Shown here: positions 1 through 50,084 of the stretch, piece by piece | Layout: every line of letters begins with the position of its first letter | How positions within the stretch are numbered: position 1 is the first letter of the stretch | Source: Pelagibacteraceae bacterium | GTDB taxonomy: Bacteria; Pseudomonadota; Alphaproteobacteria; HIMB59; GCA-002718135 | Length of the DNA: 50,084 nucleotides | Direction of reading: 5' to 3' | Assembly: GCA_018657885.1 (NCBI GenBank) | Contig: JABHWG010000137.1 | Location: 1 to 50,084, forward strand | Translations under genes and position numbers: made by a program | The notes under the pieces: model-generated | The model's input: the letters and a program-made list of their open reading frames with translations, nothing else | Told to the model about the DNA's origin: nothing | Database searches by the model: none

Positions 1-910
1 CCCAAAAAACTCTTTCAAGATTAACATTATTTAATTTATTAATTTGTTTAATTCCTGTTGGCGATGTGACATTTATTTCAGTAAGATAATCACCTATCAC
101 ATCAATTCCTACAAAAAAAAGATTTAATTTTTTCAATTCTTCTCCTAATACATCAACAATTTGCTGATCTCGGAATACTAGATCTGTTTTTTCAGCAGTA
201 CCTCCAGCATGAAAATTAGCCTTAATATTTCCATGAGAAGGAATTCTTGCTACAGAACCAACATATTCTCCATCAAAAAAGATTATTCTTCTATCACCTT
301 TACTAATTTCAGGAATATATTTTTGAGCCATAATTGGCATTTCTAAATACTTGTTACTTACATCAATGCCTTCAAGGTACCCTTTATTACTTCGATGAAT
401 GCCCTCACCTCCATTACCATATAAAGGTTTTGTTATAATATCATTGTAAGTAATTAAAAATTTTTTTATATCATCAACACTCTGAGATATTAATGTGGGT
501 GGCATAAATTGTTTAAATTTAAATGGAAGAATTTTTTCTGAATAATTACGAACAGCTGTTGGATTATTTATCACTTTAGTATTTTCAGATAAATAATCTA
601 ATAAATAAGTAGAGGTAATATAGTGCATATTAAATGGAGGGTCCTGTCGCAAAAAAATAAATTTAAAATCATTTAGATTTACTTCAGTTTTATCACTTAA
701 AAATTTTACATGACTACCCTCTTGGTCATATAGTTCTATAAAAAAACCACTTGCCTTTACTATTCCCTCATCGAGAAACAGATCATTTGGATGATAATAA
801 AATAAGTCATAATTTCTATTTTGCCCCTCTAATCCAATCATAAAAGATGAATCAAATGCATAATCAATTGTATTTATATCATCCATTTGAATAGCAATTT
901 TATTTTTCAT
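1..910 (-). CDS. gshB: glutathione synthetase (3' end runs off the window)
   Basis: Not in the ORF track. Manual translation from ATG at 910 gives MKNKIAIQMDDINTIDYAFDSS..., with FLRQDPPFN, KPLYGNGGEG and EINVTSPTG motifs. Start overlaps the gshA stop (TAATG). Confidence 0.95.
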   Translation of the reverse strand, partial: MKNKIAIQMDDINTIDYAFDSSFMIGLEGQNRNYDLFYYHPNDLFLDEGIVKASGFFIELYDQEGSHVKFLSDKTEVNLNDFKFIFLRQDPPFNMHYITSTYLLDYLSENTKVINNPTAVRNYSEKILPFKFKQFMPPTLISQSVDDIKKFLITYNDIITKPLYGNGGEGIHRSNKGYLEGIDVSNKYLEMPIMAQKYIPEISKGDRRIIFFDGEYVGSVARIPSHGNIKANFHAGGTAEKTDLVFRDQQIVDVLGEELKKLNLFFVGIDVIGDYLTEINVTSPTGIKQINKLNNVNLERVFW

Positions 911-2247
911 TAAAATATTAATTCCTTGTAAATTGGTTTTGTAGACCTGCCCCAAGTAGTATTAAATTTATTTATTAAACAATCAGCAGGCGAGCAACCG
1001 TTTTGTAAATTATCCTCTAATCCCTTCATATGAATAGTCTCATCAAACTCACCATTTTTTGATAATCTCTTTCTTTTTATTAAACCCTTTTTGGATAATT
1101 CATAAAATTCTTGAGCTAAATTAATAATTTTTTTACTTTTAAATTCAGTTTGCAATCCTTGTGCTGGTACATTTTTATTTAAATATTCTCTATCTTCTTT
1201 TGTCCAGCCTTCACAAATATTTTTAACACAATCCATAATCTCAGTATCATAAAGAATACCAATCCAAAAAGCTGGTTGAGAGCAAATTAAATCCCAATTA
1301 CAGGCATCCATTGATCTAATCTCAAGATATTGTTTAAGTCTAGCTTGAGGGAAAAGTGTTGTTAGATGATCTTCCCAATCTTTAATTGTAACCTCATATT
1401 TAATATCTGTACTCCTCCCCTCTAAATAATCTTTAAAAGTATATTTTGTCATATCTATGTATTTATTTTTTCTAGTAACAAAATACATAGGTACATTGAG
1501 AGCATAATCAGTATATTTTTCAAAATTAAAACCTTTGTTAAATACAAATGGAATTAAGCCAGTCCTATCTTGATCAGTATGATGCCAAAAATGAGAACGT
1601 AAACTTTTATATTTAGAAATACTGCCTTGATCAAAAGGAGAGTTGGAGAAAATTGCAGTAGCAATAGACTCCAGATTTAACATTAATCTAAATTTATCAA
1701 TCATGTCATCTTCTGAGCAATAATCAATATTGACTTGATTAGTACAAGTCCGCTTCATCATATGATGACCTAGAGTACCTACTTGCATCATATATTTTTT
1801 CATAATTGAATATCTTTGTTTTGGCATCCAAGGAAAATCATCAACCGTTAGATTAGGCTCAACACCCATTCCTAATAAGATAAAATTAAATTCCTCACTC
1901 AGGCTTTTTACTTCCATTAGATGATTAGTTGTTTCTTCACATGTCTCATGTAAATTATCAAGCGGAGCACCAGATAACTCAATTTGCCCTCCAGGCTCTA
2001 AAGTTATAGCTTCTTTACCTTTTTTCAGAGCAATTATTGTCTCTTCATTATCATCATATGAAGGGGTCCATCCTAAACTAACAAATTTTTGTAAAATATC
2101 TTTGATACCATTTTTTTCATCATAAGTAATTGGCATCAAAGAGTTTTTATTTAAAATGAATTTCTCATGCTCAACACCGATTCTCATATCATGTTTTGAC
2201 TTAATGCCTTGAAAAAAATATTCTGTTAAATCGTTTTTTGTTATCAT
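910..2247 (-). CDS. gshA: glutamate--cysteine ligase (GCS2, alphaproteobacterial/plant type)
   Basis: RIGVEHEKF, ITLEPGGQIELSGAP, QVNIDY, HLTTLFPQARLKQYLEIR motifs; adjacent to gshB. Confidence 0.93.
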   Translation of the reverse strand: MITKNDLTEYFFQGIKSKHDMRIGVEHEKFILNKNSLMPITYDEKNGIKDILQKFVSLGWTPSYDDNEETIIALKKGKEAITLEPGGQIELSGAPLDNLHETCEETTNHLMEVKSLSEEFNFILLGMGVEPNLTVDDFPWMPKQRYSIMKKYMMQVGTLGHHMMKRTCTNQVNIDYCSEDDMIDKFRLMLNLESIATAIFSNSPFDQGSISKYKSLRSHFWHHTDQDRTGLIPFVFNKGFNFEKYTDYALNVPMYFVTRKNKYIDMTKYTFKDYLEGRSTDIKYEVTIKDWEDHLTTLFPQARLKQYLEIRSMDACNWDLICSQPAFWIGILYDTEIMDCVKNICEGWTKEDREYLNKNVPAQGLQTEFKSKKIINLAQEFYELSKKGLIKRKRLSKNGEFDETIHMKGLEDNLQNGCSPADCLINKFNTTWGRSTKPIYKELIF

Positions 2248-2279
2248 TTTAAAATTTTATTCTTAGTGGCAAATATTTA

Positions 2280-2366
2280 TGGTGCGGCTGAGAAGACTTG
2301 AACTTCCACAGGATAAATCCCACAGCGACCTCAACGCTGCGCGTATACCAATTCCGCCACAACCGC
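2280..2366 (-). tRNA. tRNA-Leu(GAG)
   Basis: Reverse complement GCGGTTGTGGCGGAATTGGTATACGCG...CAGCG-TT-GAG-GT-CGCTG, long variable arm, GTTCAAGTC T-loop, encoded CCA. Confidence 0.96.
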
Positions 2367-2419
2367 ATATATACTAGAATTAAATATCAGATAAGTTAAT
2401 AATATCAATACAGTTAAAT

Positions 2420-3070
2420 ATGATGAATATAGAGATTAAAAAAGATTATAAATTTATAGATTACCAAAAATCTATAAATTTTATGAAAATAAGAATAGAT
2501 GAAATTATCAAGGGGACCAATAAAGAACTTATATGGTTTTTAAATCATGACCATATTTATACTCAAGGAACAAGCTCTTCTAAAATAGAGATACTTAAAG
2601 AAAATAATATTAGAATATTAAAAACAAATCGAGGGGGTAAAACTACATATCACGGCCCTGGTCAAAGAATAGTTTATTTAATGATTAATCTCAATGATAG
2701 AAAAAAAGATTTGAGAAAATTTATAAGTATCATTGAACAATCATTAATGGACTTTCTAAAAGAATATAAAATAGATTGTGCAACATATAAAGACAGAGTT
2801 GGCATTTGGGTCATAGGTCAAAATGGAAAAAAATTTGTAAAAGAAGAAAAAATTGGCGCCATAGGGTTAAGATTAAAAAAATGGACAACTTACCATGGAT
2901 TAAGTTTTAATATTAATCCAAAAATGAATAATTATGATGATATAAATGCATGTGGATTAGATAATTACAAAAACACTTCGCTTAAAGAATTAGGAATTGA
3001 AATTGATGAATCAAAATTTGATGAAGAATATTCAAAAATTTTTTTAAATAAATTAAAGGACCTTAAATAG
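2420..3070 (+). CDS. lipB: lipoyl(octanoyl) transferase
   Basis: HDHIYTQG, RGGKTTYHGPGQ, KIGAIG, HGLSFN and catalytic Cys (NACG) motifs. Confidence 0.95.
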   Translation: MMNIEIKKDYKFIDYQKSINFMKIRIDEIIKGTNKELIWFLNHDHIYTQGTSSSKIEILKENNIRILKTNRGGKTTYHGPGQRIVYLMINLNDRKKDLRKFISIIEQSLMDFLKEYKIDCATYKDRVGIWVIGQNGKKFVKEEKIGAIGLRLKKWTTYHGLSFNINPKMNNYDDINACGLDNYKNTSLKELGIEIDESKFDEEYSKIFLNKLKDLK

Positions 3071-3965
3071 CTTTATAATCAAATTTGATTTTTTTAGATT
3101 TCATAAAATTAATAAAATCACTTGGTAATTTTGAAGTAAAATTATATCTATTATCATCGATTGTAAATTCTAATTGATAAGCATTAAGTTTTAAGTTTTC
3201 ATTTTTATTAGATTTATTTAAATTATATTTAATATCCCCGACAATAGGAGACCCCAAATTTTTAGCAACTATTCGTAATTGATGTTTTTTACCTGTCTTA
3301 GGCTCAAATTTAATCAGGGAAATATTTTGTTTTTGATACAATACTTTATAAAAAGTCTGTGTATCAATTTTCTTTTTATTATCATCAGAATTAATTGCTA
3401 AGTCTACATAAGATTCTATCATTTTAGGCTGCCCTTCACACAAAGCTAAATATGTTTTATCCAAGTTTCTTGATTTAAAAAGGTTTCCAAAAATTTTAGT
3501 ATACTTTAAATTTTTAGCAATAATAAGCAATCCTGCAGTTTCCTTATCTAATCTATGTACTAAATTGTAAGCTTCTGAAATATTTTTTATTATTGCATCA
3601 ATAGATATTGTGATATTTGTACCGCCCTGTGTTGCTATACCGGACCATTTATCAATTACTATAAAATTATCATCCTCGTATAATATTGATTCATCAAAAA
3701 TCTTTTTTATTATTTTACTAATCTCTATTGTATTTTTTTTCTTTTCAAATTTAGAATATAATTCTATTGCAAAATTTTTTATTTTAATTTCATCATTTTC
3801 TTTTACTATATATTTTGATTTAATTTTTTGATTATTTACTAAAATATTTTTTTTTCTTAAATTTTTTTCAATAAAACTTTGATTTAAATTTGAGAATTCT
3901 CTTTTTAAATATTTATCAAGTCTTTGATCTTCTAAGTCCTTAGGAATTTTAAGTATTTTTATCAA
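3063..3965 (-). CDS. rluC: RluA-family 23S rRNA pseudouridine synthase with S4 domain (RluC-like)
   Basis: QRLDKYL S4 domain, VHRLDKET catalytic Asp motif, TGKKHQLR, PIVGD. Start trimmed to TTG at 3965, which overlaps the crcB TGA. Confidence 0.85.
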   Translation of the reverse strand: MIKILKIPKDLEDQRLDKYLKREFSNLNQSFIEKNLRKKNILVNNQKIKSKYIVKENDEIKIKNFAIELYSKFEKKKNTIEISKIIKKIFDESILYEDDNFIVIDKWSGIATQGGTNITISIDAIIKNISEAYNLVHRLDKETAGLLIIAKNLKYTKIFGNLFKSRNLDKTYLALCEGQPKMIESYVDLAINSDDNKKKIDTQTFYKVLYQKQNISLIKFEPKTGKKHQLRIVAKNLGSPIVGDIKYNLNKSNKNENLKLNAYQLEFTIDDNRYNFTSKLPSDFINFMKSKKIKFDYKAI

Positions 3966-4342
3966 TTTATGATTTTGTTTAAATTGAGTCCAATATAAGT
4001 AAACAATAAACACAATGTTAATGAAAAAAACATATATAAAAAAGCCTGAATAATTTTTTTATCAACTAACATTTCAACATTTTCAAGTGAAAAAGTAGAG
4101 AACGTAGTAAATGAACCCAAGATACCAATTATGATAAAATATTTTAAAAAATCTTGCGTGATATTCTTACTCTCAAGTAAGAAAATTGTGTAACCTATTA
4201 AAAAAGAACCAATTATATTTACTAGAAGAGTGCTTATAAATAAATAATTTAAAGATAAGAAATTTTTAAATAATAAAGAAAAAGAAAATCTTAATGAAGC
4301 TCCAATGGAACCGCCAAGAGCAACATATAAAAAGTTAATCAA
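3962..4342 (-). CDS. crcB: fluoride efflux channel Fluc/CrcB
   Basis: 126 aa, four hydrophobic segments; GGSIGASLRF, TLLVNIIGSFLIG, GILGSFTTFSTFS. Confidence 0.95.
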   Translation of the reverse strand: MINFLYVALGGSIGASLRFSFSLLFKNFLSLNYLFISTLLVNIIGSFLIGYTIFLLESKNITQDFLKYFIIIGILGSFTTFSTFSLENVEMLVDKKIIQAFLYMFFSLTLCLLFTYIGLNLNKIIN

Positions 4343-4344
4343 AT

Positions 4345-4779
4345 TTAATTTTGAGGTTGCTGTTCTTCTTCAGTAATTTTTTTTTCAATAATTGGTCCAC
4401 TATCTTGACCTTTAGCTTCTTCATCTCTATCAACAAATTCAATTACAGCTGTTGGAGCATTATCACCAAATCTATTCCCTAATTTTATTATTCTTGTATA
4501 TCCGCCACTACGAGAACTATAACGATCAGCTAATGTTGAAAAAACTTTCTTTGTCATTTTATCATCTTGAAGAATAGAAATAGCTTTTCTTCTTGCAGAT
4601 AAATCACCTTTTTTCCCAAGAGTTATGACCTTTTCAATGAATGGTCTCAGTTCTTTTGCCTTAGGTAAAGTAGTGGTGATTTGCTCATGCTTAATTAGAG
4701 CATTAGTCATATTCATTAACAAAGCCTTCCTGTGTGAGGAAGTTCTGTTTAATTTTCTATGTTTAATATTATGCTTCAT
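4345..4779 (-). CDS. rplQ: 50S ribosomal protein L17
   Basis: [28 protein letters not shown]; follows rpoA. Confidence 0.98.
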
Positions 4780-4785
4780 GTGACT

Positions 4786-5808
4786 TTATTTATTAAACGG
4801 ATCCTCATATTTTTTTGCTAATTCATCAATATTTTCTGGAGGCCAATCTGGAACAGACATTCCTAAATTTAATTCCATTTGTGTAAGTACTTCTTTTATT
4901 TCATTAAGAGACTTTCTACCAAAATTAGGAGTTCTTAGCATTTCAGACTCTGTTTTTTGCACTAGGTCACCAATATAAATTATATTATCGTTCTTTAGAC
5001 AATTTGCAGATCTAACTGAAAGCTCAAGTTCCTCAACTTTTTTAAGAAGATTTGAATTAAAGGAAAGCTTTTCAGCAGTACTTTGATCCTGTTGAATTTC
5101 AGGTTCATCAAAATTTATAAATGCTTGAAGTTGATCTTGTAATATTCTTGAGGCAAGTGCAATTGCATCATCAGGAGAAATAACACCATTAGTTTCAACT
5201 TCAAAAATAAGCTTATCATAATCCGTAACTTGACCCACTCTGCTATTTTCAATTTTATAAGTAGCTTTTACAACAGGGCTAAACATGGCATCTAATTTAA
5301 TCTCACCAATAATTTTATTTTCATCCTCAGCAATCTCAGCAGATACATAACCTTTACCTGTTTCAATATTTGCTTCAATTTCAATATCAGCATTTGAGTC
5401 TAGTGTCATAATCAGCTGATCTTTATTCATGATTTCAGTTTCTGAATCAGTTTCAAAATTACCAGCTCTAATTTCCCCTGGGCCAGTTGCTTTTATATAC
5501 ATTTTTTTAAGACCAGGAGAGTGAACTTTAACAGCAACAGATTTTAAATTTAAAAGTATATCAGTTAAGTCTTCTTTTACACCTGGAATGGTAGAAAATT
5601 CATGGACCACACCTTTTATTTTAACAGATGTTATAGCTGCTCCTTGAAGTGAAGATAATAAGACTCTTCTAATTGCATTACCAAGGGTAAGGCCAAAACC
5701 TCTCTCTAAAGGCTCAGCAACAAGAACACCTGTTCTTCCATCATTTTCTTGAACATTTACGTCCATTTTGCTAGGTTTAATAAGTTCCATCCAGTTTTTT
5801 TGTAACAC
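4786..5808 (-). CDS. rpoA: RNA polymerase alpha subunit
   Basis: [43 protein letters not shown]; GTG start with AAGGAG Shine-Dalgarno (SD) sequence. Confidence 0.99.
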
Positions 5809-5824
5809 TTAATTCTCCTTTTAT

Positions 5825-6214
5825 TTAAACTCTTCGTCTTTTTCTTGGTCTACATCCATTGTGAGGAATAGGCGTAACATCTTTTATGGAAGTTATAATA
5901 TAGCCTATTGCCTGAAGAGATCTTAAGGCTGACTCTCTTCCAGATCCTGGACCAGAAACTTCAACTTTTAGAGTTTTAAGTCCATATTCTTTTGCTTTGT
6001 TTCCAACATCATCAGCTGCAATTTGAGCTGCATAAGGTGTTGATTTTCTTGAACCCTTAAAGCCCTTATGACCTGCAGATGACCAAGCAAGGGCATTACC
6101 ATTATCATCTGTTATTGTAATTATTGTATTATTAAATGAAGAAAGCACGTGCGCCACTCCAGATGAAACTTTTTTCTTAACTTTAGATTTTGTTTTCTTT
6201 TTATCTGCCATCAT
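5825..6214 (-). CDS. rpsK: 30S ribosomal protein S11
   Basis: [32 protein letters not shown]; start may be the second ATG (6211). Confidence 0.98.
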
Positions 6215-6594
6215 TAACCTTTAGTTACTTTTTTCTTTCCAGCTATTGCAACAGCTTTACCTTTACGAGTTCTCGCATTTGTATGAGTTCTTTGACCTCT
6301 AACAGGAAGTTTTTTTCTATGCCTTAACCCTCTATAACAACCAAGATCGTTAAGTCTTTTAATATCTAACGATACTTTTCTTCTTAAATCTCCTTCGACC
6401 ACATGTTTTTGATCTATAACATCTCTGATTTTATTAACTTCATCTTCATTAAGTTCACTAACTCTTTTAGTAATGTCAATTAAAGCTTCATTACAAATAT
6501 CACCTGCTATTTTTGGGCCAATACCAAATATATAAGTAAGAGCAATATTAACCTTTTTATTTGTTGGTATATTTACTCCAGAAATTCTTGCCAT
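6214..6594 (-). CDS. rpsM: 30S ribosomal protein S13
   Basis: [36 protein letters not shown]. Confidence 0.99.
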
Positions 6595-6625
6595 TATTTG
6601 AGCCTATTAATAAATTGAATGAGGG

Positions 6626-6655
6626 TGCATACATTAAATATTACACTTAAGTCAA
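6626..6655 (-). promoter_or_regulatory. putative sigma70 promoter for the rpsM-rpsK-rpoA-rplQ operon
   Basis: TTGACT-N18-TATGCA in the 83-bp gap upstream of rpsM. Confidence 0.5.
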
Positions 6656-6677
6656 GCTTTGAAATAGTAAATTTCAC

Positions 6678-7256
6678 TTAATTTAAGCCTTTTTTGATGA
6701 TTTTAATTAATTCTTTTTGAATTTGTGAAACTTCTTGATCTGCATCAATAATAAAATAATTTTTATCAAAATTGGTGCTAAAAAATTGAGATACTGGGTA
6801 TGTTTCTTTCATATATTTATCTAATCGTACCTTAATTACACCCAAATTATCATCGGATCTTTGTTCTTGTTTAGATCTTGATACAATTCTTTCTTCAGCA
6901 ATCTTAAAATCTATTTTAAAATCAAAAACAAAGTTAAGGTAGGTTTGATTACTTTTAATAAAAGATAAAAAAAAATCAGACTGTGTTTTTGTCCTTGGAT
7001 AACCATCTAAGATAAATCCATTTATGCATCTTTTACTTATTAACTTATCAGCTATAATCTTGTTTAAAAACTCATCTGAAACTAGATTTCCAGCAGACAT
7101 AATATCTTTTAATTGCCATGAAAGATTGTCTCCTTCATTTAATTTTTCTCTTAAAATATCACCTGTAGATAAATGGGAGATATTAAATTCTTTAGCGATT
7201 AGTTTTGCCTGAGTTCCTTTTCCTGACCCAGGAGGACCAAAAAAAACTATGTTCAT
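6678..7256 (-). CDS. adk: adenylate kinase (short-LID form)
   Basis: GPPGSGKGTQ P-loop, HLSTGDILR, FILDGYPRT, RSDD; between secY and rpsM. Confidence 0.96.
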   Translation of the reverse strand: MNIVFFGPPGSGKGTQAKLIAKEFNISHLSTGDILREKLNEGDNLSWQLKDIMSAGNLVSDEFLNKIIADKLISKRCINGFILDGYPRTKTQSDFFLSFIKSNQTYLNFVFDFKIDFKIAEERIVSRSKQEQRSDDNLGVIKVRLDKYMKETYPVSQFFSTNFDKNYFIIDADQEVSQIQKELIKIIKKGLN

Positions 7257-7259
7257 TAA

Positions 7260-8600
7260 CTATCTTCTACCCTTTAGTTTTGTTTTCTTTAGCAATCCTT
7301 CATACTGATGTTGAAATAGATGAGATTGCACTTGAGTAATAAAATCTATCATAACTACAACGATAATTAACAAACTTGTTCCACCAAGGTAAAAAGGGAT
7401 TGATGTTTTTGATATAAGAAATTCTGGGAGTAAGGCTACAAGTGCTAAGTAAATTGTGCCAACTGTAGTCAGTCTAGTCAAAACATAATCTATATACTTT
7501 GAAGTATTTTCTCCAGGTCTGATTCCAGGAATAAAACCTCCATATTTTCTTAAATTTTCAGCTTGCTCATCAGGATTGAAGACAATGCCTGTGTAAAAAA
7601 AGCCAAAAAATATGATCATTGCTGCAAATAAAGCTAGATATAAGGGCTGTCCTCTACCTAAATAACTTGAAATAAACAAAAATATATCACTTGAAGAACC
7701 TGCTCCAAATCCAGACATTGTATTTGGAAGAAGTAATATGGATGATGCAAAAATAACAGGTATTACACCAGCAGTATTAATTTTTAGGGGCAGATGTGAA
7801 CTTTGACCACCATAAATTTTATTACCAACTTGCCTTTTTGGATATTGAACAATCAATCTTCTCTGACCTTTTTCAATAAAAACTATAAAAATTATCAAGC
7901 CTAATACTAAAATTAAAATACCAAGAATAAAAGCAACACTTAATTCACCTGTTCTTCCAAGTTGAAGTGTACTTACTAGAGCACTTGGTAAATTTGCAAT
8001 AATTCCAGCAGTAATAATAAGAGATATTCCATTACCAACACCCCTAGAAGTTATCTGCTCGCCTAGCCACATAAGAAATATAGTGCCTCCTACTAAAGTA
8101 ATAACAGTTGTGATTCTAAAAAAAATTCCTGGCTCAAAGACAATGTTTCCATAGGCAGTTTGCATTGACTCTAAACCAATAGAAACACCATAGCCTTGCA
8201 AAGCGGCGATTAATACAGTGATATATCTTGAATACTGAATAATTTGCCTTCTACCTTTTGATCCTTGTTCTTTTAAGCTTTTAAGATGTGGTATACTTGA
8301 CTGCATTAAGGTCATGATTATTGAAGAAGAAATATATGGCATAACGCCTAAGGCAAAAATACCCATCCTGCCTAAAGCACCACCTGAAAAAGTATCAAAA
8401 ATACCTAATATACCGGAAGATTGCTGTTCAAAAAATTGCTGCAATGCAATTGGATTTATCCCAGGAATTGGCAAAAAAGTACCTAATCGAAATACAATTA
8501 ATGCCCCAAGTGTAAAGAGCAGACGATTTCTTAATTCAGTAGCCTTACCAAGAGCTCCAAAATTCATGTTATTTGCAAGTCTTTCAGCTGCAGTTGCCAT
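7260..8600 (-). CDS. secY: preprotein translocase SecY
   Basis: IFALGVMPYISSSII, MWLGEQITSRGVGNGISL, GFIPGIRPG, GGTSLLI. Confidence 0.99.
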   Translation of the reverse strand: MATAAERLANNMNFGALGKATELRNRLLFTLGALIVFRLGTFLPIPGINPIALQQFFEQQSSGILGIFDTFSGGALGRMGIFALGVMPYISSSIIMTLMQSSIPHLKSLKEQGSKGRRQIIQYSRYITVLIAALQGYGVSIGLESMQTAYGNIVFEPGIFFRITTVITLVGGTIFLMWLGEQITSRGVGNGISLIITAGIIANLPSALVSTLQLGRTGELSVAFILGILILVLGLIIFIVFIEKGQRRLIVQYPKRQVGNKIYGGQSSHLPLKINTAGVIPVIFASSILLLPNTMSGFGAGSSSDIFLFISSYLGRGQPLYLALFAAMIIFFGFFYTGIVFNPDEQAENLRKYGGFIPGIRPGENTSKYIDYVLTRLTTVGTIYLALVALLPEFLISKTSIPFYLGGTSLLIIVVVMIDFITQVQSHLFQHQYEGLLKKTKLKGRR

Positions 8601-8601
8601 A

Positions 8602-9060
8602 TTATTTTTTAGTTATAGTTATTATTCCACCAGCTTTTTCAACTTTTTCGATAGCTGTTTTAGATGCGTAGGAAATTTCTATATTAATTTTATCACTGAT
8701 ATCTCCAACACTTAATAACTTTAAATCACCCTTAGTCTTAGAAAATATTTTTTTATCAAACAAATCCTTTTCTTTAATTGATGAAGGATCAATCTCGTAA
8801 TTTTTAACAATATTAGCAATAGTATTAAAATTAATATTCTGAATCTTTTTTGAAAATATATTTTTGAAACCTCTCTTAGGCAACCTTCTATACAAAGGCA
8901 TTTGACCACCTTCAAAACCATTGATTGATACACCTGATCTTGATTTTTGACCTTTAACACCTCTGCCGGCAGTTTTTCCCAAACCTGAGCCTGCTCCTCT
9001 ACCTCTTCTTTTTCTTTTTTTATTAGATGTTAATGTAGAGGTTAATTCATTTATTTTCAT
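8602..9060 (-). CDS. rplO: 50S ribosomal protein L15
   Basis: GRGAGSGLGKTAGRGVKGQKSR, FEGGQMPLYRRLPKRGF. Confidence 0.98.
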   Translation of the reverse strand: MKINELTSTLTSNKKRKRRGRGAGSGLGKTAGRGVKGQKSRSGVSINGFEGGQMPLYRRLPKRGFKNIFSKKIQNINFNTIANIVKNYEIDPSSIKEKDLFDKKIFSKTKGDLKLLSVGDISDKINIEISYASKTAIEKVEKAGGIITITKK

Positions 9061-9074
9061 AAGTATATATTCCT

Positions 9075-9590
9075 TTAATTTTCAGCCTGTTTTGCATTTA
9101 CAATCTCTGAAACTTTTTTAGATCTTTTTGCAGCAATTGATTTTGGTGACTCTGATCTTTTAAAAGCATTGAAAGTAGCCTTTAACATATTATGTGGATT
9201 TGATGTACCTGTAGACTTAGCAACAACATCTTTAATGCCTAAAGATTCGAAAAGAGCTCTCATAGGTCCACCAGCAATAATGCCAGTACCAGGGGCTGCA
9301 GATCTTAAAATAACTTTTCCAGCTCCAAATCTACCAATAACATCATGATGAAGAGTTCTATTATCCTTAAGATGGACTCTAACCATTTTACTTTTGGCAT
9401 CTTCCGTTGCTTTTCTAACAGCTTCTGGAACTTCTTTTGCTTTACCAGTTCCATAACCAACTCTACCTTTATTATCTCCCACAATCATAATTGCAGCAAA
9501 ACCAAACCGTCTTCCACCTTTAACAACTTTTGCAACTCTATTTATAGTCACTAAATGTTCACTAAAATCTTTATTTTCATTATCCATCAT
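9075..9590 (-). CDS. rpsE: 30S ribosomal protein S5
   Basis: [24 protein letters not shown]. Confidence 0.98.
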
Positions 9591-9599
9591 AAATATACC

Positions 9600-9935
9600 T
9601 TAAAAGTTTAAGCCTTCTGTTCTTGCTGAATCTGCTAAAATTTTTATCAGACCATGATATTTGTACTTCCCTTTATCAAAAGCTACGTCTTTAATACCTT
9701 TTTCTATCAATCTTTTTGCTATATTTTTTCCAACTAATTCTGCTAATTCTTTTCTATCACTTTTAGATTTAACTAAATCTTTTTCTAAAGTTGAAGCACT
9801 AGCAAGAGTAACACCTTTTACATCATCAATTACCTGCGCGTATAAATGATTATTAGACCTAAATACGGAAAGTCTACTTCTAGAAGATACTTTCTTAAGA
9901 TTATATCTAACTCTTTTTGCTCTTTTATCACTCAT
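9600..9935 (-). CDS. rplR: 50S ribosomal protein L18
   Basis: [28 protein letters not shown]. Confidence 0.97.
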
Positions 9936-9946
9936 ATTATAAACCT

Positions 9947-10480
9947 TTATTTTTTCTTACCTTCTTTTCTGAATATAAACTCATCATCATATTTAATACC
10001 TTTACCTTTGAAAGGTTCAGGCTTTCTATATGATCTAATTTTTGCAGCAGTCGCTCCTAAAATCTCTTTGTTATAACTAGATAATTTAATAATGTTTTGC
10101 TTTGGACATTCAATCTTAACTTCTTTTGGAACAACGTAGTCAATATCGTGACTATAACCTAGTTGTAATTTGAGAGTTGTTCCTGAGATACTTGCTCTAT
10201 AACCAGTCCCATTAAGCTCAAGAGTTTTAGTAAAACCTATGCTGACACCTGTTACTATATTTGATATTATAGACCTAGTCGTACCCCAATTTGGATTTAA
10301 TTTATCTTTTTCATTAATTGGGTTAACAAAAATTTCATTATCTTTAATATCAAGAGTATAAAGTGGATTGACTAAAAAATTCATCTCACCCAGCTTACCT
10401 TTAGCTATAAAATTACCACCTTCAAATTTACAAGATGTATCTTGATCAATTTTGATACTATTTTTTGCAATTCTAGACAT
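9947..10480 (-). CDS. rplF: 50S ribosomal protein L6
   Basis: [28 protein letters not shown]. Confidence 0.98.
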
Positions 10481-10482
10481 AA

Positions 10483-10881
10483 TTAGAATACCTCACAAAG
10501 CACTTCGCCACCGACATTATTTTTTCTTGCCTGATTATCAGACATAACACCTTTGGGAGTTGATAAAATTGATATTCCAAGACCACCATAAATTTTTGGC
10601 AAATCAGAAATTTTTGAATATACTCTTATTCCAGGCTTGGAGACTCTCTTTATATTTTTTATAACGGGAGTGCCATTATAGTATTTTAAATCAATTTGAA
10701 TATTACTGATTCCTTTTCTAATTTCTATATTTTTGAAATCTCTAATATATCCTTCTTCTTTAAGAACAGTCAAAACGTTAGTATTTAATTTAGATTTATA
10801 ACATGCAGTAAAAGACTTTCTTGCTTTATGTGCATTTTTAATTCTAGCTAACATATCTGATAATGCGTCATTAAATGCCAT
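10483..10881 (-). CDS. rpsH: 30S ribosomal protein S8
   Basis: DMLARIKNA, RVSKPGIRVY, ILSTPKGVM, GGEVLC. Confidence 0.98.
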   Translation of the reverse strand: MAFNDALSDMLARIKNAHKARKSFTACYKSKLNTNVLTVLKEEGYIRDFKNIEIRKGISNIQIDLKYYNGTPVIKNIKRVSKPGIRVYSKISDLPKIYGGLGISILSTPKGVMSDNQARKNNVGGEVLCEVF

Positions 10882-10891
10882 CTTTTACCTC

Positions 10892-11197
10892 CTACCAACT
10901 TGACTTTACTACGCCTGGTAAATCACCTGACATAGAAAGCTCCCTTATTTTAATTCTAGAAAGACCAAACTTTCTATAAACCCCTCTAGTTCTTCCAGTT
11001 AGTTTACATCTGTTTCTGTAACGTATTGAAGAACTATTACGTGGAAGATCATTTAACTTGTTTAAAACTTTTAATCTGTCTTCAATGGATAAATCTTTTT
11101 TCATAATTTTATCTTTTAAAGATTTTCTTCTATTACTAAACTTATCAATAAGTTTTAGTCTGCTTGAATTTTTTTGAATTGAACTTAGTTTTGCCAT
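10892..11197 (-). CDS. rpsN: 30S ribosomal protein S14 (long, non-zinc form)
   Basis: MAKLSS start with GGGGAG SD; RNRCKLTGRTRG, LPGVVKSSW. Confidence 0.97.
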   Translation of the reverse strand: MAKLSSIQKNSSRLKLIDKFSNRRKSLKDKIMKKDLSIEDRLKVLNKLNDLPRNSSSIRYRNRCKLTGRTRGVYRKFGLSRIKIRELSMSGDLPGVVKSSW

Positions 11198-11204
11198 CTC
11201 TCCC

Positions 11205-11756
11205 CTAGTTTGTTTCCTCACCTTTAAAAGGCATATTAAAATTTTTGAGTAACTCTAAACCATCTTCGTTATTTTTTGCTGTAGTGCATATAGTAATGTT
11301 TAATCCTCTGACTTTATCAATTTTATCATAATTAATTTCAGGAAATATTATTTGTTCCTTTACTCCAAAAGAATAATTTCCACTGCCATCAAAACTGTGT
11401 GGACTTAATCCTCTAAAATCTCTAATTCTTGGTATTGCAATATTTACTAACCTATCAAGAAATTCATACATGATTTTATTTCTCAAAGTCACTGATACTC
11501 CTAAAGGCATACCAGCTCTGATTTTAAAACCTGCAATTGCTTTTTTAGCTTTGGTTTTAATAGCTTTCTGACCTGCAATTAGAGTAAGTTCCTCTTGAGC
11601 TTTATCAACAATTTTAACATCGTCTTTAGCCTCACCAAGTCCAATATTTAAAATAATTTTAGATATTTTTGGAACCTCATGAACATTATTACAATTAAGC
11701 TTATTGAATAAATTTTTTGAAATTTCTGCTTTATATTGCTCTTGTAATCTACTCAT
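11205..11756 (-). CDS. rplE: 50S ribosomal protein L5
   Basis: [28 protein letters not shown]. Confidence 0.98.
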
Positions 11757-11757
11757 T

Positions 11758-12075
11758 TTATATTTCTTTTCCTGATTTTTTATTTATTCGGATTTTTTTA
11801 CCATCCTTATCAATAGAATAACCTATTCTAGTACCTTTATTTGAGTCAATATCAAAGAAAGCAACATTAGATATATGCATAGGCATATCTTTCTCAATTA
11901 TTCCACCCGGTTCATTATTTCCAGGTTTTTGATGTTTTTTATATTTATTAATATCTGAAACAATTACTTTTCTAACTTCTGGTATGACTCTAACGATCTT
12001 ACCTCTCTTGCCTTTATCTTTACCCGCTAACACAATTACCTCGTCACCCTTTTTAAGTTTAATTTTATTTTTCAT
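11758..12075 (-). CDS. rplX: 50S ribosomal protein L24
   Basis: [19 protein letters not shown] motif, MHISNV. Confidence 0.98.
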
Positions 12076-12443
12076 TAAAGTACCTCTGGTGCTAAACTAA
12101 TTATTTTCATAAATTTTTTTGTTCTAAGTTCTCTTGTGACTGGACCAAAAATTCTTGTAGCAATTGGTTCTTCCTGTTTATCTAATAAAACTGCCGCATT
12201 TTTATCAAATCTAATAGTTGAGCCATCTTTTCTTGTATATTCTTTAGATGTTCTAACTATGACTGCTTTAAAAACCTCTCCTTTTTTAACCTTACCTCTT
12301 GGAATTGCATCTTTGATAGAAACAACAATAATATCTCCTATTGATGCAAATCTTCTTTTTGAACCGCCAAGGACCTTAATACATTGGATTCTTTTTGCTC
12401 CTGAATTATCAGCAACAAACAAATTAGATTGCATCTGTATCAT
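12075..12443 (-). CDS. rplN: 50S ribosomal protein L14
   Basis: [29 protein letters not shown]. Confidence 0.99.
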
Positions 12444-12445
12444 TG

Positions 12446-12691
12446 TTATTTGTTCTCCTGACTATCATTTATAACAATCCATGATTTAAGTTTTGAAATT
12501 GGTTTTGATTCAATTATCTTTACGTTATCTCCAACCTTGTAATTATTATTTTCATCATGGGCATGATATTTCTTTGAAAGACTAATAATTTTTTTATATA
12601 ATTTATGTTTTACTCTTCTGGTAACTTTTACTACAATTGTTTTATCAGTATTTGAAGAAACCACTGTTCCAGTTAATATTCTTTTAGGCAT
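12446..12691 (-). CDS. rpsQ: 30S ribosomal protein S17
   Basis: [12 protein letters not shown] (GGAG SD upstream), [16 protein letters not shown]. Confidence 0.97.
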
Positions 12692-12875
12692 TGTTTTCTC
12701 CATGTATTTTTGAAATCTCAGTTTTTAATCTAGCTATTTTCACACGCACATTTTTTATCTCTGAAGTTTTTTCAAGCTGACCAGAGGATTTTTGAAATTT
12801 AAGATTCATTAATGATTTTTTTAAAATTAATATTTCAGATTTTATATCTTTAATTTTTTTGTTGCTACCAGCCAT
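12684..12875 (-). CDS. rpmC: 50S ribosomal protein L29
   Basis: [19 protein letters not shown]; between rplP and rpsQ. Confidence 0.93.
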
Positions 12876-13291
12876 TATATATTTCTCTCTACAAATTTAC
12901 ATTTAATTGGAAGTTTAGCTGCGGCTAATGTCATAGCTTTACGAGCATCATTAATGTTAACGCCATCTACTTCAAACATAATCCTTCCAGGTTTTACTCT
13001 GCAAGCCCAAAATTCATTTGAACCCTTACCTTTACCCATTCTAACTTCTGCTGGTTTTTTAGATACAGGAACATCTGGAAAAATACGGATCCACATTTTT
13101 CCCGCTCTTTTTAAATGTCTAGTTATTGCTTTTCTTGCAGATTCAATTTGTCTTGCTGTTACTCTTTCGGGTTCAAGAGCTTTTAATCCAAAGCTACCAT
13201 AATTAAGAGTGGAGTTTCCTTTAGCAGTACCATGAATTCTTCCTTTAAATTGCTTTCTAAACTTTGTCTTCTTAGGGGACATCATGTTCAT
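12875..13291 (-). CDS. rplP: 50S ribosomal protein L16
   Basis: [22 protein letters not shown]. Confidence 0.98.
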
Positions 13292-13968
13292 TACCTAACA
13301 CTCCCTTGCTCAATTTGTTTCTTTTCACTTGCATATGGATCTTTATTCAGAATTACACCCTTATTAATCCAAACCTTAATCCCACAAATTCCATAAGTAG
13401 TTTGAGCTTCAGCAGTTGCATAATCAATATCAGTTCTTAAGGTATGGAGAGGGACGCTCCCTTCATGAAATTTTTCAGTTCTTGCAATTTCTGCCCCACC
13501 TAATCTTCCACTGCACATAATCTTAACACCTTTAGCTCCAAGTCTCATTGAAGATTGTACTGCTTTCTTCATAGCTCTTCTAAAAGAAACTCTTTTTTCT
13601 AACTGACTTGCTATATTTTCTGCTACTAACTTTGCTTCAACTTCTGGTTTTCTAACTTCTTTTATATCTAAAAAAACTTCTAAATTAGATAATTTTGTAA
13701 GTTTGTTTTTAAGATCTTCAATATCGGCTCCTTTTTTACCAATTATAATCCCTGGTCTAGAACTATAAATAGAAATTCTAAGTTTTTTTGCTGCTCTTTC
13801 AATATTTACTTTGGAGATACTGGCATTTTTTAATTTATTTTCAACATACTTTTTGATTTCTAAATCTTGATGCAAAAGTTTAGAATATTCAGATTTGGAG
13901 AACCACCTAGAAGACCATGTTCTATTGATGCCAAGTCTAATACCGTTTGGATTAACTTTTTGACCCAT
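13291..13968 (-). CDS. rpsC: 30S ribosomal protein S3
   Basis: [30 protein letters not shown]. Confidence 0.99.
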
Positions 13969-14339
13969 TACTTATCCTTGTCCTTAATTGGTTTTGATCT
14001 TTCCTCAACAATAATGGTTAGTTTACTGAAAGGCTTTACTATACTAGCTGCACGTCCTTTTGCCCTTGGTCTAAATCTTTTCATAGACAGGCTTTTTCCA
14101 ACAAAAGCTTCTTTAATATACAAATTATCAATATCTAACTGTTTATTATTTTCAGCATTTGCAATTGCAGCATTTAAAACTTTTAATACATTATTAGAAA
14201 TTCTTTTATTAGAAAATTTTAATTGATTTACAGCATTATTAGCTTTTTTATTAACTATTGATCTAGCTACATTTGCAAGTTTCAATGCACTCGTCCTGAT
14301 AGTATTATCTTTTGCTATAGCTATTAGATCTTGGTTCAT
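13968..14339 (-). CDS. rplV: 50S ribosomal protein L22
   Basis: [20 protein letters not shown]. Confidence 0.96.
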
Positions 14340-14614
14340 TTTCCTGCCTTTTTATCTGATGCCGTATGACCTTTAAAAGTTCTAGTAGGAGAAAATTCTC
14401 CAAATTTATGTCCTACCATATGTTCAGAAACACTAACTGGTACAAACTTTTGCCCATTATACACACCGAAGGTTAATCCAACAAACTGTGGTAAAATAGT
14501 AGATCTTCTTGACCAAGTTTTAATAACTTCTTTTCTACCTGAATCTGCAACTTTTTGAGCTTTTTTGATAAGTGTAACATCAACAAATGGGCCTTTCCAT
14601 ACAGATCTTGTCAT
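14336..14614 (-). CDS. rpsS: 30S ribosomal protein S19
   Basis: [29 protein letters not shown]. Confidence 0.99.
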
Positions 14615-15435
14615 TATTTCTTCCTTCTTTTAATTATAAAAACATTTGTTTTTTTATTACTTCTGGTTTTCTTACCTTTAGTCCCAACACCCCAGGGAGT
14701 AACTGGGTGTCTACCACCTGAAGTTCTTCCTTCACCACCGCCATGTGGGTGGTCAACTGGATTCATAACAACACCTCTAACTTTAGGTCTATTTCCAAGA
14801 TATCTATTTCTACCAGCTTTACCTAATTTAGTATTTTTATTATCTGGATTAGATAAAACTCCAATTGTTGCAAGTGAATTTCTATTAATAAGTCTAATCT
14901 CTCCTGAAACTAATTTAATTTGTACATTAACTTCTTCTTTTGAAATTAGCTGCGCTGATGTCCCAGCTGATCTTACAAGCTGTCCTCCGGCACCTGGTTT
15001 CATTTCAATATTATGAACATTAGAGCCAACAGGAATATTTTTAAGAGGCAATGTGTTACCATCTTTAATTTCTACATTGTCACCAGACACAATTTTATCT
15101 CCCACTTTGATAGTTTTTGGTGAAAGAATATATCTATATTCTCCATCCTCATATTTAACTAATGATATAAACGATGAACGGTTTGGATCATATTCATTCC
15201 TAATAACTTCTGCATTAATATTAAATTTATTACGTTTGAAATCAATTTCTCTGTATTTTCTCTTTACTCTTCCACCAATTCTTCTTGAAGTAATTCTACC
15301 TTGATTATTTCTTCCACCAGTTTTATTAATTGGTTTAGTAAGAGGTTTATAAGGGCCCTCATTAGATAAATGTTTTTTTGAGACTAAGACAGTACCTCTT
15401 TGTCCTGGTGTGTTTGGCTTAAGTTTAATTAACAT
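14614..15435 (-). CDS. rplB: 50S ribosomal protein L2
   Basis: [33 protein letters not shown]. Confidence 0.99.
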
Positions 15436-15749
15436 TATTTTATCTCCAATGAAGAGTCTATAGAATTACCTTCAGCAAGAGTTACTATTGCTTTTTTTTG
15501 ATCTTTTTTAGAACCTACAGATCCTTTAAAAGATTTAAGCTTGCCTCGTATAATAAGTGTATTTATTTTTTCTACCTTAACCTTAAATATATTTTCTATA
15601 GCCTGTTTTATTTCAAATGAATTTGAGTTTTTTGATACAAAAAAACTGTATTTATTAAATTGATTTAAATTGGTTGATTTTTCAGTCATTAAAGGACTTT
15701 TAATAATGCTGAGAGAACGCTCATTTGAAATAGTTTTTGTTTTTCTCAT
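15435..15749 (-). CDS. rplW: 50S ribosomal protein L23
   Basis: [27 protein letters not shown]. Confidence 0.96.
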
Positions 15750-16369
15750 GACAATCTCTCAGAAATTTTTTCTACTGACTTTACTTCAATAAATATTTTT
15801 TCATAAGAAATAATATCTTTAACATTTATTCCTTTATGGCTTAGTGAAGAAACCCTAGGAATATTAGAAGATGCTTTTTTGAAATTATCATTTATCACAT
15901 CATCTCCGTAAACAAAAAGTGCAGATTTATAATTAAAGTTAGCAAGCTTACTATTTAAATTTTTAGTCTTATGTGTTTCAACTTTAAATGAATCAATAAA
16001 AATAATACTATCTTCAGAAAATTTAGCAGATAAAGCAGATTTTAAAGCTAGTTTTTTTTCTTTTTTATTAAGATTAAATGAATGATCTCTAACTACTGGT
16101 CCCATCGAAGTTGCTCCACCTCTAAAATGTGGTGGTTTACTACTACCCTGTCTTGCATTACCAGTGCCTTTTTGTGCAAAAGGTTTTTTTGCCCTTCCAT
16201 TTACCTCAGATCTAGTTTTTGTCTTATGCGAACCTTGGCGAGATTTTGCATTTTGAAATCTAATATATTGATGTATTAAATCAGGAAAAACTTTAAGACA
16301 GAATATACTTTCATTGATCTCGATATCATTGATTTTCTTGTTTTCAAAATTAACTATATCTTTTTTCAT
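15746..16369 (-). CDS. rplD: 50S ribosomal protein L4
   Basis: TKTRSEV, KPFAQKGTGNARQG. Confidence 0.97.
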   Translation of the reverse strand: MKKDIVNFENKKINDIEINESIFCLKVFPDLIHQYIRFQNAKSRQGSHKTKTRSEVNGRAKKPFAQKGTGNARQGSSKPPHFRGGATSMGPVVRDHSFNLNKKEKKLALKSALSAKFSEDSIIFIDSFKVETHKTKNLNSKLANFNYKSALFVYGDDVINDNFKKASSNIPRVSSLSHKGINVKDIISYEKIFIEVKSVEKISERLS

Positions 16370-16371
16370 AA

Positions 16372-17019
16372 TTAACTCTTTTTAACGGCGTCTTTAATAA
16401 AAATTATTGAATTTTTTTTGCCTGGAACTGATCCTTTTAAAATCAACAAACTATTTTCTTCATCAACCTCTACAACCTTGAGATTTTGGATTGTTACTTG
16501 AGTTGCCCCCATATGACCAGCCATTTTTTTACCTTTAAAAACTTTTCCAGGATCTTGGTTTTGACCAGTTGATCCATGTGATCTATGAGAAACAGAAACA
16601 CCATGCGATGCTCTTAATCCTCCAAAATTATGTCTCTTCATGGCACCTGCAAAACCTTTTCCTATTGATGTGGAAGTTACATCTACAAATTGATCCTGTT
16701 TAAAATGTGTGACATCTAAGTTTGAGCCTATCTCTAAAATATTTTCTTGATCAACCCTAAATTCTTTAATTATTTTTTTTGGATTAATCTTCAAATTAGC
16801 AAAAAGTTTTTGCTGAGGTTTTTTTAATTTTTTAACATCTTTTTTACCATCTATTGAAGCTAGTTGAACTGATGAATAACCATTTTTTTCTATAGTCTTA
16901 ACATCAGAAACAATACAATCACTTATTTTTAAAATTGTAACAGGAAGAGATTTACCTGATTCATCATAATATGAAGAATTGCCCATTTTGGTTCCAATTA
17001 ATCCAGATCTCTTAATCAT
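16372..17019 (-). CDS. rplC: 50S ribosomal protein L3
   Basis: GKGFAGAMKRHNF, HRSHGSTG, KGKKMAGHMG; start trimmed to the ATG just after the rpsJ stop. Confidence 0.97.
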   Translation of the reverse strand: MIKRSGLIGTKMGNSSYYDESGKSLPVTILKISDCIVSDVKTIEKNGYSSVQLASIDGKKDVKKLKKPQQKLFANLKINPKKIIKEFRVDQENILEIGSNLDVTHFKQDQFVDVTSTSIGKGFAGAMKRHNFGGLRASHGVSVSHRSHGSTGQNQDPGKVFKGKKMAGHMGATQVTIQNLKVVEVDEENSLLILKGSVPGKKNSIIFIKDAVKKS

Positions 17020-17020
17020 G

Positions 17021-17329
17021 CTAAATTTTAATATCCACTTCAACACCTGCAGATAAATCTAATTTCATCAACGCGTCAACTGTTTGAGGTGTTGGATCAA
17101 TAATATCTATAAGTCTGTTATGAGTTCTTATCTCAAGCTGATCACGACTTTTTTTATCAACATGTGGAGACTTATTAACAGTAAATTTTTCAAATCTAGT
17201 AGGAAGAGGAATTGGTCCTTTTACTTTAGCTCCTGTTCTTTTAGCAGTATTAATAATATCACCAGTACTATTATCAAGCAACTTACTGTCGAAAGCCCTT
17301 AATCTAATTCTAATATTTTGAGATTCCAT
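17021..17329 (-). CDS. rpsJ: 30S ribosomal protein S10
   Basis: [27 protein letters not shown]. Confidence 0.99.
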
Positions 17330-19407
17330 TATGCTAGCTTTGCTTTTACTTCTTCTGCAACATTTGAAGGAACTTGCTCATAGTGATCAAATTGCATAGA
17401 ATAATTTGCTCTACCTTGTGATAGAGATCTTAAGTTGTTTACATATCCAAACATATTAGCAAGAGGCACCATCGCATCGATGACATTTGCATTTCCCCTA
17501 GTTGACATTTCTTGCACTGATCCTCTTCTGCTATTTAAATCACCAATTACATCTCCCATATATTCTTCAGGAGTAACAACTTCAACTTTCATCATAGGCT
17601 CTAAAAGAACAGGGCTTGCTTTAGCCATACCTTCTCTAAACGCTGCTCTAGCAGCAATTTCAAAAGCTAGAACGCTTGAGTCTACATCATGATAAGCTCC
17701 ATCATTTAATGTAGCTTTAAAGTCTATGCAAGGAAACCCAGCCATTACACCAGTTTGCTGCTGAAAAATTAAACCTTTTTGAACACCTGGAATATACTCA
17801 GTGGGTATGTTACCACCTTTAATTTTATTAACAAATTCGTAACCCGATCCAGGCTCACCAGGCTCAAAAGTAATTTTAACTCTTGCAAATTGACCAGCTC
17901 CACCTGACTGCTTTTTATGTGAATAATCTACATCATATGATTTAGATATAGTTTCTCTATAAGCAACTTGTGGTGCTCCAACATTTGCCTCAACCTTAAA
18001 CTCTCTCTTCATTCTATCAACAAGAATTTCTAAGTGAAGTTCACCCATACCTTTAATAATTGTTTGACCACTTTCTTCATCGGTATTAACTCTAAAACTA
18101 GGATCTTCTTGAGCTAGTCTAGCTAATGCCTGTCCCATTTTTTCATGGTCAACTTTTGTTTTTGGCTCAACAGCAACTTCAATTACAGGGTCAGGAAAAT
18201 CCATTTTTTCTAAAATAATAGGTTTATTAGGGTCACAAAGCGTTTCACCCGTAGTAACATCTTTTAATCCTACTAAAGCAACAATATCACCGGCTCTTGC
18301 TTCTTTAATTTCTTCTCTGTTATTAGCATGCATTAAAAGCATTCTTCCAATACTCTCTTTTTTCCCACCAGTTGAATTCAAAACACTATCTTTAGTTGCT
18401 ACTGTTCCTGAATATATTCTTGCGAAAGTTAAACTACCAACAAAAGGGTCAGTCATTATTTTAAAAGCAAGAGCACTAAAAGGTTCTTGATCATCACATT
18501 TTCTAACTAATTCAATAGTTTCATCTTTAACATCAACTCCTTTAACTCCTTCAACATCAATAGGCGAAGGCATGTAGTCAATTACAGCATCAAGAAGAGG
18601 TTGAACTCCTTTATTCTTAAAAGCTGATCCTGTTAATATTGGAACAAAAGAACCTTTTATCGTACCTTTTCTAATACATTTTTTTAAATCATCAATTGAT
18701 GGTTCATTGCCTTCTAAGTAATTTTCCATTACTGCATCATCTTCCTCAACAGCTTTTTCAATTAATTTTTCTCTATATTCTTTTGCTTGTTCTTTTAAAT
18801 CTTCTGGAATATCAACTATATCAAACTTAGCTCCTAAGCTTTCATCTTGCCATACAATCGCTTTGTTTGCGACTAAATCAACAACCCCTTTAAAGTCACT
18901 TTCAATTCCTATGGGTAATTGAAGTACTAAAGGGTACGATCCCAATCTATCAGGTATCATATCTACACACATGAAAAAGTTAGCTCCAGTTCTATCTAGT
19001 TTGTTAATAAAACACATTCTAGGGACATTATATTTATCAGCTTGTCTCCATACTGTTTCTGATTGAGGCTCAACACCAGCAACTCCATCAAAAACTGCAA
19101 CTGCTCCATCCAGAACTTTTAAAGATCTCTCCACTTCAATAGTGAAATCAACATGCCCTGGAGTATCAATTATGTTTACTCGATGATCATTCCAAAAGCA
19201 AGTAGTGGCTGCCGAAGTAATTGTTATTCCTCTTTCTTGCTCCTGCTCCATCCAATCCATGGTTGCTGCACCATCATGAACTTCTCCAATTTTATGAGAT
19301 TTACCAGTGTAGTATAGAATTCTCTCTGTAGTAGTTGTTTTACCAGCATCAATATGCGCCATTATTCCAATATTTCTGTATTTATCTAAAGGATGCGTTC
19401 TTGACAT
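17329..19407 (-). CDS. fusA: elongation factor G
   Basis: [41 protein letters not shown]; start at MSRTHP. Confidence 0.99.
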
Positions 19408-19409
19408 TA

Positions 19410-19880
19410 TTACCACCTAAAGTGAGAGAATGCTCTATTAGCCTCAGCCATTTTGTGCGTTTCTTCTCGTTTTTTTACTGCATTACCTTTATTATTAAAA
19501 GCATCAAATATCTCATTAGCAACTCTTTCCCTCATGGTCTTTTCATTTCTTTTGATAGCTGAATCAACTATCCATTTCATAGCAAGAGTCTGTGCTCTTT
19601 TTGGTCTTACTTCCATTGGAACTTGATAAGTTGCTCCACCTACTCTTCTAGATTTTACTTCTAGACTAGGTTTTACATTATTAAGTGCTTCATGAAAAAA
19701 ATCAATTGGAGCCTTATCAGTTTTCTTTGATACAATATCAAAAGCTCCATATACAATTTTTTCAGATTTAGATTTTTTACCATCAAGCATTATTCTATTC
19801 ATAAATTTAGCAAGGACAATATCTTTAAATTTATGATCTGGTAAAATAGTTCTTTTTTCTGCAGCTCTTCTTCTAGACAT
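19410..19880 (-). CDS. rpsG: 30S ribosomal protein S7
   Basis: [27 protein letters not shown]. Confidence 0.99.
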
Positions 19881-19886
19881 AAATTT

Positions 19887-20258
19887 CTACTTTGGTTTTT
19901 TAGCCCCATAAAGAGACCTTCTTTGTTTTCTAGCACTAACACCTTGGGTATCGAGTGTTCCTCTTAAAATATGGTATCTAACACCGGGCAAATCTTTAAC
20001 TCTTCCACCTCTAAGTAGTACTACTGAGTGTTCTTGCAAATTATGCCCTTCACCAGGTATATAAGCAGATACTTCTTGACCATTTGTTAATTTTACTCTC
20101 GCGACTTTTCTAAGGGCAGAGTTAGGTTTTTTTGGGGTTGTAGTATAAACCCTAGTACAAACGCCTCTTTTTTGAGGACAAGAAGCTAAAGCTGGGACTT
20201 TATTTCTCTTTTTTTGAGCTTTACGACCCTTACGTACTAACTGGTTTATAGTCGGCAT
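19887..20258 (-). CDS. rpsL: 30S ribosomal protein S12
   Basis: [31 protein letters not shown]. Confidence 0.99.
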
Positions 20259-20323
20259 TAAATAATCCTCTGTTAAGCGTTTGGAATTTATTTTCCACCA
20301 CCATCAACAACAAATCGTAGGGG

Positions 20324-20352
20324 TCTTTATAAATTGACAAGAAGAAAGTCAA
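20324..20352 (-). promoter_or_regulatory. putative sigma70 promoter for the rpsL (str/S10/spc) operon
   Basis: TTGACT-N17-TAAAGA, about 65 nt upstream of the rpsL ATG. Confidence 0.55.
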
Positions 20353-20369
20353 GCAAATATCTTACTATT

Positions 20370-23300
20370 TTAAGTATTTTGTATATTTTCTGCTTGTTTT
20401 CTTTTCTCTAAAATTTCCTTATCTTTTACAGATGCTATCTTCTCATACTCAGATGTTATTCTTCCTGTTCCTGCAGGTATAAGTCTTCCCACTATGACAT
20501 TTTCTTTTAAGCCTTTTAAAGGATCAATTTTACCCATAGTAGCTGCATCAGTTAATACTTTTGTAGTTTCTTGAAAAGAAGCTGCTGATATGAAGGACGA
20601 TGTCTGCAAACTAGCCTTAGTAATACCTAGTAATACAGGCTCATATTCTACAATTTTCTTTCCATTTTTTTCAAGATCATCATTTAATTTCAATATATCT
20701 CTTTTTTGAGCCTGTTCACCAACAAGTAAAGAGGAATCGCCAGCTTTCTTAATTAAAACTTTCTGAAGCATTTGTCTTGCAATAGTCTCAATATGCTTAT
20801 CATTAATATAAACACCTTGGAGCTTATAGACTGATTGCACTTCTCGTACCAAATATCTAGCGAGTTCTTCTACTCCTAAAATTCTTAAAATATCATGAGG
20901 TACAGGGGTTCCCTCAACTAAAACATCACCTTTTTTTACAAAATCACCTTCTACTACATTTAGATATTTAGCTCTTGGAATTAAAATTTCAAAAGTATTA
21001 GTTTCATCTATGCTAGTAATTACTAGTCTTCTTTTATTTTTATAATCTTTTCCAAAAGAAATATTACCATCAATTTCACACATAATAGCTGGATCTTTAG
21101 GCTTCCTAGCTTCAAACAACTCAGCAACACGAGGTAATCCACCTGTAATATCTTTTGTTTTAGATGACTCTTTTGGTATTCTTGCAAGAACTTGACCAGC
21201 ATAAACTTGCTGCTCATCCTCAACACTTAAAATTGTATCAATTGACATTGGATAATTGATAAAATTATCTGCATCAACTTCTTCTGAATTTAATGTTTCC
21301 TGGACATTAATTGCAGGTTTAAAGTTTTTAGACTTTGGATTTTGACTCCAGTCAATTACAATCTTACTTGAAATACCAGTGGTATCATCAATGGACTCTC
21401 TAAAAGAAATTCCTTGCTGTAAATCAACATATTTTAAAAACCCATCTCTTTCTGCAATAATTGGTAAGGTGTAAGGATCCCACTCAGCAAGAGTTTGGTT
21501 TGCCTTTACTTCCTGATCATCCTTAACAAAAATTTTGGAACCAAAAGGAATATTGATAGAAAACTTTTCAACCTTATTTACTTCAATTTTTATTTTTGCA
21601 TTTCTGCTTAAAATAATTGAATTTGAAAACTTATCCTCAATTAATTTCAAATTTTCAAGTTTAACTAATCCATCAATAGGAGCTAATGAGTTTGATTGCT
21701 CTACAGAAGAACTAGCTGCTCCTCCTATGTGGAACGTTCTCATTGTAAGCTGAGTTCCTGGTTCACCAATGGATTGAGCTGCAATAATACCAACAGCTTC
21801 TCCAACATTAACTTCAGTACCTCTTGCCAAATCCCTACCATAACATTTGGCACAAATACCATCTTCAGTGGTGCACGTTAGAACTGATCGTATTTTTAAA
21901 GATCTTATTCCTAAATTTACAATATCTTCTAAATGTTTTTCTTCTATTATCTCACCAGCCTTTACAATTACTAGATCATCAATGTTATGAAGATCCTGGC
22001 AAGGAGTTCTCCCCAAAACTCTTTCAGTTAAAGGTGATGTAATATTTCCTGACTCAACAATTTCCTCAACCATTACTCCATTCTCTGTGCCACAGTCTAC
22101 TTCTCTTATAACAGCATCTTGAGCAACATCTACTAATCGTCTTGTGAGGTAACCACTGCTCGCAGTTTTTAATGCTGTATCTGCCAAACCTTTTCTAGCT
22201 CCGTGAGTAGACGTGAAATATTCTAGAACTGATAAACCCTCTTTAAAGTTAGACTTAATTGGATTTTCAATAATTTCTCCAGATGGTTTTGCCATCAGGC
22301 CTCTCATACCTGCTAACTGTTTTAACTGTGCCGCTGATCCTCTGGCACCTGAGTGAGCCATCATAAATACTGAATTAATTGGCTTATCATCATCAGGTTT
22401 TGATATTACATCAAGCATCTTGTCTGCAACTTTATTTGTACACTCAGACCAAGCATCAACAACCTTATTGTATTTTTCACCTTGGGTAATTAGACCGTCT
22501 TGATACTGATTTTCATATTCTTGGACTTTATTTTGAGTATCATCAAGAAGTTGTTGCTTTTCATCAGGAATGATTAGATCATCTTTACCAAATGATATTC
22601 CAGCTATTGCTGCATATTTGAAACCAATTTGCATTATGTGATCAGCAAAAAGTACTGTCTCTTTTTGACCACAAAATCTGTAAACTGTATCAATGATGTT
22701 GCTCACTTCTTTTTTTGTTAAAACTTTATTTATTAATGAAAAATCAATTTTTTCATTTTTTGGAAGAGCATTTGCAAGTATCATTCTACCAGGAGTAGTC
22801 TCAACTTTTGAAATTTCTCCAATTGAGTTTCTTATCCTAGAAATAATTTTAGTATGCAAAGTTACAACTTTATTTTCTAAAGCTTTTAAAATCTCATTAG
22901 TATCTAGAAAGGATCTATTCTCACCTTTTTGATTATTTCTCATTATCGAGAGATAATAAATCCCTAATACAATATCTTGTGAAGGTACAATGATAGGCTT
23001 ACCACTTGATGGTGATAATATATTATTGGTACTCATCATTAAAACTCTAGCTTCAAGTTGCGCTTCTAAACTTAAAGGAACATGGACAGCCATCTGGTCA
23101 CCATCAAAGTCAGCATTAAAAGCAGTACAAACTAAAGGATGAAGTTGTATAGATTTACCTTCAATTAAAATCGGTTCAAATGCTTGAATTCCAAGTCTAT
23201 GAAGTGTTGGTGCTCTATTTAATAATATTGGGTGTTCTCTTATTACCTCTTCAAGAATATCCCATACTCTTGGATCTTCTTTTTCGACAAGTTTTTTTGC

Positions 23301-24494
23301 AGCCTTAATAGTATTAGCCCATCCATAAATATCTAACTTGTGAAAAATGAAAGGTTTAAATAATTCTAAAGCCATTTTTTTTGGAATACCACATTGATGA
23401 AGCTTTAAAGTAGGTCCAACAACAATGACTGATCTGCCTGAATAATCTACTCTTTTACCAAGTAAGTTTTGTCTAAATCGACCTTGCTTTCCTTTAAGCA
23501 TGTCAGATAAAGATTTTAAAGGTCGCTTATTAGTTGATGTTATGACCCTTCCCCTTCTTCCATTATCAAAAAGAGCATCAACAGATTCTTGGAGCATTCT
23601 CTTTTCATTTCTAATAATTATATCAGGCGCCCTAAGATCTATAAGTCTTTTCAACCTGTTATTTCTATTTATAACTCTTCTGTAGAGGTCATTTAAATCA
23701 CTAGTTGCAAACCTTCCACCATCAAGAGGAACTAATGGTCTCAACTCAGGAGGTATTACAGGGAGGACTCTTAATATCATCCATTCTGGTTTATTTTTTG
23801 AAACTATAAAAGATTCTAGAAGTTTTATTCTTTTTGTTAATTTTGTTTTTTTAAGCTCAGACTTTGTCTCCGTAAGATCAATTTTTGTTTTTTCAAAATC
23901 TGAAGATAAATCAATGTTTATTAACATTTGTTCAATTGCTTCTGCTCCAATAGCCGCACTAAATGAATCTTCACCGTATTGATCTTGATAATCGATGTAT
24001 TGATCTTCAGAAATCACTTCACCTTTTTTTAAATCAGTTAAGCCAGGCTCTACAACGATAAATTGCTCAAAATACAAAACTTTCTCAAGATTTTTAATAG
24101 TCATATCCAACAGAGTTGCAATCCGACTTGGTAATGATTTCATAAACCAAATATGAGAAACAGGGGCTGCAAGCTCTATATGACCCATCCGATCACGTCT
24201 CACCTTTGATAAAGTTACTTCAACACCACATTTTTCACATATGATACCTCTAAACTTCATTCTTTTATATTTACCACAAAGACATTCATAATCTTTTACC
24301 GGTCCAAATATTCTTGAGCAGAAGAGCCCGTCTTTTTCAGGTTTAAATGTACGATAATTAATTGTTTCAGGTTTTTTAATTTCTCCAAAAGACCATGAAC
24401 GTATATCATCTGGACTAGCAATTGATATCTTCAAGCTATTAAAATTTTTAATTCCTTGATTTTGATTAAAAATATTTACTAATTCTCTATTCAT
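20370..24494 (-). CDS. rpoC: RNA polymerase beta' subunit
   Basis: Zn finger CLCGKY...CEKC, catalytic [20 protein letters not shown]. Confidence 0.99.
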
Positions 24495-27400
24495 TTTCAG
24501 ACACCGTACTTTCTATGTTTTTTATTGGTTTAACAATTTCCTTAAATTCTAAGTTAAGACCAAGAGATCTTAATTCTTTAACCATAACATTAAATGATTC
24601 TGGCGTACCAGACTCAAAATTATTATCACCTTTAACAATTGACTCGTATACTTTTGTTCTACCAGCAACATCATCTGATTTTATTGTTAAAATTTCTTGA
24701 AGTGTGTATGCTGCGCCATATGCTTCGAGGGCCCAAACTTCCATTTCACCAAATCTCTGGCCACCAAATTGTGCTTTACCTCCTAGAGGTTGTTGAGTAA
24801 CTAAGCTGTAAGGACCAATTGATCTGGCATGAATTTTTTCATCAACTAAATGGTGTAATTTGAGCATATAGACGTACCCAACAGTAACTGGTCTCTCAAA
24901 TTTTTCGCCCGTGACACCGTCGTATAGTATTTCCTGACCTGTTTTAGAAACTCCAGATTTTTCTAATAAAGACGAAATATCCTTTTCTTTGGCTCCATCA
25001 AAAACAGGTGTGGCAAATGGAATTCCATCTTTTAAATTTTCTGATAACTCTAAAATCTGATCGTCATCCATGTTTTCAATCTCTTCTTTGTGATTTTTAA
25101 AGTCATATATTTCTAAAAGTTTATTTTTAAGATCATTAGTATGGCCATCAGTTTTCAATTTAGTAATCATCTCGTTAACCTGGCTACCTAAAGAAGCTGA
25201 TGCCCAACCTAAGTGTGTTTCAAGAATTTGCCCAATATTCATACGACTTGGAACGCCTAAAGGATTTAGAACAATATCGACAGGTCTTCCATCTTGCAGA
25301 TATGGCATATCTTCAACAGGACAGATCTTAGAAATAACTCCTTTATTACCGTGACGTCCAGCCATTTTGTCTCCAGGTTGAAGTTTTCTTTTAACAGCAA
25401 CAAAAACTTTAATAAGTTTTAAAACACCAGGTAATAGCTCATCACCACTTTGAATTTTATCTATTTTATTTTCAAATTTTTGATTAATGTTACCAAGCTG
25501 ATTTTCATAATTCTTAATTAAAGATTCAATTTGAGTTGTTATTTTTTCTTCTGCAATGTTAATTTTAATTAAATCATTTACTTGCAAATTATCTAATTGA
25601 TCAAAACTAAGCTTAGAATTTTTATCTATGTTTTCCATTCCAGATATAAACTTTTTTCCAACAAGAAGATCTTTTAAATGATTTCCAAAACTTTTTTTAA
25701 GTATATTTAATTCATCATCTCTGTCTCTAGAAATTACTTCAATTTGAGAATTTTCAATACTTATAGCCCTTTCATCTTTTTCGATTCCTCTTCTTGAAAA
25801 AACTCTGATTTCAACAACAGTACCTTTAACGCCTGGGGGGACTCTCAAGCTTGTATCTTTTACATCAGCTGCCTTTTCTCCAAAAATAGCCCTTAGTAAT
25901 TTTTCTTCAGGAGTCATCGGCGATTCCCCTTTTGGTGTAACCTTACCAACCAAAATATCTCCTGAAGATACCTCAGCCCCGACATATACTATTCCAGTTT
26001 CATCAAGATTTACTAACATTTCCTCACTTGCATTTGGAATATCTCTTGTAACGTCTTCAGGTCCCAACTTTGTATCTCTCGCCATGACCTCAAACTCCTC
26101 AACATGAATCGATGTAAAAACATCATCCTGAACAACTTTTTCAGAAATTAATATTGAATCCTCAAAATTATAACCATTCCAAGGCATAAAGGCCACTAAG
26201 ACATTTCTTCCAAGAGCAAGTTCACCTAAATCAGTTGCCGGCCCATCAGCAATAACTTGGTTTTTTTTAATCTGATCTCCAACGTTAACAAGAGGCCTTT
26301 GATTTATGCATGTGTTTTGATTTGATCTTTGAAATTTTTGCAAATTATAAATATCAATTTTATTAAGTGAGTTATCTTTTTTATCTGTAACTCTAATAAC
26401 TATTCTATTTGCATCTAATTGATCAACAATTCCTTCTCTTTTAGCTACAACTGTTGATCCACTATCTTTAGCAACAGTATATTCCATTCCAGTACCTACA
26501 AGTGGTGCTTTTGGCTTAATAAGAGGGACTGCTTGTCTCATCATATTGGAACCCATCAATGCCCTATTCGCATCATCATTTTCTAAAAAAGGAATTAAAG
26601 AAGCTGCAACAGAAACTAATTGCTGTGGAGATACATCCATAAGATCAATTGAATCAACTTCTGCATTTATAAATTCCCCATTTTTTCTTGAACTTATTAC
26701 CTCGTTTTTAAATTTACCTTTTTCATCAACTTCTGAGTTTGCTTGAGCTATTACAAAGTCCTCTTCATTGATGGCACTTAAATAAACAACATCACTTGTT
26801 ACTTTTCCGTTATTTACAATTCTGTATGGTGTTTCAATAAATCCATATTGATTAATCCTTGAGTAAGAAGCTAAGCTATTAATAAGCCCAATATTAGCCC
26901 CTTCTGGAGTTTCAATAGGACAAATTCTTCCATAGTGTGTTTGGTGAACATCTCTAACTTCAAATCCAGCTCTTTCTCTGTTTAGACCTCCAGGGCCAAG
27001 TGCTGATACTCTTCTTTTATGAGTTATTTCACTTAAAGGGTTAGTTTGGTCCATAAATTGACTTAATTGACTTGTTCCAAAAAATTCCTTGATTGAAGCT
27101 GCAACAGGTTTTGCATTAATAATATCCTGAGGCATAATATTATCAACTTCAAGTGAGCTCAGCCTTTCCTTAATTGCTCTATCCATCTTAAGTAAACCAA
27201 CTCGGTATTGATTTTCAAGAAGTTCTCCAACTGACCTTACTCTTCGATTTGCTAGATGATCAATATCATCAATGTCACCTTTGCCATCGATAAGATTGTG
27301 CATATGCTTAACAACATCAATTATGTCAGATTTGTCTAATATTTTTTGATTAATATCAGTGTCTTTTTTAAACTTTGCATTAATTTTTAATCTTCCAACA

Positions 27401-28695
27401 GATGACAAATCATATCTATCTGAGTTAAAAAACAAATTATTAAAAAGTAACTCGGCAGTCTCTATAGTAGGCGGCTCACCCGGTCTAAGAATTTTGAATA
27501 ATTCAAATAGAGCCTCTTCTCTAGATCTAGCTTTATCTAACTGAAGAGTATTTCTGATGTATGAGCCTATCTCAATATTATCCACTTTTAAAATATCTAA
27601 TTTATTTATTTTATTAGAACTAAGAAAGTTTACAAACTCTTCATCAATTTCAAAACCTGCCTCATAAAAAATTTTTCCAGTCTTTTCGTCAATTATGTCT
27701 GAAGAAATATAAAGACCAATTAATGAATTCTCATCGATTGATAGATTAGAGATATTTTTTTTCTTAATATCATTAATGATTTTTTGATTAACTTTAGTTC
27801 CTTTGCTGATTAAAATCTTACCATTATTAGAATCTAATATATCAAAGTTAAGAATTTTTGATTTATAAAAAATTAAATTTTCCTTAAACTGCCAACCATG
27901 ATTATTTTTCTTAAAAGTAATGTTATCGTAAAAAATTGAAAGTATTTCTTCCCCAGTCATACCTAATATTTTTTTAGAATCTGGATCAATTTTATTTTTA
28001 TCACATTCTTCAATATATTGAGTTGATGAGTTGCTGAGTAAGCACTTTAATAAAGTGGTGACTGGAAATTTTCTTTTTCTATCAATTCTTGCATGCAAAT
28101 TATTTTTTGCATCATGCTCAAAATCAAGCCAAGAACCTCTATAAGGAATAATTCTGGCATTAAATAAATATTTACCACTTGTATGAGTTTTACCAAAATC
28201 GTGATCAAAGAAAACACCTGGAGATCTATGCATCTGACTTACAACAACTCTCTCCGTTCCATTAACTACAAAGGTTGCATTTTTAGACATCAAAGGGATG
28301 TCGCCCATATAAACTTCTTGTTCTTTAATATCTCTTACAGATTTAGTTCCTGCAATCTCATCAATATCCCAGATTATTAATCTAAAGTTAACTAATAAAG
28401 GAGCTCCATAAGTCATTCCTCTTTGAGAACATTCTTCAACATCATATTTAGGAACACCAATATCAAAACTCACATAATCAACCGTAGCTCTTTCAGTATA
28501 ATCATTAATAGGAAAAACTGATTTAAAAATCGCATGTAATCCAATGTCTTCTTTTTTCTCAGGTGAGACTCTGAGCTGCAAAAAATTATCAAAAGATCTT
28601 TTTTGTACTTCTACAAGATTTGGAAGCGATGTAACCAACGGTATCTTACCAAAAGATTTTCTAATTTTTTTTGAATTGATATAATCTAAGCTCAT
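24487..28695 (-). CDS. rpoB: RNA polymerase beta subunit
   Basis: [42 protein letters not shown]. Confidence 0.99.
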
Positions 28696-28720
28696 TTATT
28701 CACCTTTGTTTAATATTTTT

Positions 28721-28751
28721 AAAGAAGACCCCCACAATAAGTGGAGGTCTT
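28721..28751 (-). terminator. hairpin terminator/attenuator between rplL and rpoB
   Basis: AAGACCTCCAC-TTATT-GTGGGGGTCTT: 11-bp stem with one G:U, followed by CTTT, 6 nt after the rplL stop. Confidence 0.7.
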
Positions 28752-28757
28752 AAAAAA

Positions 28758-29132
28758 TTATTTAAGTTCTACTTTAGCTCCAGCAGCTTCAAGAGTTTTT
28801 TTCATCTCTTCAGCTTCAGCTTTCGCAACACCTTGCTTCAAAGATTTTGGTGCACCTTCAACAAGATCTTTTGCTTCTTTAAGACCTAGAGCTGTTATTG
28901 TTCTTACTTCTTTAATTACTGCAATTTTATTTGATCCAGCCTCAGCTAAAACAACATCAAAATCAGTTTTTTCTTCTGCTGCAGCATCAGCACCAGCAGC
29001 TGCAGGAGCTGCAGCAGCAACTGGGGCAGCTGCCGAAACACCCCATTTTTCTTCTAGAAGTTTGCTAAGTTCAGCAGCCTCTAGAACAGTAAGTGATGAT
29101 AAATCATCAATAATTTTATTTAAATCAGCCAT
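28758..29132 (-). CDS. rplL: 50S ribosomal protein L7/L12
   Basis: LTVLEAAEL, Ala-rich hinge, [20 protein letters not shown]. Confidence 0.99.
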
Positions 29133-29150
29133 TTTCTTCTCCTTTTAAAC

Positions 29151-29672
29151 CTAATTGGACTCTTCTAAACTCTTACTTTGAGCACTCACTAATCTAGCTA
29201 TTTGCCCAGCAGGCTCCTTCATAATTAAAGCTATTTTTTGAGCTGGAGCTGAGATTATTCCTAAAATTTTTCCTCTTAACTCATCCATTGAAGGAAGAGT
29301 GGCGAGAAAATTAATTTTTTCTAGATCAATTTTTTCCCCATTATAACCACCACCAATAATTTTAAAATTTTCAAGTTTTTTTTCAAAACTAACAGCGACT
29401 TTTGCTGGAGCTACAGGGTCATCTGAATATGCTATAGCAGTAGGTCCTGTAAATAGATCAGCTAAATCTTTAAATTGTGTTTGCTCTAAAGCGAGTTTAG
29501 TTAATCTGTTCTTCGTAACCTTGAATTTAGCTCCATTATCTCTCATTTCGGATCTTAACTCTTCTGATTCATTAACAGTTAGACCAGAGTAATGAGTAAC
29601 AATAACTGAAGTTGATGAATCTAACTCATCTTTCAAATTTTGAACTAAATTTTTTTTATCAGAACGTTTCAC
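29151..29672 (-). CDS. rplJ: 50S ribosomal protein L10
   Basis: YSGLTV, KVTKNRL, FTGPTAIA, LATLPS; GTG start with GAGGT SD. Confidence 0.97.
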   Translation of the reverse strand: MKRSDKKNLVQNLKDELDSSTSVIVTHYSGLTVNESEELRSEMRDNGAKFKVTKNRLTKLALEQTQFKDLADLFTGPTAIAYSDDPVAPAKVAVSFEKKLENFKIIGGGYNGEKIDLEKINFLATLPSMDELRGKILGIISAPAQKIALIMKEPAGQIARLVSAQSKSLEESN

Positions 29673-29743
29673 TTACACCTCGGTTTATTTTTAGGTAAAA
29701 CCTAAAATTAGCTGTCAATGTTTGCTAATCAAACACAGACAAG

Positions 29744-29818
29744 CCTGTCAAGAAGCCAGAATCTCTCGCTTCAGTCTATGCAGGGAATTAAGCATAAGCT
29801 CCTACAGTCTTTGACAGG
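29744..29818 (-). promoter_or_regulatory. L10 leader (rplJ autoregulatory RNA element)
   Basis: Outer stem CCTGTCAA/TTGACAGG encloses AAGACTGTAGG...TTAA...CCTGCATAGAC, the L10-leader core, in the rplA-rplJ gap. Confidence 0.8.
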
Positions 29819-29850
29819 TGATAACCTTACGATTATCTGTTAAATCAGCC

Positions 29851-30540
29851 TTAACGTAAACTCGCTACGTTTATTTCTAATCCAACACCCATAGTTGAAG
29901 CTATGGTAACTTTTTTAATAAATGATCCTTTTACAGTATCAGGTTTGCTTTTATTAATTGCGCTAAAGAAAGCTTTTAAATTTTCTAAAAGATCATCTTC
30001 GTTAAAATTCATTTTTCCAATTCCTGCATGAACGATTCCACTTTTTTCATTTTTATATTGGACTTGACCAGATTTTGCATTTTGAATAGCAGTTTTTAAA
30101 TCTTGAGTTACTGTTCCTAGTTTAGGATTTGGCATTAAACCTTTAGGTCCTAAAATTTTAGCAACTTTACCAATAGAAGGCATCATATCAGGTGTGGCAA
30201 TAAGAAGATCAAAATTGATTTTGCCACTTGATATTGAATCAATTAAGTCGTTCTCTCCAACAAGATCAGCTCCTGCTTCCTTTGCTTCATTTTGTTTGTC
30301 TCCTTTTGTAAGAACTGCAACATTTATATTCTTACCAGTACCTTTTGGTAAATTTATCATACCTCTTATATTCTGATCAGTTTTATTAGGGTCAATTCCG
30401 AGATTTATCGCAATCTCAATAGATTCTTCAAATTTTGTATAAGAATTTTCCTTTAAGATCTTGATTGCTTCAATAGGATTATAAACTTTTGAAGTATTAA
30501 TTTTCTCAATTAAATTTTTATTATTTTTAGTTTTTTTCAT
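29851..30540 (-). CDS. rplA: 50S ribosomal protein L1
   Basis: LPKGTGK, ATPDMM, ILGPKGLMPNPKLGTVT, STMG. Confidence 0.98.
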   Translation of the reverse strand: MKKTKNNKNLIEKINTSKVYNPIEAIKILKENSYTKFEESIEIAINLGIDPNKTDQNIRGMINLPKGTGKNINVAVLTKGDKQNEAKEAGADLVGENDLIDSISSGKINFDLLIATPDMMPSIGKVAKILGPKGLMPNPKLGTVTQDLKTAIQNAKSGQVQYKNEKSGIVHAGIGKMNFNEDDLLENLKAFFSAINKSKPDTVKGSFIKKVTIASTMGVGLEINVASLR

Positions 30541-30969
30541 TTAACTTACAACCTCCATACCCATAGATACGGCAGAACCTTTAACCATATTAACTGCACC
30601 GTTTAAATCAATTGCATTTAAATCTTTCATCTTTTCTTTCGCAATTTTTTCAACATCTGCTTGAGTTACTTTGCCAACTAGTGTTCTCCCAGGGGTTGAA
30701 TTACCTTTTTTAATTTTAGCGGCTTTTTTCAAATAATAACTAACTGGAGGCAATTTTGTTACAAAATCAAATGATCTATCTTTATAAGCAGTAATTACTA
30801 CAGGAATTGGAGCACCTTTTTCTACATCTTTAGTTTTATCATTAAATGCTTTACAAAAGTCCATAATATTTAAACCTCTTTGTCCAAGTGCTGGACCTAC
30901 AGGTGGGGATGGATTAGCTCCTCCTGCCGGAATTTGAAGTTTAATAAAACCTAATACTTCTTTTGCCAT
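30541..30969 (-). CDS. rplK: 50S ribosomal protein L11
   Basis: [21 protein letters not shown]. Confidence 0.99.
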
Positions 30970-30985
30970 ATCAACCTATCCTTCT

Positions 30986-31519
30986 TTATGCTTTCTCAAC
31001 TTGTGAATATTCTAAATCTACTGGTGTTGCTCTGCCAAATATAGAAACGGCGACTCTTAATCTAGCTTTTTCTTCATCAATTTGTTCTATTTCACCATTA
31101 AAAGATGCGAATGGTCCATCTATAACTTTAACCTGCTCACCAATATCATACATAATTGCTGGTCTTGACTTTTCAACACCATCAATAACTTGTTCTGATA
31201 TTCTTTTTGCCTCAGCATTACTTATTGGAACTGGCTTACCTTTGTTACCAAGAAATCCAGATAACTTAGGTGTGTTTTTAATAATGTGCCAAGTATCGTC
31301 ATTCAAATTCATTTTAATTAAAATATAACCAGGAAATATTTTCCTTTCCGTATTTATTCTAACTCCTCTTTTGACCTCAACAATATTCTGAGTGGGGACT
31401 GAAACCTCTTCAATATGTTCAGAAATTCCTAACTTATTAGCCTGATCCATTATGCTTTCTGCTACTTTCTTTTCAAAACCAGAATATGCATGAAGAACAT
31501 ACCATCTACATCTAATCAT
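30986..31519 (-). CDS. nusG: transcription elongation factor NusG
   Basis: WYVLHAYSGFE, FPGYIL, KOW motif VIDGPFASF, SIFGRATPV; start trimmed to the ATG after the secE stop. Confidence 0.97.
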   Translation of the reverse strand: MIRCRWYVLHAYSGFEKKVAESIMDQANKLGISEHIEEVSVPTQNIVEVKRGVRINTERKIFPGYILIKMNLNDDTWHIIKNTPKLSGFLGNKGKPVPISNAEAKRISEQVIDGVEKSRPAIMYDIGEQVKVIDGPFASFNGEIEQIDEEKARLRVAVSIFGRATPVDLEYSQVEKA

Positions 31520-31520
31520 A

Positions 31521-31739
31521 TTAGAGACCTGAACCAATCTGAATAATTTTTTGAATTAAAAATGACCACATTTGATCAGTTAAAAGAAAAAAAATAGAAA
31601 ATAGAAAAATAAGCAAAATAACTATGGCAGAAGAAATAAATGTATCTCTTCTCTGGGGCCAAGTCACTTTTTGCAACTCTTGTCTTACCTGCCTAACAAA
31701 CTGAGCAGGTGATGTCTTTTTCTTTTCTATATTACTCAT
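31521..31739 (-). CDS. secE: preprotein translocase SecE (single-TM form)
   Basis: ELQKVTWP motif plus one hydrophobic helix; between tRNA-Trp and nusG. Confidence 0.95.
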   Translation of the reverse strand: MSNIEKKKTSPAQFVRQVRQELQKVTWPQRRDTFISSAIVILLIFLFSIFFLLTDQMWSFLIQKIIQIGSGL

Positions 31740-31767
31740 TTACACTTTCACAATTTAATAAAATTAT

Positions 31768-31843
31768 TGGCAGGAGTGGCAGGACTTGAACCCGCAGCCC
31801 CCGGTTTTGGAGACCGGTGCTCTACCAGTTGAGCTACACTCCT
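31768..31843 (-). tRNA. tRNA-Trp(CCA)
   Basis: AGGAGTGTAGCTCAACTGGTAGAGC ACCGGT-CT-CCA-AA-ACCGG...GGTTCAAGTCC...CCA; 76 nt. Confidence 0.97.
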
Positions 31844-31885
31844 AATTTTAAAAGCAGCTGAAACTAGCAGAGAGGTCTCAAATAC

Positions 31886-33076
31886 CTATTCAATAATTTC
31901 AGCAACAACTCCAGCACCAACTGTTCTACCACCTTCTCTAATTGCAAACTTCAAACCTTTATCCATTGCAATTGGTGAAAGTAAAGTAACTTCCATTGTA
32001 ATGTTATCTCCAGGCATTACCATTTCAGTTCCTTCAGGTAGTTTAATAGTGCCAGTTACATCTGTAGTTCTAAAATAAAACTGTGGTCTATAATTTGAGA
32101 AGAAAGGTGTATGTCTACCTCCCTCTTCTTTTTTAAGAACATATGCTTCAGCTTTAAATTTTGTATGTGGCTTAATTGATCCAGGTTTAGCTAAAACTTG
32201 ACCTCTTTCAACTTCTTCTCTTTTTGTTCCACGAAGTAATACTCCCACGTTGTCACCTGCTTCTCCCGAGTCTAAAAGCTTTCTAAACATTTCAACACCA
32301 GTACAAATGGTTTTTTGAGGCTCTCTAATACCTAAGATTTCAATTTCTTCACCAACCTTAACCTGACCTTGCTCAATACGACCTGTTACAACTGTTCCTC
32401 TGCCTGAGATTGAGAATACATCCTCAACTGGCATTAAGAATGTTTGGTCAATTGGTCTTATTGGTTGAGGAATAGATTCATCAACAGCTTTCATTAGTTC
32501 AAGAATTGAGTTTTTTCCAATTTCATCATCTCTACCTTCTAGGGCAGCCAGAGCAGAACCTTTAATAACTGGAATAGTACCACCTGGGAATTCATATGAG
32601 GTAAGAAGCTCTCTTATTTCCATTTCTACAAGTTCTATTAACTCTTTATCATCAACTTGATCAACTTTGTTCATGTAAACAACAAGTGCTGGAACGCCAA
32701 CCTGTCTAGCAAGAAGAATGTGTTCTCTAGTTTGAGGCATAGGACCATCTGCGGCATTAACTACAAGTATTCCACCGTCCATTTGAGCAGCACCAGTAAT
32801 CATGTTTTTTACATAGTCAGCGTGACCAGGGCAATCAACGTGTGCGTAATGTCTTGCTTCTGTTTCGTATTCTACATGAGCTGTAGAAATTGTAATTCCG
32901 CGTTCTCTTTCTTCAGGAGCCTTATCAATATTAGCATAGTCAGTAAACTCTGCCCCTCCAGATTCTGCTAACACTTTTGTTATTGCAGCAGTTAAAGTAG
33001 TTTTTCCGTGGTCTACGTGTCCAACAGTACCGATGTTACAATGCGGTTTATTTCTTTCAAATTTTGCTTTAGCCAT
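31886..33076 (-). CDS. tuf: elongation factor Tu
   Basis: [38 protein letters not shown]. Confidence 0.99.
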
Positions 33077-33107
33077 TTTTATTTACCCCAGTATTAAATA
33101 TTCATTT

Positions 33108-33181
33108 TGGAGCGGGTGAAGGGAATCGAACCCTCGTAGCCAGCTTGGAAGGCTGGAGCTTTACCACTAAGCTACACCCGC
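33108..33181 (-). tRNA. tRNA-Gly(TCC)
   Basis: GCGGGTGTAGCTTAGTGGTAAAGC, CCAGC-CT-TCC-AA-GCTGG, GGTTCGATTCC, CCA; 74 nt. Confidence 0.97.
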
Positions 33182-33229
33182 TTTATATCTGACTCACTCA
33201 CTCATTACTTTTTTCCTACTCTCCATTTA

Positions 33230-33315
33230 TGGTGGAGGGGGTAGGATTCGAACCTACGTACGCTCACGCGGGCGGATTTACAGTCCGCTGCCTTTAACCA
33301 CTCGACCACCCCTCC
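33230..33315 (-). tRNA. tRNA-Tyr(GTA)
   Basis: GGAGGGGTGGTCGAGTGGTTAAAGGC, GCGGA-CT-GTA-AA-TCCGC, long variable arm, GGTTCGAATCC, CCA. Confidence 0.97.
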
Positions 33316-33332
33316 AAATTTGAAGAAAATGG

Positions 33333-33362
33333 CACATACTAATAAATTAGTATGATTGTCAA
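33333..33362 (-). promoter_or_regulatory. putative sigma70 promoter for tRNA-Tyr-Gly-tuf, overlapped by a 9-bp inverted repeat
   Basis: Perfect TTGACA (33362-33357)-N18-TATGTG; CATACTAAT-AA-ATTAGTATG at 33335-33354. Confidence 0.55.
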
Positions 33363-33486
33363 TCTAAAACAACTTACTTCCACCTTAAGTTACGAAAGTT
33401 CTTTAAAGCGGGCTCCTTTTAGACAAAAAATTAGAATTTGTATATATCTAGATTTTATTTAATGTACAAAAATAGCAAAAATTTAT

Positions 33487-34251
33487 ATGTCAAAAAAAAA
33501 ACCTAAAAAGACTAATAATACTGGGAAATTTCAAACAATTTATGGTTTGCATGCAGTTAAGGCCGCTTTAATAAATAATAAAAGAGAGCATGAAGAGCTC
33601 TTTATTAATGAAAATCATCGTAATTTAGCTGAAAAGTATAAATCTAAAATAAGGAAAATTACTTTTCTTGATCAAAAAGACTTTAAAAAAATTTATGGTG
33701 GTGAAAATTCAACCCAGTCCATAGTGTTAAAAACTAAAGATTTTGAAAGACCGAGTTTAGCTCAGTTTATAAAAAATGAAGATTTAGAAGATAAATCCGT
33801 TATACTTGCTTTAGATCAAATAACTGATCCTCAAAATATAGGGTCTATTATGCGATCATCTGCATTATTCAATTGCAAAGGCATAATAGTAGCAAAAGAT
33901 AATTCTCCTGACTTGACGCCCTCGTTATTTAAAGCAGCTTCAGGAGCTGCTGAAATTATAAATTTTTTTAAAGTAACAAATTTAAAAAGAAGTATCTCTG
34001 ATTTAAAAAAATATGGTTACTGGGTTTATGGTTTTGACTCCTCAGATGAAAAACAAAGTCCTGGAATAAAATTTTCAAAAAAATCTATACTAGTTTTTGG
34101 TTCTGAGGGAAAAGGGATGAGAGAATTAGTTAAAAAAGAATGTGATGAGTTAATAAAAATAAATATGAAACCTAACAAAGAATTTGGGATAGATAGTTTG
34201 AATGTATCTAATGCTACAGCTATAGCTCTTTATGAGTTTTATAAATCTTGA
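33487..34251 (+). CDS. rlmB: TrmH/SpoU-family 23S rRNA 2'-O-methyltransferase (RlmB-like)
   Basis: IYGLHAV, LDQITDPQNIGSIMRS, FGSEGKGMR, DSLNVSNA; divergent from tRNA-Tyr. Confidence 0.9.
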   Translation: MSKKKPKKTNNTGKFQTIYGLHAVKAALINNKREHEELFINENHRNLAEKYKSKIRKITFLDQKDFKKIYGGENSTQSIVLKTKDFERPSLAQFIKNEDLEDKSVILALDQITDPQNIGSIMRSSALFNCKGIIVAKDNSPDLTPSLFKAASGAAEIINFFKVTNLKRSISDLKKYGYWVYGFDSSDEKQSPGIKFSKKSILVFGSEGKGMRELVKKECDELIKINMKPNKEFGIDSLNVSNATAIALYEFYKS

Positions 34252-34259
34252 TTATTAAA

Positions 34260-34335
<76 letters not shown>

Positions 34336-34344
34336 ACTAAATGC

Positions 34345-34373
34345 CATTTACAATTAAATTAAATATTCGACAA
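34345..34373 (-). promoter_or_regulatory. putative sigma70 promoter for tRNA-Thr
   Basis: TTGTCG-N17-TAAATG, 9 nt upstream of the tRNA. Confidence 0.45.
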
Positions 34374-34385
34374 GTGATTTATTAG

Positions 34386-34505
34386 TTAAATACCAGGAAT
34401 ATAAGGGACGCCATCTCCTTTAGCTTTTTCATTAATTTCATTTAGTGAAGAACAAGCTGTTATAGGTGATACTAACAAAAATAATAATATCAAAAGTTTT
34501 TTCAT
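34386..34505 (-). CDS. small putative lipoprotein (39 aa), below the ORF-track cutoff
   Basis: Manual translation MKKLLILLFLLVSPITACSSLNEINEKAKGDGVPYIPGI*: basic n-region, hydrophobic h-region, lipobox ITA-C; starts 4 nt after the FDH alpha stop. Confidence 0.8.
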   Translation of the reverse strand: MKKLLILLFLLVSPITACSSLNEINEKAKGDGVPYIPGI

Positions 34506-34509
34506 GATT

Positions 34510-37266
34510 TTAACTTATCTTTTCTATTTTTGCAGCGCAATATTTAAATTCTGGAATTTTTCCAAAAGGATCTAGGGCGGGATTAGTTAAAAGATTTGCA
34601 GCAGCTTCATTATAACAAAATGGTATAAAAATAACACCCTCGGGAATAGTTCTGTCTTCTCTTACTCTAATGTTAATTGAACCTCTTCTAGTTGATACTT
34701 TTATTTGATCTCCAGGTTTCATATTATTTTTTAAAATTTCATTTGGTGATATTGACACAGTCGCCACAGGCTCAAGTGCATCAAGGTTAGAGGCTTTTCG
34801 AGTCATTGCACCTGTATGCCAATGCTCCAACTGCCTTCCAGTAGTAAGTATCATTTCATAATCTTCATCTGGAACTTCATTAGGGGAAGTAACGCTTGCT
34901 GGTACAAATTTTCCTCTGCCAGTTTCATTTGGAAATTTATCTCCAAAAACTATTTCCTCTCCAGGTGTCGTAGGAGATTTACTTGGATATGTGACTGAGC
35001 TCTCTTGATCTAATCTATCCCAACTAATGTTATTTAACGAAGGCATTGTTTGTGACATCTCTTTATAAATCTCTCTAGGATGTTTATATTCCCAATTTAA
35101 ACCCATTCTTTTCCCTAGTTCATTTGTAATCCACCAGTCTTCTTTGGCTAATCCAGGCGCATCAAGAGCCTTACGTCCCATTTGGACTTGTCTATTTGTA
35201 TTAGTAGCTGTTCCATTTTTTTCTGGCCAAGCAGATGCTGGAAAAATCACATCAGCATATGTTGCAGTCTCTGTTAGAAAAATATCTTGAACAACTAAGT
35301 GTTCTAACATTTGAAGAGCTTCCCTTGCATGATTAAGATCAGGATCTGACATTGCTGGATTTTCTCCAAGAATATACATTCCTATAATTTCATCTTCATG
35401 AATTGCATCCATAATTTCCACAACTGTTAAACCTTTTTTATCATCTAAAGTTGTGTTCCAAAATTTTTCAAAAAAATCTTGCTTGTCACTTTTCTCAACT
35501 AACTGATAATCAGGATACATCATCGGTATCATTCCTGCGTCTGAAGCACCTTGAACATTGTTTTGACCCCTAAGTGGGTGAAGTCCAGCTCCTCTCCTAC
35601 CAACATTACCCGTCATCAATGCTAAAGAAATTAAACAACGTGCATTATCAGTTCCATGAACATGTTGTGAAACCCCCATACCCCAAAAAATAATACCTTT
35701 ATCAGTTTTGGCATACAGTCTTGCAACTTCACGTATCATACTAGCTTTTATTCCTGTCTGGTCTTCCATTAATTCTGGTGGGTAGTTTTTTAAATGATTT
35801 TGTAATTCATCAAATCCTGATGTCTGTTTTTTTATATATTCCTCATTAAATAAACCTTCTTCAATAATGACATTCATAATAGAATTCAGAAGAGCAACAT
35901 CTGAGCCTGATTTAAATTGCAACATATGAGTTGCATGTTTCTTTAAGGCATGACCTCTTGGATCCATTACAATAAGTTTAGATCCTTTCTTAGCCGCATT
36001 TTTGAAAAAAGTTGCTGCAACTGGATGATTTTCAGTTGGGTTAGCGCCAATAACAATTATAACTTCCGAATGCTGAACTTCATAAAATGGAGCAGTAACA
36101 GCTCCAGAACCAATCGTTTCCAATAAAGCTGCAACTGAAGATGCATGACATAATCGTGTACAGTGATCAACGTTATTTGTATTAAAACCCGTTCTAATAA
36201 GTTTTTGAAAAAGATATGCTTCTTCATTAGAACACTTAGCTGAACCAAACCCAGCTAAATTACTTTTTCCGTTTCTTTTCTTTTTAATTTCAATAAATCC
36301 ATTAGCAGCATAATCTAATGCTTCATCCCATGTAGCCTCCCTGAAATACTCATGAATATTTGAAAATTTAATAATTGGGTGTAGGTCTTTTTCTTTACCT
36401 TTAATTCTTATTAAAGGCTTAGTTAATCTCTCAGAATTGCTCACGTAATCAAAACCAAATCTTCCTTTTACACAAAGTCTATTTTTATTTGCAGGTCCAT
36501 CAACACCGTTGACAAATTTTATATCATTACCTTTAACATTATATTCAATTTGACAACCAACACCGCAATATGGGCACACGCTTTTAACTTTAGTATCTAC
36601 GTCACTTAATCCAACACCTTCTTTATCAACAACAGTTGCCGGCATAAGAGCTCCAGTTGGACATGCTTGCACACACTCTCCACATGCTACACAAGTACTG
36701 TCACCCATTGGGTCATCAAAATCAAAAACTATTTTTGAGCTTTCTCCTCTGTACGCCATGCCAATTACATCATTAACCTGCACCTCTCTACAGGCCCTGA
36801 CACAAAGATTACATTGGATACAAGCATCTAAATTTACTGCCATACTTGGGTGAGAATTATCAGACTGGCATGGAGTTTTACTTGGAAACCTACTTTCTTT
36901 TATATCAACTTTATCAATCCAATTCCAGAAATCTGAATTGTTATCATGTGCAATCTTTCTTTCTGGCTGGTCTGCTAAAAGTAATTCAAAAACTAATTCT
37001 CGAGATTTTTTTGCTTTACTTGATGCTGTTTGAACTTTCATATCAGCTGAAGGTTTTCTAATACAAGAAGCAGCTAACACCCTCTCTCCTTCAATCTCAA
37101 CCATACAAGCCCTACAATTTCCATCAGCTCTGTATCCAGGTTTATTTGCATAACACAAATGAGGAATTTCAGTACCAAGTCTATTAGCTACCTGCCATAT
37201 GGTTTCATCTTGAGTTGCCTCAACTTGCTTATCATTGAGATAAAATTTAATATTTTTATCATTCAT
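34510..37266 (-). CDS. fdhF: NAD-dependent formate dehydrogenase alpha subunit (Mo/W-bis-MGD, Cys-type, Fdh1A-like)
   Basis: N-terminal [2Fe-2S] (HLC...GNCRAC...SC), two ferredoxin motifs (CIQCNLC...C, CVACGEC...CP), CPYCGVGC...LCVKG, active site CTRLCH, PLRGQNNVQG; no Tat signal. Confidence 0.93.
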   Translation of the reverse strand: MNDKNIKFYLNDKQVEATQDETIWQVANRLGTEIPHLCYANKPGYRADGNCRACMVEIEGERVLAASCIRKPSADMKVQTASSKAKKSRELVFELLLADQPERKIAHDNNSDFWNWIDKVDIKESRFPSKTPCQSDNSHPSMAVNLDACIQCNLCVRACREVQVNDVIGMAYRGESSKIVFDFDDPMGDSTCVACGECVQACPTGALMPATVVDKEGVGLSDVDTKVKSVCPYCGVGCQIEYNVKGNDIKFVNGVDGPANKNRLCVKGRFGFDYVSNSERLTKPLIRIKGKEKDLHPIIKFSNIHEYFREATWDEALDYAANGFIEIKKKRNGKSNLAGFGSAKCSNEEAYLFQKLIRTGFNTNNVDHCTRLCHASSVAALLETIGSGAVTAPFYEVQHSEVIIVIGANPTENHPVAATFFKNAAKKGSKLIVMDPRGHALKKHATHMLQFKSGSDVALLNSIMNVIIEEGLFNEEYIKKQTSGFDELQNHLKNYPPELMEDQTGIKASMIREVARLYAKTDKGIIFWGMGVSQHVHGTDNARCLISLALMTGNVGRRGAGLHPLRGQNNVQGASDAGMIPMMYPDYQLVEKSDKQDFFEKFWNTTLDDKKGLTVVEIMDAIHEDEIIGMYILGENPAMSDPDLNHAREALQMLEHLVVQDIFLTETATYADVIFPASAWPEKNGTATNTNRQVQMGRKALDAPGLAKEDWWITNELGKRMGLNWEYKHPREIYKEMSQTMPSLNNISWDRLDQESSVTYPSKSPTTPGEEIVFGDKFPNETGRGKFVPASVTSPNEVPDEDYEMILTTGRQLEHWHTGAMTRKASNLDALEPVATVSISPNEILKNNMKPGDQIKVSTRRGSINIRVREDRTIPEGVIFIPFCYNEAAANLLTNPALDPFGKIPEFKYCAAKIEKIS

Positions 37267-38962
37267 AACTTATCTCTTTTTCAAAGTATTTTAAAACTGA
37301 ATTGAGTGGATTTGTAGCTGCTTGACCTAAGCCACAAATAGAAGCTTGGGACATTACTTCTGACAAATCAGAGAGTTTTTCTTTATTCCAAATTTTTTCT
37401 TTCATAAGCTTTACAGTTTTTTCTGTTCCAGCTCTACATGGAGTACATTGACCACAGCTTTCTTCTTCAAAAAATTTTAATAAATTTAATGCGACATCTT
37501 TCATATTATCCTTATCAGATAAGACAACAATTGCAGCAGAGCCTAAAAAACACCCTGTATCTGTTAATTCTTTTGATCCATAATCTAAGGGAATGTTATT
37601 CATTGAAGCAGGCAAAATACCTCCTGAAGCACCGCCTGGAAGATAACCTTTAAAGACATGGTCATCTTCTATGCCACCACAATAATCATCTATTAATTGC
37701 TGTATCGTAATTCCTGCTGGAGCAACTTTTACCCCAGGATTCTTAACACGACCAGATACAGAAAAACTATGAAAACCTTTTTTACCATCTATACCTTTTT
37801 CAGAGAACCAATTAGGACCTTTTTCAATTATATCTCTGATCCAAAACAATGTTTCTAGATTGTTGGTTAATGTGGGAGCGTTAAATAAACCCATTTCAGC
37901 AACATAAGGAGGTCTATGTCTTGGAAGACCTCTTTTACCTTCAATACTCTCTATCATAGCAGACTCTTCACCACATATATATGCTCCAGCACCTCTTCTT
38001 AAAATAAAATGTCCTTTTGGAATTATATTTTCTTTTTCTAATTTTAAAATTTCATCATTTAAAATTTGAATTACTGAGGGATACTCATCTCGCATATAAA
38101 TATAAACATTAGTTGCTTTGATAAACAGTGATGCAATAAGTGCCCCTTCCAGAAATCTATGAGGGTCTGTTTCTAAATATTTTCTATCTTTAAATGTCCC
38201 AGGCTCACCCTCATCTCCATTTACCGCTACATATTTTGTTCCATTGTACTTAGATACAATTTCCCATTTCATGCCTGTTGGAAAACCAGCTCCACCTTTA
38301 CCTTTAAGGCCACTTTCTTTTAGATACTCGATTATTTTTGTGTTTTGTATTTCTCCTTTTTTGATTTGGTTGGATATTTTATACCCTCCATCTTTTCTAT
38401 AATCATCCAAAGAAATATAATCGGGAATGACAACATCAAAATTTTTATTTTTTAATGCCTCTTCAACAGTTTTTAATGATGCTTTATCTACATAGTTTTT
38501 ACCTACACAAACAGTTGGCGCTACATCACATCTGCCCATACAGGGACCAGGGACTACTTTTATATTTTTATTTTCATTTTTTTTTAGATCACTAAGTAAT
38601 TTTTTTGCACCAAATAATTCACAAGTTAAACTTTCACAAACTCTTACAGTTTTAAGAGGTTCATAAGTTTCTGAATTTTTTACTATGTTAAAATGTGCAT
38701 AAAAAGTTGCTACTTCGTAAATTTCAGAAAGTGGTAAATTTATTATCATTGATAATGCAACTAGATGTTTGTCATATAAGACACCAAACTTATCCTGCAA
38801 TATATGAAAATATTCAATTAATTCGTCTCTCTTAAAACTCATTCCTTGAAATAGCGTTGATACCTCATCATAAAAGAGGTTTTCTACCTGTCTTCCTTTT
38901 GGTTTCCATCGTCTCTTCTTTTTCTTTAGAGAGCTATCGGTTTGAGAAATAAATTTATCCAT
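37259..38962 (-). CDS. formate dehydrogenase beta subunit (fused NuoE-like [2Fe-2S] and NuoF-like FMN/NAD domains, Fdh1B-like)
   Basis: PKGRQV, EVATFYAHF, VCESLTC...CMGRC, GKGGAGF, DEGEPGTFKD, GAYICGEE, SCGQCTPC...ICGLG. Confidence 0.9.
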   Translation of the reverse strand: MDKFISQTDSSLKKKKRRWKPKGRQVENLFYDEVSTLFQGMSFKRDELIEYFHILQDKFGVLYDKHLVALSMIINLPLSEIYEVATFYAHFNIVKNSETYEPLKTVRVCESLTCELFGAKKLLSDLKKNENKNIKVVPGPCMGRCDVAPTVCVGKNYVDKASLKTVEEALKNKNFDVVIPDYISLDDYRKDGGYKISNQIKKGEIQNTKIIEYLKESGLKGKGGAGFPTGMKWEIVSKYNGTKYVAVNGDEGEPGTFKDRKYLETDPHRFLEGALIASLFIKATNVYIYMRDEYPSVIQILNDEILKLEKENIIPKGHFILRRGAGAYICGEESAMIESIEGKRGLPRHRPPYVAEMGLFNAPTLTNNLETLFWIRDIIEKGPNWFSEKGIDGKKGFHSFSVSGRVKNPGVKVAPAGITIQQLIDDYCGGIEDDHVFKGYLPGGASGGILPASMNNIPLDYGSKELTDTGCFLGSAAIVVLSDKDNMKDVALNLLKFFEEESCGQCTPCRAGTEKTVKLMKEKIWNKEKLSDLSEVMSQASICGLGQAATNPLNSVLKYFEKEISYE

Positions 38963-39002
38963 TTAAATTGAATTATTAATATATATTTTGTATCAGATTA
39001 AA

Positions 39003-39251
39003 ATGAAAGATTCAGTTGAAAATGATGAAATAGTTCTAGATACAAGCGGTACAGAATGTCCCATCCCAGTGCTTAAGGCTAGAAAACTTGCTCAAGAATT
39101 AAAAAATGGTAGCATAATCAAAGTGATAGCTACTGACCCCTTGGCAACAGCTGACTTCGAGCACTATTGTAACCAATCAGGTTTTGATTTTTTAGAAAGT
39201 TACAATGAGGATGAAAAAATTATAATTAGATATAAATTTAAAAAAAATTAA
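39003..39251 (+). CDS. tusA: TusA/SirA-family sulfur carrier
   Basis: LDTSGTECPIPVLKARK (CPxP motif), ATDP; ATG at 39003 preferred over TTG at 38988. Confidence 0.88.
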   Translation: MKDSVENDEIVLDTSGTECPIPVLKARKLAQELKNGSIIKVIATDPLATADFEHYCNQSGFDFLESYNEDEKIIIRYKFKKN

Positions 39252-40465
39252 ATAAACAATTTATCAAAATCATAAAAATCAAACACATCACCCTTTTTAA
39301 TAAGGTTTATATTTTCAGGAATTTCGACTACTCCATCTGAATATGAAATAGAAGATATCATACCTGAACCCTGTTTAGGGTATCTAGATATAAAATATTC
39401 ATTATTAATTAATTTTTTTGAAACCCTTAACCACTCAAGTCGTTTTGTTTTTTTAACCATTGAAAAGTCAGTCTTAATTTTTTCTGATGTAATCTTTAAC
39501 ATTGGTGAACCAATTAATTTTAGAATTAAAGGTCTAACTACAAATGCAAATAGCAACTGTACAGAAACAGGATTGCCAGGCAAACAGACAATATAAGTAT
39601 TTTTTATTTTACCTATTGCAATAGGCCTTCCTGGTTTAATGGCAGCTCGCCAAAAAAAAATTTTACCATTATTTTTTAAAGTATCAATTAAATGGTCTTC
39701 ATCTCCCACCGATGCTCCACCAGTGGTAATTATAAGGTTATATTTAGGTATTTGAGACAATATTTTAGTTTTAATCTTAACGGAGTTATCCGGAAGATTT
39801 CCTAAAAACTTCTTATCTATATAATTTTTATTTAAAAGGGAGCTTAATAAATAATAATTTGAATTATTAATTTTAGAATTTTTTAGTTTTATAGTTGGTT
39901 TTACTAACTCATTACCACTTGTAAAAAATCCAACTTTAAGTGAGGAATAAACTTTCACTTTATTGCATCCAATAGCTGCAATTAAATTTAAATTTCTACT
40001 GTCAATTTTAGATCCTTTTTTTAAAACCAAACTTCCTTTTGATATATCCTCCCCTTTTTGCCTGCAATTATCCCCATACAAAGGAATTTTTAATAAAGAG
40101 AGCTCAACATCAACAACATTTGTATTTTCTTGCATAACTACCGTATTAGAGTTTGATGGCATTTTTGCACCTGTAAAAATTCTTATAACTTCACCATCTA
40201 GAATTTTACTTGTTCCAATATCACCTGCTGCTATTCTATTTTTATTAATTTTTTTTTGTCTTTTATTCAAATCTTTTTTTAATAATGCGTATCCATCAAC
40301 TGCTGAGTTTTTAAAAGGAGGTAAATCTATTTTAGAGTAAATATTTTGTGCTAATATTTTATCTTCAGCATCAATTAGATTAATTATTTCTGTTTTAGAT
40401 ATAGTGCTAGGGCGCTTACTTATAAATGCTAAAATTTCTTTTAAATAAAGTGGTTTTTTGTTCAT
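39248..40465 (-). CDS. moeA: molybdopterin molybdotransferase (Mo/W insertase)
   Basis: PPFKNSAVDGYA, RIFTGA, SGNEL, TTGGASVG, KPGRP, LPGNPVS. Confidence 0.95.
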   Translation of the reverse strand: MNKKPLYLKEILAFISKRPSTISKTEIINLIDAEDKILAQNIYSKIDLPPFKNSAVDGYALLKKDLNKRQKKINKNRIAAGDIGTSKILDGEVIRIFTGAKMPSNSNTVVMQENTNVVDVELSLLKIPLYGDNCRQKGEDISKGSLVLKKGSKIDSRNLNLIAAIGCNKVKVYSSLKVGFFTSGNELVKPTIKLKNSKINNSNYYLLSSLLNKNYIDKKFLGNLPDNSVKIKTKILSQIPKYNLIITTGGASVGDEDHLIDTLKNNGKIFFWRAAIKPGRPIAIGKIKNTYIVCLPGNPVSVQLLFAFVVRPLILKLIGSPMLKITSEKIKTDFSMVKKTKRLEWLRVSKKLINNEYFISRYPKQGSGMISSISYSDGVVEIPENINLIKKGDVFDFYDFDKLFI

Positions 40466-40947
40466 AATATTTTTTTAATTATAAATTCAACTAAACTTTT
40501 AATTTCATTTTTTTTAAATACAGGAGTATTAGAATAGAGCATTACATCAGAAACAATTGCTATAACATTTTTAATTTTGCTATTAGATATTTCTAAGTTA
40601 TTTGCAATTATTTCAATTTTTGGATGAATTTCATTCTTAAAACCTTCTACAATAATTATATCTATATATTCAAATTCCTCAATTAGCTCTTTTAAGCTTT
40701 TTTCCCTGTTATCAATATTTTCATTTATTTTTGCCCAACGCCTTGAAGAACTAATTATGACCTGACTAGAACCAGATTCTCGATGTTTAAAACTATCAGT
40801 TCCAGGTTTATCAATATCAAAGTCATCATGAGCGTGCTTAATAGATCCTACTCTATAATTTTTAGCAACCAATAATTTAATTATCTCAGTTACAAGATAA
40901 GTTTTTCCAACATCTTTCCAACCAACTATTCCAATTACTCTAGTCAT
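40462..40947 (-). CDS. mobB: molybdopterin-guanine dinucleotide biosynthesis protein B
   Basis: GWKDVGKT P-loop, IKHAHDDFDIDKPGTDS, VEGFK. Confidence 0.95.
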   Translation of the reverse strand: MTRVIGIVGWKDVGKTYLVTEIIKLLVAKNYRVGSIKHAHDDFDIDKPGTDSFKHRESGSSQVIISSSRRWAKINENIDNREKSLKELIEEFEYIDIIIVEGFKNEIHPKIEIIANNLEISNSKIKNVIAIVSDVMLYSNTPVFKKNEIKSLVEFIIKKIL

Positions 40948-41633
40948 ATTTTTCTCTTATTAAAAATATAGACTAAAGAATATATAATAATTGTTAATAA
41001 AATTAATACTATTCCAAGTGCCATTGCGTATTCAAGATTTCCCATTCTTGTTTCAAGTGAAATCGCAGTTGTCATCACTCTTGTAAAATGGTTAATATTT
41101 CCACCAACTATCATAACAGCTCCGACTTCTGAAATAGCTCTGCCAAATGCCGAAAGAAGGGCTGTTATAACTAAAAAGTAACTGTGTTTTGTAATAATAA
41201 AAGCTACTCCAAAAAAAGGCATATTAATGGATCTTAACTGATCTTTATATTCTCTCCAATTTTGATCAAAAATTTCATGTGATATAGAAGTCACAATTGG
41301 AAAAATAATTATTACTTGCGCAATTATCATAGCAGCTGGTGTGTAAAGTAATTGTAGAACACCGAGAGGGCCACCTGATGCAAACATAAAGTAAACAATT
41401 AATCCAACTACAACTGGAGGAATTCCCATCAATGAATTGAGGATAATTAAAATAAAATTTTTAAAAAAAAAATTTCTTAATGCTAAATAATAACCAATTA
41501 ACAATCCAAAAATTGAAGCAAAAATTAATGCAACAAGACTGACGTATAAAGATAAAAGTATAATTTCCCACAAATCTTTATCAAAAGAAAAAATTAAGGA
41601 TAAAGATTCTGTGAAAATTTCTATAATGTTCAT
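40944..41633 (-). CDS. tupB: ABC transporter permease, tungstate TupB-like
   Basis: MGIPPVVVGLIVY, GPLG..LLYTPAAMIIAQ, FGRAISEVGAVMIVGGNI..FTRVMTTAISLET; lies among cofactor genes. Confidence 0.8.
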   Translation of the reverse strand: MNIIEIFTESLSLIFSFDKDLWEIILLSLYVSLVALIFASIFGLLIGYYLALRNFFFKNFILIILNSLMGIPPVVVGLIVYFMFASGGPLGVLQLLYTPAAMIIAQVIIIFPIVTSISHEIFDQNWREYKDQLRSINMPFFGVAFIITKHSYFLVITALLSAFGRAISEVGAVMIVGGNINHFTRVMTTAISLETRMGNLEYAMALGIVLILLTIIIYSLVYIFNKRKI

Positions 41634-41657
41634 ATAAAGATATTATCAGAATACATT

Positions 41658-42476
41658 ATGAATAAAAAAATTAAATATTTAGTTGCTCCTAATCCTCAAG
41701 ATAAAAATCTTACCAAGGAAATAGATGGATTTGATGAGAATTTAAAACCAATTAAAACAAAAGTTATTATTGAAAAAGATCTTACAATTTATTTAAATAA
41801 TCAAGAAATTGTAACCCTTATGACAGTTGGTGATCATCCTGAATACCTTGCTCTTGGTTATTTACTAAATCAGAATATGATAAAAATAACTGATAAGATA
41901 AAAAAAATTGAACATAACCAAGAATTACGAGTTGTAGTAGTAAGGACATCAAGAAAAACTAACTATGAAGAAAAATTGAAGAAAAAAATTACTACTAGTG
42001 GGTGTGCGGTTGGAACAATTTTTGGAGATGTGTATGAAGAAATTTTAAAAAGCAAAATTCTATCCAAAAAGAAAATTAAACATTCTTGGATTTACGAAAT
42101 ATCAAAGAAAATAAATTTAACTCCAAGCTTGTATTTAGAAGCTGGGGCTATTCATGGATGTGCTATCATCAAAAATAATAATCCAATTATTTATATGGAA
42201 GATGTGGGACGCCATAATGCAGTTGATAAAATAGCAGGATATATGTTTCTTAAAAAAATTAATGGGAATGATAAAACTTTTTACACAACAGGAAGACTTA
42301 CTAGTGAAATGGTTATAAAAACTGTAAAAATGAAAATTCCTATTCTAATTTCAAGATCAGGCTTTACCTCTTGGGGAGTAGAGTTAGCAAAAAAAACAAA
42401 CCTTACTCTAATTGGAAGAGCAAAAGGTAAAAAATATATAATCTTATCAGGTGAAAAAAGAATTGATCATAAATAA
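41658..42476 (+). CDS. fdhD: formate dehydrogenase accessory sulfurtransferase
   Basis: TTSGCAVG, GAIHGC, EDVGRHNAVDKIAG, TGRLTSEMVIK. Confidence 0.95.
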   Translation: MNKKIKYLVAPNPQDKNLTKEIDGFDENLKPIKTKVIIEKDLTIYLNNQEIVTLMTVGDHPEYLALGYLLNQNMIKITDKIKKIEHNQELRVVVVRTSRKTNYEEKLKKKITTSGCAVGTIFGDVYEEILKSKILSKKKIKHSWIYEISKKINLTPSLYLEAGAIHGCAIIKNNNPIIYMEDVGRHNAVDKIAGYMFLKKINGNDKTFYTTGRLTSEMVIKTVKMKIPILISRSGFTSWGVELAKKTNLTLIGRAKGKKYIILSGEKRIDHK

Positions 42477-43086
42477 ATTAAAAACACTTATTGTTATTCT
42501 CGCAGGAGGGCAATCAAAACGATTTGGAGGTGGTTATAAAACTTTATATAAATTTAATAATAAATCATTACTGGACAGGATATTAAAAAATTTAGGAAAG
42601 TTAGATATTGAAATTGCCTTAAATGTAAACTCAAATGAAAATGAATTTACAAAAACAAGTTTGAATCTAATTAAAGATGAGTTTGTTAACTTTCAAGGGC
42701 CTCTTGCAGGAATATACTCATCAATGAATTGGGCTTTAAAAAACAAAAAAGATGTTGAATGGATTTTTACCACACCTTCAGATACACCTTTTTTAAATAG
42801 TAGTTTAGTGGATAAATTTTTAATTAATAAATACTCAAACAATACTAAAATAATTTTAGCCAGAACTTCTAATAAAATTCATCCAGTTATTGGTTTTTGG
42901 CATATTTCATTATTAAAAAACTTAGAAAATTTTTTAGAAAAAGATAGTAGAAAAATTATGCATTGGGTAGAGCAACAAAATTATGAATTGCTAAATTTTG
43001 AAAATAAAAACTATTTTTTTAATATCAATTCTAAATCAGATTTAGAAGAGGCAATCAAAATTGAGAAGTCAATAAAATTACCATAA
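42451..43086 (+). CDS. mobA: molybdenum cofactor guanylyltransferase
   Basis: ILAGGQSKRFGG, QGPLAGI, PSDTPF, FFNIN; start codon uncertain (GTG 42451 or TTG 42463). Confidence 0.93.
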   Translation: MKKELIINKLKTLIVILAGGQSKRFGGGYKTLYKFNNKSLLDRILKNLGKLDIEIALNVNSNENEFTKTSLNLIKDEFVNFQGPLAGIYSSMNWALKNKKDVEWIFTTPSDTPFLNSSLVDKFLINKYSNNTKIILARTSNKIHPVIGFWHISLLKNLENFLEKDSRKIMHWVEQQNYELLNFENKNYFFNINSKSDLEEAIKIEKSIKLP

Positions 43087-43134
43087 TTAACTGGATAATA
43101 TTAATAATAAGAATATAAATTAATACTAGAAATC

Positions 43135-44049
43135 ATGTCAATTTATCTCCCTATCGCCGAAATGAATGTTAACATATTCTTAATCGTTTTTATTGGTATG
43201 CTTGTTGGGGCTTTATCTGGTTTATTTGGTGTAGGTGGTGGTTTTTTGATGACTCCTTTTTTAATTTTTTTAGGCATACCTCCTGTTGTTGCTGTAGGTT
43301 CAGAAGCACCTCATGTTTTAGCTTCAAGTGTGTCTGGAGTTATAGCACATTGGAGAAAAAAAAATGTAGATTTTAAAATGGGTTTTTTTTTACTATTAGG
43401 AGGTGTTGCTGGCTCAACACTTGGGGTAAATATTTTTAAATTATTAAGTTCATATGGTCAGATAGATATTGTAATTCAATTTTTATTTATAATTTTCTTG
43501 GGCTTCATTGGTATATCAATGGCTTTTGAAAGTGCGAGAACTACAATCAAAAACTATCGGACAACTTCAGCGATTAGAACCAAATTGCACCAACATTCTT
43601 GGATACATGGCCTTCCTTTCAAACTTAGATTTCATCGTTCAAAATTATATATCTCCACAATTCCACCAATAATAATTGGTTTTTTTGTTGGAGTATTATC
43701 AGCCATGATGGGTGTAGGGGGAGGTTTTATAATGATACCCGCAATGGTTTATATTTTAGGCATGTCAACAAATGTTGTTGTTGGTACTTCTTTATTTCAA
43801 ATTATTTTTGTGACAGCAAATTCAACTTTTTTTCAATCTTATTTAAATCAAACAGTGGATATTGTTTTATCCGCTCTTATGATTCTTGGTGGAGTTATAG
43901 GTGCGCAAATTGGTGTAAGGATTGGCTCTAAATTAAAAGCAGAATATTTAAGAGGTATTTTAGCAATTTTAGTTTTACTAGTTTGTGCAAAAATATTAAC
44001 AGGTTTAATTTTAACTCCATCTGATTTGTTCACAACTTCAATATTGTGA
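43135..44049 (+). CDS. TauE/SafE (TSUP) family putative sulfite exporter
   Basis: MSIYLPIAEM start; duplicated GLFGVGGGFLMTP / AMMGVGGGFIMIP repeats; multiple TM segments. Confidence 0.88.
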   Translation: MSIYLPIAEMNVNIFLIVFIGMLVGALSGLFGVGGGFLMTPFLIFLGIPPVVAVGSEAPHVLASSVSGVIAHWRKKNVDFKMGFFLLLGGVAGSTLGVNIFKLLSSYGQIDIVIQFLFIIFLGFIGISMAFESARTTIKNYRTTSAIRTKLHQHSWIHGLPFKLRFHRSKLYISTIPPIIIGFFVGVLSAMMGVGGGFIMIPAMVYILGMSTNVVVGTSLFQIIFVTANSTFFQSYLNQTVDIVLSALMILGGVIGAQIGVRIGSKLKAEYLRGILAILVLLVCAKILTGLILTPSDLFTTSIL

Positions 44050-46979
44050 TGAACCCATTTAAAAATCAAACAGAGGAAGTTCAAACATCACCCAAGGTAA
44101 GTGATGAGATAAAACAAACTACATGTTTCATGTGCGCTTGCAGATGTGGTATTAATGTCCACTTATTAGATAATAAAATAAGATACATCGAAGGTAATAA
44201 AAATCATCCAACTAACAAGGGCGTACTATGTGCAAAAGGTTCTGCTGGAATTATGCAGCAAAACTCTCCTGCTAAGTTAACAAAACCACTTCTGAGAACT
44301 GGAGAGAGGGGTAAAGGGGAATTTAAGGAAATTGAATGGTCTGAAGCTATGGAAATTGCTACAACTTGGTTATCAGAAATTCGAAACACTGATCCCAAAA
44401 AACTAGCATTTTTTACTGGAAGAGATCAAAGTCAATCATTAACTGGTTGGTGGGCCAATCAATTTGGCACATGTAATTTTGCAGCCCATGGAGGTTTTTG
44501 CTCGGTCAATATGGCAGCTGCAGGATTATATACAATAGGTGGTTCTTTTTGGGAATTTGGAGAAGTTGACTGGGAGCACACTAAATATTTTATTTTGTTT
44601 GGATGTGCAGAAGACCACCATTCAAATCCAATAAAAATGGGATTAGGGAAACTTAAATCTAAAGATGATAGTAAATTTGTATCTATTAACCCAATTAAAA
44701 CAGGGTACTCAGCTATAGCGGATGAATGGATTGGCATACGACCAGGCACTGATGGTTTGCTAGTCCATAGTATTATTTACGAATTATTAAAATCAAATAA
44801 AGTTGATTGGGAGTATCTTAAACGTTACACAAATTCAAATTGGCTCGTTTACAATAACCCTGGAAAAGAAAATCATGGTTTATTTGCAAGAGATGAAAAC
44901 AATTCTCCTCTTGTATACTGTAAAGATAATAAAAAAATAACTACGACAAAAGATCAGAATTCTAATTCTGCTTTTTTTGGAAAATACAAATATAATAATT
45001 TAGAGGTTATTCCATCTTTTGAATTACTATCAAAAGAATATTTAAAACCAAAATATAAACCTGAAAATATTTCTAGTTCCATTGATGTAGAAGTCGATGT
45101 GATAAAAAGAATTGCTGCAGAAATAGCTGAAACTGCATTTGAAAAAGAGATTGAGATTAAAGTTGAATGGGAAGATTTTAATGGAAAAAAAAATTCTTCT
45201 TTTAAAGGAAGGCCAGTTTCAATGCACGCCATGCGCGGTATTTCAGCTCACTCCAATGGATTTAATACTTGCAAATTAATTCATATTCTTCAAACCCTAC
45301 TTGGGTCAATTGATGTTCCAGGGGGTTTTAGGTACAAAGCGCCATATCCAAAGCATGTTGTTCCAGGCCCAAAACCAGCTGGTAAAATAGTTAAAGCAAA
45401 TACTCCAATTGGAGGAATGCCTCTTGGCTTTCCTACCTCACCAGATGATTTGTTAACTGATGACAATGAAAACCCATTAAGAATAGATAAAGCATATAGT
45501 TGGGAAAATCCTTTATCTGCTCATGGATTAATACATATGGTAATCAATAATGCATGGAAGGGCGATCCGTACAAAATTGATGTACTTTTTATGTACATGG
45601 CAAATATGGCTTGGAACTCTTCTATGAATACAAAGGAAACGATAAAAAAATTAACAGATAAAGACAAAGATACTGGGGAATATAAAATCCCTAAAATAAT
45701 TTATAGTGATGCTTATTATTCAGAGACAGTTCCTTATGCTGACTTAGTTTTACCAGATACGACTTTTCTTGAAAGATGGGATTGCATATCACTCTTAGAT
45801 AGGCCAATAAGCTCTGCTGACAGTGCTGCAGATGCCATAAGGCAACCTATTATCAAACCGTCAAGAGATGTGAAACCATTTCAAGATGTTTTGATTGAGT
45901 TAGGGGCTAGACTGGGGCTTCCTGGATTTGTAAACGAAGATTTCTCAGCTAAATTTCCTAATGGGTATAGTGACTATATTGTTAATCATGAAAGACAGCC
46001 TGGTGTAGGTCCTTTGGCAGGATGGAGAGGAGATGGTAATGAATTTGGAAAGGGTGCGATCAACAAGAATCAAATTCACGAATATATAGATAATGGCTGT
46101 TTTCATAGTCATGAATTTAGTGAAAATCAAAAATATTTTAAGTTTACAAATAAAGCTTATTTAGATTTTGCACATGAAATGGGTTGGATTGCCAAAAATG
46201 AACCTATTGTTATGCAATTATATAGTGAAGAAATGCAAAAATTTAGATTAGCAGGAGAGGGTTTCGGTAAGAAAATTCCTCCAGATCATTTAAAAGAAAG
46301 AATTATAAAATATTTTGATCCAATCCCTTCCTGGTATCAACCATTCGAAGAAAAATTAAATGCAGATAATAATAAAATTTATGAATTATATGCCGTGACT
46401 CAAAGACCTCCACACATGTATCATTCTTGGGGCTCTCAAAACGCTTGGCTAAGACAAATAACTAATTTAAATTATTTGTATATTAGTAAACATATTGCAA
46501 AAACAAATAATCTCAAGAATTTTGATTGGGTTTGGCTCGAGAGTTTTAGTAGTAAAATAAAAGTTCAATGTAAAATCATGCAAGGAGTTAATAAAAATAC
46601 TGTATGGACATGGAACGCTATTGGTAAAAGAAAAGGTGCTTGGAACTTAAGTCCCGACGCTCCAGAATCGAACAAAGGTTTTTTATTAAATCATTTAATC
46701 TCTGATGTTCTTTCAAATGCAAGCAACAAAAATTCAATAATATCTAATTCAGATCCCATAACCGGTCAGGCCGCTTGGTATGACTTAAAAGTAAAGATTT
46801 ATAAATGTAGTGATGAAGAGAATGATGGAAAAATTTACCCAAGTTTTGAAATAATTAAAAATAATTCAAGAAGAAATATTTCTATTAATGATTATGGCAA
46901 ACAATTTCCAAAAGAATATAGTAAGAATAATTTAACTAAAATTAAAGAATTCATCGGAAACAGCAAAAATATAAAATGA
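44049..46979 (+). CDS. soeA: sulfite:quinone oxidoreductase molybdopterin subunit
   Basis: TTCFMCACRCG...LCAKG [4Fe-4S], FFTGRDQSQ, AHGGFCSVNMAAAG, HAMRGISAHSNGF, MYHSWGSQNAWLRQI, SDPITGQAAWYDL; no Tat peptide; TGATG overlap with tauE. Confidence 0.88.
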   Translation: MNPFKNQTEEVQTSPKVSDEIKQTTCFMCACRCGINVHLLDNKIRYIEGNKNHPTNKGVLCAKGSAGIMQQNSPAKLTKPLLRTGERGKGEFKEIEWSEAMEIATTWLSEIRNTDPKKLAFFTGRDQSQSLTGWWANQFGTCNFAAHGGFCSVNMAAAGLYTIGGSFWEFGEVDWEHTKYFILFGCAEDHHSNPIKMGLGKLKSKDDSKFVSINPIKTGYSAIADEWIGIRPGTDGLLVHSIIYELLKSNKVDWEYLKRYTNSNWLVYNNPGKENHGLFARDENNSPLVYCKDNKKITTTKDQNSNSAFFGKYKYNNLEVIPSFELLSKEYLKPKYKPENISSSIDVEVDVIKRIAAEIAETAFEKEIEIKVEWEDFNGKKNSSFKGRPVSMHAMRGISAHSNGFNTCKLIHILQTLLGSIDVPGGFRYKAPYPKHVVPGPKPAGKIVKANTPIGGMPLGFPTSPDDLLTDDNENPLRIDKAYSWENPLSAHGLIHMVINNAWKGDPYKIDVLFMYMANMAWNSSMNTKETIKKLTDKDKDTGEYKIPKIIYSDAYYSETVPYADLVLPDTTFLERWDCISLLDRPISSADSAADAIRQPIIKPSRDVKPFQDVLIELGARLGLPGFVNEDFSAKFPNGYSDYIVNHERQPGVGPLAGWRGDGNEFGKGAINKNQIHEYIDNGCFHSHEFSENQKYFKFTNKAYLDFAHEMGWIAKNEPIVMQLYSEEMQKFRLAGEGFGKKIPPDHLKERIIKYFDPIPSWYQPFEEKLNADNNKIYELYAVTQRPPHMYHSWGSQNAWLRQITNLNYLYISKHIAKTNNLKNFDWVWLESFSSKIKVQCKIMQGVNKNTVWTWNAIGKRKGAWNLSPDAPESNKGFLLNHLISDVLSNASNKNSIISNSDPITGQAAWYDLKVKIYKCSDEENDGKIYPSFEIIKNNSRRNISINDYGKQFPKEYSKNNLTKIKEFIGNSKNIK

Positions 46980-47716
46980 CATCTTTGCCAAAAAAACAAA
47001 ATAAAAAACTTGGTCTCGTAATTGATTTAGATATCTGTGTGGGTTGCCATGCCTGTGCCGTAAGCTGTAAAGAGTGGAATACATCAGGACATTCATCGCC
47101 CCTTCATGATATCGATCCATACGGTGATGATCCAACTGGTGTTTGGTTTAATAGAATTCATACATTTGAAGTTGAAAATGAGATTAATGGAAGTAAAACA
47201 GTGCATTTTCCAAAGAGCTGTTTACATTGCAGCGATGCTCCATGTGTAACAGTTTGCCCAACTGGTGCTTCCTACAAAAGAGAAGAAGATGGGATTGTTT
47301 TAGTCAACCCAGATACTTGTATTGGATGTAAATTGTGTTCGTGGGCATGCCCATATGGTGCCAGAGAATATGATGAGGAGGCAGGCATAATGAAAAAATG
47401 CACTTTATGTGTAGATAAAATATACAACGAAAATTTGCCAGAAAGTGACAGAGTTCCTGCTTGCGTATCAACTTGTCCAGCAGGAGCAAGAAGCTTTGGT
47501 AACTTAGGGGATGAAAACTCTGAAATATTCAGGTTAGTCGAAGAAAGAAATGGATATGATCTTATGCCTGAACAAGAATGTGCTCCGACAAATAAATACC
47601 TTCCGCCAAGAGAGAAAAATGATCAGTTTAGTAGTGACAAATTAAGTTCCGTGACTCAAGACAATGATTTCACCTTTGAAACATGGAAAGAAATAATCAA
47701 AGATGCATCCAAGTAA
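46976..47716 (+). CDS. soeB: SoeB four-cluster [4Fe-4S] subunit
   Basis: CVGCHACAVSC, CLHC...CVTVCP, CIGCKLCSWACP, CTLC...CVSTCP. Confidence 0.88.
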   Translation: MTSLPKKQNKKLGLVIDLDICVGCHACAVSCKEWNTSGHSSPLHDIDPYGDDPTGVWFNRIHTFEVENEINGSKTVHFPKSCLHCSDAPCVTVCPTGASYKREEDGIVLVNPDTCIGCKLCSWACPYGAREYDEEAGIMKKCTLCVDKIYNENLPESDRVPACVSTCPAGARSFGNLGDENSEIFRLVEERNGYDLMPEQECAPTNKYLPPREKNDQFSSDKLSSVTQDNDFTFETWKEIIKDASK

Positions 47717-48647
47717 GTCTACAATATTTTTTACTGTATTTTCTGGAACTGGTTACGGGATAATACTATGTCTTTCTTGCCTCTCATTAATTACACAGAT
47801 AAATTTTGATAGTGATTTTAAATTAATTCTTATTATTGTAAGCTTTGCTTTTATTTGCTCTGGACTACTATCATCAACTCTTCATTTGGGTCACCCTGAA
47901 AGAGCTTGGAGATCTTTTAGTCAATGGAAATCCTCTTGGTTATCTAGAGAAGGCTTAGCAGCGATTTTTACTTTTATCCCTTTGGTGTTATTTTATCTTC
48001 TTTGGTATCTTGAAAATAATCTTTTTATATTTTTTTTGCATCTTTCTTCTATTTTATGTTTAGTAACAGTCTACTGTACTGGTCAAATATATGCTACTTT
48101 AAAAACTATCCCTGTGTGGAACAATAAACTCGTCACACCTATTTATATAATTAATGCCATATGTATGGGAGCGCTTAGTATCTACTGTTTGGCTTGCTTT
48201 TATGAAGTTAAGGTTATCTATTTATATCATTTAACTATTTCAAGTTTAGTATTGTGTTTATTTTTCAAACTTACTTATTGGTATTATATTAATAAAAATA
48301 CTAAAAGCACTGCAAATTCTGCAACAGGATTAGGTGGGAAAAATAAAAACGTATCATTATTTGAAGGTCCACATACAGGAAAAAACTTTTTAACTACTGA
48401 AATGATAAATAAAATTAAAAAAGAAAAAGCAAATTTTTTAAGAGTATGCTTTTCGATATTAACGTGCGTGTTACCTATTTATATGATTGTACAAGAAGCA
48501 AGTCTTATAATTGATATCTTTATATTAAAATTATCTTTTTTTATAATTTTTATTTTTGCGATAATTGGCATGCTGATTGAAAGATATCTATTTTTCATTC
48601 AAGCAAAGCATGTGGTAAGTTTATACTATGGGGAAAACAAGGTATAA
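47703..48647 (+). CDS. soeC: SoeC membrane anchor (DmsC/NrfD family)
   Basis: MHPSKSTIFFTVFSGTGYG, HLGHPERAWRSFSQWKSSWLSREG, ERYLFF; about 8 TM segments. Confidence 0.87.
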   Translation: MHPSKSTIFFTVFSGTGYGIILCLSCLSLITQINFDSDFKLILIIVSFAFICSGLLSSTLHLGHPERAWRSFSQWKSSWLSREGLAAIFTFIPLVLFYLLWYLENNLFIFFLHLSSILCLVTVYCTGQIYATLKTIPVWNNKLVTPIYIINAICMGALSIYCLACFYEVKVIYLYHLTISSLVLCLFFKLTYWYYINKNTKSTANSATGLGGKNKNVSLFEGPHTGKNFLTTEMINKIKKEKANFLRVCFSILTCVLPIYMIVQEASLIIDIFILKLSFFIIFIFAIIGMLIERYLFFIQAKHVVSLYYGENKV

Positions 48648-49391
48648 ATGCAGTATAAAATTTATAAATTAAGTATTTTTTTAATTATTGTTTTTTTTAC
48701 TAAAATAATTTTTGCCCAAGCTTACTTTGATCTATCAGAAAATAATATAAAAATTAAAACAGATTTTAATGGAAAAGAAATAATTGTATTTGGAATTTTA
48801 AATGATGAACAAGAAACTTTAATAACTATAAAAGGTCCTGAAAAAAAAGCAGTAATAAATAAAAAAGAAAGAATTTTAGGTTTTTGGTTCAATACTAAAA
48901 AAATTACTTATAATAAAGTCCCAAGTATTTTTTTTATTGCCTCATCAGCTGAACTTGAAGATATCTTACCCACTTCAACTTTAATAAAACAAGAACTCAG
49001 TTTTGACTATTTACTTGAAAATAAATTATCAAAAAGAAATTTTATATCAAACTCTACTCTTAAAAATTGGAAAGATAATTTTATCAGAATAAAAAAAAAT
49101 AAAAATTTATTCAAAAAATATCAAATAGATAAAATTGAAAATAAACTTTTTCAAACAAGAGTATTCTTTCCCGCTGAATCTTTACCAGGGGAATATAAAA
49201 TTAATGTTTATCAAATAAAAGATAACATAATTATTAACATGAAGGAAAAAACTATAACATTAGCTAAATCAGGAATAGGAAGTAAAATATATGATTTTGC
49301 TCACAATAATTCAGCAGCTTATGGTTTGTTTGCAATTATTTTTGCTATATTGTCAGGTTTTTTAGCTGCTTCAATGTTTAGGAGATTATAA
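48648..49391 (+). CDS. conserved alphaproteobacterial membrane protein (TIGR02186-like)
   Basis: Signal-like N-terminus; IKTDFNGKEIIVFG, KKERILGFWFN, C-terminal TM helix AYGLFAIIFAILSGFLA..FRR. Confidence 0.8.
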   Translation: MQYKIYKLSIFLIIVFFTKIIFAQAYFDLSENNIKIKTDFNGKEIIVFGILNDEQETLITIKGPEKKAVINKKERILGFWFNTKKITYNKVPSIFFIASSAELEDILPTSTLIKQELSFDYLLENKLSKRNFISNSTLKNWKDNFIRIKKNKNLFKKYQIDKIENKLFQTRVFFPAESLPGEYKINVYQIKDNIIINMKEKTITLAKSGIGSKIYDFAHNNSAAYGLFAIIFAILSGFLAASMFRRL

Positions 49392-49864
49392 TGAATGATA
49401 ATAGATACATACTTGTAATAGCTGATAATTCTAATGAGATGGAAATAGCCCTTGAGTATGCTTGTGCAAGATCAAAAAAAACAAGTAGAAAAATTATTAT
49501 TGCAACATTTATCGAACCTTTGGATGTTTTAACAACACAAGGTGTTACTGAAATTATGAAAAACGAAGCAAGAGATACTGCGGAGTTACTTCTTCAAAAG
49601 GCTGCCAGTCATGTCAAAGATAAAACAGGTGAAATGCCAGCATTAGCTATAAGAGAGGGTGAAACGATTACTGAATTAAAAAAACTTATAGAGGAAGAAA
49701 AAAATATTAATGTTTTAGTATTGGCAGCAAATTCTGATCCTAAAAACAAAGATTCAAATACAATAATTAATTCTCTTCTTAGTCAAGAAATAACAAATAT
49801 GAGAATTCCTATTATGATTGTTCCAGGTAATTTTTCTAAAGATCATATTGCGTTGATTAGCTAG
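49391..49864 (+). CDS. universal stress protein (Usp family)
   Basis: ILVIADNS..ALEYA, IREG, VLVLA, IPIMIVPG. Confidence 0.85.
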   Translation: MNDNRYILVIADNSNEMEIALEYACARSKKTSRKIIIATFIEPLDVLTTQGVTEIMKNEARDTAELLLQKAASHVKDKTGEMPALAIREGETITELKKLIEEEKNINVLVLAANSDPKNKDSNTIINSLLSQEITNMRIPIMIVPGNFSKDHIALIS

Positions 49865-49866
49865 AA

Positions 49867-50084
49867 ATGTCTGAAATTGTTGCTGAAAAACTAATTGATA
49901 TTAAATCAGTTCAATTCTCTTTTAATAAGCATTTTACCCTAACATCAGGCCTTAAGTCTCCAGTCTATGTAGACTGCCGAAAAATTATTTCATTTATTGA
50001 TGAGAGAGATTTTATTATGAATGAGGCAGTAGAATATTTTAAAAAAAATAATTTAAATTTTGATTTAGTTGCTGGAGGAGAAAC
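49867..50084 (+). CDS. pyrE: orotate phosphoribosyltransferase (3' end runs off the window)
   Basis: Manual translation MSEIVAEKLIDIKSV...FTLTSGLKSPVYVDCRKIIS...VAGGET. Confidence 0.92.
   Translation, partial: MSEIVAEKLIDIKSVQFSFNKHFTLTSGLKSPVYVDCRKIISFIDERDFIMNEAVEYFKKNNLNFDLVAGGE

Follow-up and report, generated by a model that had tools for sequence, protein, structure and literature searches.

A putative slot for sulfite-oxidising cassettes beside an order-wide formate dehydrogenase block in marine Alphaproteobacteria

In the Tpa-Ald-Xsc-Pta taurine/sulfoacetaldehyde pathway, studied by the Cook and Denger groups, TauE is the proposed sulfite exporter, and Xsc releases acetyl phosphate and sulfite, with no formate. 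AprBA/AprM carry out AMP-dependent sulfite oxidation through APS with an FAD/Fe-S flavoprotein that holds no molybdenum cofactor. PDB entries 7vw6, 8j83, 7e5z and 7xqw presumably represent the formate dehydrogenase (FDH) FDH1 (Fdh1AB) of Methylobacterium/Methylorubrum extorquens. PMC8076601 describes the SoeABC enzymes of Allochromatium vinosum and Aquifex aeolicus after Dahl et al. 2013 and Boughanemi et al. 2020, and a soeABC-xsc-taurine link is already in print. In the SAR11 strain HTCC1062, an fdhF-fdsB-fdhD-mobA-moeA cluster is presented as the terminal part of the folate-linked pathway of C1 oxidation (Sun et al. 2011, PMC3160333). A paper on AEGEAN-169 mentions a tungsten transporter plus an FDH (PMC10308909); the words ‘sulfite’, ‘sulfur’ and ‘taurine’ are all absent from its main text.

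The window analysed here is a 50,084-nucleotide stretch of a Pelagibacteraceae bacterium genome (contig JABHWG010000137.1). Between positions 34510 and 49864 it encodes an Fdh1AB-type FDH, TusA, MoeA, MobB, a Tup-like permease, FdhD and MobA, followed by TauE, SoeABC, a TIGR02186 protein and Usp (Table 1), with intergenic gaps of -26 to +48 bp. A first-pass annotation had named fdhAB, tusA, moeA, mobB, tupB, fdhD, mobA, a TauE gene and soeABC with gaps under 50 bp; every gene was found where it had been placed, and no gap exceeds 48 bp. The proposed span of 34386..49864 needs qualification in that it starts in the spacer after the tRNA-Thr gene preceding fdh1A, and its end covers two further genes absent from that list, those for the TIGR02186/Alph_Pro_TM and Usp proteins. 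The fdhAB genes lie on the strand opposite to soeABC. The soeABC genes are co-directional with fdhD-mobA, with a 48-bp gap, so co-transcription with the FDH maturation genes is possible.

Table 1. Features of the fdh-soe locus, in window coordinates.
Feature	Product	Position	Strand	Basis
tRNA-Thr	tRNA-Thr	34260..34335		
fdh1A	NAD-linked FDH, catalytic subunit	34510..37266	-	TIGR01591, 750 bits (cut-off 666)
fdh1B	Diaphorase subunit, NuoE-NuoF fusion with FMN/NAD site	37259..38962	-	Pfam
tusA	Small sulfur-carrier protein	38988..39251	+	PF01206, 60.7 bits
moeA	Mo or W insertion into molybdopterin	39248..40465	-	Pfam MoeA_N, MoCF_biosynth, MoeA_C
mobB	MGD-synthesis adaptor protein	40462..40947	-	TIGR00176, 151 bits (cut-off 76)
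Tup-like permease	ABC permease; candidate substrates tungstate or molybdate	40944..41633	-	NF038017, 218 bits (above cut-off)
fdhD	FDH-maturing sulfurtransferase	41658..42476	+	PF02634, 245 bits; TIGR00129, 144.7 bits (cut-off 140.9)
mobA	Molybdenum cofactor guanylyltransferase	42451..43086	+	TIGR02665, 162 bits (cut-off 151.85)
tauE	TauE/SafE (TSUP) family membrane transporter	43135..44049	+	PF01925, 184 bits
soeA	bis-MGD catalytic subunit, predicted cytoplasm-facing sulfite:quinone oxidoreductase	44046..46979	+	Pfam
soeB	Iron-sulfur subunit, four clusters	46976..47716	+	Pfam Fer4_11
soeC	Quinone-reducing NrfD/DmsC-type membrane anchor	47703..48647	+	PF04976, 66.7 bits
TIGR02186	TIGR02186/Alph_Pro_TM protein, predicted TauE partner	48648..49391	+	PF09608, 190.8 bits
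usp	Universal stress protein family, final gene of the conserved block	49391..49864	+	PF00582, 30.2 bits

The complete gene order is common to five single-cell-genome loci, and 14 marine metagenome runs, one of which may be the source of the window itself, contain 0.87–0.97 of the sampled words from positions 40000–49900. The gene order is therefore no product of misassembly. Near-identical pieces of fdhA, fdhB, tauE and soeA, and of the tauE/soeA and soeA/soeB junctions, occur on contigs of RNA libraries from four studies, in which carried-over DNA is possible.

The identification of the FDH is credible. FdhA joins N-terminal NuoG-like Fe-S domains to a bis-MGD domain (Pfam Fer2_4, Fer4, Molybdop_Fe4S4, Molybdopterin and Molydop_binding) and carries a CTRLCH motif from residue 369, with Cys373 as metal ligand followed by His374. 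FdhB combines 2Fe-2S_thioredx, Complex1_51K, SLBB and NADH_4Fe-4S domains. Both subunits align full-length with a solved NAD-linked enzyme: FdhA with 7vw6/8j83 (1342 bits, residues 6–914; ‘Tungsten-containing formate dehydrogenase alpha subunit’) and FdhB with 7e5z_B (669 bits, residues 18–561; ‘Tungsten-containing formate dehydrogenase beta subunit’). The earlier label ‘W-type’ was worded too strongly: its basis is orthology to the tungsten enzyme of the solved structure, and nothing shows the bound metal. The name tupB likewise holds in part; the permease exceeds the NF038017 cut-off but reaches 142 bits against the TupB equivalog NF041773, below its cut-off of 320. A TupA-like binding protein is encoded outside the locus, and ModA was found in none of five genomes searched, so the metal is likely supplied through the Tup-like system. 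PF03453 has one match in G000, the genome carrying the locus, and the moeA of Table 1 is the sole MoeA found there.

SoeABC has the three-subunit, signal-less build that defines this enzyme, which makes the original identification credible. SoeA contains Molybdop_Fe4S4, Molybdopterin and Molydop_binding domains and Cys27/30/34/62, with no RR motif in its first 50 residues. SoeB holds 16 Cys in four groups and likewise has no RR motif.

Among relatives, the two parts of the locus are distributed differently. Of 36 genomes from the same genus, 32 contain FdhA, as do 20 of 24 from the sister family; in the same sets SoeA occurs in three and none. A family-wide count finds SoeA in 10 of the genus's 104 other species and in none of 11 species from the remaining genera; its position is always exactly between tauE and TIGR02186. 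The run from FdhA through MobA to TauE, TIGR02186 and Usp is kept without soeAB in 20 fetched loci, and in sister-family loci tauE directly overlaps TIGR02186; usp follows TIGR02186 in relatives too. The FDH/cofactor/TauE/TIGR02186/Usp block is conserved order-wide. The tusA-fdhB adjacency is retained in soe-less relatives and in two of three sister-family loci.

The tauE-TIGR02186 slot is occupied by aprMBA (Apr names from NCBIfam TIGR02061 and TIGR02060) in six loci from six genera, namely 5 of 12 fetched AprA loci, from five other genera, and G033 of the same genus. In most other loci the slot holds only a half-soeC gene. These ORFs of 125–139 aa match an HMM of SoeC proteins from outside the family at positions ~150–205 and ~250–306 (E 3.5e-10 to 1.1e-5 in four of eight) and are closer to the family's own SoeC C-terminus than is any outside SoeC. 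In roughly four-fifths of the genus's species neither SoeA nor AprA was detected, though FdhA is common. Outside the family, the examined flanks of 75 soeABC loci contained no FDH orthologue, FdhB, MoeA, MobB or FdhD; the only FDH-related matches were two at the paralogue level (L033 and L050, 24–26% identity), MobA gave one weak match, and a TusA homologue was near in 10 loci. The idea that the fdh and soe halves form a unit finds no support here, since most relatives keep the FDH and cofactor genes but have no Soe, and the two halves lie on opposite strands; nor was their synteny seen in the flanks of the 75 loci from outside the family.

Alphaproteobacteria widely conserve a gene pair of which tauE is the upstream member: in 29 of 30 alphaproteobacterial loci, each from a different family, it directly precedes TIGR02186 (identity 49–62%). 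The TIGR02186 protein has a hydrophobic segment at residues 5–23, corresponding to a signal or anchor at the N-terminus, and another at 226–244, corresponding to a membrane helix at the C-terminus. The two proteins are predicted to bind each other; their modelled complex has an ipSAE of 0.71, whereas the best of three controls has 0.00. For comparison, 116 out of 157 complexes of solved structure attained this mark, as did 2 out of 215 mismatched pairs. Contact agreement is at least 95% and partner pLDDT at least 74.

Sources of both substrates are encoded. Contig C32 of G000 bears alanine dehydrogenase (Ald), an omega-aminotransferase, phosphate acetyltransferase (Pta) and a truncated Xsc, which provide the sulfite-generating, taurine-type route that the first-pass annotation had called for, and Fhs, present in all five genomes searched, provides the formate-generating one. 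Of the 36 genus genomes, 28 carry an Xsc that scores above cut-off; of the 24 sister-family genomes, none does. Since Xsc occurs without Soe or Apr in most members of the genus, sulfite oxidation is optional for the Xsc pathway. Apr is also on C32; Sat (TIGR00339) was found in none of five genomes. The G000 bin comprises 168 contigs and has a completeness of 84%. SoeA and AprA co-occur in no other of the 116 family genomes, so the Xsc/Apr contig could derive from a co-binned close strain. NarGHJI, if truly part of G000, lies on a contig other than that of the fdh-soe locus. The proposed C1-sulfur origin of the substrates did not hold up: the methanethiol oxidase family PF05694 was found in none of five genomes, and Xsc does not yield formate.

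Taken together, the adjacency of fdh and soe is best read as gene order inherited within one family, with two entities side by side and no dedicated carbon-plus-sulfur module; we put the probability of this reading at roughly 0.6. One entity would be the order-wide FDH block (fdh1AB, tusA, moeA, mobB, the Tup-like permease, fdhD and mobA), adjoined by the widespread alphaproteobacterial pair tauE-TIGR02186 and then usp. The other would be a family-specific slot between tauE and TIGR02186 for a sulfite-oxidising cassette, filled by soeABC here and elsewhere in the family by aprMBA or only the half-soeC gene. Formate arising in folate-linked C1 metabolism through Fhs would be oxidised to CO2 by Fdh1AB, with reduction of NAD+; SoeABC, facing the cytoplasm, would oxidise sulfite released by Xsc from taurine- or isethionate-type C2 sulfonates and pass electrons to quinone. 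Both enzymes would depend on MobA/MobB, the Tup-like metal supply and the one MoeA of the genome, but would otherwise have separate substrates and different electron entry points. TusA and FdhD would serve FDH cofactor sulfuration, and TauE and TIGR02186 probably make up a single transporter that moves a sulfur oxyanion across the membrane. The substrates, the direction of electron flow and the role of TauE we infer from knowledge of the protein families. Formate and sulfite oxidation may nevertheless be functionally linked, as the slot, whichever of the two cassettes it holds, has stayed beside the FDH block in several genera.

Other readings were weighed against inherited gene order. That soeABC sits here only because SoeA needs bis-MGD from the neighbouring moeA, mobA and mobB, and is co-inherited and co-expressed with them, appears improbable to us. 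The single MoeA, the same-strand run from fdhD-mobA into soeABC and the likely Tup-like metal supply all speak for such clustering; AprMBA in the same slot, the rarity of Moe and Mob genes beside the 75 outside soeABC loci, and the separate placement of NarGHJI, if genuinely G000's, speak against it. The fallback offered in the first-pass annotation, clustering by shared cofactor only, is also incomplete: it fits the position of G000's sole MoeA in this locus but fails to explain the slot, because a flavoprotein occupies it in six genera. The annotation's favoured model, a co-regulated terminal module harvesting electrons from formate carbon and the sulfite sulfur of organosulfur substrates, finds partial support but is also unlikely. 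Both enzymes and both substrate routes are present, pieces of both fdh and soe occur in the RNA libraries, and a Soe or Apr cassette is retained beside the FDH block in at least six genera; but the divergent fdhAB, the failure to find methanethiol oxidase in five genomes, the Xsc chemistry, the sister family with its FDH block and neither a sulfite enzyme nor Xsc, and the many species of the genus in which neither SoeA nor AprA was detected, common as FdhA is there, speak against it. Gene order in the family is generally well conserved, so conserved adjacency is weak evidence.

We regard it as very unlikely that the SoeABC-like enzyme is instead another Psr/Phs-type oxidoreductase, acting for example on thiosulfate, polysulfide or tetrathionate. 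The best NCBIfam match of SoeA is PhsA/PsrA (211 bits, below the cut-off of 694), its closest solved fold family is PsrA/PhsA (2vpw, 125 bits), and the libraries searched, NCBIfam included, hold no curated SoeA model. Against this, SoeA is 61–62% identical to proteins named ‘sulfite dehydrogenase (quinone) subunit SoeA’ by JGI, SoeC matches an HMM of 56 soeABC-linked SoeC proteins from outside the family over its full length (301.6 bits), and the slot alternates in relatives with AprMBA, another sulfite-oxidising system. SoeA and SoeB, having no twin-arginine signal, would face the cytoplasm, which Psr, Phs and Ttr as described in PMC8076601 do not.

Compared with the taurine pathway, G000 has Ald, an aminotransferase, Pta and Xsc, and a TauE-family gene flanks the sulfite oxidase; however, this TauE is the orthologue of the TIGR02186-paired gene and not a taurine-operon gene. 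Apr resembles Soe as a cytoplasmic sulfite-oxidising system using the identical slot but belongs to a different enzyme class. The FDH resembles M. extorquens FDH1 in its two-subunit build: the alpha subunit combines NuoG-like Fe-S domains with a Cys-His active-site motif, and the beta subunit is a NuoE-NuoF fusion; the case for tungsten in the marine enzyme comes only from the Tup-like permease, below the TupB cut-off, and the failure to find ModA. The HTCC1062 cluster, also from a streamlined marine alphaproteobacterium, groups FDH subunits with fdhD, mobA and moeA and draws formate from Fhs; as described in PMC3160333, it is without tusA, mobB, the Tup-like permease, the TauE pair and a sulfite enzyme. 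SoeABC itself agrees with the features described for the Allochromatium and Aquifex enzymes (PMC8076601): SoeA with bis-PGD and one [4Fe-4S] motif, SoeB with four cluster motifs, an NrfD-like SoeC, and no export signal, which places the enzyme on the cytoplasmic side. Unlike those operons, soeABC here lies tightly between tauE and TIGR02186, next to an FDH block, and is carried by only about one in ten species of the genus.

At gene level the first-pass annotation, which had described a locus joining formate dehydrogenase, SoeABC and shared cofactor and sulfur-relay genes, is borne out; the named genes were identified from Pfam and NCBIfam matches. The fourteen genes are closely packed, with intergenic gaps of -26 to +48 bp, and fall into four strand groups. 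The window is a complete contig (C127) of a genome bin (G000) that measures 1.63 Mb in 168 contigs at 84% completeness and ~30% G+C, and on the 5' side the locus is preceded by a ribosomal-protein/rpoBC/tuf block and then by tRNA-Thr, which is flanked by rlmB and the fdhA 3' end; tRNA-Gly and tRNA-Tyr are found upstream of tuf. Base composition gives no sign of a foreign origin for the soe genes (G+C 0.33–0.35, equal to fdhA), and in DNA this rich in AT a promoter and terminator scan gave no usable signal (86 promoter-like sites with 86.6 expected; 5 terminator-like sites with 7.2 expected).

Positions of the features discussed, in the window and in relatives or other contigs of the bin (L, locus; C, contig; G, genome)
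Feature	Location	Coordinates	Strand	Setting
Locus, fourteen genes	window	34510-49864
fdhB-fdhA	window		-	strand group 1
tusA	window		+	strand group 2
tupB-like-mobB-moeA	window		-	strand group 3
fdhD-mobA-tauE-soeABC-TIGR02186-usp	window		+	strand group 4
tauE	window	43135-44049	+	left border of the slot
TIGR02186 gene	window	48648-49391	+	right border of the slot
tRNA-Gly and tRNA-Tyr	window	33108-33315
tRNA-Thr	window	34260-34335
Very high RNA-library depth	window	33000-33569
RNA-library piece, tauE/soeA junction	window	43864-44089
RNA-library piece, soeA/soeB junction	window	46953-47186
half-soeC ORF	L087	10708-11115		between tauE or aprM and TIGR02186
half-soeC ORF	L083	9570-9947		between tauE or aprM and TIGR02186
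half-soeC ORF	L095	13829-14242		between tauE or aprM and TIGR02186
half-soeC ORFs	L111, L113, L114, L110			between tauE or aprM and TIGR02186
YeiH-family gene	L087	8639-9733		between mobA and tauE
APS-kinase-like gene	L101	7092-8016		beside aprMBA
APS-kinase-like gene	L095	9564-10058		beside aprMBA
narGHJI operon	L103, C80	931-12366		two NarK transporters
Oxidored_molyb gene	G020, C2	100282-100767		~62 kb from the fdh-soe locus

The domain order of FdhA, with NuoG-like N-terminal 2Fe-2S/4Fe-4S domains followed by a bis-MGD catalytic domain (Pfam), is accompanied by a TIGR01591 score of 750 bits, over the NCBIfam cut-off of 666, and by a full-length match to the solved structure 7vw6_A at 1342 bits. 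FdhB is a NuoE–NuoF fusion with an FMN/NAD part (2Fe-2S_thioredx, Complex1_51K and NADH_4Fe-4S in Pfam) and matches 7e5z_B at 669 bits across residues 18–561. The solved chains matched by the two proteins (7vw6, 8j83 and 7e5z) are alpha and beta chains named 'tungsten-containing formate dehydrogenase', and matches to the molybdenum FdsA and FdsB of 6tg9 are much weaker (554 and 234 bits). The active-site Cys–His motif CTRLCH occupies FdhA residues 369–374, and the aligned tungsten enzyme has it unchanged; the metal ligand is Cys because the frame has no in-frame stop codon. Alpha build, beta build and Cys–His ligand all identify a predicted Fdh1AB-type, metal-dependent and NAD-linked formate dehydrogenase. 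Its designation as 'W-type' thus stands as a fair orthology call to the tungsten enzyme, and the bound metal itself is not readable from sequence.

Tungsten-related context is provided by this orthology, by a Tup-like permease that scores below cut-off, and by ModA, which was not found in any of the five genomes searched. The system falls short of a curated TupABC tungstate transporter: the window permease reaches 142 bits with the TupB model (cut-off 320), the binding protein reaches 224 bits with the TupA model in relative G020 (cut-off 400) and is interrupted by a contig end in the window's genome, and neither has an identified ATPase gene next to it. The transporter is for these reasons named only 'Tup-like'. 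The single MoeA copy of the genome is located in this locus and MoaC lies elsewhere; the other molybdenum-enzyme candidates of the genome are a NuoG-like protein, an Oxidored_molyb protein and NarGHJI. In the Oxidored_molyb family, the window's genome has only a ~326-aa member (contig C102), and the soe-bearing relative G020 encodes a 442-aa member (180 bits) of the size of SorA/SorT-type sulfite oxidases.

Hallmarks of SoeABC set out in PMC8076601 are a bis-PGD SoeA with one Fe-S motif, a four-cluster SoeB and an NrfD-like, haem-less SoeC, encoded by adjacent genes. The window SoeA carries one Fe-S motif and bis-PGD domains, SoeB has sixteen Cys in four groups as in a four-cluster ferredoxin, and SoeC is a DmsC/NrfD-type anchor that matches, full-length and at 301.6 bits, an HMM built from 56 SoeC proteins from outside the family. 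An RR motif is absent from the first 50 residues of SoeA and SoeB, as judged by a motif check, and the lack of a twin-arginine motif therefore points to a cytoplasmic orientation. SoeA is 61–62% identical to proteins named by JGI as 'sulfite dehydrogenase (quinone) subunit SoeA', a label from one source. No NCBIfam model passes for SoeA, none of those searched being curated for it, and its closest solved relative is only PsrA/PhsA at 125 bits; the three-gene, signal-less build nevertheless has the features of a sulfite:quinone oxidoreductase, to which we provisionally assign it.

Having both enzymes in hand, we asked how widely they are linked. One genome per species was scanned for SoeA and 80 loci were kept, each flanked by at most 10 kb. 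The whole gene order is common to five single-cell genomes, with SoeA identities of 73–86%. The remaining 75 loci, from alpha- and gammaproteobacteria, encode SoeA at 56–63% identity, and their available flanks, many of which are ended by contig ends, lack FdhB, MoeA, MobB and FdhD; the sole FdhA matches near them (L033 and L050) are at the paralogue level of 24–26% identity. Conversely, FdhA is present in 32 of 36 same-genus and 20 of 24 sister-family genomes, with SoeA in 3/36 and 0/24; a wider count over the 116 species of the family returned SoeA in 10/104 species of the genus besides the window's own, and in none of 11 species from seven other genera. Across 20 FdhA loci examined, the series FdhA-FdhB-TusA-MoeA-MobB-TupB-like-FdhD-MobA-TauE-TIGR02186-Usp persists where soeAB is missing, and since these soe-less loci keep the block intact, soeABC fills precisely the interval from tauE to TIGR02186, hereafter the slot. 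In the sister family nothing lies between these two genes, which overlap by 8 bp. The fdh–soe linkage is not a general synteny: none of the 75 outside loci has an FDH orthologue in the available flanks, and relatives keep the FDH block without soe. One clade of soe-less relatives has, at L087 and ten further loci, an additional gene of the YeiH family ('putative sulfate export transporter'; PF03601, 232 bits) that the window lacks.

The same slot accommodates a different sulfite-oxidising set. In relative G033 it holds an AprM-like membrane protein, AprB, AprA and two small genes. Apart from the window's own species, AprA occurs in 10/104 species of the genus; in the other genera, 10 of 11 species have it. 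Twelve further AprA loci divide into five, from five other genera, in which aprMBA sits in the slot directly beside the FDH block, and seven in which it adjoins cysQ, four of the latter also having an aminotransferase and Pta within the 20 kb examined and two of those four alanine dehydrogenase as well. The window's genome is the only one of 116 in the family with both SoeA and AprA. An APS-kinase-like P-loop protein accompanies aprMBA, adjoined on contig C32 of the bin by a small nucleotidyltransferase-like protein as well; Sat (TIGR00339) was not found in the five genomes searched.

Where soeAB is lacking, other genera included, the slot often retains a 125–139 aa ORF homologous to the C-terminal half of SoeC (half-soeC; BLASTP E values against the window SoeC of 2e-24 to 4e-6). 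Four of eight such ORFs, three of them belonging to other genera, align with the outside-SoeC HMM over positions ~150–205 and ~250–306, which correspond to the second four-helix bundle minus one loop. Identities are 39–60% to the SoeC of this family and 25–37% to the best outside SoeC, figures that refer to aligned parts only, hmmalign having placed fewer than 60 residues per ORF. In one clade the ORF is intact at 11/11 loci; its dN/dS is 0.28–0.52 versus 0.01–0.25 for flanking genes. Full soeABC occurs in two clades of one genus (SoeA identity groups of 85–87% and 74–75%). We infer that soeABC entered the slot early in the family and was afterwards reduced to half-soeC, whether or not aprMBA arrived; the node of the locus tree on which the order and number of these events hinge, independent soeAB losses among them (L004 versus L085), has a support of only 0.335.

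The genes bordering the slot form a pair of their own. TauE has a PF01925 membrane domain (184 bits, cut-off 32.6) and belongs to TauE/SafE (TSUP). Its gene lies directly upstream of TIGR02186 on the same strand in 29 of 30 loci drawn from 30 alphaproteobacterial families (L118–L147), and of 151 alphaproteobacterial families sampled, 103 have a PF09608 match above cut-off. Modeling of the complex returned an ipSAE of 0.71 (runs 0.71–0.73), whereas the best of three controls scored 0.00; among solved complexes 116 of 157 attain the mark of the pair, and among mismatched pairs 2 of 215 do. Contacts agree to at least 95% and partner pLDDT is at least 74; the model supports a predicted binding of the two proteins to each other. 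Long open frames at 3 of the 30 loci raised the prospect of a TauE–TIGR02186 fusion, rejected as the two matches lie in different frames. The pair is also immediately upstream of soeABC in four outside loci, a second, independent hint of its link to sulfite handling.

Could the locus be a single terminal module, taking electrons from both the carbon and the sulfur of organosulfur substrates? Sources of both substrates are present in the bin. Contig C32 (L101, L102) encodes alanine dehydrogenase, omega-aminotransferase, phosphate acetyltransferase (Pta), AprM-like, AprB and AprA (TIGR02061, 990 bits) proteins, CysQ and a GMC oxidoreductase, and at its extreme end the last 90 residues of Xsc, so that the search for xsc suggested by the first-pass annotation did locate a sulfite source, Ald, aminotransferase and Pta included. 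Full Xsc scores above cut-off in 28/36 genus and 0/24 sister-family genomes; The release of sulfite from C2 sulfonates is therefore characteristic of the genus, with its oxidation an optional add-on. For formate, Fhs is present in five of five genomes tested, in keeping with the folate-linked C1 oxidation published for SAR11 (PMC3160333). Formate and sulfite arise from separate pathways, and the FDH block stands without soe in relatives; a joint module is possible yet unsupported. The C1-sulfur route through methanethiol that had been envisaged found no counterpart, methanethiol oxidase (PF05694) being undetected in all five genomes. The complete narGHJI operon on contig C80 (NarG TIGR01580, 2208 bits) has no NarG match in any of 60 relatives searched; it may therefore be strain-specific, as a low-oxygen adaptation, or mis-binned, and we kept it out of the argument.

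A shared cofactor cannot define the slot, as AprBA is independent of the molybdenum cofactor. We instead favor, at a probability of roughly 0.6, a composite locus: an order-wide FDH/cofactor block, the adjacent TauE–TIGR02186 pair, a family-specific slot for a sulfite-oxidising cassette, and one shared cofactor supply. A bolder picture strikes us as unlikely: TauE and TIGR02186 would form a two-subunit sulfite/sulfate transporter across Alphaproteobacteria, the gap between their genes would be a site of SoeABC/AprMBA exchange by recombination in this family, half-SoeC would be an extra membrane component, and the lasting adjacency to FDH would reflect a coordinated island with which streamlined plankton 'scavenge every electron' from C1 units and from sulfite.

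Fourteen marine metagenome runs contain 0.87–0.97 of the sampled words of window positions 40000–49900, one run possibly being the source of the window. In RNA libraries, one from each of four studies, contigs match, with 0–1 differences, pieces of fdhA, fdhB, tauE, soeA and usp and span the tauE/soeA and soeA/soeB junctions. These contigs fit transcription of both the fdh and the soe halves in the sea; they carry no information on strand, ends, level or co-regulation, their uncovered stretches are uninformative, and some may stem from carried-over DNA. Upstream of the locus, one stretch has a very high RNA-library depth.

The order is that of AEGEAN-169/HIMB59, an abundant and little cultured marine group. 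Its members able to gain energy from organosulfonate-derived sulfite can now be separated from those that presumably have to export sulfite, about one tenth of the genus having Soe and about one tenth Apr, and the trait appears to have been gained, swapped and lost at one genomic slot. TIGR02186 is offered a first functional context. In the literature searched we found no mention of sulfite with the AEGEAN-169/HIMB59 group, of an fdh–soeABC locus in SAR11-type bacteria, of the five single-cell genomes by name, or of TIGR02186/PF09608/Alph_Pro_TM; neither the Soe/Apr alternation at the slot nor half-SoeC was met there, in searches directed at other subjects. No new enzyme class is revealed, and the enzymes and the link between soeABC and organosulfonates are already known in print. 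The left half of the locus resembles the SAR11 cluster fdhF-fdsB-fdhD-mobA-moeA, published with a folate-linked C1 route (PMC3160333).
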